Sequence record: NZ_CP110908.1
Origin: a plasmid
DNA: 64,000 nt
Reading direction: 5' to 3' (one strand)
Shown: positions 1 to 64,000 of the stretch, in pieces
Layout: every line of letters begins with the position of its first letter
Numbering within the stretch: position 1 is the stretch's first letter
The notes under the pieces: generated by a model
Database searches by the model: none
The model's input: the letters and a program-made list of their open reading frames with translations, nothing else
What the model was told of the DNA's origin: nothing
Made by a program: the position numbers and the translations under genes

Positions 1-122
1 CTGACTGAAGACGATCTGGCGCAGATCCGCCACTAATCCCCCTTTCCCGGCACTCCCTGTCCGGCCATCAGCGAATACTGGTGGGGCAGGGAGGCACCAG
101 ACTCAGGCTCTGCCTGCCAGCC

Positions 123-917
123 TCACGCTGTCCGCAGTGATGTCGGGGGATAATGTGTGCTTACCATCAGAAGCGAAGCCTCCTGCTTTTCAAGTTCGGC
201 TCTGGCGTTTTCCGACAAACCATCATCTGTAATTATTGTATCAAAGGCGTCCAGCGACAATGCCAGCCAGGTCGCCACCTGGCCATATTTTGTGGCGTCA
301 CAGACCAGTATCCGTTGCCTGCTGGCGTCGGCTATCGCCCGTTTTACCGTCACCTTATCTTCTGCCGGGGTGGAAATGCCCCGGACACTCCACGACGAGG
401 CAGAGATAAATGCCTGATCAATCATCAGCCCACGCAACATGGTTGCCGTGGCTTCCCCCACACATGAACGGTTTTCCCGGCAAACAGCCCCCCCGGTGTG
501 AATAATTGTGCAACTGCTGTTATCAAGCAGAAAATCTGCGATGACAAAATCATTGGTGACCACGGTAAGAGGTTCTGTTTTAACCAGATGCTGAGCGATG
601 GCAAGAGTGGTCGTTCCTGCATCCAGATAGATGCAACTGCCGGGCTGAATGAGACTGGCTGCAAGCTTTCCGATCGCTGTTTTTTGCTTCATTGCCAGTG
701 CTGTTTTCATCTGATGGGAAGGCTCATGCGCCACTCTCCCGGATAACTGAACACCACCAGACACCAGCGTCACGGCCCCCTGCTGCTCCAGTTTTTGCAA
801 ATCCCGGCGAATGGTCATATGCGACACATTTAACCTGTCTATCAGCTCAGCAATACTGACAACGCTTTTTTCAGCAATCATCCCCAGGATAATTTGTCGA
901 CGTTCTGCGGGTATCAA
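123..917 (-). CDS. ygbI: DeoR-family transcriptional regulator of the threonate/erythronate cluster (YgbI-like)
   Basis: 264-aa ORF with an N-terminal HTH (SIAELIDRLNVSHMTIRRDLQKLEQ) and a DeoR C-terminal effector domain. It is divergent from the downstream catabolic operon, as in E. coli ygbI-ygbJKLMN. Confidence 0.8.
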   Translation of the reverse strand: MIPAERRQIILGMIAEKSVVSIAELIDRLNVSHMTIRRDLQKLEQQGAVTLVSGGVQLSGRVAHEPSHQMKTALAMKQKTAIGKLAASLIQPGSCIYLDAGTTTLAIAQHLVKTEPLTVVTNDFVIADFLLDNSSCTIIHTGGAVCRENRSCVGEATATMLRGLMIDQAFISASSWSVRGISTPAEDKVTVKRAIADASRQRILVCDATKYGQVATWLALSLDAFDTIITDDGLSENARAELEKQEASLLMVSTHYPPTSLRTA

Positions 918-1110
918 CTTCAGCTCCTTCCTTTTGACCTGCGGTCATTCTACGTTATTTGTTCGTTATACGTGTATGACCCGTATTCTGGATTCACATA
1001 AATTAACAGCATATGTTAATTTATGTGACGCGATTCACTAACCAGCTTTCGTTAACTGTATATATTAACAATATAGAACAAAATAACACTTAAATTAACA
1101 AGGAAAGAAG

Positions 1111-2019
1111 ATGAAAACGGGCTCAGAGTATCATGTCGGTGTTGTTGGTTTAGGTTCAATGGGGATGGGAGCGGCACTGTCATGCGTGCGCGCCGGTCTG
1201 TCCACCTGGGGGGCTGATCTGAACGTCAGAGCATGCGAAACCCTCAAAAAATCAGGGGCATGCGGCGTTTCTGATAACGCAGCAGTGTTTGCAGAAAAAC
1301 TGGATGCGCTGCTGTTACTGGTGGTCAACGCGGCTCAGGTGAAGCAGATACTGTTTGGCGATAACGGTGTTGCCCGGCATCTGAAACCCGGAACCGTTGT
1401 GATGGTTTCCTCCACAATTGCCAGTGCTGATGCACAGGAAATTGCTACAGCCCTGGCGGCATTCGATCTGGATATGCTGGATGCACCTGTTTCCGGTGGC
1501 GCGATCAAAGCGGCTGACGGGGAAATGACCGTCATGGCTTCCGGCAGTGATAACGCTTTCGCCCGTCTCGAACCAGTCCTGGATGCTATTGCAGGCAAAG
1601 TTTACCGCATTGGTAAAGAACCGGGCCTGGGTGCCACGGTGAAAATAATTCACCAGCTTTTAGCGGGTGTACATATTGCCGCAGGGGCAGAAGCAATGGC
1701 ACTGGCCGCACGCGCGGGCATTCCACTGGATGTGATGTATGACGTGGTCACCCACGCTGCCGGCAACTCCTGGATGTTCGAAAACCGGATGCGCCACGTT
1801 GTTGATGGTGATTACACAGCTAAATCTGCCGTTGATATATTCGTAAAAGATTTAGGGTTAGTGGCCGATACCGCTAAATCACTCCACTTCCCGCTGCCCC
1901 TGGCATCAACCGCATTCAATATGTTCACTGCAGCCAGTAACGCCGGTTACGGCAAAGAAGATGACAGTGCGGTCATCAAAATTTTCTCCGGTATCACTCT
2001 TCCTGGGAGAAAATCATGA
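1111..2019 (+). CDS. ltnD: L-threonate dehydrogenase (3-hydroxyisobutyrate dehydrogenase family, NAD-binding)
   Basis: 302 aa with an N-terminal Rossmann motif (GVVGLGSMGMG). Belongs to the HIBADH/GarR family. First gene of the ygbJKLMN-type operon. RBS is AAGGAAAG. Confidence 0.85.
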   Translation: MKTGSEYHVGVVGLGSMGMGAALSCVRAGLSTWGADLNVRACETLKKSGACGVSDNAAVFAEKLDALLLLVVNAAQVKQILFGDNGVARHLKPGTVVMVSSTIASADAQEIATALAAFDLDMLDAPVSGGAIKAADGEMTVMASGSDNAFARLEPVLDAIAGKVYRIGKEPGLGATVKIIHQLLAGVHIAAGAEAMALAARAGIPLDVMYDVVTHAAGNSWMFENRMRHVVDGDYTAKSAVDIFVKDLGLVADTAKSLHFPLPLASTAFNMFTAASNAGYGKEDDSAVIKIFSGITLPGRKS

Positions 2020-3278
2020 TCAAGATTGGTGTTATCGCCGATGACTTTACCGGCGCGACAGACATCGCCAGTTTTCTGGTGGAAAACGGGTTATCTGCCG
2101 TGCAAATGAACGGGGTGCCAACGGGTGAACTGCCGGAAGACACCGACACGGTGGTTATCAGCCTGAAAACACGTTCCTGTCCAGTAACCGAAGCCATACA
2201 GCAATCGCTTAAGGCTCTTGAGTGGTTACAGCGGCATGGCTGTCGCCAGATCTACTTTAAATACTGCTCCACCTTTGACAGCACAGCACAGGGTAATATC
2301 GGACCGGTTACCGATGCCCTGATGGACGCACTCGAAACACCGTTTACCGTCTTCTCTCCCTCGCTGCCTGTGAATGGTCGCACAGTGTATCAGGGCTACC
2401 TGTTTGTAATGAGTCAGCTGCTGGCTGAATCCGGAATGCGCCACCACCCGGTAAATCCCATGACCGACAGCTATCTTCCCCGGCTGGCCGAAGCACAGTC
2501 AAAAGGGCGCTGTGGCGTGGTTCCGGTCAGCATTCTTGAACAGGGTGCTGACGCCATTCGTCAGGAACTGGCTCGCTTACAGCAGGCAGGCTGTCGCTAT
2601 GCCGTTCTTGATGCCCTGACAGAACACCATCTGGAGATCCAGGGCGAAGCCCTGCGTGACGCCCCGCTGGTGACCGGCGGTTCCGGTCTGGCGATTGGCC
2701 TGGCACGACAATGGGCCATACCTGGTCATTCCTCTGTACACGAAACGGTCCGGCCATTCACCGGGCGCGGTGTTGTGCTCTCCGGCTCCTGCTCGCAGAT
2801 GACGAACCTGCAGGTGGCTCATTATTGCCGGATAGCCCCATCCCGTGAAGTGGATATTTCCCGTTGTCTCTCCGCAGAAACACTGGCGCCATACGTTTGT
2901 GAACTGGCTGCATGGGTATTACATCAGGAAAGCGATCTTGCCCCACTGGTGTTTGCCACCGCCAGTACCACCGCTCTGGCTGCCATCCAACAACAATATG
3001 GAGCCCGGAAAGCCAGCCAGGCGGTGGAAGCCCTGTTTTCTCAGCTGGCTGCCCAACTGGCTGCAGACGGTGTCACACGTTTTATTGTCGCCGGTGGGGA
3101 AACCTCGGGCGTGGTCACGCAGAGCCTCTCAGTCACAGGTTTTCACATCGGCCCGACAATTTCCGCCGGTGTGCCCTGGGTCAATGCCCTTGATAAACCG
3201 GTTTCACTCGCCCTTAAATCCGGGAATTTCGGGGATGAAGCCTTTTTTTCGCGTGCCCAGAGAGAGTTTCAGCCATGA
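2016..3278 (+). CDS. otnK: 3-oxo-tetronate kinase (four-carbon acid sugar kinase family, YgbK-like)
   Basis: 420 aa with the N-terminal MIKIGVIADDFTGATDIA motif typical of the DUF1537/DUF2257 kinase family. Its start overlaps ltnD by 4 bp. Confidence 0.85.
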   Translation: MIKIGVIADDFTGATDIASFLVENGLSAVQMNGVPTGELPEDTDTVVISLKTRSCPVTEAIQQSLKALEWLQRHGCRQIYFKYCSTFDSTAQGNIGPVTDALMDALETPFTVFSPSLPVNGRTVYQGYLFVMSQLLAESGMRHHPVNPMTDSYLPRLAEAQSKGRCGVVPVSILEQGADAIRQELARLQQAGCRYAVLDALTEHHLEIQGEALRDAPLVTGGSGLAIGLARQWAIPGHSSVHETVRPFTGRGVVLSGSCSQMTNLQVAHYCRIAPSREVDISRCLSAETLAPYVCELAAWVLHQESDLAPLVFATASTTALAAIQQQYGARKASQAVEALFSQLAAQLAADGVTRFIVAGGETSGVVTQSLSVTGFHIGPTISAGVPWVNALDKPVSLALKSGNFGDEAFFSRAQREFQP

Positions 3279-3913
3279 ATGATGCCGCAAAAAAAGAACA
3301 ATTCCTGCGGGAGGAAATGATTCGGATCGCCGGCTCTTTCTTTCAGCGCGGCTATGCCACAGGTTCGGCCGGCAATCTGTCCCTGCTTTTACCCGACGGC
3401 AACTTACTGGCAACGCCAACAGGGTCGAGTCTGGGTAATCTTGACCCACAACGGCTTTCCAAAGTGACGCCCGGGGGGGAATGGCTGAGTGGTGACAAAC
3501 CGTCCAAAGAGGTGCGCTTCCATCTGGCGCTGTATCAAAACAATCCGGGTTGCAAAGCGGTGGTGCATTTGCACAGCACCTGGTCAACGGCACTTTCCTG
3601 CCTACAGGGGCTGAACAGCAGCAATGTCATCCGCCCTTTTACGCCTTATGTCGTCATGCGGATGGGAAATATCCCACTGATACCCTATTACCGTCCCGGA
3701 GATAAACGCATCGCTCAGGATCTGGCTAAACTGGCCGCCGATCATCAGGCTTTTTTACTGGCAAATCATGGACCGGTTGTCTGTGGGGAAAGTCTGCAGG
3801 AGGCCGCTAACAATATGGAAGAACTGGAGGAAACGGCAAAGTTGATCTTCATCCTCAATGACCGTCCGATCCGGTATCTGACCACCGATGAAATTGCTGA
3901 GTTAAGGAGCTGA
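3275..3913 (+). CDS. otnC: Class II aldolase/adducin-family 3-oxo-tetronate 4-phosphate decarboxylase (YgbL-like)
   Basis: 212 aa, class II aldolase fold (FucA-like). Translationally coupled to otnK by an ATGA overlap. Confidence 0.85.
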
Positions 3914-3917
3914 TACC

Positions 3918-4694
3918 ATGCCACGTTTTGCCGCTAATTTGTCCATGATGTTCACTGAGATCCCCTTTATTGAACGTTTTGCTGCCGCGCGAAATGCAGG
4001 ATTTAATGCTGTGGAGTTTCTGTTTCCTTATGATCACTCCCCGCATGAAATCCGGCAGCAACTGACACAAAACAATCTGACGCTTGTCCTGTTTAATACT
4101 GCAGCAGGAAATATCCATGCAGGAGAATGGGGATTATCCGCCCTGCCAGGGCGGGAGAAGGAGGCCCGTACGGATATCGATCGGGCACTGGAATATGCGC
4201 TGGCTCTCAATTGCGAGCAGGTCCACGTCATGGCAGGGGTCGTCCCCACCGGTGAAGATGCAGGCCTGTGTCGTGAGGTCTTTATCGACAACCTTCGCTA
4301 TGCTGCCGAACGCTTTGCACCACACGGTAAACGCGTCCTGATCGAAGCGCTCAGCCCTGGTGTGAAACCTGACTATCTTTTCTCCAGCCAGTATCAGGCA
4401 CTGGCGATTGTTAAAGAGGTCTCGCGTCCGAACGTCTTTATCCAGCTGGATACTTTCCATGCTCAAAAAGTGGATGGCAATCTGACCCGGTTAATCCGCG
4501 ATTACGCCGGAAAATATGCCCACGTTCAAATTGCCGGACTTCCTGACCGGCATGAACCGGACGACGGAGAAATTAACTATTCATGGCTTTTCCGCCTGTT
4601 CGATGAGGTGGAATACCCGGGCTGGATTGGGTGTGAGTACACCCCCCGAACCCATACCGAAGCTGGGCTTGGCTGGTTTAACGCCTGGCGATAA
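3918..4694 (+). CDS. otnI: 2-oxo-tetronate isomerase (hydroxypyruvate isomerase / xylose-isomerase-like TIM barrel, YgbM-like)
   Basis: 258 aa, Hyi family ([14 protein letters not shown]...). Operon position matches E. coli ygbM. Confidence 0.85.
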
Positions 4695-4779
4695 CGCTTA
4701 ATTCATTATCACAACGACTCTACATTCCCCCCATCTCCGGATGGGGCAGGTTAACTATAACTTTCAGACAGGGTTTCTC

Positions 4780-6147
4780 ATGTCCACTATCACATTGTTA
4801 TGCATTGCGTTAGCCGGCGTAATCATGCTGTTACTGCTGGTCATTAAGGCAAAAGTTCAGCCTTTCATTGCACTGTTGCTCGTCAGTCTGGTCGTTGCAC
4901 TAGCCGCGGGGATCCCGGCGGGTGACGTCAGCAAAGTCATGATCGCCGGAATGGGAGGTGTTCTCGGCTCCGTCACGATTATTATCGGCCTTGGCGCAAT
5001 GTTAGGGCGGATGATAGAGCATTCTGGCGGTGCTGAATCTCTGGCCAACTATTTCAGCCAAAAACTGGGAAGTAAACGCACCATTGCTGCACTCACCCTG
5101 GCCGCATTTTTCCTGGGTATTCCCGTGTTCTTTGATGTCGGGTTTATTATTCTGGCACCGATTATTTACGGTTTTGCCAAAGTAGCCAGGCTGTCCCCAC
5201 TTAAATTTGGTTTGCCGGTCGCCGGGATTATGCTGACCGTTCACGTGGCGGTACCTCCTCATCCAGGCCCGGTAGCCGCCGCAGGGTTACTCCATGCAGA
5301 TATTGGCTGGCTGACCATTCTCGGTATCGCCATTTCCATTCCGGTCGGTATTGTCGGCTACATTGCAGCCAGAATGATCAATAAACGTCAGTACGCGCTG
5401 TCCGTTGACGTGCTGGAACAGATGCAACTGACTCCCGCGGCCAGTTCCGGGGAAACCACGAAAATCAGTGACAAAATGAGCCCCCCAGGTGTGGCGCTGG
5501 TTACCGCTCTGATTGTCATTCCAATTGCCATTATTATGGCCGGAACCGTGTCTGCCACGTTAATGCCGGCATCGCATCCGCTGTTAGGCACGCTACAACT
5601 GCTTGGCTCCCCGATGGTGGCGCTGATGATTGCGCTGATACTGGCATTCTGGTTGCTGGCTTTACGTCGGGGCTGGGGTTTACAACATACCAGCGACATT
5701 ATGGGGTCGGCGCTACCCACTGCAGCAGTTGTCATCCTGGTGACGGGGGCGGGGGGCGTATTTGGTAAGGTTCTGGTGGAGTCCGGCGTGGGTAAGGCCC
5801 TTGCCAGTATGCTCCATATGATGGACCTGCCTCTGTTGCCTGCCGCCTTTATCATTTCACTGGCTCTCAGGGCATCACAGGGCTCAGCGACAGTGGCTAT
5901 TCTTACTACCGGTGGGCTACTTTCTGAAGCTGTTGTGGGGCTAAATCCGATCCAGTGCGTGCTGGTTACACTGGCTGCCTGCTTTGGCGGACTTGGGGCA
6001 TCACATATCAACGACTCTGGTTTCTGGATCGTGACCCGATACCTGGGATTAAGTGTGGCAGATGGACTGAAAACCTGGACCGTATTAACCACGATCCTCG
6101 GCTTCACAGGCTTCCTGATTACCTGGGGCATATGGGCAGTGGTTTAG
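4780..6147 (+). CDS. ygbN: GntP-family permease (YgbN-like transporter for threonate/erythronate)
   Basis: Multi-pass membrane ORF of GntP family. The six-frame ORF begins at 4741; the likely true start is the Met at 4780 (MSTITLLC...), giving about 455 aa as in YgbN. Confidence 0.8.
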   Translation: MSTITLLCIALAGVIMLLLLVIKAKVQPFIALLLVSLVVALAAGIPAGDVSKVMIAGMGGVLGSVTIIIGLGAMLGRMIEHSGGAESLANYFSQKLGSKRTIAALTLAAFFLGIPVFFDVGFIILAPIIYGFAKVARLSPLKFGLPVAGIMLTVHVAVPPHPGPVAAAGLLHADIGWLTILGIAISIPVGIVGYIAARMINKRQYALSVDVLEQMQLTPAASSGETTKISDKMSPPGVALVTALIVIPIAIIMAGTVSATLMPASHPLLGTLQLLGSPMVALMIALILAFWLLALRRGWGLQHTSDIMGSALPTAAVVILVTGAGGVFGKVLVESGVGKALASMLHMMDLPLLPAAFIISLALRASQGSATVAILTTGGLLSEAVVGLNPIQCVLVTLAACFGGLGASHINDSGFWIVTRYLGLSVADGLKTWTVLTTILGFTGFLITWGIWAVV

Positions 6148-6269
6148 CGTCAGTAAAAATCAGACACCAGTCAGAATTTTCACGCCCTGACCAGGAATGG
6201 TGAGGGGATGGGCATTCCGGTCACAGTCACCGCTGGTGAGCCACATCGCTTTACCTTTGCAACCTGATG

Positions 6270-6296
6270 TCTGCTCAAAACTTGTTTTTGAGCAGA
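6270..6296 (+). terminator. Hairpin downstream of ygbN (tctgctcaaaa-ctt-gtttttgagcaga)
   Basis: Perfect 11-bp stem with an internal T-run about 120 bp after the ygbN stop. Likely an intrinsic or bidirectional terminator. Confidence 0.4.
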
Positions 6297-6345
6297 CGAC
6301 GGGTTGGGCAAGCCCGCCGGGCGCGTCAGGCCGTTATCAAAGGAC

Positions 6346-7137
6346 TCACACTGACCCTTTCAGCATGGCCACCGCATCCGTCTCCGGCATCTGAAACTGC
6401 ACCCGGTGCCGCGCCGCCACGTCCAGTGCAAACACCTTCGTGTACACCTCTGTCGAACTGACTGACTTGTGGCCCATCAGGCTCTGCAGCACCTTCAGCG
6501 GGATACCGGCGTACAGCATATGCATGGCGTAGCTGTGACGGAACGTATGCGGTGTCACCGGCACGGAGAACATCACGCCGTCGACCGCAGCGATTTCAAC
6601 CGCTTCATTCAGCCAGGTCCGGACCGTCCGGTCGGTGATCTCCCAGATGCGGGCCTTCTCCGTTCTGCCGGTGCGTTTATTCTTCCGCTCAAGCGGGATC
6701 TTCAGCGTGGCAACCATCATCTCCAGCTGGCTGACATACTGCTGATCAGAAAGCGGTACCAGGCGATGCGCCTGACTGCCTGCAGGGGCACGGCCTGCCG
6801 TTCTGGCTGCTTTCTCCGTGCGCTGTTTCAGGGTGGCCAGTTGCACAAACGGATAAGGCGGCGCGAGCGAAAAATCCCCCCTTGTCAGGGCCAGGGCTTC
6901 GTTGATGCGTGCCCCGGTGTTCCACAACGTCGCCAGCAGCATTTTACGGTGCAGGTCCGGCACATAGTGGAGCAGGGCACTCACTTCCGGGGCCAGCAGG
7001 TATTTCGGCAGTTCATCCTGCACCAGCGCCATCTGACGCAGGACCAGCGCGGCCGGATAATCAATGGCCACCGGCAGATGAACGGGCTGAACCGGCGAAT
7101 GCAATGCCGGTCGCTGTACCGGCAGGTTACTGTTCAT
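6346..7137 (-). CDS. resD: Tyrosine site-specific recombinase/resolvase, F-plasmid ResD (D protein)-like
   Basis: Phage-integrase-family catalytic region (HTFRHSYAMHMLYAGIPLKVLQSLMGHKSVSSTEVYT). Sits downstream of ccdAB, as in F. The six-frame ORF extends to 7329, but the likely start is MNSNLPV at 7137 (about 263 aa). Confidence 0.8.
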   Translation of the reverse strand: MNSNLPVQRPALHSPVQPVHLPVAIDYPAALVLRQMALVQDELPKYLLAPEVSALLHYVPDLHRKMLLATLWNTGARINEALALTRGDFSLAPPYPFVQLATLKQRTEKAARTAGRAPAGSQAHRLVPLSDQQYVSQLEMMVATLKIPLERKNKRTGRTEKARIWEITDRTVRTWLNEAVEIAAVDGVMFSVPVTPHTFRHSYAMHMLYAGIPLKVLQSLMGHKSVSSTEVYTKVFALDVAARHRVQFQMPETDAVAMLKGSV

Positions 7138-7442
7138 CCCGTTCTCCGTTGCCCTGCACCGGGCCATCAGTATCCGGAGCCATCCGCCAGACGGCCCCGC
7201 CGAACTCGGTTCCCCCGACCACCTGCGACCATTCGTCACTGCAGGCCAGGCTTTTCGCCACCACCGCAAAATCCACATGGCTGAGCGGGGTGTCGCCACG
7301 CTCGCCAGGCGTTTCCAGGACCAGACCATCCGGTACCACCGGGCCGGGCGTGCCGGCCAGTCTGGCAGAGCGGCGCCAGAAACTGCGGATACAGCCCCCC
7401 TGTCTCAGGACACTGAGCAGCACCTGTTCGCTGATCCGCATG

Positions 7443-7748
7443 TCAGATCCCCCGGAACATCAGGTTGATGGCGTTCTGGATGTCATTCTCCAGGTGGCTG
7501 AGATCGGCCACTTCTTCCCCGATGACAGTGGCCGGCACACTGGCCATATCCGTGGTCATCAGACGATAAGGGTCACCTCCGACTGACACCACCGGATAAA
7601 GCTCACGCGAGACTTTGTCGGACAGCAGGCGGGCGCTGACCAGCGGGATCACCATCCGGCGTCCCGGGGTGTCAATAATGTCACTCTGCACGTCGACGAA
7701 CAGACGGTAGCGGCTTTCTCTTTTATAGGCGTAAACCTTAAACTGCAT
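7443..7748 (-). CDS. ccdB: CcdB toxin (gyrase poison)
   Basis: The [36 protein letters not shown]... sequence matches F-plasmid CcdB over its full length of 101 aa. Its start overlaps the ccdA stop. Confidence 0.95.
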
Positions 7749-7749
7749 A

Positions 7750-7968
7750 TCACCAGTCCCTGTTTTCGTCAGCAAACGATCCGTTAGCCTCGATAAAGCT
7801 GGCCACCTCAGCCATACCTTCCCGGTTTTCTTCCTGCCAGCGTTCGGCGCGCAGACGGCGGGCTTCGTTCTGCATGGTCGTACTGACCAGACCGGAGATA
7901 TTTACGTCGTATGCCTTGAGCAACTGATAGCTGTCGCTGTCCACTGTCACTGTAATACGCTGCTTCAC
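7750..7968 (-). CDS. ccdA: CcdA antitoxin
   Basis: [45 protein letters not shown]... matches F CcdA (72 aa). A GTG start at 7968 is inferred; the ORF track extends to 8028. Confidence 0.9.
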
Positions 7969-8684
7969 AATGCACCTCTTTTTTACATACTTCAGGTATG
8001 CCATAAAGTATACATTCTGCTGAAGCAAAAATCTGCTCCGCTCTGTGAATACTGTAAACCGGCTTACAGTGACTGAGTTAACTGTACACTGCTGTTATAG
8101 ACATACCTCGCATATGCATTTTGATGCGCATCTTATTGATGCCGGATTTCGCCTCTTAAAACGCATACTGTTAGCCAGCCACTAGTAACCTAATCATATT
8201 TTACACATAGCAACTTTCACCAGATGCAATTACAACTCAACTTATAAAAACACCCCTGAATTACCGGATGGCAGTTTTCTGGTGATCCGATTTCTGGAGT
8301 ATTTAAGACTTTCCGGAAGTGTACCACGGGCAGGGAATAAGCAAAGCGGTCTTTTCCGGCCCTGTGCGACAGGTCAGGAAAAGAGAGAGTAACACAACAT
8401 ATAGTAGATAATCCGTCTTACGGAGTAGTGCATTTTGTGTTTCCGGGCCGAAGATCGCCGGAGTGGTACAGGAAGATCCGGGACTGCCTTTTTTCGGATC
8501 TGAGCGGGAAAAGTGAGAAACCAACATAGGTGTAACATATCCATATGCCGGGCATCTGCATAGGCAAAGCATACGCATATACCTACCATCTGCATATGTA
8601 ACACCTATACAAGCCGGGCTTGCAGGCATATACTTCACCTATGCGGGAATACTCCCTGGCACACTCAGCATATGAGGAAAAACC

Positions 8685-8915
8685 ATGCGCACAGTTTCGA
8701 TATTTAAAAACGGCAATAACCGCGCCATCCGTCTGCCCCGGGACCTGGATTTTGATGGCGTCAGCGAGCTGGAGATCGTCCGGGAAGGGGACAGCATCAT
8801 TCTGCGTCCCGTCCGGCCGACCTGGGGCTCGTTCGCGCAGCTGGACAGGGCCGATCCGGACTTTATGGCGGAGCGGGAAACTGTCTTCAGTGACCAGGGC
8901 CGGGGTGAGCAGTGA
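8685..8915 (+). CDS. vagC: VagC/VapB antitoxin (SpoVT/AbrB-type)
   Basis: 76 aa, MRTVSIFKNGNNRAIRLPRDLDFDGVSELEIVREGDSIILRPV..., highly similar to Salmonella virulence-plasmid VagC. Overlaps vagD by 4 bp. Confidence 0.9.
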   Translation: MRTVSIFKNGNNRAIRLPRDLDFDGVSELEIVREGDSIILRPVRPTWGSFAQLDRADPDFMAERETVFSDQGRGEQ

Positions 8916-9322
8916 ACAGGACATATATGCTCGACACCCGTCTCTGCGCGTACATCATGCGCGAGCAGCCGGAAGCGGTACTGACACGCCTGGAGCAGGC
9001 GGTGCTGCGCGGCGACCGTATCGTGGTCTCTGCCGTCACCTGGGCCGAACTGTCACAGGCGGCACGGGCGTCCGGTCCCGCCACGCAGGCACTGGCCGAC
9101 GCGTTCTGCGCCAGTCTCGATGCCGTGCTGGCCTGGGATCGCGCCGCGGTGGATGCCACCACCGTCATTAAGGCAGCACTGGCCGCAGACGGCACGCCGA
9201 TCGGCCCGAATGACACGGCGATCGCTGGGCATGCCATCGCCGCCGGCGCCGTGCTGGTGACGAACAATGTGAGAGAGTTTGCGCGGGTCCCGGGCCTGGT
9301 GCTGGAAGACTGGGTTAAATAG
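8912..9322 (+). CDS. vagD: VagD/VapC PIN-domain toxin
   Basis: 136 aa with a PIN domain carrying an N-terminal acidic residue (MLDTRLCAYIM) and a C-terminal LVTNNVREF motif. Partner of vagC. Confidence 0.9.
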   Translation: MNRTYMLDTRLCAYIMREQPEAVLTRLEQAVLRGDRIVVSAVTWAELSQAARASGPATQALADAFCASLDAVLAWDRAAVDATTVIKAALAADGTPIGPNDTAIAGHAIAAGAVLVTNNVREFARVPGLVLEDWVK

Positions 9323-9539
9323 TACGGCAGAAACACCGTATTAATGGAGGTCCGCTTTGTGCCAAAAGCAGACTTTAAGTTGTCCAAGAACAGCTCTCAT
9401 ATCTTGGCCTCTTTATGTCGACCACCACTTCAGTGCCTGCAGGATTTAAGGGGACAACGAGCCTGCATGTGGACACAGGTATATCGGTGAGTTAATGTCT
9501 TTAAGGGGTATCATTTGACTGTATCTTGAGGGACTTAGA

Positions 9540-11196
9540 GTGCGGGTTAAATCGATTAAGCTTACCAATTTCAAGAAATTCAAAGATGAACATTTTGAAT
9601 TCAACGATGACGTAAATATCTTTGTAGGTGATAACAACGCCGGTAAAAGTACTATTCTGGAAGCCCTGGAAATCGTACTGAATTACAGCTATCGAGGCCG
9701 CCCCTTCAACAGCGAGTTTACGCCAGACATTTTTAATAAGGATGCAGTGCAGCTTTTTTTGGCTTCTGATAAATCGGCCTCTATTGCCTGTCTTGGCAAT
9801 AGAGGCATTCATTGAGGGGGTGCCTGAATACCGGGGTACAAATAATTTCCTTAAAGCCGATGCTCAAGGGATCACGGTGCTGGTGCGCTTTGATGACACG
9901 CTCAAGGACGTTTACGCCGACCACTTACTGACAAACCCACACATTACGAGTATCCCGATCGAATTCTACAAGCTGGAATGGCTGGATTTCGGATGGAATC
10001 CTGTTAAAGCCGTAGCGAAGAAATTCAGGGCGTTATACATCGACCCAACTCGTATCCACCCCACTCTGGGTAAGAATCAGTACATCTCTACCATACTTAA
10101 TACCGCTTTAAAGAAAGAGGAACTGGTTAAGCTGACCCTCAATTATCGTGAGAATCAGCAGGTTTTTAACAACTCAGGTGAGGTCAGGACAGTCAACACC
10201 GGTCTGGATACGGACCACTTGATCACAGAAAAAAAGCTGTCCATTGCCGCAAGCACTTTACCAGCGGGATCTATTCATACCAGCCTTCAACTTGAAGTAG
10301 ATGATGTCCCTTTCCAGTTCATTGGCAAGGGTGAGCAGAGTAATGTGCAGATCAAGCTCGCGATTCAGAACAAGTCGAAGGATATCGATTTGGTGATGAT
10401 GGAGGAGCCCGAAAATCACCTTTCTCACACTAACCTCAATAAGCTGGTTCACTACATTGAAAATCAGCGGGGCGACAAACAACTCTTCCTTACCACTCAC
10501 AGCTCGTATGTGCTCAACAAGCTGAGCATTGATAAAATCTGCCTGGTTCAGTCGGGATACAAACGTCTGCATAAGCTTGCCCCTGCAGTGGTCAAAACCT
10601 TAAAGCGCTTACCGGGCTATGACACATTGCGCGTGGCACTGTCGCACAAAGTCATCCTTGTCGAGGGACCGTCAGACGAGTTAGTACTCAAGAAGATTTA
10701 CCACCGCAAGCACAACCGCCTGCCCGAGCAGGATGGTATTGATATCATCGTCGTGCGCGGAGTCGGGTTTGATACGTTCATCTCTGTAGGTATGGAAATT
10801 GGTACCCGGATAAACGTCCTCAGAGATAACGATGGCGACTATGAAGAAAACGTCGTGAAAGCGCGTGCCGATTATGCGGCCTATCCCAATATCAAACTTA
10901 TCTCCTCTGCCAAAAATGAGGAGTTTTCGCTTGAACTCGCGATGATATATGCCAATGCAACCGACTTGGTTACGCTGGACGCTTTCGCCAAAGTGGTGTT
11001 ATCGACACAAACGTTTAACCTCTACGATAAAGTAGTCGACTTAGATAAGCGACGCGACTTTCTGATCGACTGGTTTCGAAGCGTCCAGGGAAACGGTAAG
11101 GGCGCTCGCAAGGTCGATTCAGCTATCAAGCTGTTTGATGGCACTCTGAATTTCAGGTATCCACCTTTCCTCGATGAGGTGTTCGACTTTGCCTAA
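9540..11196 (+). pseudogene. gajA: Gabija GajA-like OLD-family ATPase / Toprim nuclease, frameshifted
   Basis: The N-terminal ABC-ATPase Walker A is FVGDNNAGKSTILEAL. The Walker B/D-loop region is IDLVMMEEPENHLS. A C-terminal Toprim domain is present (ILVEGPSDELVL...DIIVVRGVGFDTF). It is followed by an overlapping UvrD-like helicase gene. The reading frame is split between the ORFs at 9540-9815 and 9742-11196 at a run of 7 T (9754-9760). With 6 T the frame is continuous at about 551 aa. Confidence 0.7.
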
Positions 11197-11348
11197 TGAA
11201 TTCTGGATTGCCGGTGCAGGATCAGGAAAAACCCAAAAAGTCATTGAGGATGCCATTGAAGTCATAAAGGCGGGCGGACGCGTATTGGTCGTCACCTACA
11301 CCATGAACAACCAGGCAGAGCTCCGTTCTCGCTTTGTGGAATTGTACG
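11174..11348 (+). pseudogene. gajB: Gabija GajB-like UvrD/PcrA-family helicase, 5' fragment truncated by IS903-like insertion
   Basis: Overlaps the gajA stop. Carries the helicase motif I/Walker A (FWIAGAGSGKTQKV) and motif Ia (VLVVTYT). The ORF runs straight into the IS903-like inverted repeat at 11349. Confidence 0.65.
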
Positions 11349-12404
11349 GGGCTTTGTTGAATAAATCGAACTTTTGCTGAGTTGAAGGATCAGATCACGC
11401 ATCCTCCCGACAACACAGACCATTCCGTGGCAAAGCAAAAGTTCATAATCACCAACTGGTCCACCTACAACAAAGCTCTCATCAACCGTGGCTCCCTCAC
11501 TTTCTGGCTGGATGATGAGGCGATTCAGGCCTGGTATGAGTCGGCAACGCCTTCATCACGAGGAAGGCCCCAGCGCTATTCTGATCTCGCCATCACCACC
11601 GTTCTGGTGATTAAACGCGTATTCCGGCTGACCCAGCGGGCTGCGCAGGGTTTTATTGATCCCATTTTTGCCCTGATGAACGTTCCGTTGCGCTGCCCGG
11701 ATTACACCAGTGTCAGTAAGCGGGCAAAGTCGGTTAATGTCAGTTTCAAAACGTCCACCCGGGGTGAAATCGCACACCTGGTGATTGATTCCACCGGGCT
11801 GAAGGTCTTTGGTGAAGGCGAATGGAAAGTCAGAAAGCACGGCAAAGAGCGCCGTCGTATCTGGCGAAAGTTGCATCTTGCTGTTGACAGCAACACACAT
11901 GAAGTTGTCTGTGCAGACCTGTCGCTGAATAACGTCACGGACTCAGAAGCCTTCCCGGGCCTTATCCGGCAGACTCACAGAAAAATCAGGGCAGCCGCGG
12001 CAGACGGGGCTTACGATACCCGGCTCTGTCACGATGAACTGCGCCGCAAAAAATCAGCGCGCTGATTCCTCCCCGAAAAGGAGCAGGTTACTGGCCCGGT
12101 GAGTACGCAGACCGCAACCGTGCCGTTGCTAATCAGCGGCTGAGCGGAAGCAATGCACGGTGGAAATGGACAACGGAATATAACCGTCGCTCGATAGCGG
12201 AAACGGCAATGTACAGAATGAAGCAGTTGTTGGGAGATTCACTGACGCTGCGTGACTACGATGGTCAGGTAGCGGAAGCTATGGCCATGGTGCGTGCGTT
12301 GAACAGGATGACAAAGGCTGGGATGCCAGAAAGCGTGCGTATTGCCTGAAAATCCAGCCAGCTACAGGGTCGTTCGCACGAAATCTTATTTATTCAACAA
12401 AGCC
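11349..12404 (+). mobile_element. IS903-like insertion sequence (IS5 family, IS903 group), about 1056 bp
   Basis: The terminal inverted repeats GGCTTTGTTGAATAAATCG (11349-11367) and its complement (12386-12404) flank an IS903-type transposase. No 9-bp target duplication is seen (flanks are aattgtacg and catcggcac). Confidence 0.85.
11382..12358 (+). pseudogene. IS903-type DDE transposase, frameshifted in an A-run near 12056
   Basis: The first 227 aa match the IS903 transposase. The frame breaks at ...RRKK|SAR*. The downstream frame continues ISALIPPRKGAGYWPGEYADRNRAVANQR...MPESVRIA to 12358. The A-run has 6 A where an intact IS903 has 7 (recalled from memory). Confidence 0.7.
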
Positions 12405-12579
12405 CATCGGCACCCATCTGGTTTACCTGGTGGCGATCAAAAATATCATCCTGAGCCAAGAGGGACACGGCCTGATTTACTTTAAGCGCAGATTTCATCC
12501 GGTGTTAATTGAACAAGAAATAACCGTTTAATACCCCTTCGCCAGTCGAATTTCGGCTGGCGCTTATTTGTTTTCCACT

Positions 12580-12730
12580 CTCTGAAATTGAAACAATCAC
12601 TATCAGAAACTAATGTCCAATATACGCTTTTGCCCCCCCCCACCAGAGTTAATAGTCTTTCGGACTTTTCCCCTTTTTCAGAGCTGATTTCTGAAATTTG
12701 AAATGACACAATCTGCAAATTAATGTAATC
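12580..12730. repeat. Two ~36-bp imperfect direct repeats upstream of the capsule region 1 (TCTGAAATTGAAACAATCACTATCAGAAACTAATGT and TCTGAAATTTGAAATGACACAATCTGCAAATTAATGT)
   Basis: Found by direct comparison in the AT-rich, noncoding leader before the lipoprotein/kpsD genes. A C9 homopolymer (12633-12641) lies between them. Confidence 0.45.
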
Positions 12731-13015
12731 TTCGCCACACAAAAACACTTTCATGAATAATAAAAAACGATTTAGTTGTTTACTGAATAGTTTTTTATGG
12801 CAGCATCCTAAAGCAAATTGAACACTTTCTAACCGGAATCGTCATTTTCCGTGCGGTAGCCTACCTTTTTTTTGCCCTTTATTGCTTCATTTCCTCAGCT
12901 ATGCGCCTCTGCTCCCTGGCCTTCGGGTCAACTTTTTGGGCAATATAAACAGTCGGGTACCTACGAATTTTTATATTCACACGCCAGGTTCCGAATACAT
13001 GGAAAATATTTACAA

Positions 13016-13390
13016 ATGAAGAACGCAACTCGCCTTCTGGTGATTTCGCTCGCCCTCATCCTGAGTGGCTGTGCATATTCCCCGAAGCAGGTTGAAGCCT
13101 CAAGACCGCTTGTAAATCAAGCCGCTTCGACCGATCTCCACGCTATGGCAGCTAACCTGCAACAACCTCTGAACACCCTGCCGCAGGGCGCTACTCTTAG
13201 CGCCAATGGCACCACCTTTACCCTGGGTCAGCGCTATGTCTCTGCCCTGGGGCTGGAATGCATTGAACTGCTGCGTAACCGTAACTACAACCAGTCGCAG
13301 TGCGGCGTGACCTGCAAGAACGGTGATACCTGGTATCTGATACCGCAACTGGAACAGGCATCTGCCAGCAACTTGCTTGCCGTTCAATAA
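13016..13390 (+). CDS. Small lipoprotein of unknown function preceding kpsD
   Basis: Signal peptide plus lipobox (MKNATRLLVISLALILSGC). 124 aa from the internal Met. Its stop lies 2 bp before the kpsD start. Confidence 0.55.
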   Translation: MKNATRLLVISLALILSGCAYSPKQVEASRPLVNQAASTDLHAMAANLQQPLNTLPQGATLSANGTTFTLGQRYVSALGLECIELLRNRNYNQSQCGVTCKNGDTWYLIPQLEQASASNLLAVQ

Positions 13391-13392
13391 TT

Positions 13393-15171
13393 TTGAAGAG
13401 AAATGTTGTGAAGATAACGAAATTTCGGCAATTGAGTGCCATTCTGCTGCTGGCCTGCGCCTCTTGCGCTGCCATTGCCGCCCCTTCTAAGGAAGATGCT
13501 CAGGCCTTTGGAATGAACACTCCGGCAGATACCGGCGACGGCCGACTGCAACTCGGCGGTGATCAGGCGATGAGCGGTCAGGCGAACACCTCCTCTACCA
13601 CCGGGACTTTTACGCAGCAAAACCGCCAGGGCATGTTACTGCCGGGCGAGTCCGACGTGCGTAAATTACTCCCGCAGTCCGAGTCCGGTCTGCCCCCTCC
13701 TTACGGTGCCAACCTGTTTGCCGGTGGCTATGAAACCGAGCGCAGCGACGGTCTGACTGATAATTACCTGATCGCTCCCGGCGATAAGCTGAATATCTGG
13801 ATCTGGGGCGCAGTCAATTTCTCCAACGTCGTCACCGTTGATAATCAGGGTAATATTTTCATCCCTGATGTCGGGCCGATTAATGTAAAAAACGTAGCAG
13901 CAAGTAAAGTCAATAACTTAGTCACCAGCCACATCAGTGAAGTATTTACCAATAACGTTAATGTTTACGTAAATTTACTTACGGCAACGCCGGTCAGCGT
14001 ATTTGTGACCGGCCCGGTGATCCGTCCGGGGCAATATGCCGGCCAGTCTTCCGACAGCGTGCTCTATTTCCTGAAACGCGCAGGCGGTATCGACTCCGAT
14101 CGCGGCAGCTACCGTCATATTAAGGTGTTGCGTCAGAACCGGGTCATTCAACAGATCGACCTGTACGAGTTTATGCAGCAGGGCAAAATGCCGAAGCTGG
14201 CGCTGAAGGATCAGGACGTGATCCTGGTTGAACCGCAGGGGCCGATGATCAACGTGGCCGGTAAAGTGCGTAACCCGTTCCGCTTCGAGTTAAAGAACAG
14301 CAGCGCGCTGGGCTCCGAGCTTATCGATTACGCTCTGCCGCTCGCGAAGGTGAGCCACGTGGGCGTGATTGGCGATCGCGCCAGCGGCCCGTTCTCGGTC
14401 TATATGCCATATAAAGATTTTGATCGCATTCAGCTGAGCGACGGCGACAAAGTGCTGTTCAACGACGATATGCATGCCCAGGTTTACGACGTTCAGGTGA
14501 TGGGCAGCTACCGTGGGCCATCTTACTTCACCGTGCGTAAAGAGACCCGACTGCACGATCTGCTTAACCATATTCCGATTGACCCGAACATGGCAGATTA
14601 CGGCTCGATCTACATCATGCGTAAGAGCGTGGCCGCGCGGCAGAAAGAGATGCTGGAAGACTCCCTGAACCGCCTGGAGCGCAGCGTGTTTACCGCGCCA
14701 GCAAATTCCGACGGTGAGGCTTCCATTCGTACCAAAGAAGCCGAGCTGGTAATGCGCTTCGTGGAAAAAGCCCGCAAGATCCAGCCGCTGGGGAAAGTGG
14801 TGGTGTCGGATAAGGGCGTGATTGCCAACATCCTGCTGGAACAGGGCGACCAGATTGTGATCCCGAACAAGACCGACCTGATTCAGGTGGGTGGCGAAGT
14901 GATGATGCCGCAGGCGGTGGTCTACAACAAAAGCGCCACCCTGGAAGACTATGTGGCCTGGGCGGGCGGCTTTACCGATCGTGCAAACGATAAGCGTATT
15001 GCCGTGGTACATGCCAACGGGCTGATGGAGTTTAAAGACGGCGGTGATGTGATGGCAGGCGATCAGATTCTGGTCATGCCGAAAGTGGACAGCAAAATGA
15101 TGCAGTCCATCAAAGATATTACCCAGGTCATCTATCAGGTTGCCGTGGCGGCCAACGTGGTCCTGAATTAA
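13393..15171 (+). CDS. kpsD: KpsD-like periplasmic capsule polysaccharide export protein (Wza/OPX superfamily)
   Basis: 592-aa ORF with an N-terminal signal peptide and a polysaccharide-export (Poly_export/SLBB) region (LIAPGDKLNIWIWGAVNFSNVVTVDNQGNIFIPDVGPI). First gene of a kpsDMTE block as in group 3 capsules. Start is TTG at 13393 or GTG at 13408. Confidence 0.8.
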   Translation: MKRNVVKITKFRQLSAILLLACASCAAIAAPSKEDAQAFGMNTPADTGDGRLQLGGDQAMSGQANTSSTTGTFTQQNRQGMLLPGESDVRKLLPQSESGLPPPYGANLFAGGYETERSDGLTDNYLIAPGDKLNIWIWGAVNFSNVVTVDNQGNIFIPDVGPINVKNVAASKVNNLVTSHISEVFTNNVNVYVNLLTATPVSVFVTGPVIRPGQYAGQSSDSVLYFLKRAGGIDSDRGSYRHIKVLRQNRVIQQIDLYEFMQQGKMPKLALKDQDVILVEPQGPMINVAGKVRNPFRFELKNSSALGSELIDYALPLAKVSHVGVIGDRASGPFSVYMPYKDFDRIQLSDGDKVLFNDDMHAQVYDVQVMGSYRGPSYFTVRKETRLHDLLNHIPIDPNMADYGSIYIMRKSVAARQKEMLEDSLNRLERSVFTAPANSDGEASIRTKEAELVMRFVEKARKIQPLGKVVVSDKGVIANILLEQGDQIVIPNKTDLIQVGGEVMMPQAVVYNKSATLEDYVAWAGGFTDRANDKRIAVVHANGLMEFKDGGDVMAGDQILVMPKVDSKMMQSIKDITQVIYQVAVAANVVLN

Positions 15172-15225
15172 CCCTTATAGCGGGCTCGCCTCATCGCGGG
15201 CCCGTTCTGTTATATCGGCCTTCTC

Positions 15226-16026
15226 ATGCTTAAACCTGTTCTCAATCAAACGCCCCGCAGCTCGTTCCAGGTGCTGCGCGATGTAACGTTTGGCCTGCTT
15301 ATACGTGAACTGAAAACACGATTTGGGAGTTACCGACTGGGGTATGCCTGGGCGCTGTTGGATCCGTTGTTGATGATTGGTCTGTTTAGTGCGATTTTCG
15401 GGATGCGTGGACACAGTGGTTTTGGTGGCGCGCCTGCACCGCTCTTTATTACTGCGGGCTATCTGCCATTTATCTTTTTTAAGAATGTGGTAAGCAAGCT
15501 GCAATCGGCAGTCAATGCTAACAAAGGGTTGTTTTGCTATCGGCAAGTGACACCTTTCTCCACTTTTATCGCCCGGTTTATCCTTGAAACCATTGTTGGC
15601 ATGATCGTCGGCGGCATTCTTATCCTGGGATTATTATGGTTTGGGTTTGATGCCGTACCAGCTGACCCGCTGAAAATCATTCTTATCTATATGCTGTTTA
15701 TGGTTTTTTCGTTCTCATTGGGCGTCGTCTTTTGCATTACGGGCAACTTAGTTAACGAGGCCGAAAAATTCCTCGGTTTGTTAATGATGCCGTTAATGTT
15801 TATCTCCTGCGTTATGTATCCCCTGGCAAGTATCCCGTCACTGTATCAACACTGGTTTTTATGGAATCCCCTGGTACACGCCCTTGAGCTAATACGCTCT
15901 GGCTGGATTGCCGGCTACGCCAGCCCGAACGCCAGTTGGACTTATCTGTTTGGGGTGACACTGGTACTGCTAACGTTTGCTATGAGTAGCTATCGCCTGA
16001 GCCATCGCCGACTGATTGCCAGCTAA
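15226..16026 (+). CDS. kpsM: KpsM ABC-2-type capsule export permease
   Basis: 266 aa, six TM segments, ABC-2 signature (LLIRELKTRFGSYRLGYAWALLDP). Confidence 0.9.
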   Translation: MLKPVLNQTPRSSFQVLRDVTFGLLIRELKTRFGSYRLGYAWALLDPLLMIGLFSAIFGMRGHSGFGGAPAPLFITAGYLPFIFFKNVVSKLQSAVNANKGLFCYRQVTPFSTFIARFILETIVGMIVGGILILGLLWFGFDAVPADPLKIILIYMLFMVFSFSLGVVFCITGNLVNEAEKFLGLLMMPLMFISCVMYPLASIPSLYQHWFLWNPLVHALELIRSGWIAGYASPNASWTYLFGVTLVLLTFAMSSYRLSHRRLIAS

Positions 16027-16036
16027 GGGGGATAGC

Positions 16037-16687
16037 ATGATTGTTCTGGAAAACGTCTCTAAATATTACCCCACCAAATTTGGCCGCAATTATGTTTTGC
16101 GTGATGTAAACATTACTCTCCCTCGCGATCGCAACATCGGTATTTTGGGTGTTAACGGGGCAGGAAAATCTACCCTTCTTCGCCTTCTAGGCGGCATGGA
16201 TATGCCTAATAAAGGCAAGGTCACCCGCCACTGCCGTGTCTCGTGGCCCCTTGCCTTGAATGGAGGTTTCCAAGGAAGCATGACCGGACGAGAAAACACC
16301 CGCTTTGTTTGCCGTATTCATGGAGTAAGGGATACGCAAGCTATTGAGGAGTGGGTAAAAGAGTTCTCGGAAATCGGCCAGCACTATGAGTTGCCGATTA
16401 AAGGCTACTCTAGCGGGATGAGATCGAAATTTTCTTTTGCTGTAAGTATGGCCTTTGATTTTGATATCTATCTTACTGACGAAATCATGTCTGTTGGCGA
16501 TGCCCGATTTAAGCAGAAATGTATAGATACTTTTAACCAAAAACGCGAGACAGCCAGCCTGATCATGGTTTCACATGATATGAAGAACCTGCGCCAACAA
16601 TGCGATATGGGGATTTTGCTGCGCAACAGTGCTCTTGAGGTGTTCGATAATATCGACGACGCCATCCGCATTTATCAAAGTTTGTAA
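16037..16687 (+). CDS. kpsT: KpsT capsule export ATP-binding protein
   Basis: Walker A is GVNGAGKST and the ABC signature is YSSGMRSK. RBS AAGGGGGA precedes the ATG at 16037; the ORF track starts at 16016. Confidence 0.9.
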   Translation: MIVLENVSKYYPTKFGRNYVLRDVNITLPRDRNIGILGVNGAGKSTLLRLLGGMDMPNKGKVTRHCRVSWPLALNGGFQGSMTGRENTRFVCRIHGVRDTQAIEEWVKEFSEIGQHYELPIKGYSSGMRSKFSFAVSMAFDFDIYLTDEIMSVGDARFKQKCIDTFNQKRETASLIMVSHDMKNLRQQCDMGILLRNSALEVFDNIDDAIRIYQSL

Positions 16688-16702
16688 TCAACCGATAAAA
16701 TC

Positions 16703-17905
16703 ATGACCCAACCAATTCGTTCTAACAAAGCATCAGGAATGATGCGTAAGCTGCGCAAGTTAAAAACTAAACCAAAACATTTTATTGTCGACTCCAGTGG
16801 ATTCCGTCTTGCTCAGCAATCATGGAAACAGAGCCTTAAACTCGGCAGTTTCATGTGGGTAGTAGCCTTTTTTTCCATTGCCGTAGTCTATTTTGGTTTC
16901 ATCGCTTCGGATCGTTATGTAAGCCGGGCGCAGCTAGTCATTAAACAAGCTGACCAAATAAAAATGTTGCCTGACGCACTGTCAATGCTGGGCATTGGTG
17001 GAAGTAATCACGAAGATGTATTGCTGGTTCAAGACTATCTGAACTCTCCAGATATGCTTGCAAAACTGGATAAAGAGTTGGGTCTGAAAGCACATTATCA
17101 AAGTCATGATATAGATTATTTCTCTCGGTTATCAGGTGATGTAAGCCAGGAGGATTTCCTCAAATATTATCGGGATCATTTGTCATTGCGTCTCGATGAC
17201 CTCTCAGGTGTGCTTACAGTGGAACTGCAAGCATTTGATCCTGCTTATGGTCAACGCGTGGTGAACCTGATGCTTAAAGAGTCAGAGGGTTTCATCAATA
17301 AACTCGGACATCAGGTAGCACTGGAACAACTGGCCTTCGTCGAAAAAGAGGTCGATCGTGCTTATCAGCGTGTACAGGATGAAAAAGCGAAGGTTCTTGA
17401 TTTTCAGAACCAACATAATCTGATTAGCCCCGAATCGACCAGTACTGCCCGTCTGGGTGTGGTCAGCCAGATCGAAAGCGAACTGGCAAGCCAGCAGGCG
17501 CAGCTGAAACAGCTGCAGAGTTATATGAAGGACACGGCGCCTGCTGTCATTTCTATTAAGGCCAGAGTGGAGGCTTTAACTGAGCAACTGGCCCAGGAAA
17601 AAGCCAGACTTACTGGCACGGATCAAAATGCAATGAATGAAGTGACCGCTCGCTATATGGATATTCAGACTCAGGCTACTCTGGCCGTCGATCTTTATAA
17701 AAGCGGTCTTATCAGCCTGGAACAAGCTCGGGTTGAGGCGTACCGCAAGCTTAAACACTTGCTTGTTGTGAGCCAGCCAACGATTGCACAAGATGCAGAG
17801 TACCCACGACGCCTCTATAACCTTGCAACAATCGGTGTACTTCTTTGTCTACTGTATGGATTAATCGTGATGGGACTCGCGACACTTCGTGAACATCAGG
17901 ATTAA
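16703..17905 (+). CDS. kpsE: KpsE capsule export inner-membrane (PCP-3 family) protein
   Basis: 400 aa with an N-terminal TM segment, a long coiled-coil periplasmic region and a C-terminal TM, as expected of KpsE. Follows kpsMT. Confidence 0.85.
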   Translation: MTQPIRSNKASGMMRKLRKLKTKPKHFIVDSSGFRLAQQSWKQSLKLGSFMWVVAFFSIAVVYFGFIASDRYVSRAQLVIKQADQIKMLPDALSMLGIGGSNHEDVLLVQDYLNSPDMLAKLDKELGLKAHYQSHDIDYFSRLSGDVSQEDFLKYYRDHLSLRLDDLSGVLTVELQAFDPAYGQRVVNLMLKESEGFINKLGHQVALEQLAFVEKEVDRAYQRVQDEKAKVLDFQNQHNLISPESTSTARLGVVSQIESELASQQAQLKQLQSYMKDTAPAVISIKARVEALTEQLAQEKARLTGTDQNAMNEVTARYMDIQTQATLAVDLYKSGLISLEQARVEAYRKLKHLLVVSQPTIAQDAEYPRRLYNLATIGVLLCLLYGLIVMGLATLREHQD

Positions 17906-17979
17906 AAAAATATCTAAAATAATTGTTTCTTTATTTTTTGCATAACAATTGTGTTACAAAGTTAGGTAATGACTCCAAC

Positions 17980-18492
17980 TTATTGATAGTGTTTTATGTT
18001 CAGATAATGCCCGATGACTTTGTCATGCAGCTCCACCGATTTTGAGAACGACAGCGACTTCCGTCCCAGCCGTGCCAGGTGCTGCCTCAGATTCAGGTTA
18101 TGCCGCTCAATTCGCTGCGTATATCGCTTGCTGATTACGTGCAGCTTTCCCTTCAGGCGGGATTCATACAGCGGCCAGCCATCCGTCATCCATATCACCA
18201 CGTCAAAGGGTGACAGCAGGCTCATAAGACGCCCCAGCGTCGCCATAGTGCGTTCACCGAATACGTGCGCAACAACCGTCTTCCGGAGACTGTCATACGC
18301 GTAAAACAGCCAGCGCTGGCGCGATTTAGCCCCGACATAGCCCCACTGTTCGTCCATTTCCGCGCAGACGATGACGTCACTGCCCGGCTGTATGCGCGAG
18401 GTTACCGACTGCGGCCTGAGTTTTTTAAGTGACGTAAAATCGTGTTGAGGCCAACGCCCATAATGCGGGCAGTTGCCCGGCATCCAACGCAT
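17980..18492 (-). CDS. insB: IS1 InsB (expressed as the InsAB' frameshift fusion)
   Basis: ...[47 protein letters not shown]... is the canonical InsB. Confidence 0.9.
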
Positions 18493-18676
18493 TCATGGCC
18501 ATATCAATGATTTTCTGGTGCGTACCGGGTTGAGAAGCGGTGTAAGTGAACTGCAGTTGCCATGTTTTACGGCAGTGAGAGCAGAGATAGCGCTGATGTC
18601 CGGCGGTGCTTTTGCCGTTACGCACCACCCCGTCAGTAGCTGAACAGGAGGGACAGCTGATAGAAACAGAAGCCAC
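18425..18676 (-). CDS. insA: IS1 InsA
   Basis: [40 protein letters not shown]... is the canonical IS1 InsA. Confidence 0.9.
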
Positions 18677-18841
18677 TGGAGCACCTCAAAAACACCATCA
18701 TACACTAAATCAGTAAGTTGGCAGCATCACCCAAAGTTAGCTTGGTATATTTTCTAATACCAGCAAAAAGACTTCACATTACAATTCGTGGGAGAGTCTT
18801 TTTCCCACAATCTCTTCCATCATCCTTAAAATTTTACAGCT

Positions 18842-19948
18842 ATGCGAAAACTAAAAAAATTTTTTAGGCATCCTGGAATTTTTGTTCGGGATCATTTGAA
18901 TAAGAAATATCCAGTCATTCGTAATGAGATCGCATGCTCTGCGGATGAAGAACATATTTTAATTCGTCATGACCTCGAAATGGAGGCTCAGATCAAAATT
19001 GACTTCCCTATTGATGTTGTTTTTACTTGGGTAGATGATTCGGATCCAAAATGGCAAAAACGTTATAATTACTTTAAGCATTCAACAAATAAAGATAGCT
19101 TAGGTGAATATGCAACAGATCCGGCCAGATTTAGTAATCATGATGAGTTAAGGTATTCTCTTCAAAGCGTCTTAAAATTTTTACCTTGGGTTCGGCGAAT
19201 CTATATTGTTACTGATAATCAATGTCCGGAATGGCTCAAAGCAAGTGAAAAAATTAAGATAATTGATCACAATGAAATAATTCAAGAGCAATATTTACCA
19301 ACATTTAATTCTCATGTAATTGAAGCCCATTTACATAAAATTCCTGATTTAGCTGAACACTTTATCTATTTTAACGACGATGTATTCGTTGCAAGACCAC
19401 TTCCCCCAGGCCATTTTTTTAGGAGCAATGGTATTGCATCTTTGTTTATGTCGAAGAAAAGCCTTGCTGTTATGCAAGAAAAAGGCAAAAACACTCCTAC
19501 ACTTTCAGCCTCACTAAGATCAGCATCTATTTTAAATAATAAATTTAGTTTAATCATCGATAATCCTTTAGTACATACATATGTACCACTTCGAAGAACT
19601 ATGTTTGAAGAAGCATGGAAGGTTTACGAATCTGAGCTTTCAACGTTTCTATCTAATAAATTCAGGACGAATGATGACATCAATATGGCAACGTTTTTTG
19701 TACCTTGGTTATGTTATATACGCGGTACGGCTGTACCATCCAGGGATATTTGCTATTACTTCAATGTCAGATCCCCGGCGGCGGCAACATATTTTAAAGC
19801 CCTAGAAGTCGCTAAAAAGAAAGGAACTCTTCCACATTCTTTTTGTGCCAATGATTTTAATACAAAAATAACAGCCAACTCTGATTATAAAGGGTTGCTA
19901 GAATCCGCACTTAAGCAATATTTCGAACACGGTAATAAAAATGATTAA
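18842..19948 (+). CDS. Stealth-family capsule hexose-1-phosphate transferase (SacB/CsaB/XcbA-like)
   Basis: 368 aa with the Stealth conserved regions CR1 ([14 protein letters not shown]), CR2 ([15 protein letters not shown]) and CR3 ([12 protein letters not shown]). About 30% GC. Confidence 0.75.
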
Positions 19949-22900
19949 AAGAAAAGTTAAGAAACTTGTTAAAAACCCAAAATTATTCTTTTCTGATATG
20001 GTTATTAAGCATAGTGATAAAGTAAGCTATCTTAAGCCAAAGAAAATGGAAGGCAATTATCAATTTACAGTTATATCTGCGATATATAATGTAGATCGGT
20101 ATTTGAACGAGTTTATTGAAAGCATAATTAAACAACGCCTCGATTTCAAAAAACACATTCAACTAATACTTGTTGATGACGGATCTATTGATAATTCTGC
20201 AGAGATTATTCAACGCTGGCAAAAAAAATACCCCCTTAATATATCTTATATTTACAAGGAAAATGGGGGGCAAGCATCTGCAAGAAACATTGGCCTTAAA
20301 CATGTTAAAACTGAATGGGTTACATTTATTGATCCAGATGATTTTGTCAGTAATGATTACTTCCTTGAAATAGATAGATTTATTTTTAAAAACAGTAATT
20401 TAAGTATGGTTGCATGTAATTTAATTTTTTATTACGAAGATAAAAAACAATTTAGTAACACACATCCATTAAGATTTAGATTTGAAAACGATGCTGTTTA
20501 TCCAGTTAACGATTTAAAAAAATCTTTTCAACTATCCGCTAGTTCAGCTTTTTTCTTATCAAAACTAATAAAAGACAACAACGTAATTTTTGATGAGAGA
20601 ATTAAACCAAATTTTGAAGATGCCCATTTTATCGCCTCATACCTTTCGCACCCAATTAAATCATTTGTTGGATTTGCTAAAAAACCAATTTATTACTATA
20701 GAAAAAGAAGTGATGGTTCTTCGACTCTTGATACATCATGGGAGAAGCCTGGCCGTTATAGTGATGTACTCGAATATGGTTACTTAAATATCCTCGAAAA
20801 ATATAAATCTAAATTTAATACAGTCCCTTTACATATACAGCGTAGTGTTTTATATGATATGCTTTGGCATTTTAAACGAATTGTTAACAATCCTGAAAAG
20901 GTAAATTTCCTAACAGCCGAACAAAAAAATAATTACCTAATTTTGATTGATAAAGTTTTTAAATTTATTGACAAAAAGACCATTCTCGATTTTGAACTAG
21001 CAGGTTCTTGGTTTTACCATAAAGTTGGTATTATGGCCTGTTTTAAAAATTTGTCTATCGATAATCAAATAGCATATATAGAAGATATTGATCGCGCAAA
21101 GAACTTAATCCAAATTCGTTACTTTACGCATGACATTACACTTGAACAATTCTTTGTTAACAGCGATGAAATATATCCATCATTCGCGAAAACGATTAAA
21201 CATGATTTTTTAGAAAGAACTTTTGTGCTTGAGAGAAGAGTTTGGGTTAATTTTAAAAATATTAATGATATTTTAACCTTAAAAATAAGTGGCAAATTTG
21301 CCAGATTGTCAATTGCGGGTAAACAATATAAAACAGGTGTTCCTTTTACTATTATTAAAGATTTCTTTGATAGCCAGATTCCTTCCTATGTTCAAGATGA
21401 AAAATATCAGAATGCATGGCTACTAATGGATCGCGATACACAGGCGGATGATAACGCCGAGCATCTTTATCGATATATATCCAGACAACATCCAGACCAA
21501 CCTATATTTTTTGTTTTAAGTAAAAATTCACACGACTGGATACGATTAGAAAAAGAAGGATTTAATTTAATTGAGTTTGATAGTCAGCAACACAAAGCAG
21601 CGGTTATGAGTTGCAGCAAAATAATTAGCTCTCATGCTGATAAATATGTGACAAATTTACTAGGACCAAAAATGCTTTCAGGAAGACATTTTGTTTTCCT
21701 TCAACACGGTATAACCAAAGATGACCTTTCAAATTGGCTTAATCAGAAAGAAGCTATAGATTGTTTTGTAACGTCTACAGAAAGTGAATTCAAATCCATT
21801 TGTGACGATTATAGTAGATATAAGTATTCTCAAAAAGAAGTAAAATTAACAGGCTTTCCAAGACATGATCATTTGATTAACTGTAAAGGTAATACAGAGA
21901 AATTAATTGTAATTATGCCTACATGGCGAAGAAGTATCGTTGGCAATGTAATCGGTGATGGAAATAGCAGAATGTTAAATCCTGACTTTATGAAAACAAC
22001 ATTTGCTAGTCATTGGTATGATTTATTGCATTCTAAAGAGCTTAAAATACTTTCTGAAAAATCAGGCTATAAGATTGCATTTTATCCTCACGCTAATATC
22101 CAACCTTATCTAAAGCAATTTGAGACCCCCGAATATATTGATGTGATTAATCATAGCTCAGGGTCAATTCAGGATATTTTCAGCAGAGCAGCTTTAATGA
22201 TAACTGATTATTCATCGGTTGCATTTGAAATGGCTATTCAAGACAAACAGAGTATTTACTATCAATTTGATGAACATGAATTATTCTCTGGCGGGCATGT
22301 GTATTCGAAGGGTTATTTTGACTATCGAACGAATGGCTTTGGGCCAGTAGTAACTACACTAAACTCATTAATAGATGAATTAAAGAAAATAATACATAAT
22401 AATTGCGTACCTACAGCTGTGATCAAAGAAAGAATCGATCATACTTTTCCTAATAGAGACGGTCGCTCTTGCCAAAAAACATTTGAAGCAATTACAGAAT
22501 TGGATAAACCCCTTCCCAATAACTTTATAGATATTGATATTGTAGAATCATATGCAGAACATGCCACAAGACAGCAACACTGGACCTTATCTCATGCAAG
22601 ATGGAAATATCTACTTAGTGTATCAGCAAAAAACAATAATATTATAAAGTTAAAAATTGCGGAAAGTTTGCGTGAACAAGGTAAATTTACAGATGCTGAT
22701 AAAATTTTAACAAATATAAATACTACTAAAAAAGACAATAATGCTTTAGCTGTAGAAAAAGCATTATTAGCTATGCGTAGACAGCAATGGGAACTTGCAA
22801 TCTACTATTTCAAATCTAGTGAAATTCGCAACGAAAAAGAAGCTATTAGTTACCTTCGCTGTTTAGCTGAATTAGAAATGGATAATGAGTTCAACATAGT

Positions 22901-24125
22901 TGATACATCCATATACAATACTTTTAAAAGAAAATATGAAGATTATAAAAACTATTGGAAATTAATCTGCGAAGGAAAAAAAGAGAAAGCGGCTTTAATT
23001 TTAGAAAAAAGGATAGTAACATGTACGCATGATGAGCTTGTAACTATGCAACCGCAACTGTTACTTGCAAATACATATTGCCAGTTAAAACGTTTAACTG
23101 ATGCAAATCAGCAATTATCCAATTTCGAAAAACATACTAACAACTCTCCATTCTGTCGAGAAATAATAGCACAGTTAGCTTATCTTAGAAAAAACTGGAA
23201 TAAAGTTATAGTTCAAGTCAGAACCGCTTATCCAACAATAAATGATACTCCTGAGCCAGTCGTTGTATTAACAATCAAAGCATTACAAAATCAGAAGAAA
23301 GAATTATCTGCTGCGTTAAATAAAGTAACGAAGCCAGAGACAATAATAAGCAAGTCAATATATCTTCGCGATAAAGGTTTGCTTAACCAAGCGCGGTCGC
23401 TATTAACTGATAACCGTAATATATTGATTGAGAATAACAACATTAATAATTATAATATCGAGATAGCTAAAATAGAAATTTTACTTCACAACTGGCAGAA
23501 AGCTCTTTCACATTTAGAGCAGTTAACTAAGCTTGATTATGAAACAGGCATGATGAAATTAAAGTGTCTCGCCGAATTACGTAGACCTAAAGCAATTCGC
23601 CGCGCCTTAAGTGATAGTGAATGGTTCCAAAGCTTGCCACCTTATCAGTATAATTTTGCGGAGTCGCTATTTGAATATTCCAAGGGTAACATCCAAAGGG
23701 CTACAACATTATTAAGCAAAGCATTAATTGAATACCGCCCCGATCTGTTGATCATGCATAAACCTTATTTATGGCTTGCTCGTTGTTTACGTGAATTGGG
23801 GCAACTCGATGCTGCGCATAATGCTCTTCTGGAGCATGAAAAATTATTAAATAATGATCCTCAATGCAGAGAACAAATTGCTCGCTTAGCAATTAACAAT
23901 AATAAGTTGAAAAAAGCCATATTTCAACTTGAAAAGGCATATCCAGATTACTCAAGTTTGCCTTTAGATTTAGCAACTATTTTAATATTTGCATTAAGAA
24001 GTGAAAATAATCACACTCAAGCTGAAAAAGTTATTAAGTCTCTGCCGATTGATTTTGCTTCGAAAATCCCTATTGATACGGAATATTCTTTTGAAAATAT
24101 GTTAAAAGAACCGGCACATTCCTAA
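19941..24125 (+). CDS. Multidomain capsule polymerase: N-terminal GT2 glycosyltransferase + TagF-like CDP-glycerol/polyol-phosphate transferase domain + C-terminal TPR-rich region
   Basis: 1394 aa. The GT-A motifs are [12 protein letters not shown] and FIDPDDF. The Glyphos_transf-type domain is [20 protein letters not shown]...[13 protein letters not shown]...IMPTWRR. About 600 aa of degenerate TPR-like repeats follow. Overlaps the Stealth gene by 8 bp. Confidence 0.7.
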
Positions 24126-24187
24126 ATTATTAAAGTGATGCTAAAAACTTCAACTATTTCAACTCATTACTTAACGGAAATATTTTA

Positions 24188-25927
24188 ATGTCATCTCTTG
24201 ACTCTCTTGGCATTGAGTACAATTTAAAACAATCCTCATTAAAAGATGATTACTTATCCTTTTACGAGCGCGAAATATCATACAGACTTCCTAATAGTTT
24301 TACCCTGCTAATCATAACGAATGAAAAAATAGAAGATGTTGCTTCGGTTTATTCAAAGAAATATCCACTATCAAAAATCATTGTCGCGTCATATGGATAT
24401 GAAAGCTATACAACTTCGTTTTTAGATAATGTGGTTTTCCACGCTTTCATAAATCTAGATGCGCTTATCAATCAGATTTCTTTAATTTATTTTGATGCGG
24501 TTATTGAACATAGCTCTAATCGAAAATCACATAAACTAAAACTGTTTAAGAAACTTTTCTTCAGATTACCAAAAGGAGGGGTTTATTTCATCCAAGAATT
24601 ACATGCTAAGTTTATTTCTGGATTAATCGATTGCGACGGCCCTGACATTCTTGACCTTATAAACGAAGTTTCCCAATTAAAAATATCAAATAATGACAGA
24701 AGAAAAAACGCTGACCCTTATGCCGTAGCACTTGCTGAATGTTGCGAAAGTATATTTATAAAAAGTAAGTTAGGTGTCTTGGTCAAAGGTAAAGCTTCTT
24801 TCAAAAGTTTAAGAAGCAACGAAGCTAAAAACATGATCAACTCTGGTTCATTGAAAGGGAGTATAATTGTATCAAATGATAATGAATTTGAATTTGTACA
24901 TTCAATAACATCTGTTATAACTCCAACTGGTGAGCCATGGCGAAATCCAGCCAAATTTAAAATACCAGAATCGTTTTTAGCTAAATACCAAAGTGTACAT
25001 TGTGATGTTGGACAGATCGCATATATGGATGGATATTTGTTGCCCGATTCCTTTAGAATGCAGCATCACAAAAAACTTACAAATCGTAATATAATCTCTT
25101 TAGTAGCTGATATTTGTTTATTAAAAGATGAAAAACCAGATCCGATTCATCTTGCAGGTGAATACTTTTATCTTGATTCGGAATATCCGGGTCATTTCGG
25201 GCATTTTACTTCTGAGGTAGTTTCAAGACTATGGGCATGGGAAGAGATTAAAACAAGATCTCCTAATGCAAAAGTATTAATTGGGCTTGAAAAAGGAAAA
25301 TCATTGCCAAGTTTTATTGAAACTATATTATCATGTTATCACATTAGTAGAAATGAAATACAAACCTTCGATAGTAGTATCACTGTTGATGTTCTTTATG
25401 CTGCCACTCCTTACTATGCTATCGGCAATCACATAAATCCAAAAATAAAAGATGTTTGGGAGAGAATTGGTGAGAGTACTAATGATGGTATTTCCGGGAT
25501 TATTGGCAATCGATTATTTATTTCTAGACCTGAAGGCGGGGAAAGAAAATGTCTAAATGCTGAAAAACTAGAACGTATATTCTTTGAAAGAGGTTTTGAG
25601 TTTTACAACCCTGAAAAATATTCCTGGAAAGATCAGGTTAAAACATTTTCCAGTGCTGACGTTATTGCTGGCTATGCGGGAAGCGGCACTTTCAACACCA
25701 TGTTTGCTAAAGGTTCTAAAAAAATATTTATCATTGGTTCAGACTCATATACTGCAACAAACGAGCATTATATCTGCGCCATTAAAGGTTATGATTTAAA
25801 TTATTACCTTGGTGATTCATTAGTAAAACATGGCAATGTATTTTCACTAAAAGCATTTAAATCTGATTATAACTTTAATTATGAACGAGATGAAGAATCA
25901 CTCATTGATGCATTAAGTAAAATATAA
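24188..25927 (+). CDS. Putative glycosyltransferase, GT61/DUF563-like capsular polysaccharide biosynthesis protein
   Basis: 579 aa. The C-terminal half has the EYPGHFGHFTSEVVSRLWAW and RLFISRPEGGERKCLNAEKLERIFFERGF motifs typical of the DUF563/GT61 family. The N-terminal ~280 aa show no recognisable domain. Confidence 0.5.
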   Translation: MSSLDSLGIEYNLKQSSLKDDYLSFYEREISYRLPNSFTLLIITNEKIEDVASVYSKKYPLSKIIVASYGYESYTTSFLDNVVFHAFINLDALINQISLIYFDAVIEHSSNRKSHKLKLFKKLFFRLPKGGVYFIQELHAKFISGLIDCDGPDILDLINEVSQLKISNNDRRKNADPYAVALAECCESIFIKSKLGVLVKGKASFKSLRSNEAKNMINSGSLKGSIIVSNDNEFEFVHSITSVITPTGEPWRNPAKFKIPESFLAKYQSVHCDVGQIAYMDGYLLPDSFRMQHHKKLTNRNIISLVADICLLKDEKPDPIHLAGEYFYLDSEYPGHFGHFTSEVVSRLWAWEEIKTRSPNAKVLIGLEKGKSLPSFIETILSCYHISRNEIQTFDSSITVDVLYAATPYYAIGNHINPKIKDVWERIGESTNDGISGIIGNRLFISRPEGGERKCLNAEKLERIFFERGFEFYNPEKYSWKDQVKTFSSADVIAGYAGSGTFNTMFAKGSKKIFIIGSDSYTATNEHYICAIKGYDLNYYLGDSLVKHGNVFSLKAFKSDYNFNYERDEESLIDALSKI

Positions 25928-26035
25928 CCTATATTGGGTTGTTTTTTAAGTGCTATAATCTTCTCAAAGTCTGATGTAGCCCCCTGAAACACCGGACAGT
26001 AGCTGTATCTCCAGATAAGAGACAGGCTTGAATAT

Positions 26036-26431
26036 ATGTCTAACACTAACGCCAATTTTGAGATGACCGGGATCCTGTTAGGGCAAGAAGTCCGTAAACG
26101 TAAAACTCCTCAGGAGAAGATCGCCATTATCCAGCAGACGATGGAGCCGGGTATGAATGTCTCCCATGTCGCCCGCCTGCATGGTATCCAGCCCAGCCTG
26201 CTGTTTAAGTGGAAGAAGCAATATCAGGAAGGCAGCCTCACCGCCGTTGCGGCTGGAGAGGAAGTCGTTCCTGCTTCTGAGCTTACTGCTGCTCTGAAGC
26301 AGGTCCGGGAGCTTCAGCGCCTTCTGGGCAAGAAGACGATGGAAGTTGAGATCCTGAAAGAAGCCGTGGAGTACGGTCAGTCGCGAAAATGGATAGCGCA
26401 CGCGCCCTTGTTGCCAAAGGACGGGGAATAG
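26036..26431 (+). CDS. IS2-like transposase OrfA (HTH)
   Basis: [50 protein letters not shown]... is about 80% similar to IS2 InsC. Confidence 0.85.
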
Positions 26432-27270
26432 CCATGGTCTGCCGGACCATGGGCGTGTCGCGTGCGCAACTGTCACTGCGGATTAACCGTTCTGCCGACT
26501 GGCAGGACAGGCGCTGTAACCGGCGTAATGAAGAAGCAGACGCAGAAATACTGTCGGCTATCCTCAACATTATCAGCGATATGCCGAGTTATGGTTATCG
26601 ACGCGTGTGGGGCATCCTGCGCAAGCAACGTCGCACAGAGGGACAGCTACCTGTGAATGCCAAACGGCTTTACAGGATAATGCGTGAGCATAACCTGTTG
26701 TTGTTGCATCACAAACCAGAGCGACCGAAGCGTGAACATAAGGGCAAGATAGCGGTGGCAGAAAGCGATATGCGCTGGTGTTCAGATGGCTTCGAGTTCG
26801 GCTGCGACAACGGCGAAAAACTGCGGGTAACGTTCGCGCTGGACTGCTGCGACCGTGAGGCCATAGACTGGGCAGCAAGCACGGGAGGCTATGACAGTTC
26901 GACCGTGCAGGATGTGATGCTGAGGTCGGTGGAAAAGCGCTTCGGCGACAGGTTGCCCGACACAGCGGTGCAGTGGCTGACGGATAACGGTTCAGCGTAT
27001 ACCGCGTATGAAACGCGGAGGTTCGCGAGAGAGCTGAATCTGGAGCCCTGCACAACAGCGGTGAGCAGCCCGCAGAGTAATGGCATGGCCGAACGGTTCG
27101 TGAAAACGATGAAAGAAGACTATATCGCGTTCATGCCAAAACCGGATGTGAGAACAGCACTGCGAAACCTTGCAGTAGCGTTCACGCATTACAATGAAAA
27201 CCACCCGCACAGCGCGCTGGGATATCACTCCCCGAGGGAATACCGGCGGCAGCGGACATCGTTAACTTAA
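26389..27270 (+). CDS. IS2-like transposase OrfB (DDE integrase domain), made by -1 frameshift with OrfA
   Basis: [38 protein letters not shown]...[19 protein letters not shown] is IS2 InsD-like. Confidence 0.85.
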
Positions 27271-27357
27271 GATACAAAAGCTGTTCGGAGATGGAGGGTC
27301 AAGATCAAATCTTCTCAAAGTCACTCATTGAAAAAAACAATTAGAGCATAGTTCGAC

Positions 27358-27657
27358 GTGGCGGTGGATATCCGTAAAAGCTCCCCGACCTTTGGTCAGT
27401 GGGTGGGCGTGCATCTGTCTGGCGAGAACAAGCGTCAGCTGTGGATCCCGGAAGGTTTCGCCCACGGCTTTATGACCCTGAGCGACACCGCAGAGTTCCT
27501 GTACAAAACCACCAACTACTATGCGCCGGAGAGCGACCGTGGCATCCGCTGGAACGATGAGACCATTGCGATTACATGGCCGGAAATCGACAGCGAGATC
27601 CTCACCTCCGCCAAAGACAGCGTTGCCAAATCCTTCCCTGACGCAGAGTACTTCTGA
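27358..27657 (+). pseudogene. rmlC: 3' remnant of rmlC/rfbC (dTDP-4-dehydrorhamnose 3,5-epimerase)
   Basis: The 99-aa frame VDIRKSSPTFGQWVGVHLSGENKRQLWIPEGFAHGFMTLSDTAEFLYKTTNYYAPESDRGIRWND... matches the C-terminal half of RmlC. No N-terminal half and no start codon are present. Confidence 0.8.
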
Positions 27658-27692
27658 GTCACACGCCCCGCAGTGACGCGGGGCGTTTTCTG

Positions 27693-29711
27693 ATGCACAG
27701 AGCGCACATGAAATTCTATACAGGTTCAGCCGGGATCCTGGCCCGAAAGGCACAGCTCGAGCCGATGCTGGGTCACCCGTTACACGCCTTCAAATCCAGC
27801 ATGCAGCTGGCGCAGGACGATGTACTGGTCGGCTGGGGCCAAAAAGCTAATACCCGCCAAATAAAACAAAAAGCCCAGGACCTCGGCCTGCCGTACTGGC
27901 AGCTGGAAGATGGCTTTATCGGTTATATTGGCCACCCCGCCAGAGGGGGCAAGGCCGTCTCCCTGATCGCAGATCCTGTGGGCATTTACTACGACGCTCG
28001 CCAGCCCAGCCGCCTTGAGCAGCTGATCGCCACCCCGTGCGATACCATGCTGCTGGCGCGGGCTGAAGCGCTGACCAGCGAACTGCTGCGTCTTGGCATC
28101 ACCAAGTACAATTGCTATGCCGCGGGCAGCGCTCTACCCGACGCGCTGGCCGCCCGCCTGCACAGCGACGCCCGTCCTAAGGTGCTACTGATCGACCAGG
28201 TTGCGGGGGATCTCTCCATTCCCGGCGCGCTCGCCAGCGAGGCGGATTTTGTTGAAATGGTTGCCGCTGCGCGGCGTAACCACCCCGGCGCCCGCCTGCT
28301 GCTGCGTACCCATCCGGATACCCGGCTGGGCAAGAAGCGCGGCGTGCTGGCGCAGATGCAGCTGGATGACGTGGAAAGGGTCACCGATCACTGCCATCCT
28401 CATGCCCTGCTGAATGAGGTGGAAGCAGTCTATACCGTCTCCTCGCAGATGGGGTTTGAAGCCCTGCTGCTGGGCAAAGCGGTCTGGTGCTTCGGCATGC
28501 CGTTTTACGCCGGCTGGGGATTGACCCATGACAGCAAATCCTGCCCGCGTCGCCAGGCGCAGATTAGCCTGCCGCAGCTGGTGGCAGCGGCGCTGATCCT
28601 CTATCCCCGCTATCTGGATCCGGTGCTGGGCCAGCGCTGCGAAGTGGAGCAGGTGCTTGAGGTCATTGCGGATCAGCTGAATCCGGCCCCGCGCTATCGC
28701 CGTCTGTATATGGTGGGCTTCTCGCTGTGGAAACGCGCCTTTATGCGCGCCTTCTGTCAGCCGCTGGCTGAGGAGCTGCGCTTTGTGCGCACCCCGCCCA
28801 AACGGCTGGCCGCTGACGAGCAGGTGCTGGTGTGGGGCAGTCGTTATCCCGAACTGGCAAACGCAATTCGGGTGGAGGATGGTTTTATCCGCTCCCGGGG
28901 ACTGGGCTCGAACCTGTGCCGCCCTTCCTCGCTCTCCATCGACCCGGTGGGGATCTACTTCGACAGCCGCCATCCGAGCGGGCTGGAGCAGTTGCTCAAC
29001 CAGCAGCAGCTCAGCGAACAGGCGCTGGAACGCGGCGCCGCGCTGGTGGACATGCTCCGCCAGCATGGGGTCAGCAAGTATAACGTCGGCACCGTGCAGC
29101 CGTTCACCGCGCCGGCCGACGGGCGAGCGCTGGTGCTGGTGGTGGGCCAGGTCGATGGCGATGCCTCGATCCTCACCGGCAGCCCGGTCATTCGCAGCAA
29201 TGAACAGCTGCTGTGGGCCGTGCGTGCCGCCCGGCCAGAAGCGCATATCCTGTTTAAACCGCATCCGGACGTGGTGGCGGGAAACCGGGCCGGTGCCATC
29301 TCGGCCGAATGCCTGGCGCGCTGCGTTGACAGCCAGGTGCTGGATCTCGGTCTCACCAGTCTCTATCCCCATGTGGATGAGCTGCATACCATGACCTCCC
29401 TCAGCGGGTTCGAAGCGCTGGTGCAGGGAGTGAAGGTCGCTACATGGGGCCAGCCGTTCTACAGCGGCTGGGGGCTGACCGAAGATATCCACCCGGCGGA
29501 GCGCCGTCAGCGCACCCTGCCCCTGGCGGCACTGGTTTACCTGACGCTGGTCGCCTATCCGCGCTATATCGACTGGCAGAGTGGCCTGTGGATGAGCCCG
29601 GAACAACTGATCCGCCAGCTGGCAGCGCAGGGAAACTCCTCATCGCAGAAGGCCAGCCGCTGGCAGCGCTGGCAGATCAAGCTGAGCTATCTGGCACAAA
29701 CATTTCGTTAG
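27693..29711 (+). CDS. kpsC: KpsC capsule biosynthesis protein (tandem beta-Kdo transferase domains)
   Basis: 672 aa with two repeated Capsule_synth-type halves (GWGQKANT...GLPYWQLEDGFI and VWGSRYPELANAIRVEDGFIRS). The antisense 473-aa ORF at 28185-29606 is an artefact of the high GC content. Confidence 0.9.
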   Translation: MHRAHMKFYTGSAGILARKAQLEPMLGHPLHAFKSSMQLAQDDVLVGWGQKANTRQIKQKAQDLGLPYWQLEDGFIGYIGHPARGGKAVSLIADPVGIYYDARQPSRLEQLIATPCDTMLLARAEALTSELLRLGITKYNCYAAGSALPDALAARLHSDARPKVLLIDQVAGDLSIPGALASEADFVEMVAAARRNHPGARLLLRTHPDTRLGKKRGVLAQMQLDDVERVTDHCHPHALLNEVEAVYTVSSQMGFEALLLGKAVWCFGMPFYAGWGLTHDSKSCPRRQAQISLPQLVAAALILYPRYLDPVLGQRCEVEQVLEVIADQLNPAPRYRRLYMVGFSLWKRAFMRAFCQPLAEELRFVRTPPKRLAADEQVLVWGSRYPELANAIRVEDGFIRSRGLGSNLCRPSSLSIDPVGIYFDSRHPSGLEQLLNQQQLSEQALERGAALVDMLRQHGVSKYNVGTVQPFTAPADGRALVLVVGQVDGDASILTGSPVIRSNEQLLWAVRAARPEAHILFKPHPDVVAGNRAGAISAECLARCVDSQVLDLGLTSLYPHVDELHTMTSLSGFEALVQGVKVATWGQPFYSGWGLTEDIHPAERRQRTLPLAALVYLTLVAYPRYIDWQSGLWMSPEQLIRQLAAQGNSSSQKASRWQRWQIKLSYLAQTFR

Positions 29712-29800
29712 CACACTATTTATCCCGATTTATTAAAGAAAAACGGTCATCAAGCCGTTAACTCACCTGTCTCATCAACGGAACCGATCTGGGAAAAAAA

Positions 29801-31045
29801 ATGGAAGAGCAAGCTATCCGCCATCTGCTGAATGGCCGCCGATATCTTTTATTACAAGGACCGATGGGCCCCTGCTTTTCACGTCTGGCAAGCTGGTTGC
29901 AGAGCAGCAAGCGTGAAGTGAAGCAGGTCTGCTTTAATGCCGGGGACTCATGGTATGCCGCGAAAGAGACCGCGCTGCACTACACCGGCTCAGTAAAAAA
30001 TTTTGCCTTCTGGCTGCGCGAGTTACATAAAACCTACCCCTTCGACACCATCGTCTGTTTTGGTGACTGTCGCCCGATGCATATCGAAGCGAAGAAGTGG
30101 GCGCGCAGCAAATCCATCGACTTCCTGGCATTTGAAGAGGGCTATTTCCGTCCCTTCTACATCACCCTGGAAAAAGGGGGCGTGAATGCCTTCTCCTCGA
30201 TGCCCATTGATGCGAAGTATTATCGCGAGCAGCCGCTGCCGGAGCTGAAAACCCCAACGCCGTGGAAACCGAGTTCCTTTAACCGTGCCGCCCATGCCAT
30301 GCTCTACTATGCGGCGGGCTGGTTTGGCCGCCATCGCTACCGGGGCTACCGCCACCACAAGTCGTTCTCCCCGTGGTATGAGATGCGCTGCTGGTTCCGC
30401 GCCGGTCGCCGTAAGCTGTGGTATCGCTGGCAGCAGCGCCACATGCTGAGCCATATCACTGAAAAACTGGATAACCAGTACTACCTGGCAATTTTGCAGG
30501 TCTACAACGACAGCCAGATTATTCATCACAGCCCGTATAAAGACGTGCGTGACTATATTGAAACCGTGATCCGCTCCTTTGCCCGCCATGCGTCGAAAGA
30601 GCGCTATCTGGTGTTCAAGCATCACCCGATGGATCGTGGTCACCGTTTTTACGGCATCCTGATTAACAAGCTGACCGAAAAGTATGACGTCAGCGGCCGG
30701 GTGCTCTATGTCCACGATCTCTCCCTGCCCGCCCTACTGACCCACACCCGGGGCGTGATCACCGTGAACAGCACCGCCGGCCTGTCGGCGCTGATCCATA
30801 ACAAGCCGCTCAAGGTGATGGGCAAAGCGCTGTACGACATCGAAGGGTTAACCTGGCAGGGGCCGCTGAACCAGTTCTGGCAGGCGGATTTTGCTCCAGA
30901 TGCAAAACTGTTCCAGCGTTTTCGTACCCACCTGCTCTATCAAACGCAGATCAACGCCGTCTTTTACGGCAAGTCCGACTGGCTGAACATCCCGACAGAA
31001 ATTCCCCTGACGACACCGCTTGCCGATTCCGAGCTCGAACGCTAA
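29801..31045 (+). CDS. kpsS: KpsS capsule biosynthesis protein (Kdo linker transferase)
   Basis: 414 aa, MEEQAIRHLLNGRRYLLLQGPMGPCFSRLASWL..., Capsule_synth family. Follows kpsC as in kps region 3/1. Confidence 0.9.
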   Translation: MEEQAIRHLLNGRRYLLLQGPMGPCFSRLASWLQSSKREVKQVCFNAGDSWYAAKETALHYTGSVKNFAFWLRELHKTYPFDTIVCFGDCRPMHIEAKKWARSKSIDFLAFEEGYFRPFYITLEKGGVNAFSSMPIDAKYYREQPLPELKTPTPWKPSSFNRAAHAMLYYAAGWFGRHRYRGYRHHKSFSPWYEMRCWFRAGRRKLWYRWQQRHMLSHITEKLDNQYYLAILQVYNDSQIIHHSPYKDVRDYIETVIRSFARHASKERYLVFKHHPMDRGHRFYGILINKLTEKYDVSGRVLYVHDLSLPALLTHTRGVITVNSTAGLSALIHNKPLKVMGKALYDIEGLTWQGPLNQFWQADFAPDAKLFQRFRTHLLYQTQINAVFYGKSDWLNIPTEIPLTTPLADSELER

Positions 31046-31054
31046 TTCATCTCC

Positions 31055-31078
31055 ACGCCGGGGAAATTGCCCCGGCGG
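31055..31078 (+). terminator. GC-rich hairpin after kpsS (gccgggg-aaattg-ccccggc)
   Basis: 7-bp perfect stem 10 bp after the kpsS stop. No T-run follows. Confidence 0.3.
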
Positions 31079-31150
31079 ATCCGATCTCTACCGCGCTTTT
31101 ATCCCGCCGCTGTAAAAATCCCTAATGTTTATCCCAATTCTGGCCGTTAT

Positions 31151-33456
<2,306 letters not shown>

Positions 33457-33457
33457 G

Positions 33458-33656
33458 AAAATAAAGTGTCATCCTAACTACAGGACCCTGCAACGTAGCA
33501 ATTCCTGCAAAAATCCATTTAAAACAATGACTTATTTCAATTCTGCCATCTGCAAGCGTTTTGTGGGGATGGAGGCCGGAATCATTAAAGTATCATCCTA
33601 ATTTTCGCTCAACCTTGGAAAATGCTGAGAATCGTAAAAATAAAGTTTCATCCTTT
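33458..33656. repeat. Three copies of a ~16-bp motif TAAAGTNTCATCCT(AA) at 33461, 33585 and 33640 in an unassigned 450-bp spacer
   Basis: By direct comparison the copies are aaaataaagtgtcatcctaa, cattaaagtatcatcctaa and aaaataaagtttcatccttt. They lie between the Tn3 fragment and the IS1182-family IR. Confidence 0.5.
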
Positions 33657-33910
33657 CCGCTACTAGTTCAAGGCTTTCTTCCGGCCGCCGGCAACAACGC
33701 TGCTTGGCTGAGGCGATCCACTTGCGCTACCGCTCACTGATCAGATCGAACTTGAACTCGACGAGCAGCCAACCATCAGGCCGAGCGTGATCGCCAAAAA
33801 AAACGGATCATGCGAAATCCTTCGTTGAGTTTGGCGCGGGTTTTAGCAAATCAGCTGGCCCGCGATCCGGTTGAGAGTGATCCGAAGCGGTCCTTGACGA
33901 CCGGCACAAA

Positions 33911-35530
33911 TCGGCCGATTCTGTTGAAAAAGTAGCTTTAGCGGCAGCCTGCCGATCAGGTGTGCCTGCTGTCGAAGTGGCTGCAAGCCACTTCAAGTTG
34001 CCTTCCGGCGTTTCACTGAGCGTCCTTGCTCAGGTTTAAGGGTTAATTTGAGGGTTTCTGCTCGTAGCAGGCATACCTATCCCGTCAGCGGTGGCCCTTG
34101 AGGCAAAAGCTTGGCCATGCGGCGCAGGTTCTGCACCATCGCAGCCAAGGTGAATTCGTCAGTGGCACCCGTTAGGCCACGCAGTCGTAAACGGTCGAGT
34201 TTCATGATCCGTTTGAGGTGGGCGAAAAGCATCTCCACCTTCTTTCGTTCGCAGCGAGAGACGAGGTACTCCGGTGTCTTGGCGATGCGTCGAGCCACGT
34301 CGCGGGCAGCCTCATGGATGCTGCGGACGATCTTCCGATTCGGCGTGTTGGGGCAGCATTTCGCTTTCAACGGGCAGGTGGCGCAGTCGGTTTGGCTGGA
34401 GCGGTAAATGACGGTTTTGGCCTTAGTTACCCGCGACCTTTGCTGGGTGAAGGCGCGCCATTCACTGCGTAGCGGTTTGCCGGCTGGGCAGCGATATTCA
34501 TTGGCGTCCTGACTCCAGTGAAAGTCGTTACTGGAGAGGCTGTCGTCCTTGCGCTCGGTCTTGTCCCACACCGGCACATGCGGTTCGATGTCCTTTTCTT
34601 CGACCATCCAGGCCAGCATCGGGGCGGTGCCATAAGCGGTATCGCCGATAAGGCGTTCCGGTGTGAGATCGAACTGCGCCTCGACACGCTCGACCATCGT
34701 CCTAGTCGAATCGACTTCGGCGGTACGGTGCGCCGGGGTAGCTTCCACGTCCATGATCACACCGTGCTCAGTGTCGATCAGGTAATTCGTGGAGTAGGCA
34801 AAAAAGGCCGGGCCACCTGGCGCTGCTGTCCAACGGGACTGAGGATCAGTGAGCGAAATTTTCTTGGGAAGAGCCTCAGCCAGCGCCTCTTCATCAAGGG
34901 CTTCGAGGTACTCGCGCACTGCGCGGCTGCTGAGCTTTGGATCGTTCCAATCGACCTCATCTCCCGCCACCCCACGTTGCCGGCTGGCATCCGCCTTAAT
35001 GATGCTGGCGTCGACGGCGAAACCTTCACCCTTGACTAGGCCGGCTGCCATGCAGCGCCGCAGCACCTCATTGAATAACCAGCGGAATAGATCGCTGTCA
35101 CGAAAACGCCCATGGCGATTCTTCGAGAAGGTCGAGTGATTGGGGACTTCGTCTTCCAGACCCAACCGGCAGAACCAGCGATAGGCCAGGTTCAGGTGCA
35201 CCTCTTCGCACAATCGCCGCTCGGAACGAATGCCATAGCAGTAGCCGACGACCAGCATGCGCACCATCAACTCCGGGTCAATCGAGGGACGCCCGATGGG
35301 GCTATAGAAATCTGCCAGGTAGGCACGTAGATCACTGAGATCCAAGCACTGGTCGATGCTGCGCAGGAGATGTTGGGCCGGGACGTGATCTTCCAGATTG
35401 AACGAGTAGAACAGGCGCTGCTGTCCTCCCGGTAACTGTCCCATCATGCTGTTCGCCCCCACGCTCGCTGACAAAGCAATTTTGCCAACGGCATGGGGAG
35501 GCCGCTACTTTTTCAACAGAATCGGCCGCA
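33911..35530 (-). mobile_element. IS1182-family insertion sequence (ISCfr1-like), ~1620 bp
   Basis: The 28-bp terminal inverted repeat CGGCCGATTCTGTTGAAAAAGTAGCGGC is at 33911-33938 and, as its reverse complement, at 35503-35530. It encloses a 465-aa IS1182/IS5-superfamily DDE transposase. Confidence 0.75.
34077..35474 (-). CDS. IS1182-family DDE transposase
   Basis: 465 aa with the Transposase_DDE/IS1182 architecture: an N-terminal HTH plus a C-terminal DDE domain with cysteine-rich tail CPAGKPL...CATCPLKAKCC. Confidence 0.75.
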   Translation of the reverse strand: MSASVGANSMMGQLPGGQQRLFYSFNLEDHVPAQHLLRSIDQCLDLSDLRAYLADFYSPIGRPSIDPELMVRMLVVGYCYGIRSERRLCEEVHLNLAYRWFCRLGLEDEVPNHSTFSKNRHGRFRDSDLFRWLFNEVLRRCMAAGLVKGEGFAVDASIIKADASRQRGVAGDEVDWNDPKLSSRAVREYLEALDEEALAEALPKKISLTDPQSRWTAAPGGPAFFAYSTNYLIDTEHGVIMDVEATPAHRTAEVDSTRTMVERVEAQFDLTPERLIGDTAYGTAPMLAWMVEEKDIEPHVPVWDKTERKDDSLSSNDFHWSQDANEYRCPAGKPLRSEWRAFTQQRSRVTKAKTVIYRSSQTDCATCPLKAKCCPNTPNRKIVRSIHEAARDVARRIAKTPEYLVSRCERKKVEMLFAHLKRIMKLDRLRLRGLTGATDEFTLAAMVQNLRRMAKLLPQGPPLTG

Positions 35531-35561
35531 CACAGCCATTCGGCTCAACAGAACCCTGCCT

Positions 35562-36875
35562 TTACCCCACCAAACTCCGGAAACTCGCCCGGTAGTCCGT
35601 CGGCTTGAGATGCACATGTTGGCTGAGGTCGCCGGGTAGCGTGAACAGGCGCGGACCGTCCCGAAACTGGAACACGCGATACAGATGGAATTGATCGCCC
35701 GCCTCCTTGGAGAATTCGAGTTCGTTGTGGCTGACCAAGAAAGACGAGCCTACCCCGCCATTGGTGGTTTTCACCTCGATGAAGCGCTCATGGGCGTCCT
35801 CTTCGAACGACAGGATGTCGAACCCCGCACCGTCTCCCTGGGTGTCGGACACCCAATCCAGCCGCTGAAAAAGCTCTGGGTGGCCGAGCTCGGTCAGGCG
35901 TTGCTGTTCGTAGCCAATCACCCACTGCTCCCCTGCCCGGCCCAGCTTGCGGTTGGCTTCATCGCGAGCGGCATAATCGAACTTTCGCGGTAGGCGTTGC
36001 CGTAGAGATGCCGGGGTACGCACAAGCACTTCACGGGCGGGTGGTTCTACCAAAGCCGCTCGGTAGGTTTTGTCACCCGGAAGTTTTACCTCCTCCAGGG
36101 CATCGACAAGAGCGCCGACCGTCTGCTGATGTTCCAGAACGTAGGCGTGTACGGATTTACGCAGCAGCAGTTGGCTGTTGCCGCGTGGCTTGTAGCCGTT
36201 GATATAGGGCAGGCCCAGGGCATCGAGTACGGCGCTAATGTTCTGGTGCTTGAGCTCGACTGAAGACTTGCTGCGACCGTTCAGCAGTTGGCGCAGTGCC
36301 TGGTTGTGCTCGGACTTGTGGTACGGCTCCCCAGCCGCCTCGGCACGCAGCATGTCGAAATAGTCTTCGACCGTGGCCAGGACCTCTTCTTCGGACCAGT
36401 CTTCGCCGATGCGAATGATGCGAAACCCGAGCCGCGTCAGCGCCGGAACGACGGTCGTCTCGCCACCGGAGAAGCTGTCAGCAGTGAGCGGGCCCTGCTC
36501 GGGAAATTGCTTGCCGAAGGCCACACCGGCGATGGCCTTGGAATCGCAATCGGTGCCGGTCTTCGGATCACGTACCAGGAAGTCGCGGGACTTGCCGTAG
36601 CCGTGGCGCGCCAGGAATTTCGTGCGGCCCAGTTGCACGAACTCATCGATGGCAGCCTGCACGGCGGCGGGGCTTCGAAGCTGGGAGAGTTGAGACACAG
36701 GGTCCTTCCTTACTGTCATGGTGTGCCGGGAACCGCCGAGCCACGAGATTATGAGTAGCCCCTGAACAGAAACGTCACGATAAAAGCCGTGAACGCCACC
36801 AGGCCCATTAAATCCCTTGCGTATTTGCAGCCCGTGCTGTCCAAACCTGTACCAGGTCCGATCAACACGCTCCAA
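35562..36875 (-). CDS. Hypothetical protein with C-terminal DUF3883 (restriction-endonuclease-like, NO-VEIN C-terminal) domain
   Basis: The C-terminal ~100 aa (GAGFDILSFEEDAHERFIEVKTTNGGVGSSFLVSHNELEFSKEAGDQFHLYRVF) fit DUF3883. The ORF-track start is a TTG; a more plausible start is the ATG at 36719 (MTVRKDPVSQ...). No catalytic assignment is possible. Confidence 0.5.
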   Translation of the reverse strand: MERVDRTWYRFGQHGLQIRKGFNGPGGVHGFYRDVSVQGLLIISWLGGSRHTMTVRKDPVSQLSQLRSPAAVQAAIDEFVQLGRTKFLARHGYGKSRDFLVRDPKTGTDCDSKAIAGVAFGKQFPEQGPLTADSFSGGETTVVPALTRLGFRIIRIGEDWSEEEVLATVEDYFDMLRAEAAGEPYHKSEHNQALRQLLNGRSKSSVELKHQNISAVLDALGLPYINGYKPRGNSQLLLRKSVHAYVLEHQQTVGALVDALEEVKLPGDKTYRAALVEPPAREVLVRTPASLRQRLPRKFDYAARDEANRKLGRAGEQWVIGYEQQRLTELGHPELFQRLDWVSDTQGDGAGFDILSFEEDAHERFIEVKTTNGGVGSSFLVSHNELEFSKEAGDQFHLYRVFQFRDGPRLFTLPGDLSQHVHLKPTDYRASFRSLVG

Positions 36876-37280
36876 CCATTGAGGTACGAAAACACCGCCT
36901 GACCGAACAAAAAATGCGTGATAGCCGCCGCAGCCATGACGCCGGAATCGTCAGACAGGCTGTAGCTGTTGACCATTGCCCTGTACGCCTGCATCTGAAA
37001 TGGCTATTGCCCTGATGGGAGCCGGCTTTTCAGCCACCGACACCAGCGATGCCGTCAATATTCTTTACCCGATAACCATGACCGTACAAGCTAACAAGGC
37101 CTGGCAAGCCAGCGGACTTAAAAAGTCTTTTTTTCTACCATCCCACAAAAAAGTTCGTGGTGGAGAAAAGATAAGCTATGCAAGGCTTTAGGAGACGTGG
37201 TTTTTCAGGATGACGAAGAACGATTCGGCGCTAGGTGCAACATAGGTGCATCGCACGAGCGCTAGGAACGGCGAAAAAAG

Positions 37281-37579
37281 GCGGACGTGGCGAAATCGGT
37301 AGACGCAGCAGACTTTAAAATTGGAGTGCCCGCGGGGAAATCCGCGGAGTAGAACCGCTCAAAGTCGGGGAACGCTAACGGGCAATACCCTAAGCCAATC
37401 CCGAGCCAAGCCCCTTCGGGGGAAGGTGTAGAGACTGGACGGGCGGCGCCTAAAGCCTTCGGGCAATGGCGAAGGGACAGTCCAGACCACGAACGTCATC
37501 AGACGGCGGCGAAAGTCGAGGTGGTACGAAAATCTGCTTCTCTGTGAGAGTACGGGTTCGAGTCCCGTCGTCCGCACCA
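37281..37579 (+). tRNA. trnL(UAA): tRNA-Leu(UAA) gene interrupted in the anticodon loop (between U34 and A35) by a 213-nt group-I-type intron; CCA encoded
   Basis: Exon 1 (37281-37315) plus exon 2 (37529-37579) fold into a perfect class II cloverleaf. The acceptor is GCGGACG/CGTCCGC. The D arm is GCG-AAATCGGTAGA-CGC. The anticodon stem is GCAGA/TCTGC with loop CUU|AAAA, giving anticodon UAA. The variable arm is TCTC-TGTG-AGAG. The T arm is ACGGG-TTCGAGT-CCCGT, with discriminator A and CCA. The intervening sequence (37316-37528) ends in G after an exonic U and contains cyanobacterial/plastid trnL-intron-like blocks (AATCCCGAGCCAAGCC and GTAGAGACTGGACGG...CAGTCCAGACC). Confidence 0.8.
37316..37528 (+). 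ncRNA. Putative group I self-splicing intron within tRNA-Leu(UAA)
   Basis: 213 nt at the canonical tRNA-Leu(UAA) intron position, with a 5' splice site after U and a terminal omega-G. It has P7-like paired elements (GACTGGACGG / CAGTCCAGAC) and a GAAA tetraloop region (GCGGGGAAATCCGCGG). Confidence 0.65.
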
Positions 37580-37672
37580 CAAAGCCAAACATCCCTGCGA
37601 TGATCGACCTCTGGGCGTTTGGTCGTGAGCCCGCCACCCTCGCGCTACGCTTTGCGCAGGCGTCGAAGGCGA

Positions 37673-38215
37673 TCAGGTGCGCCCATCGATTCCGTCGAGC
37701 ACCATCGCTGCGAGTTCATCGCTGGTGTGTGCACCACTATCGAGAACACGGGTTGTGCATGGAAGCCGTTCCCTTGCGGCCAAGCATCGGGCGACATTCG
37801 CTAATCGCCACTCTCGAATCTCCGCATTTCGATTCGGGTCAGGATGCATGGTCTGGTTCGCGATCCGGTGACGCAATAGGTCCTCGTTGAGCGTCAGAAA
37901 GATGTGCAGCAGCTGATCGTCGATCCGCCTTACCCCGTCGAGTATCTCAGTCAGATAGTCCGGGTGCACGAGCGTCATTGGGATGATGATGTCCTGCGAG
38001 TAATTCCTTCGAATCTCCCTGACCGCCGCGATCGTAAGTCCCCTCCACAAGGGGAGATCCTGATAGTCTCCGCTCGCTGGCATGGGGACCGTTTCTTTCA
38101 CCACGAACCCGATTTCCTCGGGGTCAAAGATCAGCGATTTGGAACGCCGATCGCGCAGCCGCTTAGCGAGCGTCGTCTTTCCGGCGCCGAAAGGTCCGTT
38201 GATCCAGATTATCAT
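37673..38215 (-). CDS. tmrB: TmrB-like ATP-binding protein (tunicamycin-resistance protein family)
   Basis: 180 aa with a P-loop (MIIWINGPFGAGKTTLAKRL). This is the canonical partner gene downstream of aac(3)-II in resistance modules. Confidence 0.85.
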   Translation of the reverse strand: MIIWINGPFGAGKTTLAKRLRDRRSKSLIFDPEEIGFVVKETVPMPASGDYQDLPLWRGLTIAAVREIRRNYSQDIIIPMTLVHPDYLTEILDGVRRIDDQLLHIFLTLNEDLLRHRIANQTMHPDPNRNAEIREWRLANVARCLAARERLPCTTRVLDSGAHTSDELAAMVLDGIDGRT

Positions 38216-38227
38216 TGTCGACGGCCT

Positions 38228-39088
38228 CTAACCTGAAGGCTCGCAAGAGCGCTCGACGGCCTCGTGCGGAGGCACGATCGGAGTGGTTCCGAAATGCTTC
38301 TCAAGATAGGTGACGCCGAACGTCACGATGTCCTGCGCGTCGAACAGGTAGCACTGAGCAAAGCCCACGACACCTTCTCGATGGCGACCGAGCTTCACGT
38401 AAGCATTTGCTATAGTTTCAACCGCATCCGGCTTTCCTTCGATAGCAAAGCAATCGAGAATGCCGTTTGAATCGTAATCCGATGCCGTTTTCCAGGCGAC
38501 TTCACCGTCTCTTCCAAGCATCGGCATCTCATACGTCACCCACCGTTTGTTGGGGATATCGGCAACCGCCTCGGCGTAGTGCAATGCGGTAACGGAGTTT
38601 AGCGGCGCACCCAACAGCAGGGCCTTCCCGCCAAGGCGAACGAACCGCTCGACGGGCGATCCTTCCCCCAAGGCGTGACCGAGTTCGTGAGGCTCCGTCA
38701 GCGTTTCAGCCAGCGGACCAACCGCGACCATCGATGCATCGGGGTGCGCGCTGCGCCGCGCGCCGGGGGCTTGAACCAGAAATTGATTCAGCAGGCCGAA
38801 CCCACGGTAAGTCCCGGCTGTTGCGGGATCGAACGGCAGCCAGGTACGGCGGGCTTCGTCATCCAGCCGAGCGCCATTCAGAGTCTCCTCGTAGGGTGAT
38901 CGGTCCCACGACGCGTATCCCATCACAGTGCCAGTCGGCCCAACCGCGGAGCGTAACGCGGCAACGACCGTCTCCGCTCCTCCTTCGACCGGACCAATCG
39001 CTTTAAGTGAGGCATGCACCATCAAGAGGTCACCGGTTTGGACTCCGAGTTTTTGAAGCGCCTCCGTTATTGCCTTCCGCGTATGCAT
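38228..39088 (-). CDS. aac(3)-IId: Aminoglycoside 3-N-acetyltransferase AAC(3)-II (IId/IIa type; gentamicin/tobramycin resistance)
   Basis: 286 aa from MHTRKAITEALQKLGVQTGDLLMVHASLKAIGPVEGGAETVVAAL..., AAC(3)-II family. The six-frame ORF is extended upstream through the Tn3 IR ([11 protein letters not shown]...), and that extension is spurious. Confidence 0.9.
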   Translation of the reverse strand: MHTRKAITEALQKLGVQTGDLLMVHASLKAIGPVEGGAETVVAALRSAVGPTGTVMGYASWDRSPYEETLNGARLDDEARRTWLPFDPATAGTYRGFGLLNQFLVQAPGARRSAHPDASMVAVGPLAETLTEPHELGHALGEGSPVERFVRLGGKALLLGAPLNSVTALHYAEAVADIPNKRWVTYEMPMLGRDGEVAWKTASDYDSNGILDCFAIEGKPDAVETIANAYVKLGRHREGVVGFAQCYLFDAQDIVTFGVTYLEKHFGTTPIVPPHEAVERSCEPSG

Positions 39089-39120
39089 CGCGATATCTCC
39101 TCTAAACTGCAAAACACTAT

Positions 39121-39257
39121 ACGGGGTCTGACGCTCAGTGGAACGAAAACTCACGTTAAGGGATTTTGGTCATGAGATTATCAAAAAGGATCTTCACCTA
39201 GATCCTTTTAAATTAAAAATGAAGTTTTAAATCAATCTAAAGTATATATGAGTAAAC
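39121..39257 (-). mobile_element. Tn3-family right-end remnant (38-bp IR plus the bla 3' flank, with bla deleted) abutting IS26
   Basis: ggggtctgacgctcagtggaacgaaaactcacgttaag...atatgagtaaac is followed immediately by the IS26 IR. This is the classical IS26-truncated Tn3 structure next to aac(3)-IId. Confidence 0.85.
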
Positions 39258-40077
39258 GGCACTGTTGCAAATAGTCGGTGGTGATAAACTTATCATCCCC
39301 TTTTGCTGATGGAGCTGCACATGAACCCATTCAAAGGCCGGCATTTTCAGCGTGACATCATTCTGTGGGCCGTACGCTGGTACTGCAAATACGGCATCAG
39401 TTACCGTGAGCTGCAGGAGATGCTGGCTGAACGCGGAGTGAATGTCGATCACTCCACGATTTACCGCTGGGTTCAGCGTTATGCGCCTGAAATGGAAAAA
39501 CGGCTGCGCTGGTACTGGCGTAACCCTTCCGATCTTTGCCCGTGGCACATGGATGAAACCTACGTGAAGGTCAATGGCCGCTGGGCGTATCTGTACCGGG
39601 CCGTCGACAGCCGGGGCCGCACTGTCGATTTTTATCTCTCCTCCCGTCGTAACAGCAAAGCTGCATACCGGTTTCTGGGTAAAATCCTCAACAACGTGAA
39701 GAAGTGGCAGATCCCGCGATTCATCAACACGGATAAAGCGCCCGCCTATGGTCGCGCGCTTGCTCTGCTCAAACGCGAAGGCCGGTGCCCGTCTGACGTT
39801 GAACACCGACAGATTAAGTACCGGAACAACGTGATTGAATGCGATCATGGCAAACTGAAACGGATAATCGGCGCCACGCTGGGATTTAAATCCATGAAGA
39901 CGGCTTACGCCACCATCAAAGGTATTGAGGTGATGCGTGCACTACGCAAAGGCCAGGCCTCAGCATTTTATTATGGTGATCCCCTGGGCGAAATGCGCCT
40001 GGTAAGCAGAGTTTTTGAAATGTAAGGCCTTTGAATAAGACAAAAGGCTGCCTCATCGCTAACTTTGCAACAGTGCC
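39258..40077 (+). mobile_element. IS26 (820 bp)
   Basis: The 14-bp IRs GGCACTGTTGCAAA are at 39258 and (complement) 40064-40077. The length is exactly 820 bp. Confidence 0.95.
39321..40025 (+). CDS. tnpA: IS26 transposase Tnp26
   Basis: MNPFKGRHFQRDIILWAVRWYCKYGISYRELQEMLAERGVNVDHSTIYRW... is the canonical 234-aa IS26 transposase. Confidence 0.95.
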   Translation: MNPFKGRHFQRDIILWAVRWYCKYGISYRELQEMLAERGVNVDHSTIYRWVQRYAPEMEKRLRWYWRNPSDLCPWHMDETYVKVNGRWAYLYRAVDSRGRTVDFYLSSRRNSKAAYRFLGKILNNVKKWQIPRFINTDKAPAYGRALALLKREGRCPSDVEHRQIKYRNNVIECDHGKLKRIIGATLGFKSMKTAYATIKGIEVMRALRKGQASAFYYGDPLGEMRLVSRVFEM

Positions 40078-40146
40078 GGATTGAATATAACCGACGTGAC
40101 TGTTACATTTAGGTGGCTAAACCCGTCAAGCCCTCAGGAGTGAATC

Positions 40147-41052
40147 ATGACCGTAGTCACGACCGCCGATACCTCCCAACTGTACGCACTTGCAGCCCGA
40201 CATGGGCTCAAGCTCCATGGCCCGCTGACTGTCAATGAGCTTGGGCTCGACTATAGGATCGTGATCGCCACCGTCGACGATGGACGTCGGTGGGTGCTGC
40301 GCATCCCGCGCCGAGCCGAGGTAAGCGCGAAGGTCGAACCAGAGGCGCGGGTGCTGGCAATGCTCAAGAATCGCCTGCCGTTCGCGGTGCCGGACTGGCG
40401 CGTGGCCAACGCCGAGCTCGTTGCCTATCCCATGCTCGAAGACTCGACTGCGATGGTCATCCAGCCTGGTTCGTCCACGCCCGACTGGGTCGTGCCGCAG
40501 GACTCGGAGGTCTTCGCGGAGAGCTTCGCGACCGCGCTCGCCGCCCTGCATGCCGTCCCCATTTCCGCCGCCGTGGATGCGGGGATGCTCATCCGTACAC
40601 CGACGCAGGCCCGTCAGAAGGTGGCCGACGACGTTGACCGCGTCCGACGCGAGTTCGTGGTGAACGACAAGCGCCTCCACCGGTGGCAGCGCTGGCTCGA
40701 CGACGATTCGTCGTGGCCAGATTTCTCCGTGGTGGTGCATGGCGATCTCTACGTGGGCCATGTGCTCATCGACAACACGGAGCGCGTCAGCGGGATGATC
40801 GACTGGAGCGAGGCCCGCGTTGATGACCCTGCCATCGACATGGCCGCGCACCTTATGGTCTTTGGTGAAGAGGGGCTCGCGAAGCTCCTCCTCACGTATG
40901 AAGCGGCCGGTGGCCGGGTGTGGCCGCGGCTCGCCCACCACATCGCGGAGCGCCTTGCGTTCGGGGCGGTCACCTACGCACTCTTCGCCCTCGACTCGGG
41001 TAACGAAGAGTACCTCGCTGCGGCGAAGGCGCAGCTCGCCGCAGCGGAATGA
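40147..41052 (+). CDS. mph(A): Macrolide 2'-phosphotransferase I
   Basis: 301 aa, MTVVTTADTSQLYALAARHGLKLHGPLTVNELGLDYRIVIATVDDGRRWVLRIP..., APH-like kinase fold with HGDLYVGHVLID. Confidence 0.95.
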   Translation: MTVVTTADTSQLYALAARHGLKLHGPLTVNELGLDYRIVIATVDDGRRWVLRIPRRAEVSAKVEPEARVLAMLKNRLPFAVPDWRVANAELVAYPMLEDSTAMVIQPGSSTPDWVVPQDSEVFAESFATALAALHAVPISAAVDAGMLIRTPTQARQKVADDVDRVRREFVVNDKRLHRWQRWLDDDSSWPDFSVVVHGDLYVGHVLIDNTERVSGMIDWSEARVDDPAIDMAAHLMVFGEEGLAKLLLTYEAAGGRVWPRLAHHIAERLAFGAVTYALFALDSGNEEYLAAAKAQLAAAE

Positions 41053-42287
41053 GCGAACGTCGATATAGCCCGCTCGCGACGCTGTTCGCGGCGACCTTTC
41101 TCTTCCGGATCGGCAACGCGGTGGCGGCCCTCGCGCTTCCATGGTTCGTCCTGTCTCATACAAAGAGCGCGGCCTGGGCGGGCGCCACGGCCGCTAGCAG
41201 CGTCATCGCGACCATCATCGGCGCGTGGGTTGGTGGTGGCCTCGTCGATCGGTTCGGGCGCGCGCCCGTCGCATTGATCTCGGGTGTGGTGGGCGGCGTG
41301 GCCATGGCGAGCATCCCACTGCTCGATGCCGTTGGCGCCCTCTCGAACACTGGGCTGATCGCTTGCGTGGTGCTCGGTGCCGCGTTCGACGCACCCGGTA
41401 TGGCCGCGCAGGACAGTGAGCTGCCCAAACTCGGCCACGTCGCCGGGCTCTCCGTTGAGCGCGTCTCGTCACTGAAAGCGGTGATCGGGAACGTCGCGAT
41501 TCTAGGTGGCCCGGCCCTTGGGGGGGCCGCAATCGGCCTGCTTGGCGCTGCGCCAACGCTCGGGCTGACGGCGTTCTGCTCCGTCCTTGCAGGTCTGCTC
41601 GGCGCGTGGGTGCTTCCCGCGCGTGCCGCTCGGACGATGACCACGACGGCGACTCTCTCCATGCGCGCCGGCGTCGCTTTTCTCTGGAGCGAACCCCTGC
41701 TGCGCCCTCTCTTTGGTATAGTGATGATCTTCGTGGGCATCGTTGGCGCCAACGGCAGCGTCATCATGCCTGCGCTGTTTGTAGATGCAGGACGCCAAGT
41801 AGCAGAGCTCGGGCTGTTCTCCTCAATGATGGGGGCTGGTGGTCTCCTTGGCATTGCCATTCATGCGTCGGTCGGCGCCCGGATATCAGCGCAGAACTGG
41901 CTGGCGGTGGCATTTTGTGGCTCTGCGGTGGGCTCGCTTCTGCTTTCACAGTTGCCAGGCGTGCCGGTGCTGATGTTGTTGGGCGCGCTCGTGGGACTGC
42001 TGACCGGCTCAGTCTCTCCCATTCTCAACGCTGCCATCTACAACCGCACGCCGCCAGAACTTCTCGGCCGGGTACTCGGCACGGTCTCGGCGGTGATGCT
42101 GTCAGCCTCGCCCATGGTTATGCTTGCGGCCGGCGCGTTTGTCGACCTTGCTGGTCCGCTCCCTGGCCTCGTTGTATCGGCCGTGTTTGCGGGGCTCGTG
42201 GCTCTACTCTCGCTCCGTCTTCAATTTGCTACAATGGCGGCGGCAGCCACAGCCTCCGCCCCAACCCATACAGAAGGTGAACACTGA
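41049..42287 (+). CDS. mrx: MFS-type membrane protein Mrx of the mph(A) operon
   Basis: 412 aa, 12-TM, GC-rich. Overlaps the mph(A) stop. Confidence 0.9.
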   Translation: MSERRYSPLATLFAATFLFRIGNAVAALALPWFVLSHTKSAAWAGATAASSVIATIIGAWVGGGLVDRFGRAPVALISGVVGGVAMASIPLLDAVGALSNTGLIACVVLGAAFDAPGMAAQDSELPKLGHVAGLSVERVSSLKAVIGNVAILGGPALGGAAIGLLGAAPTLGLTAFCSVLAGLLGAWVLPARAARTMTTTATLSMRAGVAFLWSEPLLRPLFGIVMIFVGIVGANGSVIMPALFVDAGRQVAELGLFSSMMGAGGLLGIAIHASVGARISAQNWLAVAFCGSAVGSLLLSQLPGVPVLMLLGALVGLLTGSVSPILNAAIYNRTPPELLGRVLGTVSAVMLSASPMVMLAAGAFVDLAGPLPGLVVSAVFAGLVALLSLRLQFATMAAAATASAPTHTEGEH

Positions 42288-42871
42288 TGCCCCGCCCCAA
42301 GCTCAAGTCCGATGACGAGGTACTCGAGGCCGCCACCGTAGTGCTGAAGCGTTGCGGTCCCATAGAGTTCACGCTCAGCGGAGTAGCAAAGGAGGTGGGG
42401 CTCTCCCGCGCAGCGTTAATCCAGCGCTTCACCAACCGCGATACGCTGCTGGTGAGGATGATGGAGCGCGGCGTCGAGCAGGTGCGGCATTACCTGAATG
42501 CGATACCGATAGGCGCAGGGCCGCAAGGGCTCTGGGAATTTTTGCAGGTGCTCGTTCGGAGCATGAACACTCGCAACGACTTCTCGGTGAACTATCTCAT
42601 CTCCTGGTACGAGCTCCAGGTGCCGGAGCTACGCACGCTTGCGATCCAGCGGAACCGCGCGGTGGTGGAGGGGATCCGCAAGCGACTGCCCCCAGGTGCT
42701 CCTGCGGCAGCTGAGTTGCTCCTGCACTCGGTCATCGCTGGCGCGACGATGCAGTGGGCCGTCGATCCGGATGGTGAGCTAGCTGATCATGTGCTGGCTC
42801 AGATCGCTGCCATCCTGTGTTTAATGTTTCCCGAACACGACGATTTCCAACTCCTCCAGGCACATGCGTAA
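42287..42871 (+). CDS. mphR(A): TetR-family repressor MphR(A)
   Basis: 194 aa with a TetR HTH (FTLSGVAKEVGLSRAALIQRFTNRDTLL). Confidence 0.9.
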   Translation: MPRPKLKSDDEVLEAATVVLKRCGPIEFTLSGVAKEVGLSRAALIQRFTNRDTLLVRMMERGVEQVRHYLNAIPIGAGPQGLWEFLQVLVRSMNTRNDFSVNYLISWYELQVPELRTLAIQRNRAVVEGIRKRLPPGAPAAAELLLHSVIAGATMQWAVDPDGELADHVLAQIAAILCLMFPEHDDFQLLQAHA

Positions 42872-43309
42872 ACGGAGGTGTGCAGAGTCCCTGCGGCAGG
42901 CGACGAACACGACCGTCGTCGATTAGTACCGGTACGGTCGGTGGTATCGAAGTCTTGATCACCACTCAGGTCTACGGCTTACAAATGGTGACCATCCCGA
43001 TACTTGCGTCAGAGCACCGGGCCGATTCTTTGACAGTGAATCACTCCCGTAAGGTTGTGCCGGTGTGGGTGTCCCGGGTCGAGACGATACTCCGCCAATG
43101 CGCCCAGCAAACAACCTGGCCATCGCAGGTGGTGGGGAGCGGTGTGGCGGATGAGTTGGACAAGTTGGTGTAGCAGCACGAGCACGGCGAGATAACATCG
43201 CAGGAGTTCGACATGCTCAAGAGACAGCTGATTGCGAATCGCGATGCAGATTCATAACCCGATTGCGGGTTGGCTTCACTCCACCATCACCGAGCAGACT
43301 AGCACGGCG

Positions 43310-44189
43310 GGCTCTGTTGCAAAGATTGGCGGCAGTCAGAGGTAGGCTGTCGCTCTGCGCCGATCAGGCGGCTGCTGCGAAATGGTGGTTGAGCATGCCC
43401 ATGGCCTCCGTCAGCGCCGAGGGCCCAATGCCAAAAGCTCTCTCCACAAGGCGCACCTCGCCCCTGATGCCGGGCTGCAGGCACCAGGGGCGAGCCTGTC
43501 CTTTGCGCAGGGCTCGCATGACTTCGAATCCCTTGATCGTGGCATAGGCCGTGGGGATCGATTTGAAACCGCGCACCGGCTTGATCAGTATCTTGAGCTT
43601 TCCGTGATCGGCCTCGATCACGTTATTGAGATACTTCACCTGCCGGTGGGCCGTCTCCCGGTCCAGCTTTCCTTCGCGCTTCAATTCGGTGATCGCTGCA
43701 CCATAGCTCGGCGCTTTGTCGGTATTGAGCGTGGCAGGCTTTTCCCAGTGCTTCAGGCCTCGCAGGGCCTTGCCCAGGAACCGCTTCGCTGCCTTGGCGC
43801 TGCGGGTCGGCGACAGGTAGAAATCGATCGTGTCGCCCCGCTTGTCGACTGCCCGGTACAGGTAGGTCCACTTGCCCCGCACCTTGACGTAGGTTTCATC
43901 CAGGCGCCAGCTCGGATCAAAGCCACGCCGCCAGAACCAGCGCAGCCGCTTCTCCATCTCCGGGGCGTAGCACTGGACCCAGCGATAGATCGTCGTATGG
44001 TCGACCGAAATGCCGCGTTCCGCCAGCATTTCCTCAAGGTCGCGATAGCTGATCGGATAGCGACAATACCAGCGCACCGCCCACAGGATCACATCACCCT
44101 GGAAATGGCGCCACTTGAAATCCGTCATCGTTCCGTCCGTCCAATCTCCGCCAAGCATGCTCAAGCTTCACGATTTTTGCAACAGAGCC
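43310..44189 (-). mobile_element. IS6100 (880 bp, IS6 family)
   Basis: The IRs GGCTCTGTTGCAAA are at 43310 and (complement) 44176-44189, exactly 880 bp apart. The transposase is IS6100-type. Confidence 0.95.
43364..44128 (-). CDS. IS6100 transposase
   Basis: MTDFKWRHFQGDVILWAVRWYCRYPISYRDLEEMLAERGISVDHTTIYRWVQ... The ORF track extends 12 codons upstream. Confidence 0.9.
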   Translation of the reverse strand: MTDFKWRHFQGDVILWAVRWYCRYPISYRDLEEMLAERGISVDHTTIYRWVQCYAPEMEKRLRWFWRRGFDPSWRLDETYVKVRGKWTYLYRAVDKRGDTIDFYLSPTRSAKAAKRFLGKALRGLKHWEKPATLNTDKAPSYGAAITELKREGKLDRETAHRQVKYLNNVIEADHGKLKILIKPVRGFKSIPTAYATIKGFEVMRALRKGQARPWCLQPGIRGEVRLVERAFGIGPSALTEAMGMLNHHFAAAA

Positions 44190-44354
44190 CACACGAGTAT
44201 TGAGCATAGTCGAGATTGGTGCAGATCACTTCTGATATTGAACTGTCAGGAGCTGGCTGCACAACAGCCATTACGCCCAATCAACTGGTGCAGTCGTCTT
44301 CTGAAAATGACAATCCAGTTAGGGTATAGCTCAACCTGACATAGAAGCAAAAAC

Positions 44355-44660
44355 TCAACCACCTTCTACCAACTCTCCGAACAGCTCCTTGACCTTTGTT
44401 TTCGCATCAGCAAGTGCAGTTCTGCCTTGTTCAGTGATGTCATAAACACGCCGTTCACGTCGCCCGGTGCGTTCGTGGCGTGAGGTCAGATAGCCTTTTT
44501 TTTCCAGGCCGTGCAGCATCGGGTACACGGTGCCAGCGCTCATCTCGTAGCCGTGTCGGCGTAGCTCTTCGATGATCCCCAGCCCAAAGACAGGTTCCTC
44601 GGCTGCATGGTGAAGGATGTGCAGGCGGATCAAACCGCCGTAGAGGTCTTTGTCAGTCAT
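44355..44660 (-). CDS. padR: PadR-family transcriptional regulator (orf98) associated with chrA
   Basis: 101 aa with a PadR winged helix (LIRLHILHHAAEEPVFGLGIIEELRRHGYEMSAGTVYPMLHGLEKKGYL). Confidence 0.8.
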   Translation of the reverse strand: MTDKDLYGGLIRLHILHHAAEEPVFGLGIIEELRRHGYEMSAGTVYPMLHGLEKKGYLTSRHERTGRRERRVYDITEQGRTALADAKTKVKELFGELVEGG

Positions 44661-44670
44661 TTTTTGTGCC

Positions 44671-45876
44671 TCACAGAGCGACGCTCAACAGCCACCCAGC
44701 TGCACCGCTACCGAGGACAACCAGCCACGGCGGGAGCTTCCAGAACATAAGTGCGACAAGGGCAACTAATGCCAAGCCGAAGTCTTGCGGCTGAAAGATG
44801 GCGCTAGTCCATACAGGCTGATACAGCGCGGCCAGCAGCAAGCCGACTACAGCGGCATTGATCCCGGCCAGCGCAGCTTGGATGCCTGTATTGCGGCGCA
44901 AACGCTCCCAAAATGGCATTGATCCGACGACCAGCAAGAACGAGGGCGCGAAGATAGCCAGCAGACACACAATGCCGCCGATCCAGCCCGACGGGGCGGT
45001 GTTCATCGAGGCACCAAGAAACGCGGCGAACGTGAACAAAGGGCCGGGCACCGCTTGAGCTGCCCCGTACCCCGCGAGAAAGGATTCATTGTTGACCCAG
45101 CCGGAGGGCACCACTTCGGCTTGCAGTAATGGCAGCACAACGTGACCACCGCCGAACACCAGTGATCCGACACGATAGAAGGAATCCACCATTGCCATGG
45201 TTTGACTTGGCATCAGTTCGGCCAACACCGGCAGGCCAATCAGCAAGACAAAGAACAGCGAGAGCCAAAGCACGCCGGCCCGGTGACTGACCGTGATAGG
45301 TAGGGGGTCATGCTCAACAACTTTCGCTGGCTTGAACAATAACCGGCCTGCGATGCCTGCGATAGCAATCACGCCAACCTGTCCCCACGCGGACGGCACA
45401 AGTAAAACGACGCAGGTAGCAATTGCCATGATGGTGACTCGCAGCCCATCCGTGCATAGGTTACGCGCCATGCCCCATACTGCTTGAGCGACCACGGCCA
45501 CAGCCACCACTTTTAAGCCATGCAACGCGCCCTGCGAGACGTAATCGCCATAGCTGGAGATGCCGAGCGCAAAAAGGATCAAGGCTATGGCAGACGGCAG
45601 CGTGAAGCCAGCCCAAGCAGCCAGCGCCCCGCTGTATCCAGCCCGAGACAGTCCTACCGCTATGCCGACCTGGCTGCTTGCAGGCCCTGGCAAGAACTGA
45701 CAAAGCGCGACCAAGTCAGCATAGCTCCGTTCGGAGAGCCAGCGCCGCCGTGTGACAAATTCGGCGCGGAAGTAGCCCAAGTGCGCAATGGGGCCGCCAA
45801 AAGATGTCAATCCAAGCCGCAGAAAAATAAGAAAGACCGACCATGGTCTGCTGTCATCGGTAGGGTTATTCGTCAT
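44671..45876 (-). CDS. chrA: Chromate ion transporter ChrA
   Basis: 401 aa, CHR family duplicated 6-TM architecture (FLRLGLTSFGGPIAHLGYFRAEFV...). Confidence 0.9.
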   Translation of the reverse strand: MTNNPTDDSRPWSVFLIFLRLGLTSFGGPIAHLGYFRAEFVTRRRWLSERSYADLVALCQFLPGPASSQVGIAVGLSRAGYSGALAAWAGFTLPSAIALILFALGISSYGDYVSQGALHGLKVVAVAVVAQAVWGMARNLCTDGLRVTIMAIATCVVLLVPSAWGQVGVIAIAGIAGRLLFKPAKVVEHDPLPITVSHRAGVLWLSLFFVLLIGLPVLAELMPSQTMAMVDSFYRVGSLVFGGGHVVLPLLQAEVVPSGWVNNESFLAGYGAAQAVPGPLFTFAAFLGASMNTAPSGWIGGIVCLLAIFAPSFLLVVGSMPFWERLRRNTGIQAALAGINAAVVGLLLAALYQPVWTSAIFQPQDFGLALVALVALMFWKLPPWLVVLGSGAAGWLLSVAL

Positions 45877-46037
45877 ACTTTCGCCTTCATGATCTGCAAC
45901 GAGTTGATCAATAATAAGCGAAATTCGATAACGAAATTCGATATAAATCTAGAAAAAAATACCTCTATGTGTACTACGCAGTTTTAGCTGTGGCTTTCAC
46001 AGGAGCACGCTTACTTACGGCTTAGCGTGCTTTATTT

Positions 46038-47363
46038 AATGAGATGGTCACTCCCTCCTTCCCGGTACTATGCTGAGGACAGGCTTTCATTCGGAGAACT
46101 ATCATGGAAAACATTGCGCTCATTGGTATCGATCTGGGTAAAAACTCTTTCCATATTCATTGCCAGGATCGTCGCGGGAAGGCTGTTTACCGTAAAAAAT
46201 TTACCCGGCCAAAGTTGATCGAATTTTTGGCGACATGCCCCGCTACAACCATCGCAATGGAAGCCTGTGGCGGTTCTCACTTTATGGCACGCAAGTTGGA
46301 AGAGTTGGGGCATTCCCCAAAGCTGATATCACCACAATTTGTCCGCCCGTTCGTTAAAAGCAATAAAAACGACTTTGTCGACGCCGAAGCTATTTGTGAA
46401 GCTGCATCGCGTCCGTCTATGCGTTTTGTGCAGCCCAGAACGGAATCTCAGCAGGCAATGCGGGCTCTGCATCGTGTCCGTGAATCCCTGGTTCAGGATA
46501 AGGTAAAAACAACCAATCAAATGCATGCTTTTCTGCTGGAATTTGGCATTAGCGTTCCCCGAGGAGCTGCCGTTATTAGCCGACTGAGTACCCTTCTTGA
46601 GGACAATAGTTTGCCTCTTTACCTCAGCCAGTTATTGCTGAAATTACAACAGCATTATCACTATCTTGTTGAGCAGATTAAAGATTTGGAATCCCAGTTG
46701 AAACGAAAGTTGGACGAAGATGAGGTTGGACAGCGCTTGCTGAGCATTCCCTGCGTCGGAACACTGACAGCGAGTACTATTTCAACTGAGATTGGCGACG
46801 GGAAGCAGTACGCCAGCAGCCGTGACTTTGCGGCGGCAACAGGGCTTGTACCTCGGCAGTACAGCACGGGAGGTAGGACGACATTGCTGGGAATTAGTAA
46901 GCGAGGTAATAAAAAGATCCGAACTTTGTTGGTTCAATGTGCCAGGGTATTCATACAAAAACTGGAACACCAGTCTGGCAAATTGGCCGATTGGGTCAGG
47001 GATTTACTGTGCCGGAAAAGCAACTTTGTCGTCACTTGTGCTCTGGCAAATAAGCTGGCCAGAATAGCCTGGGCCCTAACGGCACGACAGCAAACTTATG
47101 TAGCATAACGGCAGAAATACACCGGTTTAAAGAATTACTGATCTGGTTTTGCGAATACTGATATTGATGATACTAACGGCCCACCGGCCTGTTGAGGAAC
47201 CTGTAAAACGGAAAGGCTCATTGAAGCCGTATATTTTCTGGAGGTTCATCAGGCGCGGAACTCATCAAGGCGCGGGAATAAAATCCCATTCAGACGCCGG
47301 ATAGATTCAAGCAAGCCAACTTGTCGTCAAAATCGGTGTTGCAAAAACGGGAGTGACCATAGA
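46038..47363 (+). mobile_element. IS5075/IS4321-like IS110-family element inserted site-specifically in a Tn21-family 38-bp IR
   Basis: Split halves of a Tn21-type IR flank it: CTTAGCGTGCTTTATTT at 46021-46037 and TTCCGTTTTCTGAG at 47364-47377. The span of about 1326 bp matches IS4321/IS5075. No terminal IRs of its own are seen, as expected for IS110 family. Confidence 0.8.
46104..47108 (+). CDS. IS110-family transposase (IS5075/IS4321 type)
   Basis: 334 aa with the DEDD N-terminal domain (MENIALIGIDLGKNSFHIH) and a C-terminal Transposase_20 region (CVGTLTASTISTEIGD). Confidence 0.85.
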   Translation: MENIALIGIDLGKNSFHIHCQDRRGKAVYRKKFTRPKLIEFLATCPATTIAMEACGGSHFMARKLEELGHSPKLISPQFVRPFVKSNKNDFVDAEAICEAASRPSMRFVQPRTESQQAMRALHRVRESLVQDKVKTTNQMHAFLLEFGISVPRGAAVISRLSTLLEDNSLPLYLSQLLLKLQQHYHYLVEQIKDLESQLKRKLDEDEVGQRLLSIPCVGTLTASTISTEIGDGKQYASSRDFAAATGLVPRQYSTGGRTTLLGISKRGNKKIRTLLVQCARVFIQKLEHQSGKLADWVRDLLCRKSNFVVTCALANKLARIAWALTARQQTYVA

Positions 47364-47377
47364 TTCCGTTTTCTGAG

Positions 47378-47562
47378 GCGATCCCTAGGAGCTCGGATCT
47401 CAGGACGAAGGTCTCCGCGAATGTCCGGTCGATCCGCGCGACGTCCCAGGCGGGCGTTCCCTTGGCGGACATCCACGCCGCAGCGTCGTGCATCAGCCGC
47501 ACAACCTCGTCGATATCACCCGAGCAGGCGACCCGAACGTTCGGAGGCTCCTCGCTGTCCAT
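47378..47562 (-). pseudogene. orf5: 3'-conserved-segment orf5 (GNAT-like), truncated; only the 5' ~62 codons remain
   Basis: MDSEEPPNVRVACSGDIDEVVRLMHDAAAWMSAKGTPAWDVARIDRTFAETFVLRSELL matches orf5 of class 1 integron 3'-CS. The frame then diverges into Tn21-type IR sequence. Confidence 0.75.
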
Positions 47563-47689
47563 TCGCTCCCCTGGCGCGGTATGAACCGCCGCCTCATAGT
47601 GCAGTTTGATCCTGACGAGCCCAGCATGTCTGCGCCCACCTTCGCGGAACCTGACCAGGGTCCGCTAGCGGGCGGCCGGAAGGTGAATG

Positions 47690-48529
47690 CTAGGCATGAT
47701 CTAACCCTCGGTCTCTGGCGTCGCGACTGCGAAATTTCGCGAGGGTTTCCGAGAAGGTGATTGCGCTTCGCAGATCTCCAGGCGCGTGGGTGCGGACGTA
47801 GTCAGCGCCATTGCCGATCGCGTGAAGTTCCGCCGCAAGGCTCGCTGGACCCAGATCCTTTACAGGAAGGCCAACGGTGGCGCCCAAGAAGGATTTCCGC
47901 GACACCGAGACCAATAGCGGAAGCCCCAACGCCGACTTCAGCTTTTGAAGGTTCGACAGCACGTGCAGCGATGTTTCCGGTGCGGGGCTCAAGAAAAATC
48001 CCATCCCCGGATCGAGGATGAGCCGGTCGGCAGCGACCCCGCTCCGTCGCAAGGCGGAAACCCGCGCCTCGAAGAACCGCACAATCTCGTCGAGCGCGTC
48101 TTCGGGTCGAAGGTGACCGGTGCGGGTGGCGATGCCATCCCGCTGCGCTGAGTGCATAACCACCAGCCTGCAGTCCGCCTCAGCAATATCGGGATAGAGC
48201 GCAGGGTCAGGAAATCCTTGGATATCGTTCAGGTAGCCCACGCCGCGCTTGAGCGCATAGCGCTGGGTTTCCGGTTGGAAGCTGTCGATTGAAACACGGT
48301 GCATCTGATCGGACAGGGCGTCTAAGAGCGGCGCAATACGTCTGATCTCATCGGCCGGCGATACAGGCCTCGCGTCCGGATGGCTGGCGGCCGGTCCGAC
48401 ATCCACGACGTCTGATCCGACTCGCAGCATTTCGATCGCCGCGGTGACAGCGCCGGCGGGGTCTAGCCGCCGGCTCTCATCGAAGAAGGAGTCCTCGGTG
48501 AGATTCAGAATGCCGAACACCGTCACCAT
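47690..48529 (-). CDS. sul1: Sulfonamide-resistant dihydropteroate synthase Sul1
   Basis: 279 aa from [35 protein letters not shown]... The ORF track is extended upstream in frame. Overlaps qacEdelta1 as in the 3'-CS. Confidence 0.95.
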
Positions 48530-48870
48530 GGCGTCGGCCTCCGCAGCGACTTCCACGATGGGGATCGGGCGAGCAAAAAGGCAGCAATTATGAGCCCCAT
48601 ACCTACAAAGCCCCACGCATCAAGCTTTTGCCCATGAAGCAACCAGGCAATGGCTGTAATTATGACGACGCCGAGTCCCGACCAGACTGCATAAGCAACA
48701 CCGACAGGGATGGATTTCAGAACCAGAGAAAGAAAATAAAATGCGATGCCATAACCGATTATGACAACGGCGGAAGGGGCAAGCTTAGTAAAGCCCTCGC
48801 TAGATTTTAATGCGGATGTTGCGATTACTTCGCCAACTATTGCGATAACAAGAAAAAGCCAGCCTTTCAT
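48523..48870 (-). CDS. qacEdelta1: Truncated SMR efflux protein QacEdelta1
   Basis: 115 aa, [41 protein letters not shown]... Confidence 0.95.
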
Positions 48871-49033
48871 GATATATCTCCCAATTTGTGTAGGGCTTAT
48901 TATGCACGCTTAAAAATAATAAAAGCAGACTTGACCTGATAGTTTGGCTGTGAGCAATTATGTGCTTAGTGCATCTAACGCCGGAGTTAAGCCGCCGCGC
49001 GTAGCGCGGTCGGCTTGAACGAATTGTTAGACA

Positions 49034-49825
49034 TCATTTACCAACTGACTTGATGATCTCGCCTTTCACAAAGCGAATAAATTCTTCCAAGTGATCTGCG
49101 CGTGAGGCCAAGTGATCTTCTTTTTGTCCCAGATAAGCTTGCTTAGCTTCAAGTAAGACGGGCTGATACTGGGCAGGTAGGCGTTTTATTGCCCAGTCGG
49201 CAGCGACATCCTTCGGCGCGATTTTGCCGGTTATTGCGCTGTACCAAATGCGGGACAACGTAAGCACTACATTTCGCTCATCGCCGGCCCAGTCGGGCTG
49301 CGAGTTCCATAGCTTCAAGGTTTCCCTCAGCGCCTCGAATAGATCCTGTTCAGGAACCGGGTCAAAGAATTCCTCCGCTGCCGGACCTACCAAGGCAACG
49401 CTATGTTCTCTTGCTTTTGTAAGCAGGATAGCTAGATCAATGTCGATCATGGCTGGCTCGAAGATACCCGCAAGAATGTCATTGCGCTGCCATTCTCCAA
49501 ATTGCAGCTCGCGCTTAGCCGGATAACGCCACGGGATGATGTCGTCATGCACGACAAGGGTGACTTCTATAGCGCGGAGCGTCTCGCTCTCGCCAGGGAA
49601 AGCCGAAGCCTCCATAAGATCATTGAGCAATGCTCGCCGCGTCGTTTCATCAAGCTTTACGGCCACAGTAACCAACAAATCAATATCGCTGTATGGCTTC
49701 AGGCCGCCATCCACTGCGGAGCCGTACAAATGCACGGCCAGCAACGTTGATTCCAGATGGCGCTCAATGACGCTTAGCACCTCTGATAGTTGGTTCGAAA
49801 TTTCGATGGTCACCGCTTCCCTCAT
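49034..49825 (-). CDS. aadA2: Aminoglycoside (3'')(9) adenylyltransferase AadA2-type (streptomycin/spectinomycin resistance)
   Basis: 263 aa, MREAVTIEISNQLSEVLSVIERHLESTLLAVHLYGSAVDGGLKPYSDIDLLVTV... This is the aadA2 allele as recalled; an attC follows (48960-49033, gcctaacaattcgttcaagccgac...). Confidence 0.9.
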   Translation of the reverse strand: MREAVTIEISNQLSEVLSVIERHLESTLLAVHLYGSAVDGGLKPYSDIDLLVTVAVKLDETTRRALLNDLMEASAFPGESETLRAIEVTLVVHDDIIPWRYPAKRELQFGEWQRNDILAGIFEPAMIDIDLAILLTKAREHSVALVGPAAEEFFDPVPEQDLFEALRETLKLWNSQPDWAGDERNVVLTLSRIWYSAITGKIAPKDVAADWAIKRLPAQYQPVLLEAKQAYLGQKEDHLASRADHLEEFIRFVKGEIIKSVGK

Positions 49826-49830
49826 GATGT

Positions 49831-50121
49831 CTAACGGGCGAGGTAAGCCGACCGCAGAATGCGGGTCGGCTTGACCGAAATGTTAGAACCAGAAGCCAAA
49901 ACGGATAACTTGAATTTGGCGACGGGCGCTAACCGTGAAAAAACGCTGCGCCACCGAGGCGGCACAGCACTGCAAAAACGATAGCTGCTTGCGCTTGCTA
50001 CGCAAGGGCTAGAGGCCAAAAAGACTGAAAACCTGCGCAGCCCATGCAGGCGAAGCCCGGAAAAAAGGCAAAACAGGCACTGAATAACGCCTGAAAAGCT
50101 AAATGCCGTTTGAATAAACAT
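49831..50121 (-). CDS. gcuF: Gene cassette ORF of unknown function (gcuF/orfF) between dfrA12 and aadA2
   Basis: 96-aa ORF in the position of the orfF cassette of the dfrA12-orfF-aadA2 array. Assigned by context only; the sequence is not independently recognisable. Confidence 0.5.
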   Translation of the reverse strand: MFIQTAFSFSGVIQCLFCLFSGLRLHGLRRFSVFLASSPCVASASSYRFCSAVPPRWRSVFSRLAPVAKFKLSVLASGSNISVKPTRILRSAYLAR

Positions 50122-50232
50122 GAGCTAAATAAAGCTGGGTTTCAGTGGTGCTAACGTTGGACGTAACGAGAGCCGGAGCGCAGCGGAGGGAACCAAAATG
50201 CGCAGCATTTTGGCGTCCCGTTGACGGAATGG

Positions 50233-50730
50233 TTAGCCGTTTCGACGCGCATAAACGGAGTGGGTGTACGGAATTACAGCTTGAATGGTTTCGGTTGAGA
50301 CAAGCTCGAATTCTGTTTCGTTGAGCATTGGGAAGAAGGCGTCACCCTTGAAGGTTTGATGTACCTCAGATAGAAACACGCCGTGGGCGTGAGGTAGTGC
50401 CAGAGTGTATATCTCAGCTCCGCCCGCGACGTAGAGTTCATTGCCGAGTTCGGATGCCAAAGCGATAGCGTGCGACAGCGTTGAAACAACTACGCAGCCA
50501 GTGGCGCGGTAGTTAGCTTGGCGTGAGATTACCAATGTGTGACGGTTCGGTAGAGGCTTGCCGATAGACTCAAAGGTCTTTCGCCCCATGACAACGACTT
50601 TTCCCTCAGTGAGTCTGCGAAAAATCTTCTGCTCACCCGGAATTTTCCAGGGGATATTAGGACCATTGCCAATAACCCGATTGGCTCCCATCGCAGCAAC
50701 GAGATAAATGCGTACTGATTCCGAGTTCAT
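50233..50730 (-). CDS. dfrA12: Trimethoprim-resistant dihydrofolate reductase DfrA12
   Basis: 165 aa, MNSESVRIYLVAAMGANRVIGNGPNIPWKIPGEQKIFRRLTEGKVVVMGRKTFESIGKPLPNRHTL... Confidence 0.9.
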   Translation of the reverse strand: MNSESVRIYLVAAMGANRVIGNGPNIPWKIPGEQKIFRRLTEGKVVVMGRKTFESIGKPLPNRHTLVISRQANYRATGCVVVSTLSHAIALASELGNELYVAGGAEIYTLALPHAHGVFLSEVHQTFKGDAFFPMLNETEFELVSTETIQAVIPYTHSVYARRNG

Positions 50731-50874
50731 ATGGCTAACTTTGTTTTAGGGCGACTGCCCTGCTGCGTAACATCGTTGCTGCTCCATAACATCAAACATC
50801 GACCCACGGCGTAACGCGCTTGCTGCTTGGATGCCCGAGGCATAGACTGTACAAAAAAACAGTCATAACAAGCC
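50731..50874. promoter_or_regulatory. attI1 recombination site plus the intI1 5' region of the class 1 integron (the Pc cassette promoter lies just inside intI1)
   Basis: Standard integron topology: divergent intI1 and first cassette. Not verified base by base. Confidence 0.5.
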
Positions 50875-51884
50875 ATGAAAACCGCCACTGCGCCGTTACC
50901 ACCGCTGCGTTCGGTCAAGGTTCTGGACCAGTTGCGTGAGCGCATACGCTACTTGCATTACAGCTTACCAACCGAACAGGCTTATGTCCACTGGGTTCGT
51001 GCCTTCATCCGTTTCCACGGTGTGCGTCACCCGGCAACCTTGGGCAGCAGCGAAGTCGAGGCATTTCTGTCCTGGCTGGCGAACGAGCGCAAGGTTTCGG
51101 TCTCCACGCATCGTCAGGCATTGGCGGCCTTGCTGTTCTTCTACGGCAAGGTGCTGTGCACGGATCTGCCCTGGCTTCAGGAGATCGGAAGACCTCGGCC
51201 GTCGCGGCGCTTGCCGGTGGTGCTGACCCCGGATGAAGTGGTTCGCATCCTCGGTTTTCTGGAAGGCGAGCATCGTTTGCCCAGCTTCTGTATGGAACGG
51301 GCATGCGGATCAGTGAGGGTTTGCAACTGCGGGTCAAGGATCTGGATTTCGATCACGGCACGATCATCGTGCGGGAGGGCAAGGGCTCCAAGGATCGGGC
51401 CTTGATGTTACCCGAGAGCTTGGCACCCAGCCTGCGCGAGCAGCTGTCGCGTGCACGGGCATGGTGGCTGAAGGACCAGGCCGAGGGCCGCAGCGGCGTT
51501 GCGCTTCCCGACGCCCTTGAGCGGAAGTATCCGCGCGCCGGGCATTCCTGGCCGTGGTTCTGGGTTTTTGCGCAGCACACGCATTCGACCGATCCACGGA
51601 GCGGTGTCGTGCGTCGCCATCACATGTATGACCAGACCTTTCAGCGCGCCTTCAAACGTGCCGTAGAACAAGCAGGCATCACGAAGCCCGCCACACCGCA
51701 CACCCTCCGCCACTCGTTCGCGACGGCCTTGCTCCGCAGCGGTTACGACATTCGAACCGTGCAGGATCTGCTCGGCCATTCCGACGTCTCTACGACGATG
51801 ATTTACACGCATGTGCTGAAAGTTGGCGGTGCCGGAGTGCGCTCACCGCTTGATGCGCTGCCGCCCCTCACTAGTGAGAGGTAG
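50875..51884 (+). pseudogene. intI1: Class 1 integron integrase IntI1, frameshifted (apparent 4-bp deletion near 51270)
   Basis: The two frames at 50875-51405 and 51303-51884 together reproduce IntI1 apart from the break at ...LEGEHRL|...MRISEGLQL. Relative to the IntI1 sequence as recalled ([21 protein letters not shown]), the tetranucleotide TTCG is missing after CGTTTG. The total length is 1010 bp, where an intact intI1 is 1014 bp. Confidence 0.7.
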
Positions 51885-52061
51885 GGCAGCGCAAGTCAAT
51901 CCTGGCGGATTCACTACCCCTGCGCGAAGGCCATCGGTGCCGCATCGAACGGCCGGTTGCGGAAAGTCCTCCCTGCGTCCGCTGATGGCCGGCAGCAGCC
52001 CGTCGTTGCCTGATGGATCCAACCCCTCCGCTGCTATAGTGCAGTCGGCTTCTGACGTTCA

Positions 52062-52086
52062 GTGCAGCCGTCTTCTGAAAACGACA
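52062..52086 (-). repeat. IRi, the 25-bp inverted repeat marking the intI1 end of the class 1 integron/Tn402
   Basis: gtgcagccgtcttctgaaaacgaca is the reverse complement of TGTCGTTTTCAGAAGACGGCTGCAC. Confidence 0.9.
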
Positions 52087-52276
52087 AACAGCCAGAAAGG
52101 CTGTTACAGGCGATTTGATCTGCAACCTATTGGTTAAATTAATGTATCAAAAACGATGGTTTTTGTGACAGTCTTGAAAAGTCCTGACTTCTCCCGAAAA
52201 ATGACTCCCCTCATGTAACAAAACTCGTTACTGTATCAACATAACAATAACCCCATAACTAATTAGCGAGAAAAGA

Positions 52277-52306
52277 ATGAAAATCGGCTATGCACGTAAA
52301 TCTACG
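52277..52306 (+). pseudogene. First 10 codons (MKIGYARKST) of a serine resolvase/invertase gene, cut off by IS26
   Basis: MKIGYAR(V/K)ST is the conserved resolvase N-terminus with the catalytic-Ser context. The ORF continues into the IS26 IR. Confidence 0.45.
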
Positions 52307-53126
52307 GGCACTGTTGCAAAGTTAGCGATGAGGCAGCCTTTTGTCTTATTCAAAGGCCTTACATTTCAAAAACTCTGCTTACCAGGCGCATTTCGCCCAG
52401 GGGATCACCATAATAAAATGCTGAGGCCTGGCCTTTGCGTAGTGCACGCATCACCTCAATACCTTTGATGGTGGCGTAAGCCGTCTTCATGGATTTAAAT
52501 CCCAGCGTGGCGCCGATTATCCGTTTCAGTTTGCCATGATCGCATTCAATCACGTTGTTCCGGTACTTAATCTGTCGGTGTTCAACGTCAGACGGGCACC
52601 GGCCTTCGCGTTTGAGCAGAGCAAGCGCGCGACCATAGGCGGGCGCTTTATCCGTGTTGATGAATCGCGGGATCTGCCACTTCTTCACGTTGTTGAGGAT
52701 TTTACCCAGAAACCGGTATGCAGCTTTGCTGTTACGACGGGAGGAGAGATAAAAATCGACAGTGCGGCCCCGGCTGTCGACGGCCCGGTACAGATACGCC
52801 CAGCGGCCATTGACCTTCACGTAGGTTTCATCCATGTGCCACGGGCAAAGATCGGAAGGGTTACGCCAGTACCAGCGCAGCCGTTTTTCCATTTCAGGCG
52901 CATAACGCTGAACCCAGCGGTAAATCGTGGAGTGATCGACATTCACTCCGCGTTCAGCCAGCATCTCCTGCAGCTCACGGTAACTGATGCCGTATTTGCA
53001 GTACCAGCGTACGGCCCACAGAATGATGTCACGCTGAAAATGCCGGCCTTTGAATGGGTTCATGTGCAGCTCCATCAGCAAAAGGGGATGATAAGTTTAT
53101 CACCACCGACTATTTGCAACAGTGCC
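52307..53126 (-). mobile_element. IS26 (820 bp), inverted relative to the copy at 39258
   Basis: IRs GGCACTGTTGCAAA at 52307 and its complement at 53113-53126. The transposase is on the minus strand (52359-53063). Confidence 0.95.
52359..53063 (-). CDS. tnpA: IS26 transposase Tnp26
   Basis: Identical at protein level to the copy at 39321-40025. Confidence 0.95.
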   Translation of the reverse strand: MNPFKGRHFQRDIILWAVRWYCKYGISYRELQEMLAERGVNVDHSTIYRWVQRYAPEMEKRLRWYWRNPSDLCPWHMDETYVKVNGRWAYLYRAVDSRGRTVDFYLSSRRNSKAAYRFLGKILNNVKKWQIPRFINTDKAPAYGRALALLKREGRCPSDVEHRQIKYRNNVIECDHGKLKRIIGATLGFKSMKTAYATIKGIEVMRALRKGQASAFYYGDPLGEMRLVSRVFEM

Positions 53127-53210
53127 GTGACAGGAACCAGTAAGTGTCCATACGCCCATTTATCCAGAATTTTCGAGATAAAGCCGTTACTTATTGCGGT
53201 TGGATTCTGT

Positions 53211-53999
53211 TCAAGCGTTAGCATCACGTAATGGCCAGGATTCGAAGAGGTAACCGTCGAAATTAAGATCATCAAAATCTGAGAGTTCCAGCAGGCGGTT
53301 TTTCACATTCTCAAGATGCTGCCACATGGCTAATTTCGCGGCCCGTGCATCTTTTTTGATTAAAGCAGCAAGGATCTGTTTGTGATCGACCAACCATTCC
53401 TTACGGTACTGTGTATCACGTAAATGAAGATGGAGCTGAATCCACATGGGATTATTAACACGCCACTGCCAGGACTGCTTAAACAGCTCAACCAACATGC
53501 TATTATGAGTCGCTTCAGCAATTGCCAGATGAAATTGCATATCACCGACCTCGTGATCGTCAGAAACTGCCCCCTCCTCCTGCAACTGCAAAGCGCGGCG
53601 CATTTTTATGATATCTTCACGGGTCGCCTGTAAGGCGGCGAATTCGGCTATGTTACTTTCCAGCAGTTGTCGGGCCTGGAGAAGTTCAAAAGGACCGGCA
53701 TCATTACACTGGTTCGGTGTATTCTCGTCGCTGCTCTCTTCATCTCTGACGACCCCCTCTTTCCCATCAGGAATGCGTACCACAAAAATACCAGCGCCCC
53801 GACGAACTTCAACGATGCCTTCGATTTCCAGCATGATCAACGCTTCACGAACGACCGTACGGCTGACTTCAAGCATGTCTGCTATTTCGCGTTCTGGCGG
53901 TAATCTCCCACCTACGGCATATTTTTTCTCAATGATCATCAGGCGCAGCATGGAACCCACCTCCTGGTAGGGACGCTGCTGAAATAGAGCTTGTTTCAT
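53211..53999 (-). CDS. uxuR: GntR/FadR-family repressor of hexuronate catabolism (UxuR-like)
   Basis: 262 aa, ...RPYQEVGSMLRLMIIEKKYAVGGRLPPEREIADMLEVSRTVVREALIMLEIEGIVEVRRGAGIFV...CNDAGPFELLQARQLLESNIAEFAALQATREDI..., close to E. coli UxuR. Confidence 0.85.
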   Translation of the reverse strand: MKQALFQQRPYQEVGSMLRLMIIEKKYAVGGRLPPEREIADMLEVSRTVVREALIMLEIEGIVEVRRGAGIFVVRIPDGKEGVVRDEESSDENTPNQCNDAGPFELLQARQLLESNIAEFAALQATREDIIKMRRALQLQEEGAVSDDHEVGDMQFHLAIAEATHNSMLVELFKQSWQWRVNNPMWIQLHLHLRDTQYRKEWLVDHKQILAALIKKDARAAKLAMWQHLENVKNRLLELSDFDDLNFDGYLFESWPLRDANA

Positions 54000-54177
54000 G
54001 GTGGCTGTGGCTTCACTTTTACCAAAATAACCCCGTAATATCGGGGATTACTCAGACTATAGCATAAGTTGTCAGTCAGCTATAGCCACACAAACCAAAC
54101 AATGACACCAATTAAATTATGAACAAATACAATATGTTAACTTGATTTATAACATAGCAAAATGCACCGAAAGAAAA

Positions 54178-54192
54178 AATTGGCTGACCAAT
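54178..54192. promoter_or_regulatory. Putative UxuR/ExuR operator palindrome (AATTGGCTGACCAAT) in the uxuR promoter region
   Basis: TTGG-N5-CCAA dyad upstream of uxuR. Related palindromes occur before uxuA and uidA/uidR. Confidence 0.4.
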
Positions 54193-54216
54193 CACTGCCT
54201 GCGGTGCCTCGCATTA

Positions 54217-55647
54217 TTAGCTGACAAATAATGCCTGATCCACCGTAAAATAGCGCTGAGCATTATTGAAACAAATGTCCTGCACCATACGACTCAACAT
54301 TACTTCATCATCAGGGATTTCACCCTCTTCAGCCCATCGGCCAATCAGGTTACACAATAAACGTCGGAAATATTCATGCCGGGTATAGGACAGAAAACTA
54401 CGAGAGTCGGTCAACATGCCGACAAACTGACTTAACAACCCCATCTGTGATAACTGTTCCAGCTGGCGCAACATACCATCTTTCTGATCATTGAACCACC
54501 AACCAGAACCAAACTGTACCTTCCCGGAAATACCCGGCCCCTGGAAGTTGCCAATCATCGTCGCCAGCACTTCGTTATCACGTGGATTGAGGCAGTAAAG
54601 AATCGTTTTCGGCAGCTCGTTGGTCATATCCATGCTATCGAGCAACCGGGCAAGCGGCTGACTGATATTATTATCGCCAATTGAGTCAAAACCGCTGTCC
54701 GGCCCAAGTAAACGGAACATTCGCGTATTGTTGTTACGAATAGCCCCAATGTGCAGCTGCATCACCCATCCCCGTGCAGCATACTGGCGACCCAACCAGA
54801 CCAAAACCGCCGTAGAAAATTGCGCAATCTCCAGCTCGCTGAGTTCATTGCCCGCGAGACGTTTAGCAAGAATAGCGTCGAGCTGCGCGTCGTTCGGTAT
54901 CTGGGCAAAACGCACCGTTTCAATACCGTGATCCGACACGCGGCACCCATGTGCAACAAAATGATCGAGACGACGGCGCAGCGCACAGCGCAGATCATCG
55001 AAGCGGGTAATGCTAATATCCGCTGCAGCTTCCAGCTTATGCAAATAATCAACAAAACCCTCCAGCTCGATTTTAAAGACCCGGTCAGGACGCCAGCTCG
55101 GTGCAACATCGATATCAACGCTTGCATCCTCGGCGATTTGCCGGTGATACCGCAAATCGTCAATGGGATCGTCGGTAGTGCCGACCATTCTTACATTCAT
55201 CTGTCGCATGATCCCGCGGGCCGAAAACTCTGGGGTAGCCAGCTTCGCGTTGCAGTGTTCCCAAATAGCATCAGCGCTTTGCGGATCCAGCAGCGTATTC
55301 GTGATGCCGAAGGGACGACGTAACTCGAGGTGCGTCCAGTGGTACAGTGGGTTACCTAGTGTTTTTGGCACCGTGTCCGCCCAGGCAAGATATTTTTCGT
55401 AATCACTGGTTTCTTTCCCGGTAATGAGCCTCTCCTCTACCCCCGCAGTACGTAGAGCTCGCCACTTATAATGGTCCCCTTCAAGCCAGATTTGCCCAAG
55501 ATTTTCAAAACGGCGATCCTGCGCAATCTCTTTCGGGCTCAGGTGGCAATGGAAGTCGTAAATGGGCATTACTGCCGCATACCTGTGGTAGAGCATGCGG
55601 GCAATCTCATTTTTGAGTAAAAAGTCTTCCGTCATAAATGCGGCCAT
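54217..55647 (-). CDS. uxaC: Glucuronate (uronate) isomerase
   Basis: 476 aa, [44 protein letters not shown]..., UxaC family. Confidence 0.9.
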
Positions 55648-55666
55648 GGTTTTTCTCCTTTATTAA

Positions 55667-57136
55667 TCACTGTAGCGATTCAAGCACCGCGCGTGCTCCG
55701 CGCTGTTCCAGCCGGACGTACGTCTCCATGACCGCATTTACGAACGAGCTATTTTCTGGCAGATCGCGACCAAAAATTGACTCAATTGCCAGTAGCGCAC
55801 GTACACGTTCTTGCGCGCTATGATACTGCTGATGGATAGCCTGATAGCGGGCAAAAAGTGGATCGACGATATCTATCTTTTGTCCTTTATCGTCAAGACC
55901 ACGAACGTAGCGCATCCATCCAGCAACGCCAAGAACCAGATGACGATGATCGGTTCCCTTTGCCAAATGGATACGAATTGGATCAAGCAGGCGTTGCGGT
56001 AATTTCTGACTGCCATCCATTGCAATCTGCGAGGTACGGTGCCTGAGTGAAGGGTTGGTAAAACGGGAGAGCAGTAAATCAGCGTAACCCGATAAATCAG
56101 TGCCCTCAGGCATCGACAACGTGGGAGCTTGTTCATTCAGCATCAACTTCCGTACCGCCTGACGATATTCTGGATTAGCCATGGTATCGGCGATTGTTTC
56201 ATAGCCGGCCAGATAGCCAAGATACGCCAGAAAAGAGTGACTACCGTTCAGCATCCGTAGTTTCATCATTTCAAATGGTACGACGTCTTCGACAAACTGT
56301 GCCCCGACGTTGTCCCACTCCGGTCTGCCATTGACAAAGTTATCTTCTATCACCCACTGACGGAAAGGCTCGCAGGCTATACCACAGGGATCGAACACAC
56401 CAAGCTGATCGGCAATCAGTTGCAGTGTCTCTTCCGTTACTGCCGGAACAATACGGTCAACCATGGTACAAGGGAATGTTACGTTTTGCGCAATCCACGT
56501 CGCCAGCTCCGTCGAACGTGCCTTTGCCAGTCCTATAACCGCCGCTCTGGCAACGAGACCATTCTCTCGAACGTTATCACATGACAGAACGGTAAATGGC
56601 CTTATCCCCTGCAGACGACGCATGTCTAAAGCCTCAACGATGTATCCAATAGCCGACTTAGGTTGTTGTGGTGATGTAAGGTCATGTTTAATCAGAGGGT
56701 TGTTCAGATCCAACTTGCCGCTGGCTGCCTCCGTGCAGTAGCCCTTTTCCGTCACTGTCAGAGAAACAATCGCCGTCTCGGGACGCGCCATGGCTTTCAG
56801 AATCCCGTCACATCCATCAAATTCAGGGTGCAGAGCTTCTTTCATTGAGCCAATGATCTTAAGTTCTGTTATTTCCGCTCCACGTTCTGCGACGGTATAA
56901 AGCAGATTTTGTGCTCTAAGGTTTTCAATCAACCGTGCATCGTTCCCCGGCATCAGGTTAACTTCACAGATCCCCCAGTCGCTGTCGCTACACTCCAGCA
57001 AATGGTGAGTAAACAACGCCTGATGTGCACGGTGAAACGCCCCGCATCCCAGGTGGACGATACGGGAAACCAGACGCGAACCGTCCCATTGCGGACGGGT
57101 AGCGGAAAGCGAGCCGCTAACGATATTTTGTTCCAT
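55667..57136 (-). CDS. uxuB: D-mannonate oxidoreductase (fructuronate reductase), mannitol-dehydrogenase family
   Basis: MEQNIVSG...RPQWDGSRLVSRIVHLGCGAFHRAHQALFTHHLLECSDSDWGICEVNLMPGND... is close to E. coli UxuB. The ORF track starts 11 codons upstream at 57169. Confidence 0.85.
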   Translation of the reverse strand: MEQNIVSGSLSATRPQWDGSRLVSRIVHLGCGAFHRAHQALFTHHLLECSDSDWGICEVNLMPGNDARLIENLRAQNLLYTVAERGAEITELKIIGSMKEALHPEFDGCDGILKAMARPETAIVSLTVTEKGYCTEAASGKLDLNNPLIKHDLTSPQQPKSAIGYIVEALDMRRLQGIRPFTVLSCDNVRENGLVARAAVIGLAKARSTELATWIAQNVTFPCTMVDRIVPAVTEETLQLIADQLGVFDPCGIACEPFRQWVIEDNFVNGRPEWDNVGAQFVEDVVPFEMMKLRMLNGSHSFLAYLGYLAGYETIADTMANPEYRQAVRKLMLNEQAPTLSMPEGTDLSGYADLLLSRFTNPSLRHRTSQIAMDGSQKLPQRLLDPIRIHLAKGTDHRHLVLGVAGWMRYVRGLDDKGQKIDIVDPLFARYQAIHQQYHSAQERVRALLAIESIFGRDLPENSSFVNAVMETYVRLEQRGARAVLESLQ

Positions 57137-57242
57137 GGCAAACTCCTGTCGTGCGATGACTTCACCCACGAAATGTGGGTGAGTATGTGTCTACTGCAGT
57201 GGATATAAACGCTGAATGGCCGGTGACGCCACCGGCGGAAAC

Positions 57243-58427
57243 TTAATGACTGAAGAAGGCGCGCTGAATCGCCAGTTCGACTCCTCGTACTTCAGCCAAC
57301 CCTTTCAGACGGCCAATTGCCGAGTAGCCCGGATTTGTTTTCTTTTTCAAATCGTCCAGCATCTGATGCCCATGGTCAGGACGCATAGGGATCAGATCCT
57401 CGTAGCCTTCGGCTTTACGGCGATACTCTTCCTCGACGATGGCCTTCACCACGGCATACATGTCCACATCACCATACAGATGCGCCGCTTCATGGAACGT
57501 TTTTGGGTTATCTTCACGCAATGTTGAGCGTAAATGCGTGAAGTAAATACGTGGGCCGAACAGTTGAATCATACCGACCAAATCGTTATCCGCACGGACG
57601 CCGTAAGAGCCGGTACACATGGTGAAACCATTCGCCATGCTGTTGACGGTCTCCACCATCCACTGCATATCTTCAATGGTGGAGACTATACGCGGTAGAC
57701 CCAGGATCGGGCGCGGCGGGTCATCAGGGTGTACCGCCATACGAACGCCGGTCGCTTCGGCAACCGGAACGATGGCTTTGAGGAAATACGCAAAGTTGTC
57801 ACGCAATTTTGCTTTATCAATATTTTGATAAGTCGCCAGATGGGCGCGGAACTGATCTAGCGTATAGCCCTCTTCTGCTCCCGGAAGACCAGCAATTATA
57901 TTGCGAGTCAGGCGTGCTTTATCTTCTTCACTCATGGCAGCGAAGCGCTGATTGGCCAGCTCTATCTCTTCTGCTGTGTAATCAGTTTCTGCCCCCTGGC
58001 GTTGTAAAAGGTGTAATTCAAACACTGCGAACTCTATCTGGTCAAAACGCAACGCTTTTGAACCATCCGGCAAAACATATTCAAGATCAGTGCGAGTCCA
58101 GTCCAGTACAGGCATGAAGTTGTAGCAAACGGTGTAGATCCCGCATTGTGCCAGGTTACGCAGCGTCTGTTGATAATTGTTTATCCACAGATCGTATTGA
58201 CCACTGTGGGTTTTGATATCCTCATGAATCGGCACGCTCTCGACCACAGACCACTCGAGCCCCGCCTCTTCGACAATAGTTTTACGCTCCAGAATCTCTT
58301 CAACAGACCAAACCAGCCCATTCGGGATATGGTGTAATGCGGTTACCACGCCACTTGCGCCAGCCTGACGTACATCGGCAAGCGTTACCGGGTCATTAGG
58401 GCCATACCAACGCCAGGTTTGTTTCAT
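57243..58427 (-). CDS. uxuA: D-mannonate dehydratase
   Basis: 394 aa, [35 protein letters not shown]..., UxuA family. Confidence 0.9.
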
Positions 58428-58540
58428 ATTTCAACTCCTCTCTTACGATGAGATCGCTGTTTTATACAGCTCAAACAGGCTATAGCCATGTTTAGGGGGG
58501 ACGAGTCATACAGTCAAACAACCCGCCAAACAAGCCAACC

Positions 58541-58557
58541 TATTGGTCGACCAATTA
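58541..58557. promoter_or_regulatory. Putative UxuR/ExuR operator, perfect palindrome TATTGGTCGACCAATTA upstream of uxuA
   Basis: Dyad ATTGGTCGACCAAT about 115 bp upstream of the uxuA start codon. Confidence 0.5.
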
Positions 58558-58728
58558 ATTTTTTAATAAATGCCAATCCGTTCTTCATCGCACATGCTTC
58601 GTCTGGAGTCTCAAGGCCATACTCAGGCAGGTGCTGATGAACAAGTTAAGCAACTACCGAAAGTCACAACACCCCAGCTATTCTGAAGCCATCCGATGTC
58701 GTAGTGAAAATGCCCCCTCCCGTTAGCA

Positions 58729-59994
58729 TCACCGCAGCATAAAGTCATACTGGATGCTCATCTTCACATCCCAGTAATTAAGCCTGTCACCTAGCGAACT
58801 GCCGTCGCGCTTTTCACGGCCCTTATCGGCGGCAAGGAATATATTCATCCCGCTGAGTGGCCCCTCGGCAACCCGATAGTTAACCGCACTGAGCAGCCCC
58901 ATACCTTCAATTTGTACATCTCGCTGACTGGATTCGTAGCCACGGGTGACAACTGGTGCCAGTGTTAAAGTCAGCTGCGGTGTCAGTCGATAGTTGGCCC
59001 CCATCTGCCAGGACTGCATCCCTTCGCGGTTGCGATCGAGGCTGAGTGAGAAGGGATAGCCAATATCTGTATCAACCACCGCACCATTCATCGAATGGCG
59101 GAGATATCCACCGCTAGCGAAAAGACTTCCCCACGGCGCACTCCAGGTCAACTGACCGCTGACCAATGCAGTCTCATTCGGCTGGCTGGACGAGCGGCTC
59201 AACCCATCAAGTCCGGCATAGAAACCCAATAGCTCGCCCTTCAGGGCATATCCCGACGACAACGGAATTGTTTGTTCAATAATGCTCTGCAGCTGGTGAG
59301 AGACATCTCTCTGTACTGAGCCCCCCAGTGAATAACGGCTACGATCATCATGCCAGCTGGCGGTTAAAAATGAGCGAGTTCGATGTTTATCGTATTTTCC
59401 GGTCTTACTGTTATATACACCTTCATCACGAATACCGGTTGCCGAGTCGGTCCATTGAAATACTCTTGTGCGCCACATTGCCCAAAGCTCAAAATTCTCT
59501 GTCGGAGCGAAATAACCTAAAGCGCCTTCGGAAACTGTAGGTAACGTACGCTGTGAACTGCCACCGATAAGGGGGATTCGCCACGGTAAACTCCCGTAAC
59601 TATAATCCGTTCCAAAACGCCCTATTTTCAATCTAACATTGTCACCAGCTTTTATTTTTAGAGCGCCAAGTGCATAGCCAAAACTTTCATGGTCATCTAA
59701 GTACCAGCGCGTACTCATATTATCTCGGGCACCAAGTTTATAAACGTAATAGGCACCACCCTCTACCCCTATAAATTGAGAGTAATAACCACTATTAAAA
59801 TCAACAAGCCCTCCCTGCACCCAGGCATATATATTCTTCCCAGTTCCGGCGCTGGGTTTGTCAGCCCTGCGCAACTCATTTTTTAATCTAAATCTTAATG
59901 CTGCTTCATCGTCAGAGATTTGTTCCGCTAACACAGAGGTACACACCGAGGCCACGGCTATAGCAATAGCCGTTAAACGTGTTATTTTATTCAT
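58729..59994 (-). CDS. uidC: Outer-membrane glucuronide porin UidC-like
   Basis: 421 aa with a signal peptide (MNKITRLTAIAIAVASVCTSVLA). Predicted beta-barrel with a C-terminal aromatic residue. Its position after uidB matches E. coli uidABC. Confidence 0.75.
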   Translation of the reverse strand: MNKITRLTAIAIAVASVCTSVLAEQISDDEAALRFRLKNELRRADKPSAGTGKNIYAWVQGGLVDFNSGYYSQFIGVEGGAYYVYKLGARDNMSTRWYLDDHESFGYALGALKIKAGDNVRLKIGRFGTDYSYGSLPWRIPLIGGSSQRTLPTVSEGALGYFAPTENFELWAMWRTRVFQWTDSATGIRDEGVYNSKTGKYDKHRTRSFLTASWHDDRSRYSLGGSVQRDVSHQLQSIIEQTIPLSSGYALKGELLGFYAGLDGLSRSSSQPNETALVSGQLTWSAPWGSLFASGGYLRHSMNGAVVDTDIGYPFSLSLDRNREGMQSWQMGANYRLTPQLTLTLAPVVTRGYESSQRDVQIEGMGLLSAVNYRVAEGPLSGMNIFLAADKGREKRDGSSLGDRLNYWDVKMSIQYDFMLR

Positions 59995-60042
59995 CGTTTA
60001 ACCTTTGGGTTTGTAATTGTTTTATAATAAAACTACAGGGCC

Positions 60043-63262
<3,220 letters not shown>

Positions 63263-63510
63263 AAAATGTACAAGTTAACCAGTTCATAGACCGCATTGTT
63301 ATCACGGATGAATCACTGCGGAGAATCCACACCACAAAGAACTGAAGAGAATGTCATAAAATTAAAATTTGCAATGTAGCTTATGCGACACCAATCACAC
63401 ATACATAAAACCATCAATTGACATAGATTGAAAAATACCCAACCAAACGTTCATTCTAGTTTTTCCTTGCATATGTTTCTCACTTCGGAAAGGCTACGCA
63501 ACATAAATTA

Positions 63511-63522
63511 TTGGTTGACCAA
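63511..63522. promoter_or_regulatory. Operator-like palindrome TTGGTTGACCAA in the uidR promoter region
   Basis: Second copy of the TTGGT-N2-ACCAA dyad in the divergent uidA-uidR intergenic region. Confidence 0.5.
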
Positions 63523-63600
63523 AAAAAGTTAATTTGCCGGTAGGCGTCAATCTACTCACCGGTTACACTGTTGTTTTCGAAGAAGAATCGAGCAACCTCA

Positions 63601-64000
63601 ATGGGTAAAAAATTATCCGGAATGTCAACGCGTACCAGGATCCTGAATGCCGCAAGAGAGTGCTTTGCAGAAAATGGTTTTCATAACACGTCAATGAAAA
63701 CCATCTGCAAGGCCAGCGACATGAGTCCTGGAACCTTGTATCACCACTTCGTGTCAAAAGAGGCCTTGATTCAGGCCATAATCCTTGAAGATCAGGAAAG
63801 AGCCTTAACCCGCTTTCGTCATCCACTCGAAGGCGTTGGCCTGGTAGATTATCTGGTGGACTCTATGATTGACGTCACACATGAAGATTGCGCTCAACGC
63901 GCGTTAGTTATGGAAATAATGGCGGAGGGGATGCGAAATCCTCAGGTCGCGGACATGCTCAAAAGCAAATACCAAACCATCACAGATTTCCTCGTTGCAC
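63601..64000 (+). CDS. uidR: TetR-family repressor UidR (5' part; the gene runs off the window)
   Basis: MGKKLSGMSTRTRILNAARECFAENGFHNTSMKTICKASDMSPGTLYHHFVSKEALIQAIILEDQERAL... is close to E. coli UidR/GusR. It is divergent from uidA here. Confidence 0.85.
   Translation, partial: MGKKLSGMSTRTRILNAARECFAENGFHNTSMKTICKASDMSPGTLYHHFVSKEALIQAIILEDQERALTRFRHPLEGVGLVDYLVDSMIDVTHEDCAQRALVMEIMAEGMRNPQVADMLKSKYQTITDFLVA

Follow-up and report, generated by a model that had tools for sequence, protein, structure and literature searches.

Intact GajA and GajB form the Gabija complex, a nucleotide-sensing DNA nuclease combined with a helicase. GajA joins an ABC ATPase, with its Walker A motif, to a Toprim domain with a catalytic glutamate and a DxD motif, and GajB carries helicase motif I. 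There is a subfamily with a short GajB, covered by the PADLOC models PDLC00102 and PDLC00098 for GajA and PDLC00148 and PDLC00140 for GajB, in which GajB has 384 aa, compared with 494 aa in Bacillus cereus VD045. A sequence search of the PDB with the GajA of this subfamily does not reach the solved GajA structures, from which it has diverged too far. Several other defence systems built on OLD-family proteins (P2 Old, PARIS AriA/AriB, the retron Eco8 effector, AbiL, and Septu PtuA) share the N-terminal ABC ATPase segment with GajA. The Toprim domain of the OLD type is marked by an invariant glutamate and a DxD motif (PMC10781630).

Two kinds of DNA change described elsewhere also bear on this locus. 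The members of the IS903 group (IS903, IS102, and IS602) share GGCTTTGTTGAATAAATC terminal repeats and are about 1057 bp long; IS903 itself, at 1057 bp, duplicates 9 bp of its target and produces adjacent deletions (PMC12670165). Template switching turns a quasipalindrome into a perfect or more perfect repeat (PMC7202029), and the thyA hotspot of Escherichia coli and the lacZ QP5/QP6 reporters are cases in which a clustered change does so together with a frameshift.

The locus studied here belongs to a 64-kb stretch of plasmid DNA, the whole of which we call the window and which is a 100% match to pCF1807-2, a plasmid of Citrobacter freundii. The region 9540-11349 is a genuine Gabija remnant in which both genes are inactivated. 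It has the gene order of the short-GajB subfamily, with overlapping genes, and differs from functional Gabija in that gajA is frameshifted at 9780-9783 and gajB is cut at 11349/11350 (Table 1). The initial annotation had proposed a disrupted Gabija-like operon, made of an OLD-type ATPase/Toprim protein and a UvrD-like helicase, and the PADLOC and Pfam matches agree with it, down to the Walker A motif and helicase motif I that it had named.

Table 1. Features of the gajAB region and its surroundings (positions in the window).
Feature	Coordinates	Strand	Basis or remark
24-nt imperfect palindrome GTCCGCTTTGTGCCAAAAGCAGAC	9350..9373	+	bounds the ~3.04-kb gajAB cassette on the left
gajA pseudogene, class 2 OLD nuclease	9540..11196	+	HMM, Pfam, intact relatives
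T7 run, codons CTT TTT TTG (L F L)	9754..9760	+	wild-type in-frame state, not the lesion
Perfect 12-bp inverted repeat GCCTCTATTGCC / GGCAATAGAGGC, 6-nt loop	9777..9806	+	created by ACGCAC -> TCTA
gajB 5' remnant, helicase motif I AGAGSGKT	11174..11349	+	HMM, tblastn; overlaps the gajA end
IS903-group (IS5 family) element, 1055 bp	11350..12404	+	99% identity to annotated IS5-family copies
hpaC 3' remnant (4-hydroxyphenylacetate 3-monooxygenase reductase subunit, flavin reductase)	12405..12531	+	last 42 codons and stop

Once its reading frame is correctly repaired, GajA has 552 aa, with the Walker A sequence GDNNAGKST at residues 30-38, and matches the PADLOC model PDLC00102 over positions 2-531 of 532 (669.8 bits, 5.9e-202). 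Pfam places the ABC ATPase at the N terminus (AAA_15, 2.9e-20; AAA_21, 3.3e-15) and OLD-like_TOPRIM (PF20469) on residues 368-431 (model 3-67 of 67, 2.8e-12). A PDB search with the GajA sequence returned generic ABC/Rad50 matches to the N-terminal part and no solved GajA, that of B. cereus included, and the catalytic motifs were therefore read from the sequence and from Pfam: the Toprim glutamate lies in LVEGPSDE (374-381) and the DxD motif in DNDGD (430-434), both located by motif pattern and not by structural alignment. Models of other OLD-family proteins also hit GajA (AriA, 2.5e-23; AbiLi, 1.3e-18; Old, 1.1e-17). These matches are confined to the first 50 residues or so, whereas a match over the full length and a UvrD-type partner gene are specific to Gabija.

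That partner survives as a short stub. Homology to gajB ends at 11349/11350, leaving 54 codons if the gene starts at the TTG at 11189, as annotated in Pantoea, and 59 if it starts at the ATG (11174). The initial annotation, which had an IS903-like element cutting gajB after about 58 codons, was thus right about the cut and close on the count. The 59-aa stub matches the short GajB model PDLC00148 (1.2e-16) and the Pfam UvrD-helicase (6.3e-07), and it is 98% identical across its residues to the intact homologue; the intact Pantoea GajB covers the full length of PDLC00148 (9.9e-123). In this subfamily an intact gajB has 1155 bp and encodes 384 aa, so that about 990 bp are missing here. The rest of the gene is absent from the plasmid, and its 3' part is in no Citrobacter plasmid record.

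The element that follows has 18-bp terminal inverted repeats (11350-11367 and 12387-12404) and is the only IS903 in pCF1807-2 and the window. Unlike the norm for the IS903 group, it has a frameshifted transposase, no 9-bp target duplication, and flanks that come from two unrelated genes, gajB and hpaC. The first two of these points had been noticed earlier and were borne out: the flanks ATTGTACGG and CATCGGCAC differ, and the transposase frame (11382-12349) is broken at an A-run (12048-12053) that is A6 here and A7 in three intact copies. An intact homologue of the transposase scores 5.7e-106 on NF033579. The A7-to-A6 change may be an error of sequencing in a homopolymer. The window copy also has four private substitutions, and the pattern of its SNPs against three other copies speaks neither for nor against a chimeric, recombined IS.

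To the right of the IS, the initial annotation had taken a short tail (12405-12540) for the extreme 3' end of gajB and had deduced from it an IS-associated deletion of about 1.3 kb within the helicase gene. Neither holds. PADLOC profiles assign GajA and GajB within 9540-11349 and match nothing in the tail; Pfam gives no match there either, and tblastn with an intact GajB finds nothing beyond the IS. The sequence is instead that of hpaC, all 42 residues being identical to the C terminus of intact HpaC from p1C73 and pCE1537-B (proteins that score 6.4e-110 on NF012030, the equivalog-level HpaC model), and a whole gajB is shorter than the proposed deletion. Given the sequence on both sides of the IS, gajB-IS-hpaC joins two unrelated segments, and gajB has not undergone an internal deletion of 1.3 kb. 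Because there is no 9-bp duplication at the IS, we infer one of two origins for the right junction, an adjacent deletion mediated by IS903 or recombination of two IS903 copies with each other; the two routes are indistinguishable here. Neither hpaB' nor the 5' part of hpaC was found in pCF1807-2, and no reciprocal recombination product was found in that plasmid or in the Citrobacter plasmid records. The truncated hpaC leads into a capsule-export locus.

In the window, gajA is divided between two ORFs (9540-9815 and 9742-11196), while the intact loci of Pantoea, Proteus, and Rahnella have a single 552-aa gajA frame. The sequence of 9540-12540 is as the initial annotation gave it, and the split of gajA and the T7 run were correctly described there; the break was placed in that run, but the GajA HMM alignment sets the change of frame between nt 9782 and 9784. 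Moreover, comparison with the intact loci of Pantoea and Proteus contradicts a lesion in the T-run, since T7 is also found there; it is likewise found in the gajA fragments of E. coli plasmids, which retain the ancestral sequence at this point. The lesion is at 9780-9783, where the ancestral GCC-ACGCAC-TTGCC has become GCC-TCTA-TTGCC, a replacement of 6 nt by 4 nt with a net -2 frameshift. The site is a quasi-palindrome: read in reverse complement, the new TCTA exactly matches the TAGA of the other arm (9800-9803). The ancestor had one stem of 3 bp and one of 5 bp, and the perfect 12-bp repeat that replaced them is present in the window allele alone. Folded as a DNA hairpin, the window allele has an energy of -13.5 kcal/mol and the ancestral one -4.1. 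The 64 kb of the window contain three comparable perfect repeats, and 20 shuffles of them produced none.

An imperfect repeat has thus become perfect through bases complementary to the opposite arm, and the whole change is explicable as a single event. This is the signature of a template switch, and the sequence pattern suggests that gajA was killed during replication by a switch at the quasi-palindrome and not by a slip in the T-run. Unlike a reporter revertant, the allele of pCF1807-2 is natural and fixed on a clinical plasmid, which would make it a clean case of such a switch in nature.

It is improbable that the gajA lesion is an artefact of assembly or sequencing, and that the real plasmid carries an intact gajA and has lost only gajB. 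Regions that form hairpins can disturb some sequencing chemistries, but the change is a replacement of 6 nt by 4 nt in non-repetitive sequence, and the new bases exactly complement the opposite arm, which is the pattern expected of a biological template switch and atypical for a base-calling error. The remaining region is 99.6-99.9% identical to its relatives, with almost no indels.

Less credible still is that a one-base slip in T7 (whether mutational, an error of sequencing, or a phase switch) broke gajA while the IS deleted about 1.3 kb inside gajB. Removing one T does give a continuous ORF, as had been claimed, and its 551-aa product still scores 657 bits (4.6e-198) on the PADLOC GajA model. 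However, this score is below that of the true repair, and the product carries an 8-residue out-of-frame patch (WLLINRPL for LASDKSATH), so it is not the wild type. Since the homopolymer is not the lesion, explaining the break there by a sequencing error or a slipped-strand switch also fails, and the gajB half of the proposal meets an empty tblastn search, a tail 100% identical to the HpaC C terminus, and a gajB of only 1155 bp. We give equally little credence to expression of the split gajA by +1 ribosomal or transcriptional slippage on T7, as a near-full-length orphan nuclease made at a low level or switchably: the -2 lesion comes 20 nt after the run, with no stop codon between them in the +1 frame, which would allow a continuous slipped product with an 8-residue altered patch, but runs of seven slip rarely, T7 is ancestral and did not arise together with the lesion, and GajB is absent here, while Gabija defence requires GajB according to a preprint (bioRxiv 10.1101/2023.05.02.539174). 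We retain the template switch as the source of the gajA lesion. A homopolymer beside a frameshift need not be the lesion; here, the intact relatives shifted the break by 20 nt and altered the mechanism with it.

The intact cassettes of Pantoea, Proteus, and Rahnella, 96-98% identical in nucleotides to that of the window, allow a history to be proposed, and we hold the account as a whole (a Gabija cassette, loss of gajB at IS903, a template switch in gajA, and the IS/hpaC junction) to be highly probable. The starting point would be an enterobacterial plasmid backbone with a vapBC toxin-antitoxin module and, immediately downstream of it, a 3.04-kb Gabija cassette encoding a 552-aa GajA (ABC ATPase and Toprim nuclease) and a short 384-aa GajB (UvrD-like helicase); by analogy, the GajA-GajB pair of an intact relative would work as the known Gabija complex. 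A junction shared with another plasmid shows the first step, in which an IS903-group element became placed behind codon 54 of gajB and the remainder was lost. In a second step, particular to this plasmid, the nascent gajA strand would have folded back on the quasi-palindrome and copied the opposite arm, changing ACGCAC to TCTA, perfecting the 12-bp hairpin, and, with two bases fewer, bringing in a stop at 9813-9815. The IS would further have lost its transposase frame (A7 to A6), and its right end would have come to adjoin the truncated hpaC.

The order of these steps is suggested by plasmid 5 of E. coli AB66, which has the same gajB::IS903 left junction (99.6% identity over window positions 10507-12396) and an IS transposase with an intact A7. 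Its gajA has the ancestral sequence at the palindrome site and carries two disruptions, an inserted Tn5403 with its 5-bp duplication and a copy of ISEc52. Since the gajB::IS903 junction is shared but the gajA breaks differ, gajB was probably lost first, and gajA later and independently. This order hinges on a single shared junction, which plasmid recombination could have spread apart from the gajA alleles. The ordering of the decay steps bears on the tolerance of orphan OLD nucleases. One could go further and suppose that GajA became costly once GajB was gone, the hairpin switch and the Tn5403 and ISEc52 insertions being independent adaptive hits and not neutral decay; this reading, which compares the Citrobacter plasmid with E. 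coli IncR-type plasmids having the same gajB::IS903 junction, seems to us rather unlikely. The state of gajAB here is ordinary gene decay of a defence system that is already known and well described, and its survival as pseudogenes on a mosaic resistance plasmid carries little weight for biology at large.

A scan of the window against Rfam gave no match within the gajAB/IS region. On the left, the 24-nt palindrome is where the window becomes homologous to the intact Pantoea, Proteus, and Rahnella cassettes. The palindromes that bound the cassette were considered as a dedicated recombination site, a role that we rejected; they are a widespread intergenic REP-like repeat, of which a single Pantoea plasmid can carry as many as 11 and which matches about 2000 plasmid records.

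The Gabija system in the window is dead, since GajB is down to 54-59 residues and GajA ends after 91 codons. It is a known system in ordinary decay and the finding is not novel. The observations of the initial annotation were partly confirmed and its interpretation partly supported; corrected positions and mechanism for the gajA lesion, and a corrected tail identity, loss size and order of events, make for a better annotation. Judged by sequence, the genes at 9540-11349 are indeed those of the proposed Gabija pair. The repaired product of 9540-11196 matched the PADLOC GajA model PDLC00102 over positions 2-531 of 532 (5.9e-202) and contains the Pfam domains AAA_15, AAA_21 and OLD-like Toprim. 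Its matches to the AriA, AbiLi, Old, and PtuA models were limited to the first ~50 residues. Walker A (GDNNAGKST) occupies residues 30-38, and the Toprim glutamate (LVEGPSDE, from 374) and DNDGD (430-434) match the E/DxD active site reported for GajA (PMC10781630). An overlapping ORF beginning at 11174 encodes helicase motif I and matched the short-GajB model PDLC00148 (1.2e-16) and Pfam UvrD-helicase.

Intact loci with 96-98% nucleotide identity were found in a Pantoea agglomerans plasmid, Proteus columbae and Rahnella laticis, and remoter ones in 50-odd genomes, mostly Pseudomonas and Stutzerimonas. GajA has 549-553 aa in nearly all intact loci, and most have an overlapping helicase ORF of ~380-416 aa; the intact Pantoea GajB (384 aa) matched PDLC00148 along its full length (9.9e-123). 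In the studied Gabija, GajA is reported to nick DNA as a sequence-specific endonuclease that senses nucleotides (PMC8136825). GajB, reportedly needed for defence, hydrolyses (d)ATP and (d)GTP when it senses DNA ends (bioRxiv 10.1101/2023.05.02.539174), and the two are reported to form a 4:4 complex (PMC10822852). By analogy, the intact relatives of the window pair would be expected to work in the same way.

The gajA frameshift had been placed in the T7 run at 9754-9760. The run is present, but it is not the site of the break, since the intact Pantoea and Proteus genes also have T7, as do E. coli plasmid gajA fragments with ancestral sequence here, and T7 encodes L-F-L in frame. Three lines of evidence locate the break at a lesion further on: tblastn with the intact protein runs in frame 3 up to nt 9782 and in frame 1 from 9784; the GajA HMM, independently, matched ORF1 through residue 81 (nt 9782) and ORF2 only from residue 15 (nt 9784); and in the DNA alignment ancestral TCGGCC-ACGCAC-TTGCC stands against TCGGCC-TCTA-TTGCC in the window, 6 bases becoming 4 (net -2). 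Deleting one T does give a continuous ORF, as had been noted, but only because the +1 frame happens to lack a stop across the 8 codons in between; the protein then reads WLLINRPL where the true repair has LASDKSATH, and scored 657 against 669.8 bits. This out-of-frame patch, the lower score and T7 in the intact genes rule out T6 as the wild type.

TCTA, the replacement sequence at 9780-9783, is exactly reverse-complementary to the TAGA at 9800-9803. The ancestral GCC-ACGCAC-TTGCC tgtctt GGCAA-TAGA-GGC is a quasi-palindrome, with stems of 3 bp and 5 bp around a 6x4 mismatch, and only in the window allele did we detect a perfect 12-bp inverted repeat (9777-9788/9795-9806, 6-nt loop). For the single DNA strand, the predicted hairpin energy is -4.1 kcal/mol in the ancestral allele and -13.5 kcal/mol in the window (z-score -6.7 against shuffles). 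The 64-kb window has only 3 perfect repeats this large (arms of 12 bp or more, loops of 3-10 nt), and 0 of 20 shuffles had any. In quasipalindrome-associated template-switch mutation the nascent strand folds back and serves the polymerase as its own template, and a clustered change turning an imperfect into a perfect inverted repeat is its defining signature (PMC7202029). As read from the two alleles, the gajA lesion bears this signature, and a template switch at the quasi-palindrome would yield the substitutions and the length change in a single event. A sequencing artefact seems an unlikely source of TCTA, since the lesion fits a template-switch product, imperfect to perfect repeat in one event. 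The other two perfect inverted repeats lie at 995-1027 and 6269-6297.

Homology to intact gajB stops at 11349 (...GAATTGTACGG), where the intact gene goes on with CAAACAT and the window with GGCTTTGTTGAATAAATC, the IS903 terminal repeat. The element shares 99% identity with thousands of annotated IS5-family copies. IS903 is 1057 bp long and generates duplications of 9 bp; adjacent deletions and cointegrates are among its known products (PMC12670165). As initially described, no 9-bp duplication surrounds the window copy, since its flanks ATTGTACGG and CATCGGCAC differ, and its transposase frame is broken in an A-run (A6 at 12048-12053 versus A7 in three intact copies, relative to which the element also has four private substitutions). 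Being a homopolymer change, A6 may instead reflect an error in sequencing.

The tail at 12405-12540, formerly suggested as a possible 3' end of gajB, is instead an hpaC 3' stub ending at 12531. HMM profiles and tblastn with intact GajB gave no GajB signal in 12405-12531, and the 996 bp that follow the IS on its right are also present in p1C73 of C. freundii and pCE1537-B of E. coli (98.6-99.4%). In these plasmids a 170-aa gene ends with the first 127 bp of this stretch; its product is annotated as 4-hydroxyphenylacetate 3-monooxygenase reductase subunit and is an equivalog-level HpaC (NF012030, 6.4e-110), and the 42 residues of the tail are identical to its C-terminus. On this sequence identity, the IS joins a gajB 5' stub to an hpaC 3' stub. 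The supposed helicase deletion of ~1.3 kb fails likewise: comparison with intact homologous loci, which also relocated the gajA lesion, sized the gajB loss at 993 bp, with hpaC beyond the IS.

The missing 993 bp of gajB and the cassette tail were found on no Citrobacter plasmid record, and the missing hpaB'/hpaC 5' part was not found on pCF1807-2 (NZ_CP110892.1) of Citrobacter freundii CF1807, a 211-kb conjugative IncC/IncFIC plasmid that matches the window at 100% in reverse complement and has IS903 in one place only. In p1C73 and pCE1537-B, an IS903 copy ~1.1 kb further left (L004 2439-3497 and L005 2441-3498, respectively), opposite in orientation to the window copy and without a 9-bp duplication, truncates hpaB and leaves hpaC intact. 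Repeated IS903 activity has evidently reshaped the hpa/capsule segment at its left edge. The right junction of the window copy may stem from adjacent deletion or from recombination of two IS903 copies, origins that are indistinguishable here, the SNP pattern of the IS (against three copies) being uninformative between them.

E. coli AB66 plasmid 5 (NZ_OZ547465.1, IncR-type backbone) is 99.6% identical to window 10507-12396, with an identical left gajB::IS903 junction and an intact, A7 transposase. Its gajA has a Tn5403 insertion at window 10508-10512 (5-bp duplication) and a second break near 9850-9860, adjoining ISEc52; the 5' fragment, beside the same vapBC pair, keeps T7 and ancestral ACGCAC. 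pLAU-OXA3 and related 37-kb plasmids carry vapBC and gajA up to 10512, with ancestral sequence. Given the one shared junction, in the simplest history the gajB/IS903 junction, common to both lineages, would have formed first, and gajA would have been inactivated later and independently in the Citrobacter and E. coli lineages. The template switch, A6 and the hpaC junction would be specific to the Citrobacter plasmid lineage. The vapBC-gajA-gajB'::IS903 fossil is common to the IncR-type E. coli plasmids NZ_OZ547465.1, NZ_CP045280.1 and NZ_LR890610.1, and gajA in such plasmids was independently broken by Tn5403 and ISEc52. In the AB66 IS903 copy, the right inverted repeat is cut 8 bp short.

Homology of the window with the Proteus, Rahnella, and Pantoea loci starts at a single point, 9350, and in the intact loci ends ~45 nt past gajB. 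The gajAB cassette is a 3.04-kb unit without a recombinase, found in four unrelated contexts. It is flanked by imperfect palindromes of 24 nt, which share one stem (GTCCGCT...AGCGGAC) and have either of two loops. Single Pantoea plasmids contain as many as 11 copies of the composite motif, which is present in ~2000 enterobacterial plasmid records; none of the listed records has an annotated feature on the matched stretch. The palindrome looks like a REP/BIME-like repeat that may act as a recombination breakpoint for accessory-gene cassettes, a reading for which a dedicated mobility signal was set aside.

Coordinates of the cassette palindromes, the IS903 element and the neighboring toxin-antitoxin modules (L numbers, comparison sequences)
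Feature	Sequence	Coordinates	Strand	Length	Remark
Palindrome	window	9350-9373
Palindrome	L002	8017-8075
Palindrome	L066	2507-2569
Palindrome	L065	123-146 and 2501-2524
IS903 element	window	11350-12404		1055 bp	G at 11349 assignable to either side
ccdAB toxin-antitoxin module	window	7443-7968	-		directly upstream of Gabija remnant with vapBC
vapBC toxin-antitoxin module	window	8685-9322			directly upstream of Gabija remnant

The Gabija remnant lies between the vapBC pair and a lipoprotein gene, after which comes a capsule-type polysaccharide export locus (13016 onward). The RefSeq-derived table has zero proteins from the PIN gene to the lipoprotein gene and skips 4 locus tags there, which we infer to be four annotated pseudogenes. 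Window 8677-9860, which spans vapBC, is only ~97% identical to the E. coli IncR copy, versus 99.6% for the gajA stretch 9354-10512; this drop over vapBC suggests recombination close to the cassette boundary.

The plasmid-borne capsule-type locus, interrupted by an IS3-family element, extends to ~31000 and holds a Wza-like exporter, an ABC transporter pair, a Stealth CR1 protein, a GT61 glycosyltransferase and a 4.2-kb CDP-glycerol glycerophosphotransferase gene; p1C73 and pCE1537-B share parts of the locus. An Rfam AAC_AAD_leader/attI match at 50707-50785 (- strand, 71.2 bits) points to the attI region of a class 1 integron within the window's resistance part. At 59730-64000, a site-specific DNA methyltransferase gene adjoins a DEAD/DEAH helicase-family gene; the two look like a type III restriction-modification pair, running past the window end, which, if so, would be a further defence module on the same plasmid.

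Follow-up and report, generated by a model that had tools for sequence, protein, structure and literature searches.

Positions 12405-31153 of the window, by which the whole analysed stretch of 64,000 nucleotides is meant, carry ten capsule genes, insertion sequences and two gene remnants, with plasmid maintenance and resistance genes on either side:

7443-7968: ccdAB, maintenance gene pair near the island
8685-9322: vapBC, maintenance gene pair near the island
11382-12404, + strand: IS903-like (IS5-family) element, left island boundary (Pfam DDE_Tnp_1_5 and DDE_Tnp_1)
12405-12530, + strand: hpaC 3' fragment (last 41 codons), relic of the chromosomal capture site
12849-12865, + strand: ops-like element CCGTGCGGTAGCCTACC, candidate RfaH-loading site upstream of region 1
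13016-13390, + strand: lipoprotein gene, 124 aa, first of region 1 (signal peptide, lipobox LSGC)
13570-15171, + strand: kpsD, outer-membrane/periplasmic polysaccharide export (Poly_export and SLBB)
15226-16026, + strand: kpsM, ABC-2 permease (ABC2_membrane domain)
16037-16687, + strand: kpsT, ABC ATPase (ABC_tran domain)
16703-17905, + strand: kpsE, inner-membrane/periplasmic adaptor (TIGR01010, BexC/CtrB/KpsE)
17965-18731, - strand: IS1 in the kpsE-Stealth intergenic region, 99.6% identical to the IS1 copies of L002 and L005
18842-19948, + strand: Stealth-family protein, 368 aa, CslA/Cps1A type (Stealth CR1, CR2 and CR3)
19941-24125, + strand: capsule polymerase, 1394 aa, GT-A (GT2), TagF-like and C-terminal TPR parts (Pfam)
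24188-25927, + strand: two-domain protein, 579 aa, N-terminal methyltransferase-like fold and C-terminal GT61 (Pfam, AlphaFold2, Foldseek)
25972-27307, + strand: IS2-like element of the IS3 family, 1336 bp (HTH_Tnp_1 and rve ORFs)
27352-27657, + strand: rmlC (rfbC) 3' remnant (dTDP_sugar_isom profile positions 80-166 of 168)
27708-29711, + strand: kpsC, beta-Kdo transferase of the poly-Kdo linker (Capsule_synth in four stretches, 1.2e-72)
29801-31045, + strand: kpsS, initiating beta-Kdo transferase (Capsule_synth, 1.9e-89)
31154-32248, - strand: IS5-like element, right island boundary
32396-33256: blaTEM-1, resistance gene near the island
38231-39088: aac(3)-IId, resistance gene near the island

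The genes named in the sequence-only reading (lipoprotein gene-kpsD-kpsM-kpsT-kpsE, three region 2 genes and kpsC-kpsS) were all present and intact on the + strand, and the group 3 gene order was upheld, with kpsF and kpsU absent from the island. None of the ten genes is truncated, each has the size seen in relatives, and dN/dS was 0.08-0.16 for each of the three region 2 genes. The low GC content claimed for the centre (~30%) was measured as 32.6% in region 2, far below both region 1 (50.2%) and kpsCS (59.8%).

In region 1, the lipoprotein was 84-99% identical to proteins at the same place in the 3B clusters L002, L005, L009, L010 and L013, and family searches with its 124 residues gave no family match. 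KpsD was 100% identical to that of L010 at the amino acid level, KpsT was 90-97% identical to its 3B relatives, KpsE scored above the TIGR01010 cut-off (451.6 and 437.5 bits, respectively), and the NCBIfam match of KpsM was weak (144 bits, below the 300-bit cut-off). At the other end, KpsS was 100% identical in amino acids to that of L003, with an NCBIfam match of 388 bits, below the 600-bit equivalog cut-off, and positions 27813-31158 were 98.9% identical in nucleotides to IS1-flanked kpsCS remnants on Klebsiella and Enterobacter IncF plasmids. The ops-like element lies ~165 nt upstream of the lipoprotein ATG, differs by one base from the canonical GGCGGTAG and is invariant in all eight aligned relatives though the leader is otherwise variable; an exact-match search gave one further match in the window, which is chance level.

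Plasmid-borne group 3B clusters have already been described (Hong 2023, PMC10433991), a published class that had been overlooked in the sequence-only reading. Region 1 was 83-89% identical to CP058198, CP058169, CP011590 and MN423365, which are 3B-like plasmids in Hong et al. (PMC10433991). In the comparison with E. coli complete genomes, the nucleotide identity of region 1 was 84-92% with plasmid 3B clusters; with chromosomal group 3A it was 70.5%, colinear over the full length; and alignment with group 2 was confined to ~150 nt of kpsT; the group 3 placement expected beforehand was thus obtained. By sequence comparison, positions 12405-31153 are assigned to the ABC-transporter-dependent (kps) capsule islands of plasmid-borne subgroup 3B.

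The window is the reverse complement of NZ_CP110892.1 and 100% identical to pCF1807-2 of Citrobacter freundii, a conjugative plasmid typed as IncC and IncFIC, MOBF and MPF_F. This match bore out the proposed plasmid background, and the proposed linkage of the locus to maintenance and resistance genes was seen in ccdAB, vapBC, blaTEM-1 and aac(3)-IId close by. The left limit of the island, at 12405, is the end of the IS903-like element, whose terminal repeat GGCTTTGTTGAATAAATAAGATTTC (reverse complement) finishes at 12404/12405; positions 12001-12404/5 were 99.5% identical to L003 2317-2721 and L004 10842-11247, stretches that carry annotated IS5-family transposase genes. The right limit is 31153, since the IS5-type terminal repeat GGAAGGTGCGAATAAG begins at 31154, adjoining a CTAA target, and homology of the kps locus to chromosomal L013 and plasmid L003 ends at 31158. 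DDE_Tnp_1 and DUF772 domains were found in ORF 31305-32108 (-) of the right-hand element, which is not related to the left-hand one.

The translation of the hpaC fragment, IGTHLVYLVAIKNIILSQEGHGLIYFKRRFHPVLIEQEITV*, equals the C-terminus of HpaC in the chromosomal locus L010. This fragment at the left edge shows that the island was captured from a chromosome, and its source is placed between hpaC and a WYL-regulator gene at a site that was probably Leclercia-like; the L097 polymerase is named Leclercia adecarboxylata. Positions 12401-15400 were 97-100% identical to L010 in nucleotides, and identity fell from ~98% to ~77% near 15400, where we place a recombination breakpoint in kpsM and read the island as a recombinant. 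The IS903-like element cut the island at hpaC, after which IS1 and the IS2-like element entered intergenic spacers and rmlBDA together with the 5' end of rmlC were probably deleted.

The IS1 described at the region 1/region 2 junction has an 8-bp target duplication, CAAAGTTA, at 17957-17964 and 18732-18739 (9 bp with the next G), and the site is uninterrupted in L006, L007 and L008. The IS2-like element was inserted 44 nt past the GT61 stop codon. More than 2000 other plasmid copies served to fix its ends; a start at 25963, as it first appeared, was rejected since other copies place the start at 25972. It is flanked by a 15-bp direct repeat, AATCTTCTCAAAGTC, at 25957-25971 and 27308-27322, and L006 and L007 carry the counterpart once (ATTTTTCTCAAAGTC, two mismatches). 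Because empty sites are seen in relatives, both elements are interpreted as simple insertions.

Both the IS2-like element and the rmlC 3' remnant reported at the region 2/kpsC junction were found. The remnant region was 87% identical in nucleotides to the rfbC-kpsC region of L002 and is followed by a terminator-like hairpin at 27663-27686. The remnant had been taken to indicate that an ancestral rhamnose-containing region 2 was replaced, but the relatives do not bear this out: in L006-L008, region 2 is 88-94% identical and has the same three genes followed by rmlB, and these loci agree with the window for the first ~60 nt past the GT61 stop, where the window jumps into mid-rmlC, the signature of an internal deletion. 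Full rmlBDAC stands ahead of kpsC in L010 and L097. Since the close relatives carry the same three genes and then rmlB, a deletion of ~3.5 kb that removed rmlB, rmlD, rmlA and the 5' part of rmlC is more likely than a replacement of region 2.

The three protein families proposed for region 2 (Stealth, GT2 + TagF-like + TPR polymerase, and GT61) were recovered as stated by Pfam. The polymerase contains Glycos_transf_2 (43-181), Glyphos_transf (487-852, one of the profiles proposed for a check) and TPR (1248-1333), and D131-P-D133-D134, H589 (FLQHG motif) and H717 do not vary among 16 homologues that are 41-69% identical. The TagF-like domain profile matches TarL, TagF and Cps3D, and H717 has the catalytic H584 as its aligned counterpart in TagF. 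In the sequence-only reading, the product was a teichoic-acid-like polymer, possibly containing polyol-phosphate; in such a polymer (glycerol- or ribitol-phosphate) the TagF-like domain would use a CDP-polyol and Stealth would add sugar-1-phosphate. The Pfam name of the central domain (CDP-glycerol:poly(glycerophosphate) glycerophosphotransferase, 4.7e-35) and the profile matches to the teichoic acid polymerases TarL and TagF agree with this, as does the use of TagF-like enzymes to make the glycerol-phosphate polymers of the E. coli K2 capsule and of several Actinobacillus and Neisseria capsules (PMC5974469). However, the enzymes behind glycerol-phosphate polymers belong to the TagF-like/GT-B class and come with a cytidylyltransferase gene (PMC5974469), and the architecture here is GT-A/TagF-like/TPR, whose characterised members CslB, Cps12B, Cps1B and Ccs2 use UDP-sugars as donors of the hexose-1-phosphate that they transfer (PMC5974469). 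The island has no genes for the synthesis of CDP-glycerol or CDP-ribitol, and no cytidylyltransferase, CDP-ribitol synthase or LicD-like gene was found in it or in its close relatives L006-L013. The donor of the TagF-like domain is not readable from sequence. A phosphodiester-linked polymer remains a reasonable prediction, but its polyol-phosphate form is improbable, and the predicted capsule is a poly(oligosaccharide-1-phosphate).

The Stealth gene overlaps the polymerase gene by 8 nt. CR1, CR2 and CR3 of its product exceed the Pfam cut-offs and CR4 was not detected by Pfam. The protein matches CpsY (8j2n, 7.7e-47) as well as the catalytic domain of GNPTAB. Thirty-seven Stealth-anchored loci (L014-L050, from Aeromonas, Rahnella, Kluyvera, Chromobacterium, Neisseria and Haemophilus) were compared, and in 27 of them the start of the best polymerase match lay ~1.1 kb downstream of the Stealth start. 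Across 3B clusters, Stealth proteins were 77-92% identical versus 26-92% for the polymerases, and conservation between kps lineages is highest for Stealth (in the Rahnella comparison, Stealth 66%, KpsS 60%, KpsT 46%, KpsC 44%, KpsM 39%, Pol 39%).

Stealth could also act as a co-polymerase. Each repeat unit would then hold two phosphodiester bonds, formed by Stealth and by the TagF-like domain respectively, and the polymer would be more complex than those of the Cps1B/CslB systems. Two Stealth proteins, CsaB and CsxA, are genuine hexose-1-phosphate polymerases (PMC5974469; PMC1285062), the catalytic-domain homology to CpsY is strong, and deletion of the Stealth gene cps1A abolished A. pleuropneumoniae virulence in pigs (PMC1285062). 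We nevertheless give this little credence: purified CslB, Cps12B, Cps1B and Ccs2 yield authentic polymers without a Stealth partner (PMC5974469), Stealth is the least variable part across serotype variants, unlike a serotype enzyme, and it is short like CslA (~366 aa, 1,101-bp gene) compared with csxA (1,461 bp, ~486 aa) (PMC3647402). The Stealth gene is therefore read from these comparisons as a conserved polymerase partner and not as a second serotype enzyme. This partner role had been overlooked earlier. A priming role of Stealth proteins is a published hypothesis only, and Kdo di- or trisaccharides offered as acceptors in vitro were not extended by recombinant CslA and Cps1A (PMC11666461).

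For the third region 2 protein, the GT61 domain was found at 337-509 by Pfam, and the AlphaFold2 model (pLDDT 93.3) matched the MycE/SpnK sugar O-methyltransferases over ~225 columns and also POMGNT2 (GT61) in Foldseek. A glycine-rich SAM loop was absent in all 38 homologues. The extra N-terminal domain had escaped the sequence-only reading. GT61 is weakly linked to rhamnose: in L009, rmlB follows an Asp2-like gene and GT61 is absent, and 3B clusters carry rmlBDAC generally (PMC10433991).

As judged from the protein families, KpsS and KpsC would build a lipid-borne poly-beta-Kdo linker, and the polymerase would alternate, its GT-A domain adding a beta-linked sugar and its TagF-like domain adding hexose-1-phosphate from a UDP-sugar, to give a poly(oligosaccharide-1-phosphate) chain. 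Stealth, apparently translationally coupled to the polymerase, would most likely work a single time on each chain, as a hexose-1-phosphate transferase for the priming (transition) step that joins poly-Kdo to the polymer, and is unlikely to be the polymerase that determines the serotype. The GT61 protein would attach one more sugar, possibly L-rhamnose and probably as a side branch, and the polymer would be exported via KpsMT, KpsE and KpsD with the lipoprotein.

The present copy may be silent, because two IS elements and three terminator-like hairpins lie within the expected single transcription unit and the rml genes are lost. It is a real though minority possibility that the locus is a decaying relic that makes no capsule, with IS1 and the IS2-like element polar on region 2 and kpsCS and a needed precursor removed with rmlBDA. 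The two IS elements in spacers of one co-oriented gene string, the strong hairpins 3' of kpsD (15179-15206) and 5' of kpsC, and the deletion of rmlB, rmlD, rmlA and half of rmlC point this way, and sister IncF plasmids hold fragments only (kpsCS between IS1 copies in L003; Stealth and a truncated polymerase between IS elements in L004). Against decay, all ten genes have kept their full length, and each IS element sits in a spacer with its duplication intact, therefore no gene is interrupted. The conserved candidate ops-like element could aid read-through, and for the E. coli K12 capsule type it has been proposed that the O-antigen locus supplies rhamnose synthesis (PMC13171606).

Taken as a whole, a 3B capsule island for a sugar-phosphate polymer with Stealth as a probable primer, captured from a chromosome and then altered by IS insertion and deletion, is the explanation we hold with good confidence. 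The locus is an IS-scarred variant of the published group 3B class and not a new system. Its Stealth and polymerase pair corresponds to the known Cps1A/Cps1B and CslA/CslB module: cslA (1101 bp) is followed by the polymerase gene cslB (PMC3647402), the Stealth gene here (1107 bp) likewise precedes the polymerase gene, and the residue numbering of the polymerase nearly equals that of the tested Cps1B residues D133/D135, H587 and H717 (PMC5974469).

The capsule island occupies positions 12405-31153 of the window, between an IS903-like element on the left and an IS5-like element on the right. From the ORF map and family hits, its genes run in the order kpsD-kpsM-kpsT-kpsE, serotype region, kpsC-kpsS on a single strand throughout, and every gene named in the sequence-only reading was found intact on the + strand, with all ten genes of the island at full length. 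The features are as follows.

Features of the capsule island (window coordinates, strand)
13016-13390, + strand: lipoprotein of 124 aa, lipobox LSGC
13570-15171, + strand: kpsD
15226-16026, + strand: kpsM
16037-16687, + strand: kpsT
16703-17905, + strand: kpsE, TIGR01010 above its cut-off
17965-18731, - strand: IS1, with the duplication CAAAGTTA
18842-19948, + strand: Stealth protein
19941-24125, + strand: 1394-aa polymerase, GT2 + Glyphos_transf + TPR
24188-25927, + strand: GT61 protein
25972-27307, + strand: IS2-like element of the IS3 family, 1336 bp
27708-29711, + strand: kpsC
29801-31045, + strand: kpsS

The GC content was 50.2% in region 1 (lipoprotein-kpsDMTE), 32.6% in region 2 (the Stealth, polymerase and GT61 genes) and 59.8% in kpsCS. 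Each ORF in 12405-31153 is accounted for, and none of them encodes KpsF or KpsU. To place the cluster, the kpsD-kpsE stretch was searched against all complete E. coli genomes, which gave three tiers: full-length matches of 84-92% identity, mostly on plasmids; colinear chromosomal matches of about 70.5%, representing the classical group 3, now 3A; and group 2 clusters, aligning only over about 150 nt of the ATPase gene kpsT. The best region 1 matches in PLSDB were the Enterobacter, Leclercia and E. coli plasmids of Table 1 in Hong et al. (2023), who class them as subgroup 3B or 3B-like (PMC10433991), and the 2026 kTYPr catalogue likewise recognises plasmid-borne 3B clusters (PMC13171606). The island therefore belongs to a published class: the group 3 call made earlier was correct, the nearest references being 3B and then 3A, and the tiered identity of the conserved genes gives 3B as the precise label.

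Region 2 was found in a single PLSDB plasmid, pCF1807-2, and had no match at megablast level in 5,426 complete E. coli genomes. Among species-representative genomes, no close relative was found with the polymerase as query, and the 80 loci recovered with the Stealth protein included none with a high-identity version of this polymerase or GT61 protein. The three region 2 genes, each compared with its nearest relatives, gave dN/dS values of 0.08-0.16. The island is an undescribed K-locus variant inside two well-described kinds, the 3B kps clusters and the Cps1A/B-type region 2, and it leaves the present picture of group 3B capsules unchanged.

The window is the reverse complement of NZ_CP110892.1, plasmid pCF1807-2 of Citrobacter freundii CF1807, a urine isolate from Ningbo, with 100% identity over the interval of the finding. 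This closed circular record of 211 kb has an IncC + IncFIC hybrid replicon, MOBF and MPF_F, and is conjugative. With ccdAB and vapBC to the left of the island and blaTEM-1, aac(3)-IId and IS26 to its right, the plasmid location and the linkage to maintenance and resistance genes proposed from sequence agree with the gene context. A full capsule-export system with an undescribed K-locus variant thus travels, in a C. freundii from urine, on a conjugative plasmid with multidrug resistance, and one transfer could move a surface antigen and resistance together. In addition, the stretch from vapBC to the IS903-like element contains an intact 484-aa ORF (9742-11196) for an OLD-family nuclease, with AAA_21/AAA_15 domains and an OLD-like TOPRIM domain; this possible defence gene is absent from the PLSDB gene table. 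Genes for glucuronide and tetronate utilisation flank the capsule and resistance regions, one sugar-acid catabolism block on each side (about 1100-6150 and 40900-53500), comprising ltnD/otnK/aldolase/GntP and uxuR-uxaC-uxuA-uidABC.

The left edge of the island retains a fragment of hpaC (12405-12530) encoding the last 41 HpaC residues, identical to those of a chromosomal comparison locus (L010), in which the same lipoprotein-kps cluster comes after hpaBC; in the plasmid, the IS903-like element cuts hpaC at 12404/5. The retained fragment demonstrates that the plasmid copy derives from a chromosomal hpaBC-kps-WYL/cstA site, the source site being probably Leclercia-like. Identity to L010 was 97-100% through the hpaC fragment, the lipoprotein gene and kpsD, and fell to 74-80% to the right of a breakpoint at about 15400 inside kpsM, and this sharp drop indicates that the cluster is recombinant. 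At the right edge, kps homology to both chromosomal and plasmid loci stops at 31158, and the inverted repeat of the IS5-like element starts at 31154. A composite transposon was rejected because the IS elements at the two ends are unrelated.

Remnants of kpsCS flanked by IS1 occur on IncFIB/FII plasmids of Klebsiella and Enterobacter, and the kpsC-kpsS stretch of the island (27813-31158) matches them at 98.9% identity; these plasmids have backbone genes in common with pCF1807-2. One of this plasmid family, E. kobei pEC1382-2 (L003, IncFIB/FII), has kpsCS enclosed by IS1 copies along with an Asp2-like fragment; another, from Citrobacter sp. CRE-46 (L004), keeps only a Stealth gene and a polymerase truncated to 1067 aa, the pair lying between IS5 and ISEc33. 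Such parts of related kps clusters look like successive erosion stages of a plasmid capsule locus. The hpaC fragment and the kpsM breakpoint are concrete traces of the way in which capsule loci of chromosomes, probably those of Leclercia, reach IncF-type plasmids and then decay.

Both IS sites inside the island were empty in three Logan contigs whose region 2 is 88-94% identical, and the IS1 and IS2-like elements are therefore simple spacer insertions; together with the IS1 duplication, this confirms the insertions described from sequence alone. The IS2-like copy is flanked by a 15-bp direct repeat (element and repeats together 25957-27322), the site being single in IS-free relatives, and three copies on unrelated plasmids (L094, L095 and L096) have their own 15-16-bp repeats, CTCTTCAATCAGAGTG, ATTGCTTTCAAAAAG and AAGAGCGCTGGCGTG. 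Duplications of IS3-family elements are usually quoted as 3-5 bp, far shorter than 15 bp, and nothing useful came from searching the literature for 15-bp duplications in this family. The element occurs on more than 2000 PLSDB plasmids, mostly from Klebsiella.

In the three Logan contigs, a spacer separates the GT61 gene from rmlB downstream of it, and in relatives further removed kpsC is preceded by a complete rmlBDAC. The window keeps the first ~60 nt of the GT61-rmlB spacer and then jumps into mid-rmlC (27352-27657, profile positions 80-166 of 168). The simplest reading of this arrangement is a deletion of about 3.5 kb, which would have removed rmlB, rmlD, rmlA and the 5' part of rmlC from an ancestor like L006, one of the loci closest in region 2. 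The earlier proposal that an older rhamnose-type region 2 had been replaced is unlikely, given the GT61-spacer-rmlB order in the relatives. The mid-rmlC junction may also have arisen by recombination, rmlC being a frequent recombination junction of 3B clusters according to Hong et al. (PMC10433991).

The same lesions bear on whether this copy is expressed today. With two IS elements breaking the transcription unit and with rmlBDA lost, a silent or defective present copy is a sizeable though minority possibility; set against it, all ten genes are full length and an ops-like element is conserved. This element, CCGTGCGGTAGCCTACC (12849-12865), is followed by a T-run, lies one base off the RfaH ops core, and is invariant in all eight aligned 3B leaders, the surrounding leader being variable. 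An exact copy of the ops motif, GGCGGTAG, was seen a single time in the window, as often as chance would give, in kpsS and on the wrong strand, so that only the one-mismatch element upstream of region 1 deserves note. The candidate element could let RfaH-type read-through pass the hairpins after kpsD and before kpsC. For the lost rml genes, the E. coli K12 capsule type has been proposed to borrow rhamnose synthesis from the O-antigen locus (kTYPr paper, PMC13171606), and such borrowing could apply to CF1807 too.

The 1394-aa protein consists of an N-terminal GT-A domain (Glycos_transf_2, 3.5e-25; PDB matches to inverting beta-glycosyltransferases including K4CP), a central TagF-like domain (PF04464, 4.7e-35) and a C-terminal TPR domain (ANAPC3, TPR_19 and TPR_14 matches, residues 1248-1333). 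When the whole polymerase was compared directly with the PDB by phmmer, only GT-A matches were obtained, and TagF/TarL was reached only by a profile of the central domain, which matched TarL (1e-13), TagF (2.7e-09) and, among capsule polymerases, Cps3D (4.9e-06). Sixteen aligned homologues (41-69% identity) showed D131-P-D133-D134, H589 (FLQHG) and H717 (PH) to be invariant. Of the two catalytic histidines of TagF, H584 is the one with which H717 aligns in the profile alignment, and H589 was assigned as counterpart of the other, TagF H444, from motif and spacing only. This numbering almost coincides with the residues mutated in Cps1B of A. pleuropneumoniae, D133/D135, H587 and H717 (PMC5974469).

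Litschko et al. (2018) described two architectures and themselves predict the polymer class from them: the GT-A/TagF-like enzymes CslB, Cps12B, Cps1B and Ccs2 make poly(oligosaccharide phosphate) from UDP-sugars, and TagF-like/GT-B ones (Cps3D, Cps7D and others) produce poly(glycosyl-glycerol-phosphate), with an accompanying cytidylyltransferase gene (PMC5974469). Genes for CDP-glycerol or CDP-ribitol synthesis were found neither in the island nor in any close relative. With this gene content and a domain arrangement of GT-A/TagF-like type, hexose-1-phosphate would be transferred from a UDP-sugar with release of UMP, and the predicted product is a sugar-1-phosphate-linked oligosaccharide polymer, a family-level prediction in which the donor is not readable from sequence. 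The protein families previously assigned to region 2 were borne out by the domain matches, and the expected phosphodiester-linked polymer fits the polymerase class, but a polyol-phosphate, teichoic-acid-like product is unlikely on the same two grounds.

The Stealth protein has 368 aa; the end of its gene and the start of the polymerase gene share 8 nt. CR1, CR2 and CR3 scored above the Pfam cut-offs; CR4 was unreported by Pfam even at E = 5, and the alignment to CpsY (7.7e-47) continues to an FCxND stretch at residues 333-340. The protein also matched the GNPTAB catalytic domain. By length and position it belongs to the CslA/Cps1A subtype of about 366 aa: cslA (1101 bp, annotated 'capsule phosphotransferase') lies directly upstream of cslB (PMC3647402), and Sperisen et al. 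named cps1A as belonging to the Stealth genes (PMC1285062). The spacing was compared in 37 Stealth-anchored loci (L014-L050) of Aeromonas, Rahnella, Ewingella, Kluyvera, Chromobacterium, Neisseria and Haemophilus; in 27 of them, the best match to the polymerase begins about 1.1 kb downstream of where Stealth starts.

Within 3B clusters, Stealth proteins are 77-92% identical and the adjacent polymerases 26-92%; between kps lineages, no other protein of the locus is as well conserved as Stealth, as in Rahnella (Stealth 66%, KpsS 60%, KpsT 46%, KpsC 44%, KpsM 39%, polymerase 39%). Purified CslB-type polymerases alone yield authentic polymers (PMC5974469), and since these enzymes are self-sufficient, the Stealth partner appears unlikely to set the repeat unit. 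The most economical role would be that of a hypothetical priming (transition) transferase joining poly-Kdo and the polymer, which would explain both its conservation across divergent kps lineages and its translational coupling to a GT-A/TagF-like polymerase. Litschko et al. (2024) list CslA and Cps1A as priming candidates, and these were inactive on Kdo di- and trisaccharides (PMC11666461). The conservation pattern is an argument for testing Stealth as a primer enzyme rather than a polymerase.

The third region 2 protein (579 aa) gave an AlphaFold2 model with pLDDT 93.3 (38 homologues). Foldseek placed its N-terminal ~225 residues in the MycE/SpnK sugar O-methyltransferase fold (4.5e-09), and its C-terminal GT61 domain (PF04577, 1.7e-19, above cut-off) resembles the GT-B-type POMGNT2 (E about 3e-08). 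The glycine-rich SAM loop was absent in all 38 homologues, which have T-NEK or equivalents and no GxG after strand 1, and the N-terminal domain is therefore filed as methyltransferase-like only; an active O-methyltransferase is unsupported.

Full-length homologues occur in two settings. The first is 3B capsule clusters, directly before rmlBDAC, including a chromosomal cluster of Leclercia adecarboxylata (64% identity). The second is lone prophage genes beside tailspike genes in Atlantibacter and Rahnella (49-54% identity), genera that also carry Stealth-polymerase capsule loci. In the prophage loci of Atlantibacter hermannii and Rahnella, the homologues lie at 10001-11740 (L099 and L100) and 10001-11734 (L101), with Peptidase_S74 and Tail_spike_N neighbours. 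This spot beside prophage tailspike genes is the usual place of seroconversion genes. The occurrence both in 3B clusters and alone in prophages suggests a self-contained decorating enzyme rather than a backbone enzyme, and since it is also carried by prophages, the methyltransferase-like/GT61 protein could serve in capsule seroconversion. GT61 may use rhamnose as donor, its association with rml being imperfect; the notion of a rhamnosyltransferase, drawn from a constant place before rml, is weakened by comparison locus L009, which lacks GT61 and has rmlB after an Asp2-like gene. Taken as a whole, the proposal that the short Stealth protein is the long-sought transition transferase, forming the single phosphodiester between poly-Kdo and polymer, and that, separately, the methyltransferase-like/GT61 protein is a self-contained decorator and potential seroconversion factor, is put forward tentatively, as possible rather than probable.

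Compared with known systems, the island shares with the plasmid 3B clusters of E. coli, Enterobacter and Leclercia (K11, TBA_7-10; PMC10433991, PMC13171606) the lipoprotein-kpsDMTE/region 2/kpsCS order, high-GC regions 1 and 3, carriage on IncF-type plasmids and an rml block adjoining kpsC with rmlC as the junction, with nucleotide identities of 83-92% in region 1 and 85-99% in region 3. It differs from them in its region 2, its C. freundii host and IncC/IncFIC hybrid replicon, the deletion of the rml block, and the hpaC fragment that marks its chromosomal origin.

With Cps1A/Cps1B (A. pleuropneumoniae 1, 4, 12), CslA/CslB (N. meningitidis L) and Ccs2 (H. influenzae c), the island has in common a short Stealth gene directly upstream of a GT-A + TagF-like (+ TPR) polymerase, a DxD motif and two catalytic histidines at residue numbers near those of Cps1B, a third, modifying gene after them, and the absence of CDP-polyol genes. 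However, the backbone here is a group 3B export/linker system whereas theirs is Pasteurellaceae or Neisseria group 2, and the third gene encodes a methyltransferase-like/GT61 fusion, not an O-acetyltransferase. Compared with the homologues in commensal Neisseria loci (L032-L049), the polymerase is about 41% and the Stealth protein 52-58% identical.

The Cps3D/Cps7D systems with CpsA/CpsC (A. pleuropneumoniae 3, 7) and E. coli K2 resemble the island in a TagF-like phosphotransferase with TPR, a poly-Kdo glycolipid (predicted for the island), and the need for a separate small enzyme between linker and polymer. In contrast to their TagF-like/GT-B order, the domains here run GT-A, TagF-like, C-terminal TPR, without a glycerol-3-phosphate cytidylyltransferase, a TagB-like CpsA or a LicD-like CpsC, and the Cps3D structure gave a weak profile match only (4.9e-06).

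Follow-up and report, generated by a model that had tools for sequence, protein, structure and literature searches.

The aac(3)-IId-tmrB resistance module of the plasmid sequence NZ_CP110908.1 harbors, next to tmrB, a segment that a preliminary description had read as a tRNA-Leu(UAA) gene split by an intron. This raises the question of whether such a gene really exists there, from which organism it came, and whether it does anything in its present hosts. Within the window, as the whole stretch of 64,000 nucleotides analysed is called here, positions 37281-37579 of the plus strand are a complete tRNA-Leu(UAA) gene in which a group I intron of 213 nt follows U34 (Table 1). The gene is placed between a Stutzerimonas-derived segment and tmrB, inside a resistance region bounded by IS26. 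The best reading is that it was captured along with the resistance genes and is a relic of their donor genome.

Table 1. Coordinates of the intron-split tRNA-Leu(UAA) gene and its neighbours in the window
Feature	Position	Strand	Remarks
Upstream flank	37098-37280	+	Homologous to the region upstream of alphaproteobacterial tRNA-Leu gene copies
tRNA-Leu(UAA) exon 1	37281-37315	+	Acceptor 5' strand, D arm, anticodon-stem 5' strand, C32 U33 U34
Group I intron, 213 nt, bacterial tRNA type (IC3-like), ORF-less	37316-37528	+	Rfam Intron_gpI E = 7.9e-8; canonical helices; covariation
P1 hairpin	37312-37327	+	37312-37317 pairs with 37322-37327
P2 hairpin, GAAA loop	37328-37350	+	7/9 pairs compensatory
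P3 5' strand	37355-37360	+	Pairs with 37441-37446; pseudoknot with P7; 100% paired
P4-P5-P5a-P6-P6a domain	37365-37427	+	P6a with UUCG loop; P5, P5a and P6a covary
P7 5' strand, bulged A	37431-37437	+	Pairs with 37478-37483; 99.8% paired
P8 and P8a	37447-37471	+	Canonical helices; P8 100% paired in homologues
P9, P9a and GAAA-capped P9b	37486-37525	+	Canonical in the window; covariation in homologues
tRNA-Leu exon 2	37529-37579	+	A35 A36, anticodon-stem 3' strand, long variable arm, T arm, acceptor 3' strand, A73, encoded CCA (37577-37579)
Spacer, tRNA 3' end to tmrB stop codon, 93 nt	37580-37672		Found in Brucella/Ochrobactrum-type loci, weakly in L139
tmrB-like AAA ATPase, 180 aa	37673-38215	-	Convergent with tRNA; nearest natural homologues alphaproteobacterial
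aac(3)-IId, 286 aa	38228-39088	-	Donor-type homology extends to 39122

Exon 1 ends in ...GCAGACUU at position 37315, and exon 2 in ...CGTCCGC-A-CCA (37570-37579), which includes the discriminator A73, important for LeuRS recognition, and the encoded 3' CCA. The splice junction, CUU/u...g/AAAA, places the intron between U34 and A35, the 'Leu.3Ug' site, which is indeed the classical group I site of trnL(UAA), as had been proposed. The cloverleaf described after removal of the 213 nt is borne out, since the in silico spliced 86-mer is called tRNA-Leu(taa) by ARAGORN, and the 7/7 acceptor stem, long variable arm, TTCGAGT T-loop and encoded ACCA reported before can all be read in 37281-37579. The D arm with GG, the GTTCGAGT-type T-loop and the 7-nt loop with its UAA anticodon complete, with the 7-bp acceptor and the long variable arm, the features of a class II tRNA-Leu(UAA). 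The tRNA call expected earlier is obtained on the spliced 86-mer and, when introns are allowed, over exactly 37281-37579 (with the intron misplaced), but not by default ARAGORN, which finds no tRNA in the window and none in six alphaproteobacterial loci because the intron is not handled. In an alignment of 78 homologues, pairing in the five stems (acceptor, D, anticodon, variable, T) is 99-100%, and compensatory changes occur. Chance is excluded as the source of this layout, since none of 100 shuffles matches the exon-plus-intron pattern and the structure is backed by covariation in the 78 homologues.

The intron starts with UAAAAUUGGAGU and ends with ...GGUACG, the last nucleotide being the omega G at 37528. 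The exonic U before the insert and the G at its end, both pointed out previously, have the expected places in a group I intron: the 5' splice site lies directly after U37315, whose wobble with G37324 in P1 is invariant in 78/78 homologues, while the adjoining P1 pair covaries (AU 45, UG 15, GU 9, CG 8), and the terminal G37528 is an invariant alignment column. The covariance-model search suggested earlier gives an Intron_gpI match of 36.8 bits and E = 7.9e-8 that covers the full model at 37306-37498 (Rfam E-value mode, 551 nt), though it stays under the RF00028 gathering score of 50. At gathering thresholds, four homologous alphaproteobacterial loci are also without a call, and the whole window yields only the unrelated AAC_AAD_leader at 50707-50785. 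Williams 2020 (bioRxiv 10.1101/2020.01.27.920355) points out that the Rfam group I model used there had 12 seeds, not one of them bacterial.

Every helix from P1 to P9 forms canonically in the 213-nt insert, in agreement with the fold that had been anticipated, and the blocks then likened to trnL-intron elements, AATCCCGAGCCAAGCC and GTAGAGACTGGACGG...CAGTCCAGACC, form the core strands of P4/P6 and P7/P3. The group I core is present with its P3-P7 pseudoknot, P4-P6 domain, P8, and P7 with a bulged nucleotide. P3 has changed on both sides in 5/6 pairs across the homologue alignment; P4 (37365-37370 with 37399-37404) and P6 (37405-37407 with 37425-37427) are invariant and therefore give no covariation information. 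In P7, which to judge by characterised group I introns would form the guanosine-binding site, the pair 37437-37478 is G-C in the window and A-U in most homologues. Taking tRNA and intron together, 96.8% of cells are paired in the 78 homologues, against 33-43% when the partners are slid, and 55/89 pairs show compensatory change, values that 0/500 shuffles reach. Many of the helices also come out of a thermodynamic fold of the precursor, whose z-score of -1.31 is not significant. No homing-endonuclease ORF is found in the intron, whose 213 nt are almost wholly occupied by P1-P9. The sole ORF of at least 50 aa that overlaps it (37359-37637, 92 aa) was rejected as an intron-borne gene, since it lies on the opposite strand and runs beyond the end of the tRNA.

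The prototype among characterised introns of this kind is that of the Anabaena pre-tRNA-Leu. With the bacterial Leu.3Ug introns the plasmid copy shares the tRNA, the U34/A35 site (anticodon-loop position 3), the -1 U in the P1 wobble, the omega G, the compact ORF-less P1-P9 architecture and core motifs; unlike the chromosomal and plastid members, it resides on enterobacterial resistance plasmids. Like the IC3 introns of Azoarcus tRNA-Ile(CAU) and Agrobacterium-type tRNA-Arg, which interrupt other tRNAs at another anticodon-loop position, it has the core GGUGUAGAGACU...GACGG and AAGGGAxAGUCC, and GAAA-capped P2 and P9 hairpins. The IC3 label is that of Williams 2020, via the intron database cited there, and is assigned here by sequence kinship to IC3 tRNA introns. 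That study names Nostoc azollae as the classical example of the 'Leu.3Ug' class, and to its seeds the window intron/tRNA is 76% (Ncf2.Leu.3Ug), 71% (Rur1.Arg.5Ug, tRNA-Arg), 60% (Aol6.Ile2.5Ug, Azoarcus tRNA-Ile) and 59% (Sel1.Leu.3Ug) identical.

Much closer relatives exist in Alphaproteobacteria. At least 120 tRNA-intron loci, almost all alphaproteobacterial among the matches listed, come from a scan of species-representative genomes that samples them rather than counting them all, so that closer relatives may exist. Intron-split tRNA-Leu genes of the Leu.3Ug class are common in this group. Among the matches listed, the best is Enterovirga aerilata with 95.4% overall, followed by a Bradyrhizobiaceae MAG (95.0%) and a Novosphingobium MAG (93.4%). 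The chromosomal gene of E. aerilata DB1703 is identical to the window in both exons, exon 1 included, and 93.5% identical in the intron, and that of the Bradyrhizobiaceae MAG AGun1 is 98.8% and 93.1% identical in exons and intron. Homology to the relatives reaches ~170-180 nt upstream of the gene and ends at or just past the CCA, at 37579-37594 depending on the relative. A fragment resembling the 5' half of a tRNA-Leu is represented in the flank, at ~37098-37135, by its decayed 3' part, which ends in a GGACTTAAAAAGTC hairpin with a T run. The DB1703 and AGun1 loci share this flank, fragment included, but sit among ordinary metabolic genes, unlike the window copy in its resistance region. The 5'-half-like fragment is the only repeat near the tRNA, and differs from the usual 3'-end repeat of genomic islands. 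A role of the tRNA as the att site of such an island gains no support: there is no 3'-end direct repeat and no integrase, either beside the tRNA in the window or, by Pfam, among five flanking ORFs in each of the DB1703 and AGun1 loci.

The resistance genes point to the same class of bacteria. Among natural homologues of TmrB, those nearest to it come from Alphaproteobacteria, and the aac(3)-tmrB DNA shares 86.3% identity with metagenome contigs of Rhizobiaceae synteny and 81.8% with Sinorhizobium meliloti megaplasmids. The gene pair resembles the native Rhizobiaceae loci (S. meliloti megaplasmids, Ensifer- and Shinella-flanked contigs) in its two-gene arrangement and in 82-86% of its nucleotides, although none of those examined is close enough to be the direct donor. 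One environmental lineage (contigs L139-L141; ERZ23872204, SRR10763718), the single case of tRNA-tmrB adjacency in natural donor-type DNA, has flanks that match Shinella and S. meliloti plasmids at 85-88% identity. Its alignment with the window is unbroken: it starts in aac(3), crosses tmrB and the spacer, and enters a tRNA remnant that is truncated and mutated. This remnant comprises P9 and exon 2 of the intron-tRNA gene (nhmmer E = 3e-15). A possible further tRNA 3' remnant downstream of tmrB, seen by eye in an alignment with L122, was dropped because nhmmer gave no significant match. The spacer is common to Brucella/Ochrobactrum-type loci back to 37593 (94.6%, a figure for the whole alignment). 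Thirteen metagenome contigs with the tRNA-spacer-tmrB junction add no donor context: all are the clinical module at >=99%, apart from one short variant at 97.2%.

Two other origins have to be weighed against capture from such a donor. The preliminary description had called the gene cyanobacterial or plastid in type, which holds for the insertion site and the intron class but not for ancestry. It had also matched the 5' exon to the plant trnL primer 'c', which we take to contain the D-arm sequence CGAAATCGGTAGACGC; this sequence is indeed in the exon, but it reflects general tRNA-Leu conservation, being present in all 78 aligned sequences. A cyanobacterial or plastid origin deserves practically no credence and was rejected, given the exon and intron identities to Enterovirga, the likewise alphaproteobacterial upstream flank, and the 59% identity to Sel1.Leu.3Ug, presumably a cyanobacterial seed; the intron belongs to an alphaproteobacterial subfamily. 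It could also be argued that the tRNA and aac(3)-tmrB come from different organisms and were joined by IS elements on a plasmid, so that the tRNA would say nothing about the donor. The module is demonstrably composite, as 33913-36697 is 89.6% identical to a Stutzerimonas contig, and the DUF3883 gene, being Stutzerimonas- or Pseudomonas-like, was rejected as a product of the donor of the tRNA and resistance genes. Likewise, the best tRNA match (95%) is in Methylobacteriaceae or Bradyrhizobiaceae while the best aac(3)-tmrB contexts (82-86%) are in Rhizobiaceae; no direct donor is found among the matches, and a tRNA is absent from most natural aac(3)-tmrB loci examined, including 94.6%-identical IS-flanked loci of Brucella (Ochrobactrum) intermedia and other sources. 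Assembly after capture is nevertheless improbable, because the L139-L141 remnant belongs to the same intron-tRNA subfamily, has the same orientation and lies ~100 nt from tmrB (93-96 nt in the window) in non-clinical, Rhizobiaceae-flanked DNA, and the window has no IS end or repeat between tRNA and tmrB. The segment 36698-37097 lies between the Stutzerimonas-like DNA and the tRNA upstream flank.

The alphaproteobacterial character of aac(3)-IId-tmrB and the remnant beside tmrB in a Rhizobiaceae-like lineage are what make co-capture the best reading, and the earlier suggestion of a relic of the aac(3)-II/tmrB donor genome gains support from that remnant, found in the same place. The model proposes that a ~2 kb piece of an alphaproteobacterial replicon (roughly 37098-39122), with upstream flank, tRNA gene, spacer, tmrB and aac(3)-II, would have been captured as a single piece, and that it would later have been joined to unrelated DNA, namely IS26 and a DUF3883 gene of Stutzerimonas-like type that is accompanied by an IS element. 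We infer Hyphomicrobiales as the source, probably a Rhizobiaceae-like member. The reading as a whole, that is, an intact alphaproteobacterial intron-tRNA captured in one piece with aac(3)-IId-tmrB and carried as a passenger in Enterobacteriaceae, is held with good confidence. In the literature searched, nothing relevant connects tmrB or aac(3)-II to group I introns, tRNA or rhizobia, and we know of no earlier description of an alphaproteobacterial origin of aac(3)-II/tmrB.

As for its role in the present hosts, a promoter/terminator consensus scan of 36700-37800 finds no sigma-70 consensus promoter and no relevant intrinsic terminator around the tRNA gene. Upstream of the homologues there is no clear shared -35/-10 consensus; a TGTGGCAC motif recurs in many and a GAGAATCGGCG block in the closest ones, whose conserved -10-like GAGAAT reads TAGGAA in the window. 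The plasmid gene itself is, to judge from its sequence, structurally intact: it keeps all pairs and all invariant core nucleotides, and against the >=90% consensus of 77 homologues it deviates in a single, unpaired column. The splicing mechanism can be modelled on this anatomy. A transcript, if made, would adopt the P1-P9 fold, and an exogenous guanosine would attack directly behind U37315, the residue in the P1 U.G wobble; then the terminal G37528 would dock and exon ligation would yield an 86-nt tRNA-Leu(UAA) with A73 and encoded CCA, the expected junction being ...GACUU/AAAAUCUGC.

It is very unlikely that subtle mutations have inactivated the ribozyme or the tRNA, leaving a pseudogene in all hosts. 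The deviating column, a G at intron position 240 beside P9, where 71/77 homologues have A, and the altered promoter-like block could be taken in that sense, but the Enterovirga chromosomal gene has the same G, every pair and core nucleotide is retained, and the window is free of the damage seen in the truly decayed L139 copy, with its broken anticodon-stem pair and its T-loop changed from TTCGAGT to TTCGCGT. That the gene is instead a functional accessory tRNA in Enterobacteriaceae, transcribed, self-splicing and selectively useful as an extra tRNA-Leu(UAA), for example in UUA/UUG decoding or in replacing a host tRNA cut by anticodon nucleases, is rather unlikely as well. Such a role would fit the intactness of the gene, with canonical helices throughout, encoded A73 and CCA, and ~170-180 nt of native upstream flank that may hold the native promoter, and would also fit the fact that in E. 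coli ~89% of the aac(3)-IId-type copies have kept it (669 records with the tRNA segment versus 749 with the aac(3)-tmrB segment, at >=99%). Against it stand the missing sigma-70 consensus and the TAGGAA reading of the -10-like block, the tRNA-Leu(UAA) gene that E. coli already has, and the aac(3)-IIa/IIe-type sister modules, which manage without the tRNA gene and in which IS elements abut tmrB; the recent spread of a single module and the 93 bp that tie the gene to tmrB account for the retention. Since no promoter or terminator is found, sister variants do without the gene and its retention is ~89%, it is most likely a hitch-hiking passenger in Enterobacteriaceae, held by linkage to tmrB and not by selection.

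The segment is found at >=99% identity, mostly 100%, in ~1,300 PLSDB plasmids, which answers the comparison with other resistance plasmids proposed at the outset, and in 646/5,426 complete E. coli genomes. This near-identity of the plasmid copies reflects recent spread and is silent on selection. The statement that tRNA group I introns are essentially unknown in Enterobacteriaceae needs correction: the element is not rare there and is present in ~12% of complete E. coli genomes, unannotated. RefSeq carries no feature at 37281-37579, so the segment is not an annotated non-RNA sequence, which had been considered. Default tRNA finders and Rfam gathering thresholds overlook bacterial intron-split tRNAs, leaving an annotation gap.

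The plasmid intron-tRNA therefore belongs to a known class of bacterial tRNA-Leu group I introns, and its proposed link of ancestry to the aac(3)-II donor is, to our knowledge, new. A natural group I intron in E. coli plasmids, outside phages, offers a simple system for the splicing question. On a reading that we consider unlikely, the gene would be transcribed in Enterobacteriaceae, its intron would self-splice there, and it would be kept for the help that the extra tRNA gives to host or plasmid, such as buffering of anticodon-nuclease attack or UUA/UUG decoding; ~1/8 of sequenced E. coli would then have an active natural group I ribozyme together with a foreign tRNA-Leu(UAA). The tRNA exons and flanks are good lineage markers. 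Combined with the kinship of aac(3)-II/tmrB to Rhizobiaceae-type loci, they point to an origin of one of the most frequent gentamicin-resistance genes in Enterobacteriaceae from an alphaproteobacterium (Hyphomicrobiales) that is soil or plant-associated.

The reading of 37281-37579 (+) as a split tRNA-Leu gene in the preliminary description matches the sequence of the window. Default ARAGORN detected no tRNA in the whole 64-kb window; with introns allowed, it returned a split tRNA exactly at these positions, but placed the intron wrongly. Removal of the intron leaves a complete tRNA-Leu(UAA), and ARAGORN read the in silico spliced 86-mer as tRNA-Leu(taa) with a clean class II cloverleaf, as had been proposed. 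At gathering thresholds, Rfam called no intron in the window, the sole match being an unrelated AAC_AAD_leader/attI element (putative aminoglycoside riboswitch or attI site, 71.2 bits), a hint of a class 1 integron in another part of the window. The expected kinship to the Rfam model Intron_gpI was borne out in part: a search of 551 nt in E-value mode spanned the full model with E = 7.9e-8, but its 36.8 bits fall short of the gathering score (50). In the whole loci of four chromosomal homologues (L010, L075, L012 and L116), ARAGORN in default mode and Rfam at gathering thresholds likewise gave neither tRNA nor intron; the default tools miss this class of intron-split tRNAs systematically, and the failure is not special to the plasmid copy.

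Coordinates of the split gene, of the pieces around it and of related features
Feature	Sequence	Coordinates	Strand	Remarks
Exon 1	window	37281-37315	+	35 nt; 3' end ...GCAGACUU
Intron	window	37316-37528	+	213 nt; starts UAAAAUUGGAGU; 3' end GGUACG
Exon 2	window	37529-37579	+	51 nt; starts AAAAUCUGC; 3' end A73 and encoded CCA
Stutzerimonas-like piece	window	33913-36697
Piece of unmatched source	window	36698 to ~37097
Small RefSeq 'hypothetical protein' ORF	window	36749-36994	-
Small RefSeq 'hypothetical protein' ORF	window	36976-37191	+
Alphaproteobacterial tRNA locus	window	~37098-37581
Spacer	window	37582-37674
Rhizobiaceae-type tmrB-aac(3)	window	37675-39122
AAC_AAD_leader	window	50707-50785	-
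tRNA-Leu 5'-half-like fragment	L010	3523-3575
tRNA-Leu 5'-half-like fragment	L075	2083-2122
tRNA-Leu 5'-half-like fragment	L116	7532-7571
tRNA-Leu 5'-half-like fragment	L012	~4500-4520

The intron shows the anatomy of the self-splicing group I type, with a U.G at the 5' splice site, an omega G, a P7 of the guanosine-binding type and a full core; it contains no ORF, and thus no homing endonuclease. When the helices were written out (tRNA arms, P1, P2, P3, P4, P5/5a, P6/6a, P7, P8/8a and P9/9a/9b), all 89 of 89 pairs were Watson-Crick or G.U in the window. In an alignment of the window gene with 77 non-identical homologues from public genomes, 96.8% of cells were paired, vs 33-43% when the 3' partners were slid by 1-3 columns; changes on both sides were seen in 55 of the 89 pairs, and no shuffle out of 500 matched these figures. 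At the 5' splice site, the U.G wobble never varies (78/78) and its neighbouring pair covaries, while the P3-P7 pseudoknot is paired in 100% (P3) and 99.8% (P7) of the cells; P4 and P6 do not vary and are uninformative for or against. Minimum free energy folding recovered many of these helices, with a z-score (-1.31) that is not significant, and therefore the structural case stands on covariation and not on thermodynamics. Compared with the ≥90% consensus of the 77 homologues, the window copy differs at a single unpaired column, where the chromosomal gene of Enterovirga carries the same base, and judged by its sequence the gene looks intact.

A 461-bp segment around the gene matched 1,316 PLSDB plasmids (1,309 at ≥99% identity), in hosts that include Escherichia, Klebsiella, Salmonella, Acinetobacter, Aeromonas and Pseudomonas, and 646 out of 5,426 complete E. 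coli genomes contain the tRNA segment. Among the records listed, none has an annotated feature under it; the typical RefSeq order is IS26, DUF3883 (-), two small hypothetical ORFs, the unannotated tRNA (+), a tmrB-like AAA ATPase (-) and aac(3)-IId (-). DNA resembling aac(3)-II/tmrB occurs in 934 E. coli genomes. At ≥99% identity, 669 E. coli records carry the tRNA segment vs 749 with aac(3)-tmrB, so that the tRNA is kept in roughly 89% of IId-type copies; in those variants at 95-99% that were examined, IS91-like or IS3-family elements adjoin tmrB and the tRNA is missing.

A scan for the exon-plus-intron pattern, with one genome per bacterial or archaeal species, listed at least 120 loci, nearly all from Alphaproteobacteria, with a few from Bacteroidota and Gammaproteobacteria. 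Best among the matches listed, over the 299-nt gene, were Enterovirga aerilata of the Methylobacteriaceae (L075; 95.4%, exons 100%, intron 93.5%), a Bradyrhizobiaceae MAG (L010; 95.0%), a Novosphingobium MAG (L012; 93.4%), Mesorhizobium sp. (L116; 90.7%) and Rhodovulum steppense (L003; 89.4%). Homology to these chromosomes reaches ~170-180 nt upstream of the gene, to ~37098-37114, and ends downstream at the CCA or slightly beyond, at a point between 37579 and 37594 that varies with the relative. The neighbours of the gene in L075 and L010 are ordinary metabolic genes, a different set in each genome. One MAG contig (L007) holds two pattern matches in opposite orientation, ~500 bp apart (5534-5639, + and 6160-6268, -), the second of which resembles the window only over ~170 nt at the 5' end of the gene and may be a partial copy. 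The seed intron Sel1.Leu.3Ug is taken here to be cyanobacterial. Among the seeds of Williams 2020 (bioRxiv 10.1101/2020.01.27.920355), the window intron shares 76% identity with Ncf2.Leu.3Ug and 71% with a tRNA-Arg intron, vs 59% with Sel1.Leu.3Ug. The original label 'cyanobacterial/plastid-type' is thus right for insertion site and intron class but wrong for ancestry, which is alphaproteobacterial.

About 180-200 nt upstream of the intron-containing gene, its closest alphaproteobacterial relatives carry a fragment resembling a tRNA-Leu 5' half (GCGGACGTGGCGGAACTGGTAGACGCAAGGGACTT), found in only 6 of the 78 loci; the window retains just its decayed 3' part (~37098-37135). It is akin to the other exon subfamily, and its tRNA likeness stops exactly at the intron insertion point, followed by AAAAAGTC and a run of T. 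Possible readings of the fragment are an old partial duplication, a native 5' exon that was displaced, and a hairpin with a regulatory role. Many homologues (L039, L071, L077, L085, L088, L090, L099, L105, L114 and L119) have a recurrent TGTGGCAC(G)A motif 10-20 nt upstream of the mature tRNA 5' end, which is replaced by a GAGAATCGGCG block in the closest relatives of the window and reads TAGGAACGGCG in the window itself; motif and block may be promoter elements.

The module is a mosaic. A Stutzerimonas kunmingensis contig matches the DUF3883 gene (ScoMcrA_N/NOV_C) and the IS1182-like transposase next to it at 89.6% identity; in that contig, DUF3883 follows a 1,729-aa DEAD/UvrD helicase in a defence-island-like setting. 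This homology stops at 36697, where the 378-aa protein starts, so the 437-aa ORF of the window is probably over-extended. The next 400 bp, the site of the two small hypothetical ORFs, had no homology to any locus compared. On the other side of the tRNA, TmrB has its nearest non-clinical homologues in Alphaproteobacteria, with 88% identity on metagenome contigs of 122-176 kb, 81-83% in Sinorhizobium meliloti, Ensifer and other Rhizobiaceae, and 61-70% in Paracoccus, Geminicoccus, Azospirillum and Microvirga. On these contigs, whose flanks resemble those of the tmrB-only locus of S. meliloti, tmrB comes after a gene of the AAC(3) family (Pfam Antibiotic_NAT), which is also the order in the clinical module. 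Relatives of the gene pair that look native occur in Rhizobiaceae. Comparison of the tmrB-aac(3) piece with its relatives (L122-L124, L130, L142-L146 and L147-L150) gave 86.3% for L122, 84.0% for L130 and 81.8% for S. meliloti megaplasmid loci, and the metagenome relatives at 84-86% share a synteny of ECF sigma factor, EF-hand and BA14K genes. An IS-flanked aac(3)-tmrB variant of 94.6%, found in Brucella (Ochrobactrum) intermedia and other hosts, has the spacer in common with the window back to 37593, and lacks the tRNA.

That the tRNA is a relic of the genome that donated aac(3)-II/tmrB, as first suggested, is supported mainly by three Rhizobiaceae-like environmental contigs (L139-L141) sharing the tRNA-tmrB arrangement. 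Their TmrB is 83% identical to that of the window, their flanks are 85-88% identical to DNA of Shinella and S. meliloti pSymA, and a single alignment runs from 39112 down to 37485 through aac(3), tmrB and the spacer into exon 2 and the 3' portion of the intron (P9). This copy of the tRNA gene is truncated and mutated (anticodon-stem 3' strand TCTAC vs TCTGC, T-loop TTCGCGT vs TTCGAGT), and lies about as far from tmrB (~100 nt) as the gene of the clinical module does (93-96 nt). With nhmmer, the alignment profile matched the remnant at E = 3e-15 (model positions 211-308) and gave no match at other aac(3)-tmrB loci. On sequence comparison, this shows that, apart from the clinical module, a lineage of Alphaproteobacteria has had a convergent tRNA-Leu(intron) / tmrB-aac(3) arrangement, and the comparisons point to an origin of aac(3)-II/tmrB in the Hyphomicrobiales, probably in a Rhizobiaceae-like genome. 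A metagenome junction scan did not find the direct donor, yielding clinical-module copies and one slightly diverged variant (L161; ERZ772835 NODE-12427, 1,273 bp), 97.2% identical to 37544-38853, with the tRNA 3' end still beside tmrB, on a contig too short to reveal its surroundings.

Mechanistically, this is an ordinary bacterial tRNA intron. If transcribed, the precursor would be spliced by the standard two-step guanosine-initiated pathway, and the product would be matured into a tRNA chargeable by LeuRS. That the gene is expressed, spliced and useful in Enterobacteriaceae is nevertheless improbable, as a consensus scan found neither a sigma-70 promoter nor a terminator around it, and the closest relatives share a conserved -10-like block, GAGAAT, in place of which the window has TAGGAA. 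The best estimate is that the gene is a neutral passenger in its present hosts, retained by linkage to tmrB, 93 bp away.

Group I introns at this tRNA-Leu(UAA) site are classical in cyanobacteria and plastids, and other proteobacterial tRNA introns, those of Azoarcus tRNA-Ile and Agrobacterium tRNA-Arg, have long been known. The survey of Williams 2020 mapped 5,292 intron-split tRNA genes in 80,413 genomes, with class Leu.3Ug among them, and very probably counted copies of the clinical module's tRNA; plasmids and resistance genes go unmentioned in its text. A literature search found no paper tying tmrB or aac(3)-II to a tRNA, an intron or rhizobia, and no published description of an alphaproteobacterial origin of aac(3)-II. 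What appears to be new is the position of the gene within a widespread clinical resistance module, its concealment from standard annotation, and its use as a marker of alphaproteobacterial origin for aac(3)-II/tmrB. The finding is somewhat surprising, and its value lies in tracing the origin of a resistance gene.
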